The notes under the pieces are model-generated. The model saw nothing but the letters and a program-made list of their open reading frames with translations, had not been told where the DNA came from and did not search any database. From contig NC_057753.1 in NCBI RefSeq assembly GCF_004010195.1, forward strand, positions 10,872,340 through 10,928,710: a stretch of 56,371 bases of DNA, written 5' to 3'. Shown piece after piece: positions 1 to 56,371 of this stretch. Both the position numbers and the translations under genes were made by a program. This stretch comes from Chiloscyllium plagiosum (taxonomy: Eukaryota). The stretch's first letter is position 1; every line of letters starts with the position of its first letter.

Positions 1-555
1 AAATTGAGAAACAAACTTGTAAGGAGATCTCAGCTATCTGTAAGAATAATAGGGTGGTTATGGTAGGGGATTCTAACTTTCTAAACATAAACTGGGACTG
101 CATAGGGTTTAGATGGAGAGGAATTTCTTAAGTGTGTACAAGAAAATTTTCTGATTCAGTACCTACTAGACAGTGCAAAACTTGATCTACTCTTGGGAAA
201 TAAGATAGAGCAGGTGACTGAGGTGTCAGTGGGGGAGCACTTTGGGGCCAGCAACCATAATTCTATTAGATTTTAAAAATAGTGATGATAAAGGATAGAC
301 CAGATCTAAAAGTTGAAGTTCTAAATTGGAGAAAGGCTAATTTTGATGATATTAGGCAAGAACTTTTGAAAGCTGATTGCAGGTAAAGGGATGGCTGGAA
401 AATGGGAAGCCTTCAGAAATTAGATAACAAGAATCCAGAGAAAGTATATTCCTCTCAGGGTGAAGAGAAAGGCTGGTAGGTATAGGGAATGCTGGATGAC
501 TAAAGAAATTGAGGGTTTGGTTAAGAAAAAGAAGGAAGCATATGTAAGGTATAGA
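1..555 (+). mobile_element. CR1/HER1 LINE fragment (ORF2 endonuclease region), degenerate
   Basis: Reads as decayed VVMVGDFNF..NW / LDLLLG / GEHFGASxHNSI; reverse-complement similar to the CR1 at ~16870-17445. Confidence 0.85.
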
Positions 556-612
556 GCTGAAAATGTGTTGCTGGAAAAGCGCAGCAGGTCAGGCAGCATC
601 CAAGGAGCAGGA
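553..612 (-). mobile_element. Penelope-type pseudo-LTR (pLTR) tail fragment, HHR family B, ribozyme not included
   Basis: agagctgaaaatgtgttgctggaaaagcgcagcaggtcaggcagcatcc, the same tail that follows the HHRs at 33792 and 46895. Confidence 0.75.
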
Positions 613-619
613 TGGGTTT

Positions 620-1900
620 TTGCGTGGTAGGGGAATTAAGGGGAGTTGGGATAATGCAGGTAGGAAGAGCTGAGATGATGGATAGATCAGCCATGATCTT
701 GATGAATGGCAGAACAGGCTCGATGGGCCAAATGGCCTTTTGCTTCAATTACTATTAATGTATAACCCTGTATTTCCCATTGGCTAACCCACCTAACCTG
801 CACATCCCTGGACACTTTGGGCAATTTAGCATATCTGATCCAAATCAGGGCTGGTGAGCACTGTAGTGATGTGGAAAATGAATGTCAGAGAATGATAGAG
901 AGGGATAAGGAGAAGCAATCAACGCTGGATTCAAAAGATCACAAAAATTGAAACTAAAACCTGTGACTGTGTGTGGCATTGTAACAAAATTGAATGAATT
1001 GACTGCACATGATGAACAGAATAATTATGATCTGACACTCCTTACAGAGGCATGGTTCAGGCTGACAAGAATTCGATCCTGAATATCGAGGGGGTATGTG
1101 GCATTCAAGTCGAATGGGAAGCTAGGTAAAGGTAGAAGGTTGGCACTGCTAATCACAGCACTGATAACATGGTAGTGTGGTGTCAGCTCGGATTTCAGGT
1201 CCTGATTTCTCTGTCCTCTGTTGATCTCCCTGTTCCCACAGGGTAAGATGTTACCTGTCCTCAGCTCTGCGGGGTTTCTGCTGAAGCTTTGACCCACCTT
1301 TTACACCTTCCAGAACAATAAAACATTCAGTCAATGAAGGCCCAACCCACAATCTCCCAACCTGTCAACCATACAAATACAGATTGTCATTGTAGTAGGG
1401 AATAAAACAAGAAAAATGAAACAAAATTTGAAATAATGTGGTTGTGCTCAATATTTTTTCATTAGGAAGCAAACTCAAAATAGGGGTCTCCCAGGATTCT
1501 TTATACTGCCCTACTTGAGGAATTTTCTCTCCTTTACATCTAACTGAGTACTCAGCTATGATTTATAACAATATTTACATCAACAGAAATAAAGCATCTG
1601 TTATCAAATAGATATCTAGGACAGAAATAGACTTTTCGATCCAACACATCCAAGCTGACAAGAAATCCTGTAAAAATCTAGTTCTATTTGCCAGCATTTT
1701 GGCCCATATCCCTCTAAATCCTTCCCATTCCTGTACCCATCCAAATGCCTTCCAAATGTAACTGTACCAGCCACTTTCTCTAGCAGCTCATTCCATACAC
1801 ACACCACCCTCTGTGTGGAATTGTTGCCCTTGAGATCCCATTTAAATCTTTCCCCTTACCCCTAAACCTGTGCCCTCTGGCTTTGAACACCTCATGCTGG
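620..1900 (+). repeat. Inverted paralog of the ZNF intron segment (matches ~7530-8820 and ~18495-19615)
   Basis: Colinear reverse-complement similarity that includes unique sequence, e.g. ctggattcaaaagatcacaaaaattgaaact and caacagaaataaag..tgttatcaaatag. Confidence 0.85.
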
Positions 1901-2027
1901 AGAAAAGACATTTTCTATTTACCCTATTCATGCCCCTCATGAAGTTATAAACTTCCATAAGGTCACCCCTCAGCGTCCGATGCTTCAGGGAAGACATCCA
2001 CATTCTATTCAGCCTCTCCTTATACCT

Positions 2028-2527
2028 NNNNNNNNNNNNNNNNNNNNNNNNNNNNNNNNNNNNNNNNNNNNNNNNNNNNNNNNNNNNNNNNNNNNNNNNN
2101 NNNNNNNNNNNNNNNNNNNNNNNNNNNNNNNNNNNNNNNNNNNNNNNNNNNNNNNNNNNNNNNNNNNNNNNNNNNNNNNNNNNNNNNNNNNNNNNNNNNN
2201 NNNNNNNNNNNNNNNNNNNNNNNNNNNNNNNNNNNNNNNNNNNNNNNNNNNNNNNNNNNNNNNNNNNNNNNNNNNNNNNNNNNNNNNNNNNNNNNNNNNN
2301 NNNNNNNNNNNNNNNNNNNNNNNNNNNNNNNNNNNNNNNNNNNNNNNNNNNNNNNNNNNNNNNNNNNNNNNNNNNNNNNNNNNNNNNNNNNNNNNNNNNN
2401 NNNNNNNNNNNNNNNNNNNNNNNNNNNNNNNNNNNNNNNNNNNNNNNNNNNNNNNNNNNNNNNNNNNNNNNNNNNNNNNNNNNNNNNNNNNNNNNNNNNN
2501 NNNNNNNNNNNNNNNNNNNNNNNNNNN
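2028..2527. other. Assembly gap (500 N)
   Basis: Run of N. Confidence 1.
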
Positions 2528-2650
2528 AATTCTGTCTTATGATCCTGTTCTACAGCCACCTGACTAAGGAGCAGCACTCCGAAAGCTCATCCTTCCAAAT
2601 AAACCTATTGGACTCTAACCTGACATTGTGTGATTTTTAAACTTTGTTAC
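2528..2650 (+). mobile_element. Penelope-type pLTR (family A) with degenerate HHR at 2557-2590
   Basis: cac CTGACTA a ggagc agc actcc GAAA gct c, followed by the family-A tail aaacct.ttggact.taacctg..ttgtgtgatttttaa. Confidence 0.7.
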
Positions 2651-3967
2651 TAGTGAATACAGCCTACACCTCCCACTACTGCCAGTAAAAACTTTAAAAT
2701 GCTGACGAAATGACAATTTCTAACGATTGTAGCTACTCATTCACTGCTCCTTCTGAGACAGGACATTGGTAACTTAGTGCGAGAGGCTGAAAGAAATGAG
2801 CAGCTTTGAGACAAAAACCTGTTGGATCTCATAGCTTTCAATGAGAGTCTCAGCCTGGCGGTGAAGTTCAGGTGACCTTGACCGCCACCAAACTTTGTTA
2901 CAGCTTCAGATCTCCCCAGCAAAAAGGCTGACAAAAAGTAGGTAATTTCTTTTTAGAACAGTTCACAGTCAAAGCCCACGCACCCATTCTCCACCCAACC
3001 CAACCCTTTACTATTGATCAGCACTGAGTTGTCCCTTTGCAGTACAGCCTTAACCCGTAGGAAATATTGCCTCATTCAGCAATTTCAACCCAGTCACCCT
3101 ATCCAAGTCAATTTCTCCCCACTCATTTGCTGGAGAGTGAGGGAGGTGCAGTCAAGAGTTAACCACACTGCTGTGTGTCTGGAGTCACATGTCAGCCAGA
3201 TGGGGTAAAGGATGCAGCTGGGACCACTGAGTGAATCCTTTCCCGCAACAGCAGTTTCCTTCCCTAAAAAGGGCAGGAGTGAATCAGGTGGGGTTTTCTT
3301 TCCCCTGAAGATGGTTTCCTTAGATTCTGAACACTAGATTTCTGACTGAATTCCAATTGTCATCTGCCGCCGCAGGATTCGAACCCGGTATCATCCCATT
3401 TCCGCCCCCCCTCACCTCAGTCAAAGCAAAATGCTGAAAGACCTGTTTCATGTTTCTTCCAGGCCCTGTAGGGAGAGAGAGAACGATCGCCCATGTGCAC
3501 AAAGATGAGTTCATGGTCTCTTCTGGAAGAGCAGTTTCTCAAATGAACTATATAGTCATTTTACAGGGAGAAGCATCCAGATAAGGCAACATACATATTA
3601 ATTGGGTGACCGTTACAATCAATGAGCATCAGTAGCAGAGACCAAGCCCTTTACAGTTCTTAACCTTGTTAATTGGATTCATACAATGTATACATTTCCC
3701 CTTGTTAGCTGACCTTGCACACTGAATGCTTCCAATATTGTTAAATGGCTCTACATAATGACTGCTTTTCCACCTTGTTAACCCATTATCCTTTCCTCAA
3801 GCACCCCATTGTTAACTAAGTTTTTATCTGATCTGAGTCATGCTCAACTGAACCTCTTATTTCACGAAACTCAAAACTTAACTCCTTCCCTGCCTGCTTA
3901 TACCCTATACACATTCTCAACGTGAGTCCCCAGAACCGGTAGATAATGGCACTCAGCCATCGCTACT

Positions 3968-5161
3968 TCAATCCCCCTGTGATGGCATGTGAACTCGCTG
4001 GTGCCTCCGCAGGTGGGAGGAGCGGGTGAATCCCTTCCTGCACTGAGAGCAGCTGAATGGCCTCTCCCCGGTGTGGACCCGCTGGTGGAGCAGCAAGGTG
4101 GAAGAATTGATAAATCCCTTCCCGCACTGAGAGCAGGTGAATGGCCTCTCCCCGGTGTGAATCCGCTGGTGGATCAGCAGGGTGGAAGAGTTGATAAATC
4201 CCTTCCCGCAGTCAGGGCAGGTGAATGGCCTCTGCCCAGTGTGGACCCGCTGGTGGGTCAGTAGGGCAGAAGAATTGATGAATCCCTTCCCGCACTGAGA
4301 GCAGGTGAATGGTCTCTCCCCAGTATGGACCCGCTGATGCGTCTGCAGGTTACCCAACCGACTGAACCCCTGCCCGCACATGGAGCAGGTGAATGGCTTC
4401 TCCCCAGTGTGGACCCGCTTGTGGGCAAGCAGCGTAGATGACTGAGCAAACCCCTTCCCACACACCGGGCATGTGAATGGCTTCTCCCCCGTGTGGACCC
4501 GCTGGTGCTTCTGCAGGTTGCCCATCCGACTGAATCCCTTCCCGCATACGGAGCAGGTGAATGGCCTCTCCCCAGTGTGTACCCGCTGGTGGATCAGGAG
4601 TGTAGATGACTGAGTGAATCCCTTCCCGCACACTGAGCAGGTGAATGGCCTCTCCCCTGTATGTACCCGCTTATGGATTAACAGTCTAGATGATTGAGCA
4701 AACCCCTTCCCACACACAGGGCAGGTGAATGGCTTCTCTCCCGTGTGGGCCCGCTGGTGCGTCTGCAGATTGCCCGTCTGACTGAATCCCTTCCCGCACA
4801 CAGAGCAGGTGAACGGCCTCTCCCCGGTGTGGACCCGCTTATGGATTAACAGTCGAGATGCCTGAGCAAACCCCTTCCCACACATGGGGCACGTGAACGG
4901 CTTCTCTCCCGTGTGGGCCCGCTGGTGAGTCTGCAGGTTGCTCATCCGACTGAATCCTTTCCCGCACACTGAGCAGGTGAAGGGCCTTTCCCTGGTGTGT
5001 ACGCGCTGGTGTCTCATGAGGTGGGATAATGCAGTGAATCTCTGCCCACATTGAGAGCAGCTGAACGGCCTCTCCCCAGTGTGAACACGTCTGTGAGTTT
5101 CCAGCGCCGATGGGGAATAGAATCCTTTCCCACAGTCCCCACATTTCCACGGTTTCTCCAT
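3968..5161 (-). CDS. C2H2 (Kruppel-type) zinc-finger protein, 14 tandem fingers, no KRAB/SCAN/BTB domain
   Basis: Open 397-aa ORF with 14 CxxC..HxxxH units at 28-aa spacing and TGE[KR]PF linkers; start in cATGG context; putative splice acceptor (minus-strand AG at 5491-5492) with polypyrimidine tract and ctgac branch motif. Confidence 0.93.
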
Positions 5162-5924
5162 GGAGGGGGAACTTTCCTTGTGTTGCTGTGTTTGAAATTA
5201 CAAGCAGAACGGGTACACAGTCTTCCCCCACCGTGAGGGGTGAGATTTTGATCCCCTAAGCTGAGGAGATGGGGTGAAGCACTTTTCACAGTCAGCGCAC
5301 TGAACCTCCCTCACTCAGGTGAGTCAGTATTGTTCCTGCCACACCAGTGTCCAAAATCTTTCAAGCAGACAAAAAGCAAACATTTCTTCTGTTTGAGTAC
5401 ATGCTAATAGTCAAATCCCAAAGAATCAAATGGCTCCATCAGAAGTTGATGCGTCAATTGTTTTCAGAATTTTTTCCCCTGCGTGACTTCCTGCAAAAAA
5501 ATTCACAACATAAGTATTCATTGTCAGTACAGTTAAATAAGAATTATATAGGTGGCAATTCCTGTAGATTGCCAGATGCCTGATGATCACATTATCCAGG
5601 ACACAGAAACCTGAAAACCCTCATGCAGCCAGATCGCCTTAAGTGTGTATGGAGGAAAACTTCATTTAGGTGACAATGACCTGGAACAAGCTGCCGTCAA
5701 AGGTTCTGGAAATGGAGCTGAATCAGGGACATGATAATGAAATGTCAAGGTTGCTTGCAAAAAGAAAGCCATTAAAAGTTGCTGAATGACTTCCTGCTGT
5801 ACTATTAAATAAAAAAAATGACAAGAAATACAGGACGTGTGGAAGGTGAAGAATAATTTGATATCAATGTGTGAATCCCTTAAATTCTGCTCAGTTCCAT
5901 GAGAAACTACCCTTTTAACTGTGA

Positions 5925-6385
5925 ACATGAAAGGGTTCAGAAATGATTTTCACGGATGTTGCCAGTGTTGGAGGATTTAATCTAATAGGGAGAGGCTGAA
6001 CAGGCTGGGACTGTTTTCCCTGGAGCAGAGGCTGAGGGGTGATCTTATAGAGGTTTATAAAACCATGAGCGGCATGGTTGGATAAACAGGCAAAGTCTTT
6101 TCCCTGGGATGGGGGAGTCCAGAACTAGAGGGCATAGGTTTAGGGTGAGAGGGGAAAGATATAAAAGAGACCCAAGGGGCAACTTTTCCCACACAGAGGG
6201 TGGCACGTGTATGGAATGATCTCCCAGAGGAAGTGGTGGAGGCTAGTGCAATTGCAACATTTAAAAGGCATTTAGATGGGTATATGAATAGGAAGGGTTT
6301 GGAGGGATATGGGCCAGGTGCTGGTAGGTGGGACTAGATTAGGTTGGGATACCTGGTCGGCATGGATGGGTTGGACCAGAGGGTG
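5925..6385 (+). mobile_element. CR1/HER1 LINE 3' fragment
   Basis: RLGLFSLE..RGDLIEVYK..SRTRGHRFRVRG motif and the HER1-like 3' tail. Confidence 0.85.
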
Positions 6386-6409
6386 ACACTGAGGAAAGAA
6401 GTGATCCTT

Positions 6410-7525
6410 TGAGGGTGCAAACTGTATACATGCCAAACGGGGGAAATACCCAAGGAAAATACCTTTAAGAGGGAAGAGAGAGCATCTGAGTATCTTTGCA
6501 GAGTCTGCTCCCTCCCTGGATTCACTCCATTTGCTACAAGTGAATAGTGCTTCCCCCCTCTCTTTCCCTCCCAAGATGACAAATGGAAAGGAGGAGACAT
6601 TGCTTTGCTCCCAGATGTTGCCCAAAGGGAGGGAGTTTCACTCTGAAATTGACAGCCTACGAATGTACAGGATCTGCTCAGATGAGGAGACACATGACAG
6701 ACACTTGGAAGTACTCAAGGATGTCCTCATAAGAATGGGGTACAATGCTCAACGCATTGACCGCGAATTCCGAAATGCCACAGCAAAAAACTGTATTGAC
6801 CTCCTTAGGAGAAAGACATGAACTTTGTTGTCCAATACTTCCCAGCAATCGAAAAACTACTCCCATGTTCTTCACAGCGTGCAAAACATTATCAATGAGG
6901 GTGAGTACCTCGCGAAGACTTTCCCCATGCCTCCAATTCTCACCTTTAAACCACCACCAAACCTATTCCCAGATCATTATTCCCAGCAAACTGCCCAGCT
7001 TTCAGGACAACACCATGCAACCCTGTCATGGCAGAGGCTGCAAGATGCATCAGAGTGTCGACATGCATACCACCATTACATGTGGGGACACCACCCACTG
7101 TGTGTGCGGCAGGTACTTTTAAGACCTGGCTAACATTGCCTGCAGCATGTGAGAGAGACAAAGATGCCCTGAGGCATGGTACATTGGTAAGACTGAGCAG
7201 GGGCTACAGCAACAGATGAATGGACACTACACAACAATCAGGCAGGAGTGTACCCTCCCATTTGACCTCAAACCTTCAGGTGACTATCCTTCAAGGCAGA
7301 CCTCTGGACAGGCAACAACGCAAGTGGCCAAACAGAATCTGATAGTCAAGTTTAGTACCCATGGGGGATGGTCTCAGCTAGGTCCTTGAGTTCATGTCAC
7401 ACTATAGGTGACCCCACTACACTACACACACTTTCTCTCTCTCACACACCCCCACACACACACATTCCTACAGACCTTCTCTCATATGCTCACACATACA
7501 AACCCACAGACACACCCTCTCACAC
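6410..7525 (+). mobile_element. Penelope-like element fragment (RT C-terminus to GIY-YIG), frameshifted
   Basis: LRMYRICSDEE..HLEVLKDVLIRMGY, a CPEAWYIGKT..QQMNGH-like endonuclease segment, and a CA-rich tail. Confidence 0.8.
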
Positions 7526-9664
7526 ATGCAAGGTCTTTTCTCCAGGGCGGGAGTGTCCAAAATCAGAGGACAGGGGTTTGAGGGTGAGGGGAAAGATTTA
7601 AAAGGGACCTAAAGAGCATCTTTTCCAAGCAGAGGGTGGTGCGTGTATGGAATGAACTGCCAGAGGAAGTGGCCAGTACAATTACATTTAAAAGGCATCT
7701 AGATGGGTATGTGAATAGGAAGGGTTTGGATGGATATCGGTCAAATGCTGGCAAATGCAGTTAGATTTACATCAGATATCTTTCAGAATGGATGTGTTGG
7801 ATTAAAAAGTCTATTCCCATCCTGTATATCTCCATGACTATTTGATAACAGATCCTTTATTTCTGTTGATGTAAATATTCTTATACATCATAGCTGGGTA
7901 TTAATAGTTAGGTGTAAAGGAGAGAGGATTCCTCAATTAGGGCACTATAAGAATCCTGGGAGACCCCGATTTCTAGTTTACTTCCCAATGATGAAACGTT
8001 AAGCACGAGCACCGACTATGTATTGATTTCTAATTTTGTTTCATTTTTCTGGTTTTATTCCCTGCTATGGTGACACTCCATGTCTGGATGATTGACAGGT
8101 TGTGGGTTGGGCCTTAATTAACTGAATGTTCTATTGATCCAGAAGGTGTAAACAGGGGGTCAAAGCTTCAGCAGAATTCCTGCAGAGCTGAGAACAGATG
8201 ACATCTCACTTTCTGTGAGAACTGAGAGATCAGCAGAGGACAGAGAAATCAGGACCTGTAATTCGAGCTGACACCAGACTACCATGTTATCAGTGCTTTG
8301 ATTGGCAGTGCCAACCCTCTACCTTTACCCAGCTTCCCATTCAGCTTGAATGCCACAAACCCCCTCGATATCCAGGATCGAATCCTCATCATCCTGAAGA
8401 CATCTCTCTGTAAGGAGTCTCAGATCATAATTATTCTCTTCAATGTGTGCAGTCAATTCATTCACTAATGTTATAATGCAGTACACATTTAGATACAGTT
8501 TTTAGTTTCAATTTTTATGATCTTTTGAATCCAGCATTGAATACTGGTTGATTTATTCTCTGGTGTTCATTTTCCACATTGTTCACCAGCCTTGATTTGG
8601 ATTGGGCATGCTAAATAGCCCATAGTTTCCAGGGATGTGCAGGTTAGGTGGGTTAGCCAATGGGAAATATAAGGTTATATATTCATAGCAAAAGAATCAG
8701 GAGTAGGCCATTTGGCCTATTGAGCCTGCTCCACCATTCATTAAGATCGTGGCTGATCTATCCGTCATCTCAGCTCCTCCTGCCTGCATTATCCCAACTA
8801 CCCACAATTCCCCTACCATGGAAAAACCCATCCAACTATGTCTTGAATATACTTAATAAAGGTGGCTCTGCTGCTCCCTTGGGCAGAGAATTCCATAGAG
8901 TCACGACTATCCGGGAAAAGCAGTTTATCCTCATCTCTGTCCTAAATCTACTCCCCCTAATCTTGAGGCCATGTCTCCTCATCCTAATCTCACCCAACAG
9001 CAGAAACAACTTGTTAGGATGGGGCCCATCAGCTTCTGGCGTGCCCTTCGGAGGAGGCAGCATGGACTTGATGGGCCGAAGGCTTGCTTCCACACTATGG
9101 GGCTATGATTTCCCGCAGTTGTGTTTGCCCCAGACCGCAGCGCCCAGAACCTCACACCTTCTGCAAATCGAAAGATAAGTCCCACCCTGCCCTCTCCTGT
9201 GTGTTATCTAACTGCTTAATCATTTCAAGTGAATACAGCCCTCACTGCTGCCAGTAAACTTTACAATGCTGATGAAACAATGCAATACCTGCAGTACTGA
9301 AAATCGTAAGGCTTCTAATGCGATCAGTTACTGATTCACCTATTCTTCTGTTGCACAGAATTGGAAATACAACATTGGAGGTTAAAAGAACTGAGCAGTT
9401 TTAAACAAAAACCCACCAATTCACTAGGCTCCCTGTTCAGCACAGTTCACTTACTGCCAGTAAACCTTAAAGCAATTCATTCCCACAATGCAATGAATTC
9501 CCACTTTCCAAAATCCCAGATCTACTCACTGACTCAGTCGCTGTCTCACAAATGAAAGATTTTGTTGTAACTTCTGCTCCCAGTAAGGGCAAAACATCTT
9601 TGAAAGCTGCTGTCAAAGTCCAGTCTTCACAACGACACTTCTGCTTTCACTGAAGACGATTAGT

Positions 9665-10440
9665 CACATAGCACGAAGAGACACCAATCGGTCCAACTCA
9701 TCCGTGCCACCCAGATATCTGAACTTCATCTCGTTCCATTTGCCAGCATTTGGCCCATATCCCTCTGAACCCTTCCTATTCATATATTCATCCAGATGCC
9801 TTTTAAATGTACCAATCTCCACCACTTCCTCTGGCAGCTCATTCCGTATATGCACCATCCTCTGCATAAAGTTGCCCCTCCGGTTCCTTTAAAATCTTGC
9901 CCCTCTCACCTCAAACCAATGCCATTTAGTTTTGCACTCCCCTACTCTGGGGAAAAGATCTTGGCTCTTCACCCTATCCATGCCCCTTATGAACTGGTGT
10001 AAGTTCACCCCTCAGCCTCTGATGCTCCAGGGAAAACAGCCCCAGCCTATTCCGCCTCTCCCTTTAACACAAACATTCCAACTCTGGCAACAGCCTTGTA
10101 AATCCTTTCTGAACTCTTTCATAGTTTCACAGCATCTTTCTTGTGGCAGGGAGACCAGAACGGAACACATTATTCAAAAGTAGCATTATCAATGACCTGT
10201 ACAGCCGCAACATGACCACCATTCCTATGCTGAACACATTGACCAACAAAGGAAAGCATACCAAAAACTTTCTTCACTATCCTATCTACCTGCAACTCCA
10301 CTTTCAAGGAACTATGAACCTGCACTGCAAGTTCTCTTTGTTCAGCAACAGTCACCGTTAACTAAGGCCTGTCCTGATTTGTGTTGCCAAAATGCAACCT
10401 CATATTTATCTACCATTCCTCAGCACATCAGCCCATCCAA
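9665..10440 (-). mobile_element. CR1/HER1 LINE 3' fragment
   Basis: QRELAVQVHSSLKVELQVDRIVKK..; typical 3' tail. Confidence 0.8.
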
Positions 10441-10584
10441 TCAATTCTAATTTATATTGAACTTTCTTCCTTTTTCATTCCTTAAAAGCTAAAAATCTCC
10501 ACCCTACACACACTTTGCTGAACCTAATCCCTGCTGCACCTCATCCTGAAGAGTCTGGTTCATGCTAATTAACAGGCCCACACA

Positions 10585-11160
10585 CAGGAGAGATCTGATT
10601 GAAACATAGAATACTGAATGGTCCAGACATTGGGAATATTGGGAAAATGTTTCCATTGCTAGGAGAGACTAGGCCGCGAGGATACAGTCTTAGAGTAAAG
10701 GGAAGACCTGTCAGAAAGGAGATAAGGGAGAAATTTCTTCAACCCAACTGACAGACTGGATAGGCTGGGATTTTTTTCACCTGAGCATAGGAGGCCAAGA
10801 GGTGACCTTATAGATGATTATAAAATGAGTGGTATGGATGAGGTGTACGGCAGGTATCCTTTCCTTAGGGTGGTGGTTTCATGATGCGGGAGCAAATTTT
10901 GAACGTGAGAAGAGAAAGATTTTAAAAAGGCATGAGGTGCACCATTTCAGTGTGGCTTGTGTGTGAAATGAATGTCCGGAGGAAGTGATGGATGCAGTTA
11001 CAGCTGCAATGTTTAAAAGGCATTTGGATAAGTACATGAATAGGAAAGGTTTGGAGGATATGCGCCAAACACTGGCAGGTGGTACTAGTTTAGTTTGACA
11101 ACATAGTTAGCATGGACTATTTGGACTGAAGGTTCTGTTTCTGTCCTGTATTGGTCTTAA
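10585..11160 (+). mobile_element. CR1 LINE 3' fragments
   Basis: GDLIET..MFPLLGETR and LGFFSPE..RGDL motifs; paralog at 24215-25110. Confidence 0.7.
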
Positions 11161-11389
11161 AACCGTTTTCTTGCCTTCAACTATAACTATCCACTTCTTT
11201 TTTGTTCAAAAATCAGATTAACTCAGCCTTGAATATATTCAATGATCCCCAAACTGCAGGAAGACATCCCCACTTCCAAATTCAATTCCTCTTGCTAATG
11301 TACTACTTGCCTTACTCATTGCTTGCTGCACCTGTCTGACAACTAGCATTAACTGATGTAGAAGGAGGTCCCTTTGTACATCCACACAT

Positions 11390-11520
11390 CATTCCTGAAG
11401 GGCTCGTGCCCGAAACGTCGATTCTCCTGCTCCTCGGATGCTGCCTGACCTGCTGTGTTTTTGCAGCGTCACACTTTTCTACACTGACCACCAGCATCTG
11501 CTGTCCTCACTTTCTCCATA
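11390..11520 (+). mobile_element. Short HHR-bearing pLTR insertion (family B), core damaged by a 3-nt deletion
   Basis: attc CTGAAG gggc-like stem tcgt gccc GAAA cgtc gatt plus the family-B tail; paralog at 25357. Confidence 0.75.
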
Positions 11521-11765
11521 CCCCAATATATCACCATTTAAACAATGCACCTCCTTTCATTTTTTGTATACAGCAAAGGCTACAACTTCATATTGCATTT
11601 GCCACGTGTTTGCTAATTGAGATACAGATCTGGACCAACTTTTCCAGGGTCTGTCCCCTTCCTGGATTCACTCCCTTTCCTTTCAGTTGCTGCAAATCAA
11701 CAATTGAACACCAAAACGAAAAAACAAATAGAAAAGGGGGTGAGAAAAGTGAATGTTGTACTCAC

Positions 11766-11890
11766 AGATGTTGGACAGAGGGAGACAGACGCAGTCTGGG
11801 GTGAAGCTCAATCTTCATTCAGACGGAAAGGAGAAGCAGCATCAGCAGCAGCTTCGTAAGCTCATTATCGAATTTCCGCATTCAGACAAT
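11766..11890 (-). other. Putative noncoding first exon of the ZNF gene
   Basis: Minus-strand donor GTGAGT (actcac at 11760-11765); conserved in three copies (11766, 25907, 42785); lies directly beside the promoter motifs. Confidence 0.6.
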
Positions 11891-12060
11891 GGGGGGGGGC
11901 TTTGATTGGCAGGAGGACCACACTCCTTCCGGTCTTCCAAGTTTCCCCATTGGTCTAACGAAAGGAGGTCGCGCGCCGTTTCCGCGGACAGCAAGAAGAT
12001 TCTTGCTGACACCGGCGAACATGCGCAATATGCTCGGTGAGGTTGTTGGTGTTACTGACA
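11890..12060 (-). promoter_or_regulatory. CpG-containing TATA-less promoter (two CCAAT boxes, ETS/GABP, NRF1-like)
   Basis: ATTGG at 11905 and 11949 (CCAAT on minus strand), CTTCCGGT at 11926, CATGCGCA at 12020; locally CpG-rich. Confidence 0.65.
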
Positions 12061-12359
12061 GATTTTGTGTTCAAATGACAATAGGAGAAATAAAAAAAAA
12101 GGCTGGAACGACATTTCTTTTTCTCTTGCGTCTCGCTATTTTACTCCTTTTGCATTTTGTCTGGCTATTCAACTTTTGTACATCTTTTACCTGGGTAGGG
12201 GACTCCCAAACGAGAGAGCATAGGTTTAGGGAAGAAGGGAAAGATTAAAAGGGTCCTAAGGATTAGAAAAAAAATTGAACGTTAATTCCCCTCAAGAAAT
12301 GCCCTCGCTTAAGCCCTGAACATAATACATAAGCCCTGAACATAATCACAAGAGCACAA

Positions 12360-12830
12360 AAGATATTGTGAAACTTGAAAGGCTTCAGAAACAATTTGTT
12401 AGGGTGTTGCTCAGGTTGGTAGATTTGAGAGACAACGTCAGGCTGAATAGGCTGGGGCTGTTTTCCCTAGAGCATAGGAGGGTTAGGGGTGATCTTATAG
12501 AGGTTTATAAAATCATGAAGGGCATGGATAGGTTTCCCTGGCGTGGGAGACTTCAAGAGCTAGAGAGCATTTGTTTAGGGTGAGAGGGGAAAGGGTTTAA
12601 AAAGGGACCTAAAGGGCAACTTTTTCGCGCAGAGGGTGGTGCATGGACTGAATTAACTGCCAAAGGAAGTGGAGGAGGCTACAGCATTTCAAATGCATCT
12701 GGATGGATACATGAATAGGAAGGTTTAAATGGATATGGGCCAAATGCTGGCAAATGGGCCTAGATTAATTTAGGATATCTGCTTGGCACAGACTGAAGGG
12801 TTTGTTTCCATACTCTACAACTCCATTATT
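12360..12830 (+). mobile_element. CR1/HER1 LINE 3' fragment
   Basis: KLERLQKQFVR..RLGLFSLEHRRVRGDLIEVYKIMKG. Confidence 0.85.
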
Positions 12831-13269
12831 TTATTTCTACATAGTCAGAATCAATTTTACAAGACTAGGACTAGGCCATTCACCCCTCAAAGCCTGTCCT
12901 CAACTGTGGCCTAACTGCACATATTTCAATGCAAAGTTTGAGAAAGATGTTGGCAGTTTTTTAAATACAATTTAAACTTTAATGATGTTTCTGAATATAA
13001 ACATTTTCGATAAGGCATTTGTCATGCACTTGCATCTCCCAGGCAGAGTAATCACCATCCATTCTCTATCTCTGAGAAGGGCTTGATACAGCGATCAAAG
13101 AGGGTTCAAGGCATGAAAGATGGTGGTGGCGGTGGGACAGACAGAAAGGCCAGAGTCTCAGGACCACCAAGACAATGGAGGGACAGAGGATGGGGGAAAG
13201 AGAATGACATGCAGATGGAATGGATAGGGGGCAGTGGGTGGGGAGAAGATAGCACAAATCACAATTTCC

Positions 13270-13855
13270 CAAGACCAATGTCAGGCTTATTCTCCATCTC
13301 ACACATAAGCACACACTTTCTCACACACTCACACATGCACGCAACCATACAAGTAAGTCTATGAGGTGAATTTGCATTTGCAGATCCATTCTATTTGGCT
13401 CAAAAAGCACACAATCTGCAGGCGGTCAATCCAAGTAATATTTTACAAATTCCTACTTTGGAAATAGAACCAGTCTGACTCAAGATTGGAATACAGAGAC
13501 TCAAACTTCACACCTTTAATACATTGTCTGAGCTGAGCGGTCACCATTTTGTTTCATAAAACCTGAAGTTATTTCAAGAATGTGACTTGAAAGTAGTTCT
13601 GGGATTTACAATATTATTGAAATGAAACCTGCAACTCACTGTAAAAGATGGAAGACTTAACAGCAATCTAAATTTGTTCAATATATCATTTCGGCTGCAT
13701 GACACTGTAATTTTTCGATATAAATAATGTGTCTTATGATCCTGCTCCACAGCTACCTGAAGATCTTTCCAAATAAACCTGTTGGACTATAAATTGGTGC
13801 TGTGTGATTTTTAACTTGATCCACCCCAGTCCAACACCGGCTCCTCCACATCGTG
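13270..13855 (+). mobile_element. Penelope-type 3' region and pLTR (family A), HHR core deleted
   Basis: CA-rich stretch then the family-A tail ending caccccagtccaacaccggctcctcc; after ctacctgaaga the stem II and GAAA are missing. Confidence 0.7.
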
Positions 13856-14671
13856 TCGACTGACCACAGCCCACACCTCTTGGTGCTGCCAGTAAACGTT
13901 ACAATGCTGATGAAACAATGCAGTACCTGCACTCCTGAAAAATTGACAATTTCTAACGATACTAGTTACTCATTCACTGCTCTGTCTGATACATGACATT
14001 AGAAACTTAGTGCTGGAGGCTGAAAGAAATCAGCAACTTTAAAACAAAAACCTTTTGGATCTCTCAGCTTTCAATGAAAGTCTGAGCCCAGGTTACCTTT
14101 ATTGCGACTCAACTTTGCTACAGCTTCAGGTTTCCCCAGGGAAAAGGCATACAAAAAAGTAGCCTTTTCTTTCTTTAAGCAACTCAAGGTCAAAGCACAC
14201 ACACTACCCCAACCACCAACCCCTCACCCTACTTTCTTTACTATTGATTTGTATTTGGATCCCTGGTACAGCCTTAACCAATCGGAAGTATTGCCTCACT
14301 CAGCAATTTCAACTTACACACTGTATCCAAGTATGTTTCTCCCCACTCACTAGCTGGGGGAGGGCCGGGGGGGGGGGTGGAGAGGGATGTCAGTCAAGAG
14401 TCAACCACACTGCTATGGGTCTGGAGTCACATGTGGCCAGACCGGGTAAAGAATGCAGCTGGGACGACTGAATGAATCCTTTCCCACAACGGCAATTTCC
14501 TTCCCTTAAAAGGAAAATGTGTGAATCAAATGGCGTTTTTTTTTCCCTCATGAAAATGGTTTCATCATTTGATTCTGGACTCCAGATTTCTGACTGAGTT
14601 CAATTTCCACCTTCTTCCGCGGCAGGATTGGAACCCAGGAGTTCCCAGAGGTGGGCTGATAGTCCAGTCAA

Positions 14672-14760
14672 AAATGGCACTCGGCCGTCGCTCCTTCAAT
14701 CCCCCTACGATGGCATGTGAACTTGCTGGTGCCTCCACAAGTGGGAGGAGCTGGTGAAGT
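14672..14760 (-). pseudogene. Remnant of the ZNF coding exon (end of last finger and stop codon only)
   Basis: Matches 3944-4032 and translates as FTSSSHLWRHQQVHMPS. Confidence 0.8.
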
Positions 14761-14761
14761 C

Positions 14762-14975
14762 CTAATGTACCTAACACTACAGACAATTTAGCATAGCCAA
14801 TTCACCTGACCTGCACATTCTTGGATTGTGGGAGGACACTGGAGCACTCAAAGGAAACCCATGCAGACACTGGAAGAATGTGCAAACTTCACACCGACAG
14901 TCGCCCAAGGCGGGAATCGAACCCGGGTCCCTTGCATGGTTAGGCAGCAATGCTAACCACTGAGCCCGTGCCATT
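14762..14975 (-). mobile_element. HE1-type tRNA-derived V-SINE
   Basis: A box tggctcagtgg and B box ggttcgattcc on the minus strand, plus the V-domain core. Confidence 0.85.
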
Positions 14976-15084
14976 CCTATTCAAATATCTATCCAGATGC
15001 CTTTAAATGTTGCAGTTTATATATACATATATATAAAAAACCTAAGGGACAACCTTTTAATGCAGAGGGTGGTGCATTTTATAT

Positions 15085-18000
15085 ATTTCCCCTCTCACCC
15101 TAAACCTACGCCCTCTAGTTCTGGACCCCCCCACTCCAAGGAATGGATTTTGTCTATTTATTCTATCCATGCCCCTCGTGATTTTATAAACTTGTGTAAA
15201 GGTAACCTCTCAGCCTCTGACCCTCCAGGGAAAACTGCCCCAGCATATTGAGCCTCTCCCCATAGCTCAAATCCTCCAACCCTGGCAACATCTTTGTAAA
15301 TTTTTTCTGAACCTTTTCAAGTTTCACAACATCCTTCCTAAAGGTAACCTCTCAGCCTCTGACCCTCCAGGGAAAACTGCCCCAGCATATTGAGCCTCTC
15401 CCCATAGCTCAAATCCTCCAACCCTGGCAACATCTTTGTAAATTTTTTCTGAACCTTTTCAAGTTTCACAACATCCTTCCTCTTTCACACAACATTCCAG
15501 AAGTGGCCAAACCAACATCCTGTACAGCCACAACATGACCTCCCAACTCTGATACTTAATGTTCTGACCAATAAAGGAAAGCATACCAAATGCCTTCTTC
15601 ACAATCCTATGTACCTGTGACCTACTTTCAAAGAAATATGAACCTGCTCTCCAAGGTCTTTTTGTTCAGCAACAGTCCCTTGGAACTTACCATTAAATGT
15701 ATAGGTCCTACTAAGATTTGCTTTCCCAAAATGCACCACCTCGCATTTGTTGAAATTAAACTCCATCTATCACTCATCAGCCCACTGACCTATCTGATCA
15801 AGATCCTGTTGTAATCAGAGGTAACCTTCTTCGCTATCCACAACACCTCCAGTTTTGGTGTCATCTGCAATTTACTAACTAAATCTCCAATGTTCACATC
15901 CAAATCATTTATATATGTGACAAAATGTAGTGGATACAGCACCAATCCTTGTGGCACTCCACTGGTCACAGGCCTCCACCACCAGCCTCTGTCTTCTACC
16001 TTCAAGCCCGTTCTTTATACAAATGGCTAGTTCTCCCTGTATTCGATGAGATCTGATCTGATCTTGTTAACCAGTCTCCCATGGGGAACCTTGTCGAACA
16101 CCTTCCTGAAGTCCATGTCGATCATGTCCACTGTTCTGCCCTCAATCCTGTTTATTACGTCTCCAAAAACTCAATCAAGTTCATGAGACATTCCCCACAC
16201 ACAAAGCCATGTTGACACTCCCTAATCAGTCATTCCCTTTCCAAATGCATGCAAATCCTGTTCCCCAGGATGCCCTTCAAAACCTGCCAACCATCAATGT
16301 TAGGCTTATTGGTCTATACTTCCCTGGCTTGTTCTTACCACCTCTCTTAAATAGTGGCACCACGTTAGCCAACCTCCAGTCTTCAAGCACTTCACCTGTA
16401 ACTATTGATGATACAAATATTTCAGCAAGGGGCCACAACAATCACTTCACTAGCTTCCCACAGAATTGTCAGATACATCTGATCAGGTCCTGGGGATTTA
16501 TCCACTTTTATGCGTTTCAAGACATCCAGTACTTCTCTACTGTCATATGGAGATTTTACAAGATGACATCATCTATTTCCCTACATTGTATATCTTCAAT
16601 ATCCTTCTGCACAGTAAAAACTGATGTAAAATGTTCGTTTTGGATCTCCCCATCTCCTGCAACTCCACACAAAGGCCATCTTGCCGATCCTTGAGGGGCC
16701 CTATTCGCTCCCTAGTTACCCTTTTGTCCTTAATCTATTTGTATGAGTCCTTTGGATTCTCCTTAACCCTATTTGCCAAAGCTATCTCATGTTTTTATCA
16801 TCCTGATTTCACTCCTAAGTATACTTCTACAGCACTTATACTCTAAAGATTCACTTGATCTATCCTGTGTATACCTGACATATACTTTCTTCTTCTTCTT
16901 AACCAAACGGTCAATTTCTCTAGTCATCTAGCATTCCCTACACCTACCAGTCTTTCCTTTCACCCTAACAGGAATATACTGTCTCTGGACTCTCATTCTA
17001 ATTTCTGAAGGCTTCCCATTTTCCAGCCATCTCTTTATCTGCAAACACCTGTCCCCAATCAGCTTTTGAACATTCCTGCCTAATATGTCAAAATTAGCCT
17101 TCCTCTAATTTAGAGCTTCAACTTTTAGATACAGTCTATCCTTTTCCATCACTATTTTAAAACTAATAGAATTATGGTTGCTGGCCCCAAAGTGCTCCCC
17201 CACTGACACCTCAGTCACCTGCCCTGCCTTACTTCCCAAGAGCAGGTCAAGTTTTGCACGTTCTGTAGTCATACATCCACATTCTGAATCAAAAGATTTT
17301 CTTGTACACACTTAACAAATTTCTCTCCATCTAAACCCTGAACACTATGGCAGTCCCAGTCTATGTTCGGAAAATTAAAATCCCCTACCATTACCACCAT
17401 ATTATTCTTACAGATAACTGAAACCTCATTATAAATTTGTTTCTTAATTTCCTGCTGACTATTCAGGGCTCTATAATACAATCCCAATAAGGTGATCATC
17501 CCTTTCTTAATTCCCACTTCCATCCAAATAACTTCACTGGATGTATTTCCAGGAATATCTTCCCGAAATATGGCTGTAACACTATCCCTTATCAAAAAGG
17601 CCACTCCCTCTTCTCTCTCACTCCCCTCCCTCCTCCCCCCCCCTTTGCCTTCCTTTAGCATTTGCATCCTGGAACATTAAGGTGCCAGTCCTGTCCATCA
17701 CTGAGCCGCATTTCTGTAATTGCTGACATATCCCAGTCCTATGTTCCTCACCATGCAGAGGTGATCTGCCTTCCCTGTTAGGCTTCTTGCATTGAAATAA
17801 ATGCAGTTTAATTTATCTGTCTACCTTGTTCTCTGCTTTGTCCCGGTCTGCCCTGACTGCTTGACTGGCTTTTTTTCTCAACTGTGGCAGTCTCAGATTG
17901 ATCTCTTTCTTCACTATCTCCCTGGGTCCCACCTCTCCCACCTTACTAGTTGAAATCCTCCTGAGCAGCTCTAGCAAATCTCCCTGCCAGTATATTAGTC

Positions 18001-18480
18001 CCCTTCCAATTCAGGTGCAATCCATCCTTCTTGTTCAGGTCACTTCTGCCCTAGAAGAGATTCCAATGATACAAAAATGTGAATCCTTCTCCCATACACC
18101 AGCTCGTCAGCCACATATTCATTTGCCTTGTCCTCCTATTCTGACCCTCACTAGCTCATAGCACCGGGAGTAATCCAGATATTATCAACCTTGAGGACCT
18201 CCTTTTTAAATTCCTGCCGAACTTTCTATGCTCTCCCTTCAGAATCTCATCTTTTTCCTTTCCTATGTCATTGGTTCCAATGTGTACAATGACCTCCCGC
18301 TGGTCCCTCTCCCCTTTGTGAACATTCTGCCCCCTCTCTAAGACATCCTTGATCCTGGCACAAGGGAGGCAACACACCATTCTGATTTTTCACTGCTGGC
18401 CACAAAAACATCTGTCTGTGCCTCTGATGAGAGTGCCCATTTACAATTGATCACTTGGAATCCGACATACCCCACATTGC
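15085..18480 (-). mobile_element. Large degenerate CR1 LINE (ORF1 esterase, ORF2 endonuclease and RT, 3' end)
   Basis: CLPCARIKDV..VHIGTNDI (SGNH esterase), GGGVAFL/VGDFNFPNIDW (endonuclease), SGVPQG..INDLD (RT). Confidence 0.9.
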
Positions 18481-20439
18481 ATTGGAGCCTATGTAGGGGT
18501 GTTCAAAACCAGAGGGCGTAGGTTTCAGGTGAGATGGGAAAGATTTAGAAGGGACCCAAGGGGCAACATTTTCACACAGTGGGTGGTGCACATATGAAAT
18601 GAACTGCCAGAGGAAGTGGTGGAAGCTGGTACAATAACATTTAAAAACCATCTGGATGAGTATGTGAATAGGAAGGATTTGGAGGGAAATTGACCAAATG
18701 GGCATAGACGTATGTAGGATATCTTATCAGCATGGGAGTGTTTGATCGAAAAATCCATTTCCGTGCTGTACTTCTGTCTATTTGATAACATATGCTTTAT
18801 TTCCGTCGATTAAGCACAATCACTAATTTTGTTTCAATTTTCTTGTTTTATTCTCTGCTATGACAACACTGTGTCTGGATGGTTGACAGGCTGGGAGACT
18901 AGGGGTTGGGCCTTGAGTGACTGAATGTTTTATTGTTCCAGAAGGTGTGGGGGGGGGGGGGGGTGTCAAAGCTTCAGCAGAAATCCACCAGAGCTGAGAA
19001 CAGACAACATCTTACTCTGTGGGAACAGGGAGATCAGAGGACACAGAAATAAGGACCTGAAATCCAAGCTGATTGGCAGTGCCATCCTCTACCTTTACCT
19101 AGCTTCCCATTTGACTTCAATTCCATGTAACCCCTCAATATTCAGCATTCAATCCTTGTCATCCTGAAGCCATGTCTCTGTAAGGAGTCTCAGATCGTAA
19201 TTATTCTCTTCAATGTGTGCAGTCAATTCATTCACTTTTGTGACAATGCAGCACACATTCAGACACAGTCTTTAATTTCAATTTTTGTGATCTTTTGAAT
19301 CCAGCTTTGATTGCTAGTACATTCACTCTCCTTGTCCCTTTCTATCATTCTCCGACATTCATTTTACACATCACTAGATTGCTCACCGGCCTTGATTTGG
19401 CTTGGCCTTGTTAAATTGTCCATTGTGTCCAGGGATATGCAGGTTAGGTGCATTAGCCATGGGAAATGCAGGGTTATAGTTTCATAGCAATAGAAGCAGG
19501 AGTAGGCCTTTTGGCCCGTTGAGCCTGCTCCACCATTCATTAAGCTCATGGCTGACGAATCCATCATCTCTGCTCTTCCTACCTGCATTATCCCAACTAC
19601 CCTTAATTCCCCAACCATGCAAACACCCATCCAACTGTGCCTTGAATATACTTAATGAAGCTGCCTCTACTGCTTCCTTGGGCAGAGAATTCCATAGAGT
19701 CACTACTCTCTGGGAAAAGCATCTCCTCCTCAGCTCTGTCCAAACTCTACTCCCCCATTCTTGAGGCCTAGTCTCACCCACCAGCAGAAATGACCTGATA
19801 GGGTTGGGGAGCGGGGGCTGGATTTGGAGGGGTCGGTGTGGACCTGATGGACCGAATGGCTTATATCCGCACTGTAGGTCTTCCATGATATACCAGTTGT
19901 GTTTGCCCCGGATCACAGCACCCAGAACATCCCATATTCTGCAAATCAAAAGGCAAGTCCCACCCTGCCTCCCGCTCATACATACTTAATGCTTAATCAT
20001 TTCCAGGGAGTACAGCCCACACCTCTTGCTGCTACCAGTAAACTTTACAATGCTGATGAAACAAAGCAGTACTATTGCAGAAAATCCTAAGATTCACAGC
20101 TCCTTCTGATGCACAGCATTGGAAATATAATATTGGCGGCTGAAAGAAAATGAGCAGGTTAAAAGAAAAACCCACCTAACACTTCACTAGGCTCCCAGCT
20201 CAGCGCACTGACTTAATGCCGATAAATCTTAAAGCACTTCATCACCACAGCGCAATGAATCCCCATTTTCTACCCAAATTCCTGATGAACTCACTCACTC
20301 AATTGCTGTTTCACAAATGATTTTTGTTGGAACTTTCATCACAACTACTTCCGCTCCCAGTAAGGGCAAAACATCTTTGAAAGCTGCTCTGAAAATCCAG
20401 TCTTCACAGTAACACTTCTGCTTTCACCAAAGACAGTTG

Positions 20440-20960
20440 GAGTCATACAGCACGGAAACAGACCCTTCGATCCAACTCGTCCATGCTGACCAGATATCTT
20501 AAACTAATCGAGTCGCATTTTCCAGCATTTAGCTCATATCCCTCTAAACCCTTCCTATTCATGTCTCCATCCCGTTGCCTTTTAAATGTTGTAATTGTAC
20601 CAGCATCCACCACTTCCTCTGGCAGATTGCACCACCCTCTGTGTGAAAATGCTGGCCTTCAGGTCCCTTTCAAATCTTACCCCTCTCACCTCAAACCCAT
20701 GCCCTCTAGTTTTGGACTCCCCTATCCTGGGAAAAGCTCTTGGCTATTCACCCTGTCTATGCCCCTTATGAACTTCGATACCATCAGCCCTCAGCCTCTG
20801 ATGCTCCAAGAATAACACACTCAACCGATTCAGCGTCTCCCTGCAGCTCAAACCCTACAACTCTAGCAACAGCCTTATCAATCTTTTCTGAACTCTTTCA
20901 AAGTTCCACAACATCTTTCCTTTTGCAAGAAGACCAGAACAGAATGCAATATTCCAAAAG
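20440..20960 (-). mobile_element. CR1/HER1 LINE 3' fragment
   Basis: Paralog of 9665-10190; it continues at 23780-24050 after nested insertions. Confidence 0.75.
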
Positions 20961-23775
20961 TGACACCAAATTGGAGGTATAGTAGACAGCGAAGAAGGTT
21001 ACCTTTGATTACAACGGGATCTTGATCAGATGAGCCAATGGGGAGTGGCAGTTGCAATTTAATTTAGATAAATGAGAGTTGCTGCATTTTGGGAAAGCAA
21101 ATCTTAGCAGGACTTATACACTTAATGGTAAAGCCCTAGGGAGAGTTGATGACCAAGGAGACCTTGGAGTGAAGGGTATAGCTCCTTGAAAGTGGAGTCA
21201 CAGGTAAATAGGATAGTGAAGAGGCAGTTTGGTATGCTTTCCTTTATTGGTCAGAGTATTAGAACATAGAACAGTACAGCACAGAACAGGCCCTTCAGCC
21301 AACGATGTTGTGCCGACCATTGATCCTCATGTGAGGTAAACCTAATGTACGAACTCTCAAATTTCTGTGACTATATGCGTGTCCAGCAGTCTCTTAAATA
21401 TCCCCAATGACCTTGCTTTCACAACTGCTACTGGCAACTCATTCCATGCTCTCACAACTTTCTGCATAAAGAACCCACCTCTGACATCCCCTCTATACTT
21501 TCCACCAACAGCTTAAACTATGACCCCTCGTGTTAACAATTTCTGCCCTGGGAAAAAGTTTCTGGCTATCAACTCTGTCTGTGCCTCTCATTATCTTGTA
21601 CACCTCAATTAGGTCCCCTCTCTTCCTTCTTTTTTCCAATGAAAAAGTCCAAGCTCAGTCAACCTCTCTTTCTAAAATAAGCCCTCCATTTTTGGCAGCA
21701 TCCTGGTAAACCTCCTCTGAACCCTCTCCAAAGCATCCACATCTTTCCTATAATAGGGCGACCAGACTGGACACAGTATTCCAAGTGCGGTCTAACCAAA
21801 GTTTTATAGAGCTGCAACAAGATCTCACGGCTCTTAAACTCAATCCCCCGTTAATGAAAGCCAAAACACCATATGCTTTCTTAACAACCCTGTCCACCTG
21901 GGTGGCATTTTTAAGGGATCTATGTACCTGCACACCAAGATCCCGCTGTTCCTCCACACTGCCAAGAATCCGGTCTTTAATCTTGTACTCAACTTTCAAG
22001 TTCGACCTTCCAAAATGTATCACCTCGCATTTGTCCAGATTGAACTCCATCTGCCACCTCTCAGCCCATCTCTGCATCCAACAGTCCTCTATACTGTTAA
22101 CGACACCTCCAACCTTTGTGTCGTCTTCAAACTTGCTAACCCATCCTTCAATCTCCTCATCCAAGTCATTAATAAAAATTACAAAGAGTAGAGGCCCAAG
22201 AACAGAGCCCTGTGGAACACCACTCACCACTGACTTCCAGGCAGAATATTTTCCTTCCACTACCACTCGCTGTCTTCTGTCAACCAGCCAATTATGTATC
22301 CAGACAGCTAAATTTCCCTGCATCCCATTCCTCCTGACCTTCTGAATGAGCCTACCATGAGGAACCTTATCAAATGCCTTACTGAAGTCCATATACACAA
22401 CATCCACCATTCGACCCTCATAACTTGTCTAGTAACATCCTCAAAGAACTCAATAAGATTTGTGAGGCATGACCTGCCCTTCACAAAGCCGTGCTGACTG
22501 CCTTTAATCAAGCCATGCTCTTCCAGATGGCCATAAATCCTATCCCTCAGAATCCTTTCTAACACCTTGCAGACGACAGACGTGAGACTGCCTGGTCTGT
22601 AATTGCCGGGGATTTCCCTATTTCCTTTCTTGAAGAGAGGAATTAAATTTGCCTCCCTCCAGTACGACGCCGGTGGAGAGCGAGGATGCAAAGATCTTCA
22701 CAAGCGGCGAAGCAATCACATTTCTCGCTTCCCAAAGCAGCAGAGGATAAATCTGGTCTGGCCCTGGCGACTTGTCAATCTTAATGTTTGTCAAAATTTT
22801 CAACACATCAGCTTCCTCAACCTCTCTGTTCCAGCATGCTTAACTGCTCCTCAATGGTTTCATTCACTACAAGATCCTTTTTGGTGACTTGTCAATCTTA
22901 ATGTTTGTCAAAATTTTCAACACATCAGCTTCCTCAACCTCTATCTGTTCCAGCATGCTTAACTGCTCCTCAATGGTTTCATTCACTACAAGATCCTTTT
23001 CTTTAGTAAAAATAGAAGCAAAAAACTCATTTAGGGCTTCCCCTCCTCCTCAGACTCTATACACAAGTTCCCTATGCTATCCCTGATCGGCCCTACTCTT
23101 TCTTTGATCATTCTCTTATTCCTCACATACGTGTAAAATGCCTTTGGATTCTCCCTAATCCTTTGGATTATTGACTACAGGAGTTGGGAGGTCATGTTGC
23201 GGCTGTATAAGACATTGGTTAGGCCACTTTTGGAATATTGCATGCAATTCTGGTCTCCTTCCTATCAGAAAGATGTTGTGAAACTTGAAAGGGATCAGAA
23301 AAGATTTACAAGGATGTTGCCAGGGTTGGAGGATTTGAGCTATAGGAAGAGGTTTAATAGGGTGGGGCTGTTTTCCCTGTGCATTAGAGGCTGAGGGGTG
23401 ACATTATAGAGGTTTATAAAATCATAAGGGACATGGATAGGATTAATAGATGAGGTCTTTTCCCTGGGATGGGGGAGTCCAGAACTAGAGGGCATAAGTT
23501 TAGGGTGAAAGGGTAAAGATATAAAAGTGACTTAAGGGACAATGTTTTCACGCAGAGAATGGTGCGTATGTGGAATGGGCTGCCAGACGAGTGGTGGAGA
23601 CTAGTACGATTGCAACATCTAAAAGGCATCTGGGATGGGGATATGAAGACGAAGGGTGTGGAGTGATATGAGGTGGTTGCTGGCAGGTGGGACTAGATTG
23701 GGTTGGGATATCTGGTCGGCATGGACGAGTTGGATCGAAGGGTCTGTTTTCATGCTATACATCTCCGTGACTCAA
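20960..23775 (+). mobile_element. CR1 LINE 3' part, interrupted by an antisense CR1 at 21261-23165
   Basis: DTKLGG..DLGV at 20960-21260 resumes at 23168 with MLRLYKTLVRPLLEYCMQFWSP and the 3' tail. Confidence 0.85.
21261..23165 (-). mobile_element. CR1 LINE (RT domain and 3' tail)
   Basis: VDVVYMDFSKAFDKVPH..SGVPQGSVLGPLLFVIFINDLD..KFEDDTK; tail ending ctgttctatgttct. Confidence 0.92.
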
Positions 23776-25356
23776 TGGTTGAACCAATGTCCTGCAGCCA
23801 CAAAATGAACTCCCAATTTCTTTACTCCATGCACTGACCAATAAAGGAAAGCATACCAAATGCCTTCCTCACTATCCTATCTACCTGCAACTCCACTTTC
23901 AAGGAACCATGAATCTGCAGTGCAAGGTCTCTTTGTTCAGCAACACTCTCCATTAACTGTGTAAGTCCTGTCATGATTTGCCTTACCAAAAGGCAACACC
24001 TCACACTTGTCTAAATTTAACTCCATCTACTACTCCTCAGCCTATCAGCCCATCCAATCAATTTTAGTTTACACAAAAACTTATTTCCTCTCATTCTCGA
24101 AAAGCTGAAATTCTCATCCCACACACAATCCCTCCATTCTCACTTTGCTGAACCTAATCCCTGCTGTACCTCATCCTGAAGGGTCTGGTTCATGCTGATT
24201 AACAGGCCCAAACTCAGGGGGGGATCTAATTGAAACATACAGAATACTAAACGGCCTGAACAGAGTGGACGTTGGGACAATGTTTCCGTTGGTAGGAGAG
24301 ACTAGGACCTGAGGGCATAGCCTTAGAGTGTGGGAAAGACCATTTAGAATAGAGATAAGGAGAAACCTCTTCAGCCAGAGAGTTGTGAATGCATTGAATT
24401 CACTTCCAGAGAAGGCCAGATCACTGAGTATATTTAGGACTGCGATCGATAGGTTCTTGAGTATTGAAGGGATCAAGGGTTGTGGCGATAAAGTGGGAGA
24501 ATGGGGTTGAGAAACTTATCAGCTATGATTGAATGTTGGAGAAGACCCGATGGGCTGAATGGCCTAATTTCTGTTCCTGTGTCTTAAGGTCTCTTGCTGT
24601 CTTGGACACAGAATTGGGAGCAGCAGTAGACCATTTAGTCTTTCGAGCCTGTACCAGCATTGAAAGACCATAACTGGATATGATTATATCTATATCTAGG
24701 TGGATAGAGTGGGACATTTTTCACTGGAGCTTAGGAGGTTGAGAGATGACCTTACAGAGGATTATAAAATCATAAGGAGGTACAGATGAGGTGAACAGGA
24801 AAGGTGTCCTCTCCTTTGGGTGGGGGTTTCAAGATTAGACAGCCAATTTTGAAGGTGAGAGGGGAAAGAAGAGTGGCACAATTTGTTTTTTTTTAAACAC
24901 AGAGAGTGGCTTGCATACGGAATGAATGTCCAGAGGAAGTGGTGGATGCAGGTACAGTTACAACATTTAAAAGACATTTGAATAATATATGAATAGAAAA
25001 GGTTCAGAAGGATTTGGGCCAAACACTGGCAGGTGGAATTAGTTTAGTTTGACAACATAGTCAGCATGGACTAGTTGACTGAAGGGTCAGTTTCTGTGCT
25101 GTATGACTAACTATTCAGTACTGGTCTTAAAACTATTTTATTGCCTTCCCCCATAACCATCCACTTCTTTGTTGTTCAAAAATCAGATGAACTCAGCCTT
25201 GAATATATCTAATAACCTTCTAACCACTGAAAGACATCCCACTTCTGAACTCAATTCCTCTTGCTAATATACAACTTACCTTGCTCATTGCTTGCTGCAC
25301 TTGTCTGACAACTTGCATTGACAGGCGTAGAAAGCCACTTTTTACGTTCATACATA

Positions 25357-25490
25357 ATTCCTGATGAAGGGCTCGTGTCCAATACGTGGACTCTCCGGCT
25401 CCTCGGATGTTGCCTGACCTGCTGTGTCTTTCCAGCGCCACACATTTCAACTCTGATCTCCAGCATCTGCAGTCCTCACATTCTTCACAT
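25357..25490 (+). mobile_element. Short HHR-bearing pLTR insertion (family B), degenerate
   Basis: attc CTGATGA a gggc tcgt gtcc AATA cgtg; paralogous to 11390. Confidence 0.7.
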
Positions 25491-25906
25491 CCCAACATTT
25501 AAACAATGCACCTCCCTTCTTTATTTTTTCCCCACAGCAAAGGCTATAAGTTTACCCTGTGGTTACTGCATTTGCCATGTGCTCGCCAATTGAGATACGG
25601 ACTCTTTCCAGCGCCACACATTTCAACTCTGATCTCCAGCATCTGCAGTCCTCACATTCTCCACATCCCAACATTTAAACAATGCACCTCCCTTCTTTAT
25701 TTTTTTCCCCACAGCAAAGGCTATAAGTTCACCCTGTGGTTACTGCATTTGCCATGTGCTCGCCAATTGAGATACGGACCTGGACGAACTTTTCCAGAGT
25801 CTGTCCCCTTCCTAGATTCGCTCCCTTCCGTTTCAGTCAACAATTGAACTGCAGAACGCAAAAAAAGGGAAAATGGGAGGGTGAGAAACAAAAGTGTTGT
25901 ACTCAC

Positions 25907-26015
25907 AGAGGAAGGAAGTTGCAATCTGGGGAGAAGCGCAATCTTCATTCAGGGAGAGGGGAACAACAGCAGCAGCTTCAGAAGCTCATGGACTAACTTC
26001 CGCATTCAGACAATA
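25907..26015 (-). other. Duplicate putative noncoding first exon (orphaned)
   Basis: Donor actcac at 25901-25906; homologous to 11766-11890. Confidence 0.55.
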
Positions 26016-26210
26016 GGGTGGCCGTAATTGGCAGAAGGGTCAGATCCCTTCCGGTCCTCCAGAGCTTTTCATTGGTCCATCCAAAGAAAATCGCGAGCAG
26101 TTTGCAGCGGACAGCGAGGAGCATGCGCATTCCTTTGCTGACACCGGTAACATGCGCTGTTCTTGCTGACACCGAAAAGCATGCGCAGTATTCTCTGTGG
26201 TGATGCTTGT
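26015..26210 (-). promoter_or_regulatory. Duplicate promoter (two CCAAT boxes, ETS, TCGCGA, three NRF1-like sites)
   Basis: ATTGG at 26027 and 26071, CTTCCGGT at 26048, TCGCGA at 26091, CATGCGC three times at ~29-bp spacing. Confidence 0.65.
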
Positions 26211-26305
26211 GTTAGTGACATATTTTAAGCGTCCAAATACCAATTGGAATGAAAAACGTAGGAGCCATACGTTTTTGTATGTCTTTTCGCCAGGGTAGGG
26301 GACTC

Positions 26306-26536
26306 CGAATAAAAGTAAATTACTGCGGATACTGAAATCTGAAACCAAGAGAAAATGCCGGAAAATCTCAGCAGGTCTGGCAGCATCTGTAAGGAGAGAA
26401 AAGATCTGACATTTCGAGTCTCACTGAACCTTTGTCAAAGCTTTGACCAAGGGTCAATTAGACTCGAAATGTCAGCACTTTTCTCTCCTTACAGATGCTG
26501 CCAGACCTGCTGAGATTTTCCAGCATTTTCTCTTTT
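26306..26536. mobile_element. Palindromic non-autonomous element with two back-to-back HHR-like motifs (family C)
   Basis: Arms of ~95 bp centred on aagctt (26438-26443); 12-bp TSD ggtaggggactc at 26294-26305 and 26537-26548; empty paralogous site at ~12194. Confidence 0.85.
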
Positions 26537-27079
26537 GGTAGGGGACTCTCAAACTAGCGGGCATAGGTTTAGGGTGAGAGGGGAAAGAATTAAAAGGTAA
26601 CTTTTTCACGCAGACGGTGGTGAGTATGTTGAACGAACTGCCAAAGGAAGTGGTGGAGACTGCTTCATTTACAATATTTAAAAGGCATCTGGATGGGTTT
26701 ATGAATAGGAAGGGTTGAAAAAGATATGGGCGAAATGCTGGCAAATGGGACATGACACTAATTTAGAATTCAGTGCTCTGCAACTCTATTTCTATATATT
26801 CAAAACCAATTTCACAAGACTAGGAATAGGCAATTCACCCGAGCTGTTGCCTAACTAAATACAAATTTCAGAAAGACACCTGCAGCTCTTTTAAAAAATT
26901 GAACATGCTTTCAGATTTTAACAATGTTTCTGAATATGTCATTTTGGCTATTTTCAAGCGTAAAGATCAGCCATTTCTCACCTCCCTGAACCCCGTCTTT
27001 CGCAGGTAGAGTCGTGACCATCCATTCTCTCTCTCTTCTTAGAAGGGCTTGATACAGTGATCAAAGAGGGCTTGAGAGT

Positions 27080-27485
27080 CGAGTAAGGATAGAGAGGAGG
27101 TGGAGGTGGAGGTGGGGTGGGGTGTGAAGAGATAAAACGGACAGGGCGACAGAGAGTAGGGAATAGAAAAAGACTGGAGTACAGCGGGTGGGGAGGAAGA
27201 GAAAGGCTGGGTGTGCAGAGCGTTAGGGCAGCGAGAGAAAGAATGAATGGTGTGGGGAGGGGAGAGAGAGAAAAAATGGACAGGGAGGAGGTTGTAGAGT
27301 TTCGTCAGAAGGACTGGACGGGGAGGCAGAGGGTGGGAAGAGAAACGACAGGTGTGCAGAGGGTGGGATGTTGAGAGAGAGCGAGAAGGGACAGGAAGCT
27401 GGGGATAGAAAGAGAGAGAAATGGATAGGGTGTTGGGGCTAGGGGCGAGAGAGAATGGACAGGAATCTGGTGGTGGGGGAACGGA
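27080..27485 (+). repeat. Purine-rich (GA) low-complexity tract
   Basis: Strong G/A bias without exact periodicity; a shorter paralog lies at ~13110-13250. Confidence 0.8.
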
Positions 27486-27764
27486 CAAGGGGCCCTGTGT
27501 GAGCGCAGTCATCCTCATGACCTGGCATCAGCAAACCACTGCCTTTCTGTTTTAAAAACTAAATAAATAAAGACTTGGGGATGGCAAGAAGTGGCTGAGG
27601 AACTGAACTTGCAGGAGAGGGGAGCTGGGCAAAAACAGGAGGGTGGAAGGGTGAATTCTGATTGGAATCCATTGAAAGGTGGAGGAATTGGGATTCAGAT
27701 CTCAGGTATAAGATAGAGAAGGCTGTTTCTTACAAACCAGACTTCTCTCATCCTATTTTCTGCC

Positions 27765-28105
27765 CTGCACTGACAACATTGATTTCTATGCTCTCTTCTC
27801 ACAAGGTATTAGCAGAGGAGCATCTGCTGTTAAGGCAAGCACAAGAAATGTACTCAGGGCCTGAATATCAGCAGCATTTGAAGCGAGGAGGAGAAATGTT
27901 TGGCTGCAGGAAATGATTTTAAACATCAGCGTGACTTGAGAAGCCCCATGATTACATACAGCCTGCGTGAGAGTGCTCCAGGGTTCTGATTATGTAGAGA
28001 ACTTTAACTCTTTCGCGAAATGTGGACGAGGGTTCTCACAGTAGACAAGCCTTCACTGAATCGTTAAAGCTGCAGAGACCCAATGACCCCTGCCCTGTGG
28101 AAGCA
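27765..28105 (+). pseudogene. Relic 5' part of a ZNF exon
   Basis: ctgac..cacaag acceptor, cctgaatatcagcagcatttgaa, ggagaaatgtttg, aaacatcagcgtgact and tgtggacgagggttc, colinear with the exon starts at 50659 and 42484. Confidence 0.6.
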
Positions 28106-28284
28106 AATTCAATTCCTTAAACGGACTGGAGTGTCACCAGGATTAGGGAGAAGGGAATCTCCTGCTGAGCATTGGAGAGGGGATTCCTTCAATCCACGAT
28201 CACATGGCACCAGGTTCAATCCCACCCTCGGACCCTGCATGGAGTTTGCATATTCTCTCCTCTCCCCCACCCCACGTGCGTGGT

Positions 28285-28650
28285 TTAGAGTCATAGAGAT
28301 GTACACCATGAAAACAGACCCTTCGGTCTAACTCGTCCATGCTGACCAGATATCTCGACCCAATCTCATCCCACCTGCTAGCATCCAGCCCATATCCCTC
28401 CAAACCCTTCCTATTCATATACCCATCCAAATGCCTTTTAAATGTTGTAATCGTACTAGCCTCCACCACTTCCTCTGACAGTTCATCCCATACATGTAAC
28501 ACCCTCTGCGTGAAAAAGTTGCCCCTTAGGTTTCTTTTATATCTTTTCCCTCTCACTCTAAACCTATGCGCTCTAGTTCTGGACTCCCCCACCTCAGGGA
28601 AGAGACTTTATCTATTTATCTTATCCATGCCCCTCATGATTTTATAAACT
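28285..28650 (-). mobile_element. CR1/HER1 LINE 3' end
   Basis: GESRTRAHRFRVRG..NFFTQRV..WDEL; tail. Confidence 0.85.
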
Positions 28651-30921
28651 TGGCCATGCTAAGTTCCCCTGCAGTAGTGAGTTATTGGGTGGCATGACAG
28701 TCATTGTGGACCCAATGAGCCAAATGGCCTGTTCACACACTGTAGGGAATCTACGATTATGAGATCTGTCAAACCAGCAACTTCTGATTGGTGAAGTATA
28801 AGTCCAGGAGCCAATCTTTCAGCAGTTTTTGATTTACTTATACACTGGAAAGGTTCGGTGTCAGAGAGGTATTTTCTAAATGGGTCTCAGTATTATATAA
28901 TGACCCCCAAAGCAACTGTGATCACCAATGGTTAGGTTCGGATAACTTCAGTGTTGGTAGGGGCTGTCGTCAGGGATGTCCTGTCTCACCATTATCATTC
29001 ATGCTAGTAATCGAACCACTAGCAGAAGCTGTACAAACTGACCCTAACGTAGCGGCTCCGAGGGTTGGTTCAGGTACACATAAAGTTACTCTCTATGCAG
29101 ATGACGTCCTCCTTTTCTTAAGTGATCCTTTGATATCCGTGCCCTGCCTAATTCAAGTGGTCAATCTATTTAGCATGTTCTTAATCTATAAAATCAATTT
29201 TGTGAAATCAGAGGCCACGCCATTGGATGGTATCGCCAGTATATCCAACTTACCGGACAGATCTTGCTTTCCCTTTTGGTGGTCACTGGAAAGTTTTCGA
29301 TACTTAGGTATTTTTATCACCCCAGTATTTGTTCAGCTGTATAAAGCCAATTTTGTACACCTATTAGAGAAAATAAGGCAGGACCTTCAACGATGGGGAG
29401 ATCTCCCAATATCCTGCTTAGGCAGAGTAGCTCCAGTTAAAATGAATATTCTACCTCATCTTCTATATCCTATGAGAATGTTCCCCTCGATGTTGTCGAG
29501 ACTGGCATTGTGTAAGCTCCACGGCTGGCTTGGTTCCTTTATCTGGAATCATAGACAGCCCCTTATCAAATTAGAAAAGCTGCAACTTCCACAGGCAAGG
29601 GGAGGACTGGACTTTCCAGACTTTAGGAAGTATCAGTTGAGCTCTTTATTATCTTATGTAGCTGATTGGGTCTCTTGTGACCCACAATCAATTTGGTTAG
29701 ACATTGAGATCTCCCAAGCAAAGTATCCCCTCATCAATCTTTTATTTACGGATAAGATGAGAGCTATTATGGAGTATTGAAAAAACCCTATTGTATTAAA
29801 TACAATTAAAGCCTGGAGGATAATGCGACAAGATGAGGGTAACCTGCAAAAAACCTCCCCTTATACTCCTATCGTGGGCACATCGGGATTTTAGCAGGGC
29901 TGACAGATGCTACATTTAAAACTTGGAAGTCCAGAGGTATCTCTTGCTTGGGGGACCTGTTCGATGGCGAGATTATGAAGTCTTTTGAGCAGTTGCACCA
30001 GAAGTTTGGACTGCCTAACAGGGACCTTTTTTGGTATTTCCAAATATGAGATTATATACAGAAGAAGACCACACTGATAGGCAATCCCTACAAATCAGAT
30101 AGGGAAAGAAGAGTACTATGGCCAATGGGGCCGCCCTCAGTCAGTACTCTTTATCACTCACTATACAATGAGGTATCGAAAGACATGGAACGATTATTTA
30201 AAGCATGGAACCAAGAATTGGGGTTAAAAATCTCTTTAGAAATGTGGGAGGACATCTGGGAAAATGCCAAAGAGATCTCTATTTGTAGTAGAACTCAAGC
30301 TATTCAATTAAAGATGCTCATATAGCACCTGAATGACTCGCAAAATAGGATCATCGCCAATGTGTCCTAAATGCAAAATAGAAGTTGGCACTCTCACGCA
30401 TTGTCTATGGACATGTCACAAGATCAGTAAATACTGGGACAGAGTAGCGAATGCTCTGACAGAGAGCTTAAGTACGGAGATTAGGTTGGATCCAGTGTCT
30501 CTACTCTTGGGCTTTTCAGATTTACCCTCCCTGGACGTGCTCAGGAGGAAACTATTATCCATTCTCTCCTTTTGAGCAAGGAAAAATATTTTAGTGAACT
30601 GGGCAGCTGAAGGCCCTCCAGGACTTTCGAACTGGCACAGGTTAATCATGGAATATATCCACCTTGACTTCCTCACAAATATGGTGCACCAAAAAACTGA
30701 ATTATTCTATAAAATATGGCAGCCCTTTTTGAACTATATCGACATAATGTCCAGGGCTTTTGTCTGGCTGTGGTAATGGTTCTGGCTGGTCCGGGGACCC
30801 CCAAGAGGAGGAATCCCTTATAAATATGGGTTTTATTATGACTTGATGTAAATCTATTTTGAGCATGTACTTAGTTATTTAATTATTCTGTTGTCTGTCG
30901 CTAGTAATGTATGATATCCTA

Positions 30922-31523
30922 GTTAAAAATCACACAACACCAGGTTATAGTCCAATAGGTTTGATTGGAAGCACATTAGCTTTCGGAGCGTCGTTCCTTC
31001 ATCAGGTGGTAGTGGAGGACACAATTGGAAGGCGCAGAATTTATAGCAAAATTTTACAGGGTGAATTTGTAGTTGCAGAGTTACATTGTACTTTGCTCAA
31101 AAACTGCATGAATTCATGTAAGACTCTGTTATCTCACTTTTTAGATTCGAATTAATCTAAACATCATGGCACAGACAGAGAACACAGGGGGCTAACACCT
31201 TCAACATATTGTCTAGCTGACACCAATTAGATTTAGATTAGATTTGATTAGATTTGATTACAGTGTGGAAACAGGCCCTTCGGCCCAACAAGTCCACACC
31301 GACCCGCCGAAGCGCAACCCACCCATACCCCTAAATTTACCCCTTACCTAACACTACGGGCAATTTAGCATGGCCAATTCACCTGACCTGCACATCTTTG
31401 GACTGTGGGAGGAAACCGGAGCACCCGGNNNNGTGTGCTTCCAATTAAACATGTTGGACTATAACCTGGTGTTGTGTGATTTTTAATTTTGTCCACCCGA
31501 GTCCAACACCGGCATCTCCAAAT
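30922..31523. mobile_element. Family-A Penelope pLTR insertion with inverted ends, HHR at 30974-31008 (minus)
   Basis: Inverted family-A tails at both ends; TSD tatgatat[c/t]cta at 30910-30921 and 31524-31535; contains a nested SINE and a 4-N gap. Confidence 0.75.
31228..31428 (-). mobile_element. HE1-type SINE, 3' part
   Basis: (gatta) tail repeats and V-domain core; ends at the N gap. Confidence 0.85.
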
Positions 31524-31805
31524 TATGATATTCTATTTTATGTTTAGGTTGTTTGTAGGATAGATCAGTTGGGTTTTTCTCTTTTATTGGTTTCGGTTAT
31601 TCCTTTTCTTTTTTCTTATTTATTTAATTTTATATTGGTGATTATACTTGTTTGTAGTACTTTTGTAAGTTTGTAAAAAAAAATTTAAATTTCCTTTTAG
31701 AATAAAAATAACTATTAAAAAAGTCCTTTTTTTTCCACTTTTTAAAAAAATTTCTTATTCAACTGACTCTTTCTAATTGTCCAGATGGGCTGGACCTCTT
31801 TTCAG

Positions 31806-32100
31806 TTTAGATTAGATTCCCTACAGGGTGGAAACAGGCCATTTGGCCCAACAAGTCCAAGCCGACCCTCTGAACAGTAACCCTCTAACAAATACATCTA
31901 ACACTATGGGCAATTTAGCATGGCCAATTCACATGACCTACACATCTTTGGACTGAGGGAGGAAACCGGAGCACCCGGAGGAAACCCACGCAGACACAGG
32001 GAAAACGTGCAAACTCCACACAGCCCGAGGCTGGAATCAAACCCAGGTCCCTACTGCTGTGACACAGCAGTGCTAACCACTGAGCCACAGTGCCGTCCCA
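31806..32100 (-). mobile_element. HE1-type V-SINE
   Basis: Reverse complement of the 54183 SINE, with A and B boxes. Confidence 0.9.
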
Positions 32101-32867
32101 ATAAATGTCTTTTTATCTGTCCTCAAACAATCATAATCAATCTGTCCCTCCTTAACATTGATTTTTTTAGTTGGCAGAATCCAACCCTTACTTTAGATAA
32201 ACCTTCGGAATCAAAACACACAAACCTTTCAAAACTAATCAAAGATTTTCCATGTTCTGTACAAATCATTACAGACGTCCTCACCTCTGGGACTCCCAGT
32301 TATATCCCCATATGAGCTGTTATTTTCATTAAATAATCTGAAAATTATTGACTTCTCTCAACCTCTTCGATCCTGGGAAATTTCCATTCTCTGCGAAGTT
32401 TGTTACACATTGGCAAGTTCAATCCTCCCCCACTTCTCAAGAACACACTTTATAGCATGCAACATTCTCAGTACCTGGTAAAGTTCAGTGGGGAAACTAT
32501 TTTCAGTCCAACAGAATTCCTCGGAAATATTTTTGACAAATGCACTGCTCCCACCAGAGCTGGGGTTCCGCAGCCCCTTTTTTATTTCCCCATCTTCCCA
32601 GGATACAGAATTTCTCCCACCAGAAACTGTTGCCCTGAAAAAAAATTCAGCAGGAAGATCATTATGCAGCTATCATTAAAAAAATCTCATTTGGGTCACC
32701 CAAGGATAGAAATGGAAGAACCTGTCTCTTCAAGCTTACTGTTCGATTTGCCCTTACAACATTCCTTGAATTTAAGGTGTTCCTTTGTAGTGTTTAATTA
32801 TGATCCGTTAAAAGCAGTATCCAGTCTCATCTGAACCAAAGTTCAGGCAGCATCCGAGGAGCAGTAA

Positions 32868-32903
32868 AATCGACGTTTCGGGCAAAAGCCCTTCATCAGG
32901 AAT
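32868..32903 (-). ncRNA. Minimal type-I hammerhead ribozyme, core intact
   Basis: auuc CUGAUGA a GGGC uuuu GCCC GAAA CGU C/gauu. Confidence 0.75.
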
Positions 32904-33322
32904 ACAGGCAGAGTGTCTGATGGGTGGAGAAGTTTGGAACAGGGGTGAGGTGGGGGAAGGGGAAATGAGGAAACTGTTCAAGTCCACATTGATGCCCTGG
33001 GGTTGAAGTGTTCCGAGGCGGAAGATGAGGTGGTGAGGGAGCGGCAGTGAAGGAGGCCCAAGAACTCCATGTCCTCAGCAGAGTGGGAGGGGGAGTTGAA
33101 ATGTTGGGCCACAGGGCGGTGTGGTTGATAAATAATAAAAGCTTCAGGGCAGAGGAAATGACTTGGGAGTTGCAGTGGGAGAGGGACTCCCCGAGATTCT
33201 TGTAGAGAGAGGAGGAAAACTTCTTCAAGGCATGATTCGGAGATGCCGGTGTTGGACTGGGGTGTACAAAGTTAATAATCACACAACACCAGGTTATAGT
33301 CCAACAGGTTTAATTGGAAGCA

Positions 33323-33357
33323 CACTAGCTTTCGGAGCGTCGCTCCTTCATCAGGTG
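33323..33357 (-). ncRNA. Minimal type-I hammerhead ribozyme (family A)
   Basis: cac CUGAUGA a GGAGC gac GCUCC GAAA GCU A/gug. Confidence 0.75.
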
Positions 33358-33365
33358 ATTGTGAT

Positions 33366-33400
33366 CACCTGATGAAGGAGCGTCGCTCCGAAAGCTCGTG
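33366..33400 (+). ncRNA. Minimal type-I hammerhead ribozyme (family A)
   Basis: cac CUGAUGA a GGAGC guc GCUCC GAAA GCU C/gug. Confidence 0.75.
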
Positions 33401-33615
33401 TGCTTCCAATTAAACCTGTTGGACTATAACCTGGTGTTGTGTGATTTTTAACTTTCTTCAAGGCAGGCATCGTTGCAAGAGGATTTGCAGTATGGTTAAA
33501 ATCAGCTAGGTAAAAACAATGACTGCAGATGCTGGAAACCAGATTCTGAATTCTTTTCCAGCACCACTTTAATCCAGAATCTGATTTCCAGCATTTGCAG
33601 TCATTGTTTTTACCT

Positions 33616-33650
33616 CATCTGAAGAAGGGCTCATGTCCGAAACGTCGATT
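33616..33650 (+). ncRNA. Minimal hammerhead core (family B), weak stem I
   Basis: CUGAAGA a GGGC ucau GUCC GAAA CGU C; predicted cut after 33646. Confidence 0.6.
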
Positions 33651-33788
33651 CTCCTGTTCCTTGGATGCTGCCTGACCATCTGCGCTTTTCCAGCAACACA
33701 TTTTCAACTCTGAAGGTTCTGAATTCTTTTCCAGCACCACTTTAATCCAGAATCTGATTTCCAGCATTTGCAGTCATTGTTTTTACCT

Positions 33789-33823
33789 CATCTGAAGAAG
33801 GGCTCATGCCCGAAACGTCGATT
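33789..33823 (+). ncRNA. Minimal hammerhead core (family B), weak stem I
   Basis: CUGAAGA a GGGC ucau GCCC GAAA CGU C; predicted cut after 33819. Confidence 0.6.
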
Positions 33824-34807
33824 CTCCTGTTCCCTAGATGCTGCCTGACCATCTGCGCTTTTCCAGCAACGCATTTTCAGCTCTGATCTCCAGCATCTGC
33901 AGTCCTCACTTTCTCCTCCTTTACCTCATCTGAACCAATTCAACTGATGAACAAGCATAACAACTGTTCTGTCTGCTCTTGAGATGTGACATCCTTCCCC
34001 TCTCTCTGTTGACCCAACAGGATTATCAGGGCTGCAAGTACTACCTCAAATTATGATTGCTGATCGACACTTTGCTCGTGTTGCTTAACATAAGGATTTA
34101 AAAGCTGCTGGCCTGATCTCCCACAAAGCACAAAAACAGGCTTTCCACCCATGCCTGCTCAGAAGATAAACTTCAGAAGAATAGAGCACAAAATAACAGC
34201 AGGTTACAGTCCCACAACTGTTTCCTATTGGGGGTGTTTGGGGGCGGGAAGTAAAGTGTTTTACTCTCAGACATCGGAGGAAGACGAAGTTTCAGCAAGT
34301 GTGCAGTTAAAATTAAACCCTGCGCTTTTTTCTTGTTTTAACAAGCTCAAACTGCATTGGCTAGAGGGGTAAGAAAAAATGAAGGAAAGGGAGTTTGCAA
34401 AGTCTCCTCCCCCTGATTCCCACTCCTCAGCTGGAGACAGTGCTGCCACCCTCTGTCCAGAAGTAAATGCTGGAAAGGTTAATAGTGAGGAGGATGGTCT
34501 CCGGCCACAGTCTGATATCGAGCAGCTGGTAAATGGGGCAGAGCGATGGAATTTAAACTCGTAGTGTTCAGGAAATTTAATGAGGAAAGGAAGTACACAA
34601 TAGTACTACAGATTACTGAGGAACAAAGGGACCTTGGTGTCCAAGTCAAGAGATCCCCAAAGTTGACAGACCAGGTAAAACAGGGTGACGAGGAAGACAT
34701 TGGGGATGCTTATTTTCATTAACCAGGTCTTGGAATATAGGAGCAAGAAAGTCTAGTCACAGCAGAGGAGGGGATCTTATAGAAGTGTTTAAAATCACGA
34801 GAGGCAT

Positions 34808-37300
34808 AGAACATAGAATAATACAGGCCAGAACAGGCCCTTTGGCCCTCAATGTTGCGCCAACCTGCGAACTATTCTCAGCTCGTCCCCCAACACTACC
34901 CCAACAACATTCATGTGCTTATTCAAGGATTGTTTAAATCTCCCTAATGTGGCTGAGTTAAGTACATTGGCAGATAGGGATTCCATGCCCTTACCATTCT
35001 CAGAGTAAAGAACCTGCTTCTGACATCTGTCTTAAATCTATCACCCCTCAATTTGTAATTTTGTCCCCTCATACAAGCTGATCTCATCATCCTAGGAAAA
35101 AGTCTTTCACTGTCTACCCTAACAGATCATCTCGTATGTCTCTATCAAATCCCCAGTTAGGTTTCTTCTTTCCAATGAGAACAGACCCAAGTCTCTCAGC
35201 CTTTCCTCATAAGACCTTCCCTCCAGACCAAGCAACATCCTGGTAAATCTCCTCTGCACCTTTTCCAATGCTTCCACATCCTTCCCGAAATATGATGACC
35301 AGAACTGTACACAATATTCCAAGTGCAGCCGCACTAGCCTTTTGTATAGTTGCAGCATAATATTGTAGCTCCGGAACTCAATCCCTCTACCAATGAAACC
35401 TAACACAGCGTATGCTTTCTGAACAGCACTATCAACCTGGGTGGCAACTTTCAAGGATCTATGTACATGGACTCCAAGATCCCTCTGGACATCCACACTA
35501 CCAAGAATCTTTCCGTTGACCCAGTACTCTGCCTTCCTGATATTCTTCCTAAAGTGCAACACCTCACATTTAGCTGCATTGAACTCCATTTGCCGTCTCT
35601 CAGCCCAATTCTGCAGTTTATTCAAGTCCCCCTGCAACCTGTAACATTCTTCCAAACTGTCCACTACTCCACCGACTTTAGTGTCATCTGCAAATTTACT
35701 AATCCATCCACCTATTCCTGCATCTAAGTCATTTATAAAAATGACAAATAGCAGTGGTCCCAAAACAGATTCTTGTGGCACACCACTAGTAACTGGACTC
35801 CAAGCTGAATATTTTCCATCAACCACCACTCGCTGCCTTCTTTCAGAAAGCCAGGTTCTAATCCAAGCTGCTAAATCACACTCAATCCCATGCCTCTGTA
35901 TTTTTTTCCAACAGCCTACCACGTGGAACCTTATCAAAGACTTAACTGAAGTCCATGTATACCAAGTCAACTGCCCTACCCTCATCTACATGCTTGGTCA
36001 CCTTCTCACGACGTGCCCTTGACGAAACCATGTTGACTATCTGAAATCAAATTGTTGCTTGCTAGATGATTATAAATCTTATCACTTATAATCCTTACCA
36101 AAACCTTTCCTACAACAGAAGTAAGGTTCACTGGTCTATAATTGTCTGGGTCATCTGTACTGCCCTTCTTGAACAAGGACACAATATTTGCAATCCTTCA
36201 GTCCTCTGGTACTAAACCTGTAGACAATGACGACCCAAATATCAAAGCCAAAGACTCTGCTATCTCCTCCCTAGCTTCCCAGAGAATCCTCAGATAAATC
36301 CTATCCAGCCCAGGAGAGTTGTCTACTTTCACTCCTAGACCTGATAACACCTCTTTGCAACTAACCTCTATCATTTCTAGTCTAATATCTCATATCTCTT
36401 TCTTCTCTTCTACAATATTCTCCTTTTCCTGAGTGAAAACCAATGAGAAATGTTCGTTTAGCACCTCTCCAATTCAACAGGGTCCACATTCAACTTCCCA
36501 TTTTTGTCTTTGCCTGGCCCTATTCCTACTCTAGTCATCCTTTTATTCCTCACATACCTATAGAAAGCTTTAGGATTTTCCTTTATTCTATTTGCTAAAG
36601 ACTGCTTGTGTCCTCTCTTTGCTCTTCTTAACTCTCTCTTTAAATTCTTCCCAGCTGATCTGTAACTCTCCATCGCCTCATTTGAACCTTCTTGTCTCAT
36701 CCACACATAAGCCTCCTTCTTCCGCTTAACAAGAGATGCAATTTCTGTAGCAAACCACTAGCTTATTACTTCCTCCCTGCCTGACAGGGATATACCTTTC
36801 AAGGACATGCAATAGCTGGTCCTCAAACCAGCTCCACATTTCCATTGTCCCCATTCCCCTTCATTTTGCTACTCCATTATATGCATCCTGATTCTTGCCT
36901 AATCGCGTTATAATTGCCCTTGTCCCATAACTCTTAACCTGTGGCATGTACCTATTCCTTTCCATCGCTAAACTAAATGTAACTGAATTATAGTCAGTCC
37001 CTCCAAAGTGTTCACCTACAACTAAATCAAACACTTGGCCTAGTTCATTACCAAGCACCAGATCCAATGTGGCCTCCCCTCTTGTCGGCACTTTGACATA
37101 CTGTGTCAGGAAACCCTCCTGTACACATTGGACAAACACTGATCCATCTGTTGCACTAGAGTTATAGCATTTCCAGTCAATGTTGAGGAAGTTAAAGTCC
37201 CTCATAATGACCATCCTGTTCCTTTCACTCCTACCCAGAATAATTTTGCCAAACCTCTCTTCCATCTACCTGGAACTCCTTGGAGGTCAATAAAAAACTC
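34808..37300 (-). mobile_element. CR1 LINE (endonuclease to RT to 3' tail), degenerate
   Basis: DFNFLNIDW, PTRGEATLDLVL, SGVPQESVLGPLLFVIFINDLD..SKFADDTK. Confidence 0.92.
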
Positions 37301-37304
37301 CAAG

Positions 37305-37990
37305 CAGTGTGAATGCACTCAGTCTTTTTCCCAAAGCTGGGGAATTGAGAACGAGAGGACATCCGTTTAAGGTGAGAGGAGAAAGAATAAAAGGGAACAT
37401 GAGGGGTTTTTTTTTTACACAGAGGGTGGTGCACATATGGAATGAACTGCAAGTGGAAGTGGTTGATGTGGGTACATTAACAACATTTAAAAGGCATTTG
37501 GACAAACACAAAGGTTTAGAAGGATATGGGCCAAGTGCAGGGAAGTGGGGGATTACTGCAGAAGGACATATTGGTCGGGATGGATCAGTTTGGCGCACAC
37601 AGGTCTGGTTGCCCAACATCGGAAGGACGTGAAATTCATCAGGGTGTTGCCTGGGATGGAAATTCTCAGTTATGAGGAGGGACTGAATAGGCCGTGTTTG
37701 TTTACCCTGAAGCAGAGGAGGCTATGGGGGGTGCAGGGGGGCGGGTGGCGGGGGGGGATCTGACTGAGGTGTGCAAAATTCAGAGAGGCACAGACGGAGG
37801 ACACTGTGAGAATCTTTTGAAGACCAGAGGGCACAAGTTGAAGGTCAGGAGTAAGTAGTCCAGAGAAGATCTGAGAAAAGAGATTTCACCCTGAGGGTGG
37901 CCGAATTCAGGAACATACTGCATGAGAGAGTGATAGAGGTAGGGACTCTCATAATTGGCATAACTGGTTGAGCACTTAAGATGCCATGTC
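37305..37990 (+). mobile_element. CR1 LINE 3' fragments
   Basis: RTRGHPFKVRGE..FFTQRVVHIWNEL. Confidence 0.75.
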
Positions 37991-38043
37991 CCCTAAGGTA
38001 GTCATAGAGTTACATAGTGCGGAAACAGACCCTTCGATCCAAC

Positions 38044-39009
38044 CAGGCAGCATCCAACGAGCAGCAAAATCGACATTTTGGGCAAAAGCCCTTCATCAGG
38101 AATAAAGGCAGGGAGCCTGAAGCGTGGAGCGATAAGCTAGGGGAGGGTGGGGGCGGGGAGAGAGTAGCATAGAGTACAATGGGTGAGTGGGGGAGGAGAT
38201 GAAGGTGATAGGTCAGGGAGGAGAGGGTGGAGTGGATAGGANNNNNNNNNNNNNNNNNNNNNNNNNNNNNNNNNNNNNNNNNNNNNNNNNNNNGGGGTGT
38301 GGACCTGACCAGGTAGTCACGGAGGGAGCGGTCTTTGCGGAAGGCGGAGAGGGGTGGGGAGGGAAATATATCCCTGGTGGTGGGGTCTGTTTGGAGGCGG
38401 AGAGGGGTGGGGAGGGAAATATATCCCTGGTGGTGGGGTCTGTTTGGAGGCGGAGAGGGGTGGGGAGGGAAATATATCCCTGGTGGTGGGGTCTGTTTGG
38501 AGGCGGAGAGGGGTGGGGAGGGAAATATATCCCTGGTGGTGGGGTCTGTTTGGAGGCGGAGAGGGGTGGGGAGGGAAATATATCCCTGGTGGTGGGGTCT
38601 GTTTGGAGGCGGAGAGGGGTGGGGAGGGAAATATATCCCTGGTGGTGGGGTCTGTTTGGAGGTGGCGGGAATGTCGGCGGATGATTTGGTTTATGCGGAG
38701 GTTGGTAGGGTGGAAGGTGGGCACCAGGGGCGTTCTGTCCTTGTTACGGTTGGAGGGGTGGGGTCTGAGGGCGGAGGTGCGGGATGTGGATGAGATGCGT
38801 TGGAGGGCATCTTTAACCACGTGGGAAGGGAAATTGTGGTCTCTAAAGAAGGACGCCATCTGGTGTGTTCTGTGGTGGAACTGGTCCTCCTGGGAGCAGA
38901 TACGGCGGAGGCGGAGGAATTGGGAATACAGGATGGCATTTTTGCAAGAGATAGGGTGGGAAGAGGTGTAATCCAGGTAGCTGTGAGAGTCGGTGGGTTT
39001 GTAAAAACT
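38044..39009 (-). mobile_element. Penelope-like element fragment with degenerate HHR (38068-38103), inserted into a ZNF pseudogene
   Basis: FYKPTDSHSYLDYTSSHP..KNAILYSQFLRLRRICS..RTPLVPTFHP; pLTR with CTGATGA a gggc tttt gccc AAAA tgtc. Confidence 0.88.
38343..38660 (+). repeat. Perfect minisatellite, 6 x 53 bp, inside the Penelope ORF
   Basis: Unit ggcggagaggggtggggagggaaatatatccctggtggtggggtctgtttgga. Confidence 0.92.
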
Positions 39010-39591
39010 GTCAGTGTGGACGCTCTGGTGTCTCTGCAGATTGGACAACTGGGAGAAGGCCTTCCCATACTCGGGGCAGGCATACAGCATCTCCCCAGTA
39101 GGGATCCGCCAGTAGGGATCACCAGGGTGGACAAGTGAACAAGGCCCTTCCCGCACACGGAGCAGGTGAACGGCTGCTCCCCAGTGTGACTGCAGCGATG
39201 GCCTTCCATCGAAGAGGGGAATTTGAATTCCTTTCCGCAGTCCCCGCATCTCCACAGTTTCTCCACGACGTGGACCTCCTCGTCCGTCTCTCGAGCATTG
39301 ACAATCAGTTGAAAGACCAGCCACATACACAATGTGTTCAGTCTCCCACACTGTGAACCGTGTGTTTTTTTTCTTTTTCTGTGTAACCAGAAAAAGCTTT
39401 TCCCTCAGTTCACTGGGACACTCTCTCCTAGGTGTGTGACTATCTCTCAGACACACAAATGTCTGGAAACAGATGTTTGGAAACAGTCAGATCACACATG
39501 GTTGCTCCTGTTAGATTCAGGCCCCTCGGTCAGATTGTGATGTGGCATTTAATTTGAGGTTTCGGCTCGCAAAGCCTCCTTTTCTCATATC
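39010..39591 (-). pseudogene. C2H2 ZNF pseudogene
   Basis: [41 protein letters not shown], then a frameshift; truncated by the Penelope insertion; acceptor at 39592-39593. Confidence 0.85.
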
Positions 39592-39791
39592 CTATGAAAG
39601 GAGATTCCCACAAGTCAAACACTCTCAGCACTGGACTGAAATTCAGAACAACCTCGCTCCTTCCCTGAAGGCTGTGCATCTCCATTCCACACAATCGCCT
39701 CCCATTCTCACTTCGATATACCTAATATTCTCCCTCCTCACCCTCCTAAAACTGCTGATGTAGACTTCATGACTGGAGTCATCAATCACCG

Positions 39792-40600
39792 TTGAGCGGA
39801 GAGAGACGTCAAAGGGCGGTCTCCAGTTCTGTGTTCAGAAGTACAAGCTATCTTTATTCGAGCCCTTTACCACACGAGCGGGAGAGGCCAAAAACCGCTG
39901 CACATCTGGCTTTCACGTGGGGCCCTCTTAATCATAGCTCAGATCGGAGAAGAGCAATGACCCTCTGATTTCCCCAGGGGGGTACAGCATTTTAATAGGT
40001 TTTCTTTGCAATAATTACATGTAACATTGGAATTGTTCCGCCTCCTTCCCCCCCACTTTAATCTATACATCCGTTCCTGTGAAACACAATGATGGACAGC
40101 CCTAGGTTCCCTATGATGTTGACCGGATATCGTATCATCAGTCTTCGGCAGCTTACAATGTATCCCATTAATTACACTCTCTTTCAGACGTCCCAGACTT
40201 GCTCATCTTGAAGGACTGCTCCAATTCTGCTATTCATTGCTAGCCCTATCAAATTCTATTACTCATCTTATATTTCCCACTGTCCCAATCACAGGAAATA
40301 TCCAAGGAGGTTAGCTCTTACTAATTGTTATAAGCTTCATAATATTAGTTCTAACTAAACTTAGTTATATGTAAACACTTCACCGTCAGCTAATAAGTTG
40401 CAGTTTCCCCGTGTTATACTCACATTTAAATTCAATGATAAAGTTTACTGTCCTCATTACTGGACATACAAAAGATATTAATGTTTACTAGTTGTGTTAA
40501 AAAGTTGTACCTACAGTCTGAATAAAGTTACATGGTTAGAAATGATGTTAGAATTCTTTCATTAATAAGCATTATCACTTGTCTCTGTTCTTGTGGGATC
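39792..40600 (-). mobile_element. Possible solo LTR
   Basis: Minus-strand AATAAA near 39852 with a U5-like end (TG at ~39793); composition differs from its flanks; boundaries uncertain. Confidence 0.3.
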
Positions 40601-41689
40601 ATACCTTTCTTTTTAGGTAATGCTCACTGCAAGCATCTCTTTTTGAAATTTTTCCAACAGAACTGTCATTTTTACAGAACAGCCTGTCTATTCATTTGTT
40701 CGATTATGTTGATGTGCTGATGGGAGTGGGGGAATAACGAGAGAGAGAAAGAGAGAGAAGTATGAAGAGGAATGGGTGGAGGCTCATGTGGAACATAAAT
40801 ACTGACAGAGCCCAATTGAGCCGACTGGCCTGGCCTAAAAATTGATTGATTGTTTTGATTTATTATCACGTGTACCGAAGTACAGTGAAAAACTTTGCGA
40901 GCAGTACAGCCAGATCATAGTAAGTAAGGACATACAGATCATAGGCTGAAAAAAAAACTTGCACAGATTAAGGCAAACAGGTTACACAAGGATGTGCGCT
41001 AGACAAGATCAGCATTGTTTGAAGTTAGAGTTCATGCATCAGTCTAATAATGGCAGGGAACATGCTTTTGGTGCACGTATTCAAGCTTTTGTACCTTCTG
41101 CCAGATGAAAGAGGTTGGAGGAGATCATTATCAGGGTGGGAGGGGTCTTTGATGATGTTGACAGCCTTTCCACAGCTGTGAAGTGGAAATGGAGTCTATG
41201 GATGGGAGGTTGGCATCTGTAGTTTCTTAATATCCTGGGGAGAACAGTTGCCATACCAGGCTGCGATGCATCCGGACAGTCTGCTTTCTGTGATGCATCT
41301 GTAGGAGTTCGTGAGGGTCCTTATGGACATAAGAGATACTGAGGACTGCAGATGCTGGGGGAAATGCTAAATTTCCTGATCTGCCTGAGGAAGAGGAGGC
41401 GTTGTTGTGCTGGAGACTCAATGGCACAGGCAGAAATGTGTCTGTTTTAGATCTACCTGTAGTGGTCGGATAAACACTAGTTAATATCCAGGATGAAATG
41501 AAAAGTTCCTTCAGCAGATCCTGTGGATCGTCTCAGAGGGAAGGTGCAGTCCCATGCTCAAAACTGGAAACAGAGTGGATGAGAGCGACCAGTTTGGCAG
41601 AAAGTAACTCCTTGTTCTTCCCAGTTCACCCACGGTTCAGTCCCGAATGTGTTTCCCAGCAGCAAGAACAGCAGACTCCATCCTCAAGT

Positions 41690-42484
41690 GATCACTGGCG
41701 AATTTCCTGGTGTTTCACCAGACTGGAATCTGATCAAAGCCCTTCCCGCATACGGAGCAGGTAAACGGCCTTTCTCCGGTGTGGACCCGCTAACGTGACT
41801 GCAGGTTGGAGAACTGGGTAAACTTTTTCTCGCATCAGAGCAGGTGAACGGCCGCTCCCTGGTGTTGGCTCGCTCGTGTTTGTGCAGGGTGGATAAATCG
41901 TAGAAGCCATTGCCGCACATGGATGTGAACCTGCTGCTGGATCAGGAGGTGATGTGACCTAATGAAGTCTTTCCTGCACTGTGGGCAGGTGAACAGCCTC
42001 TCCCCAGTGTGGAAACGCTGATGAATCTCCAGCGCAGATGCGGAAGAGAAACCGTTCCCACACTGCCCGCATTTCCACAGTTTCTCCCTAGTGTGGGAGT
42101 CCTTGTCTCTCTGCAGGTGCAATGTGTCAGTAGAAAGTTCGCCCACCCTTACAGCACCTGTATGGTGTGATTTGTTTCTTCAGTCTGTGTTACTAGTTAA
42201 GCCTCTGATAATTGGAACATTCTTACTCGGTCTGTGAAATAGGTTAAAGCTTGCTCCACTGTCACTATTCTGGGATACTCTCACTCAGTGTGTGGCTCTC
42301 AAAGATTTTCCAGTCACACTGATGTTTCAAACTTAACGAAGCAGACAGAACAGACAGACCTCGCTTCTCCTCCTCGTTTTCAAAGCTGTCTATATTCACA
42401 GTTTGGGTGAATCAACTGACCGCCAGATACTGACATGAAGCTTGGTTTGAGATTTCTGCTTCCAAATTCTTCTTTTCTGTTGTC
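41690..42484 (-). pseudogene. C2H2 ZNF pseudogene
   Basis: [37 protein letters not shown].. with frameshifts and deletions; acceptor at 42485-42486. Confidence 0.85.
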
Positions 42485-42784
42485 CTGCAAAAGAGATTTA
42501 AAGATGTTGTCACTGTCAGTCCATGATATTAATTCAGAACACATTAATTCCAGTTTCTGTGGAGTATTTGATCCTCTGTTAATCTCCAAGGCTAATAGGG
42601 CGTCATAGTTGAATGGGGCTGCTTGGATTCCCCCACTAAGCATTGCCAGGGACTCAAATTGCTGTAAGGTCATCTTTTGTGCTGTAATAACTCTTTTACT
42701 GAAGATATATAATGTACCTGCAGTATGAAATTACAAGCCAGAAATAATTACAAATAAAGCTTTTGGAACCATAAATACGACACC

Positions 42785-42907
42785 AATGTCTGAATGTGGA
42801 AGTTGGACAATGAGCATCTGAAGCTCAAGGTTGTTACTGCTCCTCTCTCTCTGAATGAAGATTGAGTTTCACTCTAGACTGCAACTTCCTTCCTCTGTTC
42901 AACATCT
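42785..42907 (+). other. Third copy of the putative ZNF first exon (inverted; promoter motifs absent)
   Basis: Reverse complement of 25907-26015; donor GTGAGC at 42908. Confidence 0.55.
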
Positions 42908-43054
42908 GTGAGCAAAACATTTTCCCCCTCTTCTCCATTTCTGTTATCATTGTGGGACTAAACTGTTGACTTGCAGGAATTGAAGGGAAGGGAAATGAAC
43001 CCGGGGAGGGGGCAGACTCTAGATAGCTACTTCTAGGTCGCTTGGTTTTAAGGA

Positions 43055-43460
43055 TGTTGCGGTGATTCGAGGGTTTGATCTCTTGGAAGAGACTGAGTAG
43101 ACTGAGACTATTTCCCTGGATCACCAGAAGCTGAGGGGTGATCAAATCATGAGGGGCATGGATAGGGTAAATAGACAAGGTCTTTTCCCTGGGATGGGGG
43201 TGTGCAAAACTGGAGGGCATAGGTTTAGGGTGAGGGGGGGGGAGGTTTGAAAGGGACCTGGTAACTTTTTCACACAGAGGGTGGTGCATGTGTAGAATGA
43301 GCTGCGTGAGGAAGTGGTGGAGGCTGGTACAAATACAACATTTAAAAGGCATCTGGACGGGTACATGAATGGGAAGGCTTTAGAGGGATACAGGCCAAAT
43401 GCTGGAAAATGTGATGGATAATTTGGGATATCTGGTCAGCATGGACGAGTTGGACAGCCT
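43055..43460 (+). mobile_element. CR1/HER1 LINE 3' end
   Basis: Typical 3' motifs; abuts the truncated env. Confidence 0.85.
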
Positions 43461-43472
43461 CAAGTGGGGAAT

Positions 43473-44104
43473 TATATAGGCAAGGTAGCAGCAGCCACTC
43501 CAGCCTTTCAGGCTTTGAGGCAGTGTTTGATCAACATCATAACATGCATGCATTCCTATACAGTCGGTCATGCAAATGTATTTTTTCCCTGGGAATAAAT
43601 GGATAGGCCTTCAGGCCGCATACCCAATATGTTCCATTTAATATTTGGGGAATGATCGTGGCAGTGGCTTGGCTGGTGTAGACACAAGATAATTTTCCTA
43701 ATCGGAAGGGTGCGATATCATTCTGATTACAGAAACAAGTGGTATTTACTATTCCTTTCGGTGGGGAAACTCTAAGGCCATCGATAGCACCCAGAGTTTT
43801 TGGGGCTGGTCGAGGGAACCACCCCGCAAAGTTATAATTACCCCTTTCAAATCTCCAAGTTGTATCATTTGAGCCAGAGTCAAATTGTTGTATATCGTAC
43901 ACTTCTCTTTTGGTAAGTGGTATTACTGTGAGAGGAATTCCAGATTCCCCATGGTGTGGGATCTCAGCACATACCCAACAGGCGATTGGGTATGCCCCTT
44001 TTGTTTAGCATAATTCTGATATAAAGCGGTAAAATAATTTTTCCCACCCCCCCCTTGGCAGCTAGCGCCAATATTATCGTGACAACATAAAGCTGACCAT
44101 TCAT
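43473..44104 (-). pseudogene. env: Retroviral env SU fragment
   Basis: Signal-like MNGQLYVVTIILALAA, a CWVC motif, and LNGTYWVCG..AYP..CYLAYIIP; frameshifted. Confidence 0.8.
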
Positions 44105-44269
44105 CTCAGCTCACAACCCTATCAGTCTATTCCCTAACCCTTTAAATACCAGGGAGGAGTGAGTCCATGCAACACTTACAATTGTTTTGGGATACAGTTT
44201 TTTTTAACCAATACTGAATAGTCTCTTATCTCAGTTTCTTTTTGCTCAGCTTGACTTTCAGAGGGTTGT

Positions 44270-44575
44270 CTGTAGGATGTGCTTGCCACTCTGCCGGAGG
44301 GGAAGGAGTGTCCACCGGGCCCTTAACACGAGTGTGATGACTCCACCCTTTTTCAGCAATTCAGATGGCTGTTTCAGTAGTCAGGAGGGTTAGGAACGGT
44401 CCGTTCCCAGCTTGGGTGCAGTTTGGTATCTTTCCAGGTTTTGATCAGGACCCAATCACCCAGTTGTATTCGATGTATGGCGAACTCAAGTGGAGGTGTC
44501 TGGATCAACAGACCCTTCTTCCTCAGGACAGACAAAGAAGAGCCGAATGCCACAATATAGTTCTTTAAAAACTTA
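44270..44575 (-). pseudogene. pol: Retroviral integrase C-terminal (GPF/GPY) fragment
   Basis: IQLGDWVLIKTWKDTKLHPSWE(GPF)..LTTETAI..EKGWSHHTRVK. Confidence 0.8.
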
Positions 44576-44831
44576 TCATTGAACTCTACAGTTGGTAATT
44601 GTCCTGTCACTTCCTCATCATTTCCTCTAATTAGGGTTGGCTCAAATATAGGCACCAAGAATTCCTCAACGTTTACTCCGGAAACCCTGAGATTCTTGTT
44701 AGTCAATTTAGGTCTAAACCTTAGGGATGATCCACCAAAAATACTGCGCCCTCCCCTTCTGGTCCCACCTTAAAATTTATCAAGGGTTCCCGGTGGGTCT
44801 CAGGAGGAAGGACCCCTGACTCCCCAAATCT

Positions 44832-45534
44832 TCATCTAAAGTCATTAGGAAAACGGCTAATTTCTCGTACTAATTCCGGGCATTCCCGTTTAAAATGCCC
44901 CACTTTCCCGCAATGGTAACACCCTGCCTGTTGCCTCCTTTCCCGGGTCTCTGACACTTGTCTTTCATGTCCTCCCCTACCCTTCCTGTTATCCCCTGAT
45001 CCCATTCTCCTTTTTGTTATTTCTTCTACTGCCGCCACCATCATTTTGGCTTTCTGCTTCTCGTCTTCCCTTTTCACATACACTTTCTGTGCCTCACATA
45101 ACAGTTCTTCCATCTGTCTTTCACTCCATCCATCTAATTTCTGTATTTTCTTTTGTATTTTTCTGTTCTTTCCCCGATTCCTCTGTATTCATGGGACATA
45201 ATTTTACTCCCGCGCTCCCTATCCAACCAGCCGCATAATTGGACTCTTTTTGACTGTACGCTTCTTTTCAATTGACATATATATTAAGATCTTGACACAG
45301 CCAATCCTCATCGGACCCATATTTGGGCCAAAAAATACCAGGCGCCTTAATACTTTCTCTAGTCCAAATGAAACAACAATAGTTTATCATTGTGGCCTTA
45401 TCTTTCTCCCGCGTCCAGGAATTGTGTTCCCAATTACCCAACATTTTCCCCAAAGGACTGTCAGGCAGAATATATTCATCTTTAATGTTATTTACAGATC
45501 GATCATTACACAGGCAACTTCCCGTGCCTCCCAT
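44832..45534 (-). pseudogene. gag: Retroviral gag (MA, capsid end, NC), capsid core deleted
   Basis: MGG..PDSPLGKML..MINYCCFIW..FWPKYGSDEDWLCQ; LLCEAQKVYVKREDEKQK; CYHCGKVGHFKREC knuckle. Confidence 0.88.
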
Positions 45535-46528
45535 TGTTGCTAATTTAATTAATCTTAATGAGGTCCGGTGTCACCTTCTTCCACACCCCCTTCAGGGTCT
45601 TGACTAGACACCTTACTCGTCCGATTAATCTGACCAATTATATGCTTTTTTTTGAGACTTCAACTGTTCTCCATAAATCACTTTTATGTAAGGATAAAGG
45701 AGATTACTTAGAAACTGATAGTAAGGCAGTCATGACCTGTAAAAAGAACAGGAGTTAACATTTTATTTCATAATCTGTAAAATCCTTAATCTTAAAAGAA
45801 ATCATTTTAAAATTTCCATAGTAGAAATCAGATTCAAAACAGTCCTGGATCTCAAGCTCCAGGGAACAAAGCACATACATTCAATCACCAACAAACAAAT
45901 GTGCATTCAAATCGAATCACAAAGGGTTAAACTTTCTACTAGCTGTACAGCTCTTTCTCTCTCACACACATGCGCACACACACACAGACACCGTATCTCA
46001 CAGACATTTTGAGCTTCCTGCAACGACTCCTCTAGCTTTTGAATATTCTGGACATCTGGCCATAAGTTAGTTACGAAGTGCACCCTCAGTAGCCCTTCAG
46101 CTACTAGTCCTTCTGACATGGGCTGTTTTCCATTGACATATGCTTAATTTTATATATCGCCAATTCCCCGTACATTTGTACGTCCTGACCACAAAGGCAA
46201 TACTTAAAGGTCTCTTTTCTCACCTTGGTCTGTGCACAGAGTTACCTGGTCATTTTTGGTGCGCCCCATCCCGCAGCAATTCCTGTAGCAAATACCGCTG
46301 CCCCCGATTGCCCGGATATATCCTTTAAGACCTTTCCCTACCCGGGTCTTGTGCACAAGAGTTGCCTAACCGAACCCGCTGCATCTGCCCGCCTTGTTTC
46401 CAGGGTCTTCCAGTCCGGATCGTACTCGCCCAAACCACGAACGACAAGCAAGGGAGTCGGAGATCACCGAAATCGGCGAGGTGCACCTCCCCCATCGTCC
46501 CAAGAGTGTCAAGCAGTCGGAGTTTGGG

Positions 46529-46547
46529 ATCCTGGGCGAGGCCCCCA
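46529..46547 (-). promoter_or_regulatory. Primer binding site, tRNA-Pro type
   Basis: TGGGGGCCTCGCCCAGGAT two nt after the LTR CA; canonical PBS-Pro is TGGGGGCTCGTCCGGGAT. Confidence 0.8.
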
Positions 46548-46798
46548 ATTGTGAGAAACAGAACTCACAAATCAATCAGCCTGAGACAAAGCCTTGGAAA
46601 CAAGAACAATTTATTACAGCCTTGCAAGTACCGGACGCTTCTGCAATCAAGCAGAGATGCGCGCGAAAACAGAGTCTGTTAGCATTCTTATTCAGTTTAC
46701 AAGTTGCGGAATCACACCTCCCTTTTCCCATCCTATCATAAGCTGATTACCTCACTTGTTTTTCCTCTAGTTATTTTCTTATCTGGCCATCCTGCTGT

Positions 46799-47650
46799 GG
46801 AGGAGAAAGTGAGGTCTGCAGATGCTGGAGATCAAAGTTGAAACTTTATTGCTGGAACAGCACAGCAGGTCAGGCAGCATCCAGGGAACAGGAGATTCGA
46901 CGTTTCGGGCACAGGCCCTTCTTCAGGAATGAGCAGAGAGTGTTCAGCAGGAGAAGATAAAAGGTAGGGAGGAGGGACTTGGAGGGGGGGGAGTTGGAAA
47001 TGTGATAGGTGGAAAGAGGTCAAGGTGAGGGTGATAGGTCGGAGTAGGATGGAGGCGGAGAGGTCAACAAGAAGACTGCAGGTCAGGAAGGCGACGTGGT
47101 CGACGGTGCCCTCCACCGCATCTCCTCCACTTCCAACTCCCCTCCTCCAAGTCCCTCCTCCCTACCTTTTATCTTCTCTCGCTCCGCGAGTAGGCGGCCT
47201 GTCTCCCCAATATAGAGGAGGCCACACCGGCTGCAGCGGATGCAGTAGATGATGTGGGTGGAGGTGCAGGTGAATCTGTGGCGGATATGGAAGTTTCCCT
47301 TGGGGCCTTGGAGAGAAGTGAGGGGGGAGGTGTGGGCGCAAGTGTTGCACCTCCTGCGGTTGCAAGGGAAGGTGCCGGGAGTGGTGGTTGGGTCGGTGGG
47401 GGGTGTGGATCTGACAAGGGAGTCGCGGAGGGAGTGGTCTCTACGGAAAGCTGATAGGGGAGGGGAGGGAAATATATCCTTGGTGCTGGGGTCTGTTTGG
47501 AGGTGGCGGAAGTGACGGCGGATGATGCGCTGTACATGGAGATTGGTGGGGTGGTAGGTGAGGACCAGTGGGGTTCTGTCCTGGTGGCGGTTGGAGGGGC
47601 GGGGCTCAAGGGCGGAGGAGCGGGAAGTGGAGGAGATGCGGTGGAGGGCA
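46799..47650 (-). mobile_element. Penelope-like element inserted in the ERV LTR
   Basis: TSD cctgctgt at 46791-46798 and 47651-47658; GIY-YIG segment IIYCIRCSRCGLLYIGET; pLTR with intact HHR. Confidence 0.88.
46895..46930 (-). ncRNA. Minimal type-I hammerhead ribozyme, fully paired (best copy)
   Basis: AUUC CUGAAGA a GGGC cugu GCCC GAAA CGU C/GAAU; stem I AUUC:GAAU; GUC cleavage triplet. Confidence 0.82.
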
Positions 47651-47954
47651 CCTGCTGTCCTTGTCTGTATTCTTTGTTCCTTGTTTGTTACAGCTTGTTC
47701 TTTTATCCAGTTTCTCTTATCACACTATAAGCTTTATTGTGAAATGTCCCTGCTGCTTCTTTTTGTGTTCAGCTACAACCCTTCATAGTTATTTCCTAGC
47801 TTAAAACTATTTTCTTTAAAAGACCCTCTATATTCATTAAAGTCTTCGCCTTAAGTATGCTACATGCTACAAGAATTCCGCGAAGGTTTGTATAATGTCC
47901 CACCCCTGCAACACCCCTCCCCCACCTGCAGAACTACATTTCTAACCTCCCACA

Positions 47955-49595
47955 AAGAACATAGAAAAGTACAGCACAGATGGCCCATGATGTTGTTCTG
48001 AGGGTTAATCCTAATGTAAAATAAAATAACTTAAGCTACACACCCCTCAACTCACCGCTATCCATGTGCATGTCCAGCAGTTGCTTAAATGTCCTTAATG
48101 ACCCTGCTTCCACCACCACTGCTGGCAATGCATTCCATGCATTCACAGCTCTCTGCATAAAGAACTCTCTGACGTCCCCTCTATAACTTTCTCCTATTAT
48201 CTTAAAACTATGACCCCTCGTACCAGTCAACCCTGGCCTTGGGAAAAGTCTCTGGCTATTGACTCTATCAATTCCTCTCATTATCTTGTATACCTCGATC
48301 AGGTCACCTCTCTTCCTCTGAGTTTATTCAACCTCTCTTCATAAAGCAGGCCAGTCCAGGCAGCATCCTGGTAAATCTTCTTTGCACCTTCTCCAAAGCC
48401 TCTGTATCTTTCCTGTAGTAGGGCAACCAGGAAAGGACACAATATTCCAACTGTGGCTTCACCAGGGATTTGTAGAGCTGTAGCAAAACCTCGCGGCTCT
48501 TAAACTCGATCCCCCTGTTAATGAAAGCCAAAACACCATATACTTTCTTAACAACCCTATCCACTTGGGTGGCAACTTTGAGGGCTTTATGTACCTGCAC
48601 ACCAAGATCCCTCTGTTTCTCCACACTGCCAAGAATCCTGTCTTTAATCCTATATTCTGCATTCGAGTTCAACCTTCCAAAATGCATCACTTCTCATTTA
48701 GCCAGGTTGAACACCATCTGCCATTTCTCAGCCTAGCTCTGCATCCTGTCTATGTGGCACTGCAGCCTGTAATAGCCCTCGACACTATCAACGGTCTTTG
48801 TGTCATCTGCAAATTTACTAACCCACCCCTCAACCTCCTCATCCAAGTCATTTATAAAAACTACAAAGTGCTGAGGCCCAAGAACAGAGCACTGCGGGAC
48901 CCCACTCAACAGTGACTTCCAGGCAGAATAACTTTCCATCTACAACCACTCTCTGCCTTCTGAATCCAGAAAGCCAAATCTCCCTGTGTGCCATACTTCC
49001 TGACTTTATGAATGACCCTACCATGGGGAACCTTATCAAATGCCTTGTTGAAATCCATTTACACCATATCCACTGCTCAAACTTCATCAACCTGTCTTGA
49101 CAGCTTCTCAACGAACACAATAAGATTTGTGAGGCATGACCAGCCCCTCACAAAGCCATGCTGACTGCCTTTTTTCATGCTATGCTTTGCCAAATATTCA
49201 TAAATCCTATCCCTCAGAATTCTTTCCAAAACTTTGCTGATCACAGACGTAAGACTGACTGGTCTGTAATTGCCAGGGATTTCCCTATTACCCTTCTTGA
49301 ATACAGGAACAATACTTGCCTCCTTCCACTCCTTTGGTATGACTCCCACGGAAAGTGAGAAGGCAAAGATCTTCACCAGAAGCTTAGCAACCTCCTTTCT
49401 CACTTCCCTGAGCAGCCCACAGTAAATCTGGTCTGGCCCTGGGGACGAATCAATCTTAATGTTTTCCAAAATTTCCAGCACATCAACTTCAGCAATCTTG
49501 ATCTGGTCAAGCCTGTATCCCAGCTCCTCAAAGTTCTGATTCACAACAAGGTCCCTTTCCTTAGTGAAACCCGAAGAAAAAAACTCATTTATCAC
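47955..49595 (-). mobile_element. CR1 LINE (RT to 3' tail), degenerate
   Basis: PGNYRPVSLTSV..SQHGFVRGWSCLTNL; SKFADDTK; tail ctatgttct. Confidence 0.9.
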
Positions 49596-49619
49596 TAGAT
49601 GCTTGGCAGTACAGTTGCA

Positions 49620-50410
49620 GAGTCACAGTTATACCACACGAAAACAGAACCTTCAGTCCAACCAGTCCATTCCAAACATGATCCCAAACTAACACGTCCC
49701 CACTTGTCTGCTCTGGCTCATATACCTCCAATCCTTTCCTAATCACTTACCCATCCAAATGTCTTTTAAATGTTGCAATTGTATCTGCATCCACCTTTTC
49801 CTCAGGAATTTCATTCCACACACAGTCCATCTTCTATGGAAAAAAAATGCCCAGTGTTTTTGTTAAGTCTCTCACCTTAAAAGAATGTGCCCCCAGTCTT
49901 TAAGTGCCCCATTCTAGGCAAGAGGCAGCTACCATCAACTGTATCTGTACTCTCATTATTTTATAAACTTCTGTCAGGTCCCCTCTCAATCTTCTATGTG
50001 CCAGTGAAAAAGGTCCCAGCCTTTCCTTATGGCAGAATGGGTCTTTAGTCCCTGGGGTTTAGAAGAATGAGAGGTGACCTCATTTAAATCAGCACAGGTT
50101 CTGATAAAATGCTTCCATGTCAGGGAATCTAGAACTCACTGATATAGATTACAAATATGGACTCTCCCATATCAGGCTGAGATGAGCAATTTATCCTCTC
50201 TCGTTAGTTTATGGAATGCTCCCCTTCAGAGAGCATTGGAGACAGGCTCATGGAATATATTCAAGGCTGAATTGAACATAATTTTGCGTGAGAAGGGTAT
50301 GAAAAGTTATCGAGAATGGGCAGGAAATGGAATTGAGTCCACAGCAGCACAGACATGATGTTGTGGAATTGTAGAGCAAGCCCCATCAGCTGAATGGCCC
50401 ACTCCTGGTC
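49620..50410. mobile_element. Older CR1 3' fragments in both orientations
   Basis: HER1-like tail on the minus strand at 49620-50030 and RMRGDL..LWNA remnants on the plus strand at 50040-50410. Confidence 0.65.
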
Positions 50411-50658
50411 CAATCTTTTACAGGGCAGGAAGAGGCGAGCATAGATCTGTGAGTCGACATCTTTCAGCATTTTTGGGAGAATTTGGAGCAGTGATAGTAA
50501 AAGCTATAGCATAGTGAAAATGTAGGGAGACTGTGGCATTGAGATTCACATTTTTGGGGGAAGAAGAGGAGAAAGAATGTTCCACAGGAACCAGAATTGT
50601 CTGTTTGGAATTTCTATTGTGTGCAGACAGTGACAGACTATGTAATCGTCTTTTATAG

Positions 50659-51502
50659 GATACGGGAGGGGAAGGAATTGCAGCCAGAAATCTCAAAACA
50701 ATTTCTGATAAAGACAATCGATTCATTGGCATGGGAATATCATCAGCTTTTGAATCTCACAGGATTTTTTATTTCTCTTCTGTCCTGTGAGATTCAAAAG
50801 CGTTCAAACATCAGTGAGACATGCACACAGACCCGAGTAAGATTGTCCCAGTGACCTGACTGTGGAAAGAGCTTTAAGCGGCTACGCAGTCTGAAATAGC
50901 AACATCCTATTTGCAGCAGCAAGAGACAGAACACCTTGTGTGTGTGAGTGGTCTTTCAACTGATTGTCGAAGCTGGAGAGAGATGAGGATTCCCAAGTGA
51001 TGGACAAACCATGGAAATGTGGGGACTGTGGGATGGAATTCAAATTCCCGTCCTTGCTTGAACGCCATCGGCGCGGTCACACCAGGGAGAGACCGTTCAC
51101 CTGCTCCGTGTGTGGGAAGGGATTCAGTCAGACCGGCCATCTGCACCAGTGGGTCTGCACAAGAGAGAAGCCGTTCACCTGCTCCGTGTGCTGGAAGGGA
51201 TTCACTAATTAGTCTGACCTGCTGATGCACCAGCACCTCCATACCAGAGAGTGGCCGTTCACATGCTCCGTGTGTGGGAAGGGGTTCACCCATTCATCCA
51301 CCCTGCGGAAACACCAGCGTGTCCACACCGGGGAGAGGCCATTTACCTGCTCCATCTTCGGGAAGGGGTTCACTCAGTCCTCCAACCTGCAGAGACATCA
51401 GCGCGTCCACACCAGGGAGAGGCTATTCTCCTGCTCCGTGTGTTAAAGGGATTCAATCAGTCATCCCATCTGCTCAGACACCAATCCAGTCACACCCAGT
51501 AG
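50659..51502 (+). pseudogene. C2H2 ZNF pseudogene (~6 fingers)
   Basis: Acceptor ttttatag at 50651-50658; [16 protein letters not shown]..; in-frame stop, deletions, lost Cys residues. Confidence 0.85.
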
Positions 51503-52959
51503 AGAACATTTGGATTCTTTGTGGGTGTGACTGGTAATAGTATTCAAGAGGGCATACGTGCACTGGTCAGTTGAGCACCTATTAAGGCACATTTACTGAT
51601 TTGGAACACGCAGTAGAGTCGGGAGATGTACACTTGTCATGTTTGACTCTGTGAAGAAATCTACCTCCTGTAAAGATTGGGTCTGGTTTTTCCCTTCCCC
51701 ACGAAGCTGTCAGGACAATAACATGGCGTGAAATATTGTATGAATGGGCTCTTTATTAACCCACTCACAAACACTTTATACATACTCATTCATCAGTCTT
51801 TACAAACCTGCTGACAAGAGCCCTATATCTAATATACCGCATTCCCATGTCGTTCATTCATAATTCCTTTCTATAAGGCGGTTTCATTCAGTCATTCATA
51901 AAACTGTGGTTTTGTAGTATATTTTACTATTACAAGATAGACTAAATTAAACACCCCTTTCAACCCATTACTGCTTTTTCACACCTTCAATCCTTAAGAG
52001 CTCTTGCTATAAGCAGTGTTTAGGCCTATTTCTACATCAAAAGCTACCTCTGATTGACTGTCGATATCATAACATATTCAGAACAACACCATCCCTGAAC
52101 ACCAAGTCTTCACAAACGATTATAATATTAATCAGCCCTTACCATCCATCTCTCGGGACCCGAATAGATACAGAACATCAAACAGTTTCTCCAACTGGCA
52201 GCCACTATCCTCTTTAAGAAACTTACTATCAAGACTGTGCTTCCATGAAATTGCATGAATGAATGAAACTCACGCCGGTAAGTAAATAAATCTCACAACC
52301 TAGGCAGGGTAAGCAGTTTAATATCCTTTATTCTTTTATTCAGTGAAGGTACAATCTCTAATGTATTTAGAGCATATAGGAGTCATATTTTTCCGAACAT
52401 TTGCTAACTTAAAAGACAAAAGGACTAACAATTGTTAATTGTGCAAGTAGACCACACAGACACACTATTGGGAGTAGCAGGCAGCATTTAGCACACGTTC
52501 AAACCATCTCCTGTTTCCCCAGGGTAGAAGTCTGCCAAGCCTGTGCGTACAATAGATAAAACAATATAACACCACAGTGATGGAATGTTAATATATGTCA
52601 GAACTGTGTGTATAGAGGCTGCTGTAAGAATGGTATTTCGGATTCCATCACCACCACAAACTTGAGCTCCTTGTGGTTGCTGAATAAAGAGGCTATTTTC
52701 ACCACTTACTGCTGAGTTTGATCGTTAATTGAACACAATTCCAGGACGGGAACAGAGAATGGTCGTCCAGTGCTGAAGGTTGGACAAAAAGGAAAACCAA
52801 AGCTTTTGACGACAGCTTACAATCCGAGTGGCTTTTGTGAGAAATGCCCAGAGGTATTTGGAAGTTATCAGTGTCTGGTGACCCAATGATGTTCCCAGGG
52901 TCTCAGCCACACAACAAGTGGCAGGATGGAGGTGGGGGGAATGTAGATATAAGTTACGT

Positions 52960-53200
52960 CCCCACCCTAGAGCTGTACAGCACGGGCACAGTCCACTTGG
53001 TCCAACCCGTCCTGCCGACCAGATGTCCCAAATTAATCTCATCGCATTTGACCCATATCTCTCTCAACCAGATGACTTTGAAATGTTGTAACTGTACTAG
53101 CTTCCACCACTTCTTCTGGCAAGTCATTCCATACAAGCACCACCCTCTGTGTGAAAACATTGCCCCTTAGATCCCCTTCCCTCTCACCTTTAACCACTAG
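52960..53200 (-). mobile_element. CR1/HER1 3' end
   Basis: GNVFTQRVVLVWNDLPEEVVEA. Confidence 0.8.
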
Positions 53201-54182
53201 TTTTGGACACAAAAGAGTCTGGTTCCATGCAGTACAGCTCTTTGACTCTGGTGTAAGTGATAATATATTCTTGGTGGTCCAGACTTGATGGGCCAAAGGG
53301 CTTTTCTGTACTGTATGATTCTGTGATCAGAAAGCTCGAGTAGGGTTCCACAAGAAAATTGCCTCTTTATGCCTTTCAGAAGCATACACCATTTAAAACA
53401 GATTAATACATAATAAACTTCACCTGGAATTTAAGAACAGACATTGTTCCATCAGAGCAGACTCCTTCTGTGCTGAAGCTATTCTATAGTTTGTGGGAGT
53501 TCAGGCTGAGGAACGTTAACTATTTAGATCTAGATGTTACACATGTAAGTCTGGAGTAACTGTAGATCAGGAAAGAATGGTACTCCCTATCTCTGTAATC
53601 CTGTTAGGTTAACAAGAGGGAGAGGATGTCAAATCTAAAGAGCATACAGAGAACTGTGCAGCTTGTTCAGTCAGTTGAGTTGGTTCTACACTCAGATGAG
53701 ACTGGACACTGCTTTTGATGGATCCTAATTAAATACTACAAATCCAAGGAATGTGTCATGGACAAATCAAACGTGACATTTGGAGAAATAGATGCTGACA
53801 GGAATTGTGTGTGGAGAGGAAACGGTTAATGTCTAGAGTCTGATTTCACTCTTGTTCAGAACTGAAAAGGGCTGGAAAATGCTGTTTTTTATGCTGAAGA
53901 CAGAGTGGGGAGTAAGAGTGAGGGGAGCACACGGTGCGAGTACCCACAGCCAAAGGCATAGATTGCTAACGATGGTGAAGGAGCGATTGAGATATTGTAT
54001 GGGTGTTAATGAGGCTGTGAAAAAGAGAAAGTGTTCACTCTGCTCAGACAAAGTCAACAAGACAAGGCTGTGTGGGAAAATGGAAGAAAATTGGAGAAGA
54101 CTAAGCAGGACAGACTTACACAGTGCATGGTAGAGCCCTGCAGAGTGTTGCTGAACAAATAGTCCCAGAAGGACTATTTAGT

Positions 54183-54508
54183 GGGCGGCACGGTGGCACA
54201 GTGGTTAGCACTGCTGCCTCACAGCGCCAGAGACCGGGTTCAATTCCCGCCTCAGGCGACTCTCTGTGTGGAGTTTGCACATTCTCCCCGTGTCTGCGTG
54301 GGTTTCCTCCGGGTGCTCCGGTTTCCTCCCACAATCCAAAAATGTGCAGGTTAGGTAAATTGACCATGCTAAATTGCCCATAGTGTTAGGTGAAGGGGTA
54401 AATGAAATGGGTCTGGGTGGGTTACGCTTCGGCGGGTCGGTGTGGACTTGTTGGGCCGAAGGGCCTGTTTCCACACTGTAAGTAATCTAATTTCTAATCT
54501 AATTTCTA
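54183..54508 (+). mobile_element. Full-length HE1-type tRNA-derived V-SINE
   Basis: A box TGGCACAGTGG, B box GGTTCAATTCC, V-domain ctgtgtggagtttgcacattctccccgtgtctgcgtgggtttcctccggg, LINE-derived tail with taatc repeats. Confidence 0.92.
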
Positions 54509-54514
54509 AGGGCA

Positions 54515-55195
54515 CTCGCTTAATTCCTTGAAAGTGGAGTCATGGGGAGACAGGATGGTGAAGAAAGTGCTTGCTTTCATGGGTCACAGTTTTGAGTATA
54601 GGAGTTGGGATGTCATGTTGTGTTTGTACAGGACATTGGTGAGACTGTGCAGAAGGTTGGTCACCATTCATTTGGAAGAACCCTGTTAAACTGGAGACGA
54701 TGGACAAAAGATTTACAGGGATGTTGCCAGGATTGGAGGTTTTGAGTTATAGTGAGTGGCTCGGGATTTTTCACCCTGGAGCGTCAGAGCCTGAGAGGCA
54801 ACCTTATGGAGGTTCATAAATTATGAGGGGCATGGAGAGGGTGAATAGCCAATGTCTTTTTCTCCCAAGGTGGGGGAGTCCAAAACTAGAGGGCATATCT
54901 TTAAGGTGAGAAGGGAAAGATTTAAAAGGGACCTCATGGACAACTTTTTCATGCTGATGGTGGTATGTGTGTGGAATAAGTTGCCAGAGGAAGTTGTGGA
55001 GATAGGTACAATTACAATAGTTAAAAGACATCTGGATGAATAATTTGGATCGAGAGGGATATGGGCCAAATGCTGGAAATTAGGACTGGGTCGGATTGGG
55101 ATATCTGGTCAGCATGGATGAGTTGAACCGAAGGATCTGTTATCGTGCAATATGAGTTATAGTCTTATAGACTTCTAGTCTATAACTCTATGACT
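54515..55195 (+). mobile_element. CR1/HER1 LINE 3' part
   Basis: SLKVES..LYRTLVR..GESKTRGHIFKVR; tail. Confidence 0.85.
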
Positions 55196-55689
55196 GAAAC
55201 CAGACCTTTGTACTGATAACCCTCCTGCTGGATTTTTTAATGCACCCAGTTTCAAGAGATTTCTGGTGGATAAAGCAGCACATGCCCCCTATCCTGGGAA
55301 TCCTGGAAAATCTAAAGGGGCTGTTAAAAGTATTTTAACTTTGGGAACACTGGGTCTTGTGGAAGCAGGGCATTTGTCAAATATTTTCAGAGAAATTCTC
55401 CATAACTGGCGGACTACAAACAGTTTTCCCACGGAATGTTACACAGATATTAAGCATGTTACATTCTCCTGAAAAGTGAAGAAGGATTGATCTTGCTAAC
55501 GTGAAACAAATGTTGGAGAGAAAGGAAACCACCAAGATCAAAATGGTTGATGAAAGTCAACACTTATCAGATTGTTTCTCGAACAGAAAAGCTTGCACTG
55601 GAAGAGGGGCATCTCATACTTATTTCTTCAATTAGTTTTGAAATATTGTTGGTGTGTCTTACTGGTTAAGTCATGGTTATGGTTGTTAA

Positions 55690-56300
55690 AGGTCAGTCAT
55701 CTCAGCTACAGGACGTCTCTGTAGGAGTCCCTTAGGGTAGTGTCAAAGGCCCAACCCATCTTCAGCTGCTTCATCAATGACCTTCCTCCATCATAAGGTC
55801 AGAAGTAGAAATATTCACCAATAATTGCACAACATTGAGCACTATTCACAACTCCTCACATCCTGAAGCAGTTCAGTTTCAAATGCAACAAGATCTTAAC
55901 AATATCCAATTGGCTGATGAGTGGCAAGTAACATACATGTCACATAAATGCCAAGCAATGACTCATTTCAAAAGAGATAATCTGACTACCGCCCGTGACA
56001 TTCATTGGTGTTACTGTCACTAAGTGCCATTGATCAGAAACTCAACTACACTCACCACAGTGGCTACAAGAGCAGGTCAGAGGCGAGGGATACTGTGGCA
56101 AGTAAACCACCTCCTGACTCCCCAAATTCTATCCATCTTCTACAAGGCACAAGTCAGCAGTGTGATGGAAAACTTTCCCTCTCACTTGGATGGGTGCAAC
56201 TTCAATAGCACTCAAAAAGCTTGATACAATCCAGGACAAAGTAGCCTGCTTGATTGGCACCATATCCACATGCATCTACTCTCTCCACTGCCAATGTTCA
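55690..56300 (+). mobile_element. Old CR1/L2-group RT fragment
   Basis: GVP.GSV.GP.IFSCFINDL, QMQQDLNNIQ..EWQVT..KCQAM, IFYKAQV. Confidence 0.75.
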
Positions 56301-56305
56301 GAAGC

Positions 56306-56371
56306 AGCTGAAAATGTGTTGCTGGAAAAGCGCAGCAGGTCAGGCAGCATCCAGGGAACAGGAGAATCGAC
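56306..56371 (-). mobile_element. Family-B pLTR tail, cut by the window edge at the HHR GUC site
   Basis: Ends ..ggagaatcgac, the reverse complement of GTC/gattctcc. Confidence 0.75.

Follow-up and report, generated by a model that had tools for sequence, protein, structure and literature searches.

Minimal type-I hammerhead ribozymes (min-HHRs) in the pLTRs of metazoan Penelope-like elements (PLEs) were described by Cervera and De la Pena in 2014 (PMC4209133); statements on this and the other published systems refer to the portions of the sources compared here. Those motifs have the core boxes, an extra base between positions 9 and 10.1, the G10.1-C11.1 pair, palindromic positions 15.2-16.2 and no helix III, and they occur mostly as single copies from truncated elements and as opposite-strand pairs. 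The EN+ elements of the Neptune clade (Craig et al. 2021, PMC8557442) combine an RT, a CX2-5CxxC linker and, at the C terminus, a GIY-YIG domain, and their copies show 5' truncation, an inverted copy and a tail often on one end only. The Poseidon element PAc of Anolis carolinensis (Frangieh et al. 2024, PMC11167929), from another clade, has its HHR near the ORF start. In vitro both strands are extended, from two internal start sites that bound the tail and are each used on both strands; uncleaved RNA serves as template, and protein assists the HHR. Non-LTR retrozymes (Li et al., bioRxiv 10.64898/2026.07.22.740005), present in one chondrichthyan, are non-coding, pLTR-derived head-to-tail tandems with a complete type-I HHR in each unit.

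The hammerhead motifs of the shark Chiloscyllium plagiosum in the 56,371-nt stretch of DNA analysed here (the window) agree with the published min-HHRs in all the features listed above and in their position in the pLTR, while helix II has 4-5 bp here and 7-8 there. Hammerheads at the ends of PLEs are an arrangement already published in 2014. Sharks are not named in the main-text portions or the supplementary material covered of that work, and the literature on Penelope hammerheads in sharks gave no true match, one review using 'shark' for a shape; the families may already be catalogued, Repbase/Dfam and the bioRxiv supplements standing outside the comparison. What is added is a genome-wide core count, the compensated U3-A8 core of family C, the starts at the ribozyme 5' edge and the one-tail rule. 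With reasonable confidence, the motifs can be read as min-HHRs in the pLTRs of three Penelope-like families, and the short copies as likely dead-end cDNAs reaching the 5' end of the elements' own, uncleaved transcript.

All 13 sites listed in the initial annotation are recognisable min-HHR relics, but both core boxes and the palindromic 4-mer are kept at only seven (C3 at 31005-, 32899-, 33354-, 33369+, 33619+, 33792+ and 46926-), and the core together with a stem II of at least 4 bp and a stem I of at least 3 bp at three (33354-, 33369+ and 46926-). Over 200 block-wise Markov shuffles of the window this full count averaged 0.08 and never exceeded 2. Core damage affects 2560, 11395, 25361, 38099, 26443 and 26438. 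The Rfam scan of the window reported no hammerhead family at E<=10; its sub-threshold matches were mostly to miRNA models, on the palindromes.

Family A is represented by a pLTR copy (2528..2647, +) in which position 8 is U and whose upstream side enters an N gap, by a copy with 3' UTR (13636..13855, +), absent from the earlier list, from which stem II and GAAA are deleted, and by two head-to-head pairs. A broken ORF relic of a related PLE (6618..7530, +; about 50% amino acid identity) has no HHR behind it. The pair at 30921..31528 holds a different repeat between its arms: the minus arm (30921-31228, C3 31005) is untailed, with an intact core and broken stems, and the plus arm (31433-31528) is a 3' part with tail following an N gap. 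The other pair, at 33234..33455 inside a B2 ORF start, has a 12-bp target duplication (33221-33232 and 33454-33465), a tailed left arm and two intact HHRs (C3 33354- and 33369+). These two motifs, listed at 33323 and 33366, lie on opposite strands, as do the two around 26440, and the transcript of the pair is predicted to form a single long hairpin (-131 kcal/mol); on both grounds an HHR dimer formed from it was rejected. The family C pair (26309..26539), with a 12-bp target duplication (26294-26305 and 26537-26548), has U3-A8-type cores damaged in both arms, and a tail on the left arm and none on the right.

The short family B copies at 11389..11517 (+, with tail, core minus 3 nt) and 25357..25484 (+, GAAA box damaged), whose motifs are at 11391 and 25357, are two copies of one duplicated 0.9-kb segment (10757-11628 and 24701-25601, 77% identity). 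An internally deleted B2 element (32843..33560, -) runs through tail, ORF start (33480 down), GIY-YIG relic (32948-33127) and a 3' pLTR with HHR (C3 32899), stem I of which is 2 bp plus a mismatch. The motifs at 33616 and 33789 (C3 33619 and 33792) belong to a 173-nt tandem duplication (33541..33919, +) of a chimera of B2 tail, target and short B1b copy, and both miss the 5' strand of stem I. A retrozyme was rejected for this tandem (33541-33886), chimeric, without stem I and the only same-strand tandem in the window; no series of at least two adjoining tandem units with a complete HHR occurs there, the copies being dispersed solos and head-to-head pairs in contrast to the published retrozymes. 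A B2-type 3' fragment (38044..39057, -) consists of an ORF relic (38295-39057), an N gap and a 3' pLTR with damaged GAAA box (C3 38099). The young, putatively Neptune-type B1a fragment at 46799..47652 (-) comprises the linker and GIY-YIG start, an inverted 3' UTR piece, an intact HHR (C3 46926, stems 4+4 bp) and a tail; it has an 8-bp target duplication, and its coding part (47179-47643) shares 97% amino acid identity with genomic copies. Family B 3' ends are also found at 553..612 (-), without HHR core, and at 56306..56371 (-), where the copy runs off the window.

Genome-wide, about 164,000 intact core boxes were counted against 76 in the control, stems not being required (ACGU-type cores, 132,680 vs 65; AGCU-type, 31,375 vs 11). 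Cores of the U3-A8 type number 2,139 vs 681. The reported figures are about 4,000 for coelacanth and 9,000 for Xenopus (PMC4209133), a comparison that is not like for like, the published descriptor having required stems. Core boxes with the 3-8 pair are present in the majority of each subfamily, and the extra base between 9 and 10.1, G10.1-C11.1 and the palindromic 15.2-16.2 in all groups, these being partly built into the search pattern. The claim that stems differ between families and yet stay paired was upheld by pairing scores from an anchored script, a MAFFT alignment of 10 representatives having misaligned family D: helices I and II pair fully through differing sequences in A, C, C2, D and B1a (46926 in the window). 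The stem I given for family B (AUUC/GAAU) applies to subfamily B1a only, B1b and B2, the commonest subfamilies, having a weak one of 2 bp, a U-U mismatch and 1 bp. Among core-picked loci, just 5 of 30 had a stem II of at least 4 and a stem I of at least 3. Nor is the CUGANGA core common to all three families, as had been stated: family C has UUGACAA, and its positions 3/8 (n=30) are T/A in 16, C/G in 8, T/G in none and other in 6, so that U3-A8 replaces C3-G8, a variant reported also for Schistosoma Cercyon (PMC4209133).

The compensated stems, like the U3-A8 swap, imply that the fold was under selection in source elements, and the motif is predicted to be self-cleaving. Individual genomic copies likely decay after insertion; since core positions are slightly less diverged than other positions (combined p=0.042), it is unproven that this decay is purely neutral. 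The monomers of A, B1a and C folded no more stably than shuffles, and in cofolding the 4-bp duplex of the palindrome is energetically possible, yet not the minimum.

In each family the HHR follows the ORF of the PLE to which it belongs, and this bears out the initial annotation in its attribution of the motifs to several such families. The CX2-5CxxC linker is found in A and B ORFs, and by this motif rather than an RT tree both would be placed as Neptune-type. In B1, RT and GIY-YIG share one frame (Pfam RVT_1, together with GIY-YIG narrowly below its cut-off; NCBIfam gave nothing useful). The family A ORF, seen in its C-terminal part, has 33% identity to B1, and family C is known from the last residues of an ORF end of the same type, about 430 nt before the HHR. 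An 893-aa frame was rejected as full-length ORF, its start being an unrelated tandem repeat. Of 19 B1 ORF ends, 13 have the HHR no more than 700 nt from where the endonuclease ends, 11 of them at exactly 272 nt; with a strict pattern, the HHR of A lies 288-777 nt past the stop codon in 12 of 36. The layout is ORF, 3' UTR, TATA box (A and C), HHR and, some 35-40 nt from each other, two alternative 3' ends that enclose the tail; the B2 ORF start follows about 40 nt further on, its ATG about 160 nt downstream of the HHR, whereas in PAc the HHR overlaps the start codon. The pLTR, tail and inverted copies are those of Neptune-type elements, for which the present analysis adds counts, and not just a description, of the one-tail rule and of the 5' pile.

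Among copies picked by their 3' ends, 55 of 130 start in a 10-nt interval at the ribozyme 5' edge and 5 at the cleavage site (21/53, 10/28 and 24/49 against 1, 1 and 3 in three copy sets), the intervals having been set only after the pile had been seen. Two B1 copies and one C copy were excluded for an N at the junction, several B1 starts at -60 are reference limits, and values of -37 to -40 are miscalls. A TATA box precedes the pile by 30-32 nt in A and C, and the distance fits C2 too; it is absent from B1 and B2, and one of the three A copies checked lacks the exact hexamer. An extra G before the start was found in 8/18 vs 20/108 (p=0.028), and in 25/55 with the native letter removed (p=0.011); the first-pass test was not significant (25/78, p=0.39), and in B2 no such excess was seen (4/16). 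This G is suggestive, by analogy with L1 (PMC11702581), of a cap mark. Of four sequencing runs, one gave matching reads (1,557, both strands, 93% into unlike sequence), which form no start or end pile; another gave 0 reads, and the remaining two are contigs, poly(A) single-cell libraries being unable to settle starts or cleavage. ORF-start-bearing copies gave 2,102 pattern matches; 5' structure was readable in five, of which four begin within the tail or close to it and one, with a complete HHR, at the pile.

Of 115 head-to-head pairs, 108 have a single tailed arm. This rule is not explained by the anole work, because PAc in vitro uses both start sites on each strand. Target duplications of at least 8 nt flank 55/80 pairs and 18/32 short solos (control <=3%), and the short copies are real insertions. 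In 37/79 pairs the untailed arm extends further 5', so it was not simply copied from the tailed first strand.

The short copies are likely derived from uncleaved, capped RNA copied from an internal reverse-transcription start to the 5' end, a scheme that agrees with PAc in vitro in the two internal start sites, the extension of both strands and the uncleaved template. It is probable, taking the following steps jointly, that the HHR 5' edge would be a Pol II transcription start; the element protein would nick both target strands and prime at two internal sites, and cDNAs from the 5' pLTR would run off the capped end after 90-130 nt and join into palindromic pairs.

The initial annotation had taken the short ORF-less copies for mobile units of their own. 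An independent non-autonomous family (SINE-, MITE- or retrozyme-like), having an internal promoter and mobilised anew through the Penelope protein, would account for the sharp 5' and 3' ends and the target duplications; Drosophila Penelope has an internal TATA-less promoter (PMC2377424), B lacks a TATA box, and a pLTR origin is reported for vertebrate retrozymes (bioRxiv 2026.07.22.740005). Such a family is nevertheless improbable, and the earlier claim is not supported, for the 79 pairs have 73 distinct junctions, not many copies of one unit, on which count a MITE was also rejected for the palindromes. A, B1, B2 and C, moreover, all include members continuing into 3' UTR or ORF, the window's single same-strand tandem is a chimera, and the short copies end at the tail, hence without the downstream binding region that the anole element needs for reverse transcription; short A and C copies are also without the upstream TATA box. 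The short copies are thus likely not an independently moving family. Random 5' truncation of the 3' pLTR, with a pile caused by a splice site or by the enzyme halting at the ribozyme fold, is more doubtful still. Heavy truncation is typical of these elements (PMC8557442), an AG lies just before the core in C and C2, the C pile lying on a pyrimidine tract plus AG resembling a 3' splice site, and a Drosophila intron ends at helix I (PMC4209133); but stops occur at 0.06-0.10 per nt in the pile and at 0.002-0.016 in adjoining bins (short references inflate one B1 bin further upstream), the pile lies on the structure's far side, the most frequent C start takes in the AG and has no constant exon ahead of it, and the spacing from the TATA box fits in A, C and C2.

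The ribozyme could also be a passenger with no role in transposition, or palindromes could stem from self-priming on antisense RNA, and solo pLTRs from recombination (Arkhipova 2013); these possibilities are unlikely, though less so than the two above. HHR mutants left insertion in vitro unaffected and RNA ends were not found at the anole cut site (PMC11167929), Naiad elements thrive without HHRs, and neither copies nor reads pile at the cut site here. Against these possibilities stand the selection on the fold implied for source elements, the frequency of target duplications in short solos and the independent ends of the two arms. Within the preferred reading, of run-off cDNAs from uncleaved transcripts, the ribozyme may have been kept, a suggestion short of probable, through dimeric, protein-assisted cleavage at both pLTRs of one transcript; the unit-length RNA would be circularised or template-jumped, placing a start site behind the ORF and making coding copies possible.

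What the Penelope hammerhead does and how the pLTRs, tails and inverted copies come about is left open by PMC8557442 and PMC11167929, and these young, very numerous families give hard numbers for copy starts and ends; descriptors fixed on CUGANGA miss family C. Tentatively, and with slightly less assurance than for that role of cleavage, the genome may document well over 100,000 Penelope insertions and display their mechanism directly: the ribozyme would lie within the first few bases of a capped, TATA-driven RNA, and a protein dimer would prime one target end per start site, giving one tail per pair. Uncleaved RNA would then give only dead copies of 90-130 nt, while HHR cleavage and re-joining would license ORF-bearing ones, which would explain a fold kept through the U3-A8 swap. 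The prediction is that ribozyme mutants would lose long insertions and keep short ones.

All 13 hammerhead motifs listed in the initial annotation proved to be copies of three repeat families (A, B and C), but the core boxes, including the 3-8 pair, are intact in only 7 of them; a site-by-site check found both stems kept in 3 of these 7, and the remaining sites carry core deletions or substitutions. A strict minimal-hammerhead scan gave 3 hits in the window, compared with 0.08 on average in shuffles, and no Rfam family matched the window motifs. Exact core patterns, with stems outside the requirement, matched the 3.56-Gb genome 132,680 times for the type with palindromic ACGU (control 65), 31,375 times for the AGCU type (control 11) and 2,139 times for the U3-A8 type (control 681). 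Another subfamily has two AGCU-type cores on one strand, separated by 206 nt (G000:C1:2619545 and 2619751), which are a possible retrozyme-like tandem. Within the window, two listed motifs lie on an old 0.9-kb duplication (10757-11628 and 24701-25601, 77% identity), and a 14-bp direct repeat (32826-32839 and 33925-33938) stands either side of a whole nested B2/A/B1b composite.

The assignment of the motifs to Penelope-like elements (PLEs) holds, since the hammerheads of A, B1 and C were traced behind ORFs and three window sites (32868, 38068 and 46895) lie on ORF relics. A cysteine linker and GIY-YIG start are encoded at 47179-47643(-), a piece for which a first look gave 105,540 candidates genome-wide, 150 of which were scored and are 98-100% identical; RT and GIY-YIG share one frame in longer genomic copies. 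From the endonuclease end to the B1 hammerhead the distance is 272 nt in 11/19 cases and within 700 nt in 13/19. Family A extends upstream via its 3' UTR into a second such ORF (33% identity to B1), a strict A pattern being found behind 12 of 36 ORF ends; family C reaches the end of a third, and in B2 the ORF begins about 40 nt past the tail, the stretch between two alternative 3' ends. The best named homologs of the ORF come from carpet sharks and rays, in keeping with the initial annotation's mention of sharks. The linker motif, a mark of Neptune or Nematis types (PMC8557442), would place the parent elements there. A further family, D (L085, L288-L314), has a longer stem II and adjoins a Poseidon-type GIY-YIG domain with no visible cysteine linker; it accounts for the majority of the first 100 entries among 20,741 pattern matches (control 127), its copies seldom begin at the ribozyme edge, and none was found in the window.

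The stems were said to vary yet pair. On the anchored majority sequences of each group, stem II is kept in every group and stem I is kept with different letters in A, C, C2 and D; stem I has 4 bp in B1a and is interrupted in B1b and B2 (2 bp, then 1 bp beyond a U-U mismatch), which is why only 5 of 30 core-picked loci had stem II of at least 4 and stem I of at least 3. Family C carries U3 and A8: when the pattern fixed neither position, the 30 loci picked gave T/A 16, C/G 8 (family C2), T/G 0 and other 6; the same swap is reported in Schistosoma (PMC4209133). Read from sequence, the kept stems and this swap argue that the fold was under selection in source elements. Among copies picked by 3' end, and with columns diagnostic of subfamily left out, non-CpG core positions were off the majority in 14/416, 2/222 and 4/389 cells versus 72/1638, 17/963 and 58/2150 elsewhere, a weak deficit (combined p=0.042) that may reflect constraint among source elements and not on copies. 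In A, B1a and C the monomer folds were no more stable than shuffles; in a dimer calculation the 4-bp palindromic duplex came out as energetically feasible, but the cofold minimum was a different structure. C2 (L129-L152, about 8 loci), with the stem II start of C, a C3-G8 core, a TATA box and an initiator-like site, is possibly a sister of the U3-A8 family.

To avoid bias, copies for 5'-end mapping were picked by 3' pattern (the first listed, on contig 1, out of 24,210, 2,061 and 34,628), and 3 with N were dropped. Copies started inside a 10-nt window at the ribozyme 5' edge in 21/53 (A), 10/28 (B1) and 24/49 (C) cases, in the cleavage-site window in 1, 1 and 3, and just upstream in 2, 3 and 2, these windows having been fixed only after the pile of starts had been seen; 12 C copies begin at exactly -4 relative to core position 3. 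Independently of end mapping, A and C carry a TATA box 30-32 nt upstream of the pile; the C2 box stands 29 nt upstream of the corresponding position, and B has none. An extra G marks a copied cap in L1 (PMC11702581). Here, an extra G before the start is only suggestive of a cap: 8/18 versus 20/108 (p=0.028), 25/78 over all (p=0.39), 25/55 after the native letter was left out (p=0.011), and none in B2.

Every family ends at either of two 3' sites separated by about 35-40 nt, and exactly one arm is tailed in 108 of 115 head-to-head pairs (A 52/56, B1 30/33, B2 1/1, C 25/25), where about 50% was expected; eight tail-to-tail pairs were also seen. Target duplications of at least 8 nt flank 55/80 short pairs and 18/32 short solos (controls at most 3%), the arm extending further 5' is the untailed one in 37 pairs and the tailed one in 20, with a tie in 22, and 73 of 79 pairs have distinct junctions. 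Each pair is therefore a single insertion event, with RNA as the likely template of both arms. The window pairs 26309-26539, 30921-31528 and 33234-33455 obey the one-tail rule; a transcript across the last is predicted to form a single hairpin (-131 kcal/mol), so by this model it cannot fold as ribozyme.

The motifs are PLE minimal hammerheads and would be expected to work likewise; by the tests made, which for the retrozyme covered the window, they are neither retrozymes nor MITEs. The anole Poseidon protein is described as nicking and extending both strands, starting cDNA synthesis internally at two sites that flank the tail, requiring sequence downstream of them, using uncleaved RNA and aiding its own hammerhead (PMC11167929). 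By analogy, priming at the 5' pLTR, the hammerhead-holding terminal repeat, of a linear capped RNA would give a 90-130-nt cDNA with the hammerhead only, and two such cDNAs would give palindromes. The rotifer paper, which already noted a TATA box and initiator in a pLTR, one-sided tails and palindromes, accounts for these by antisense self-priming and recombination (PMC3846280). The short copies had also been thought to move as ORF-less units; no clonal unit was seen among 79 pair junctions, and the copies are likely dead because the binding region further downstream is missing from them, as is the TATA box in A and C. The internal promoter of Drosophila Penelope (PMC2377424) makes an independent short unit a less likely but serious rival explanation, above all for B.

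Copies that reach the 3' UTR and ORF would need a template with a start site behind the ORF, which could be tandem read-through or RNA cut at both hammerheads and then re-joined, as proposed in 2014 (PMC4209133). Cutting and re-joining is tentatively favoured, at somewhat less than even confidence, as the reason for the fold's retention; against it, no cleavage product appeared in mapped copies or sequencing reads, anole hammerhead mutants inserted normally in vitro (PMC11167929), and Naiads lack hammerheads. Five copies (window 32843-33560; L003, L052, L084, L182) join the ORF start to 3' parts at differing points, and 4 of the 5 start within the tail or close to it, a pattern that would fit a jump of the enzyme onto RNA remaining downstream of its own start site.

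The window also holds C2H2 zinc-finger arrays at 3968-5197(-) (an open frame of 409 aa that encodes about 14 fingers), 38691-39404(-), 41835-42179(-) and 51144-51471; a zinc knuckle with a weak integrase C-terminal match at 44374-45188(-), which resembles the broken remains of a retrovirus or LTR element; and LINE-type reverse transcriptase/endonuclease fragments at 17269-17676, 21748-22697, 28833-29780, 35119-35985, 36861-37265 and 49077-49622. Six 53-nt copies within the B2 ORF relic beside an N gap (38289-38712; four identical across the aligned span) and an exact 142-nt tandem (15197-15480) are possibly assembly artefacts.

A search confined to the literature turned up no publication describing these shark families. 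The class itself is known; the interest lies in how many copies there are, in the U3-A8 family and in the mapped ends.
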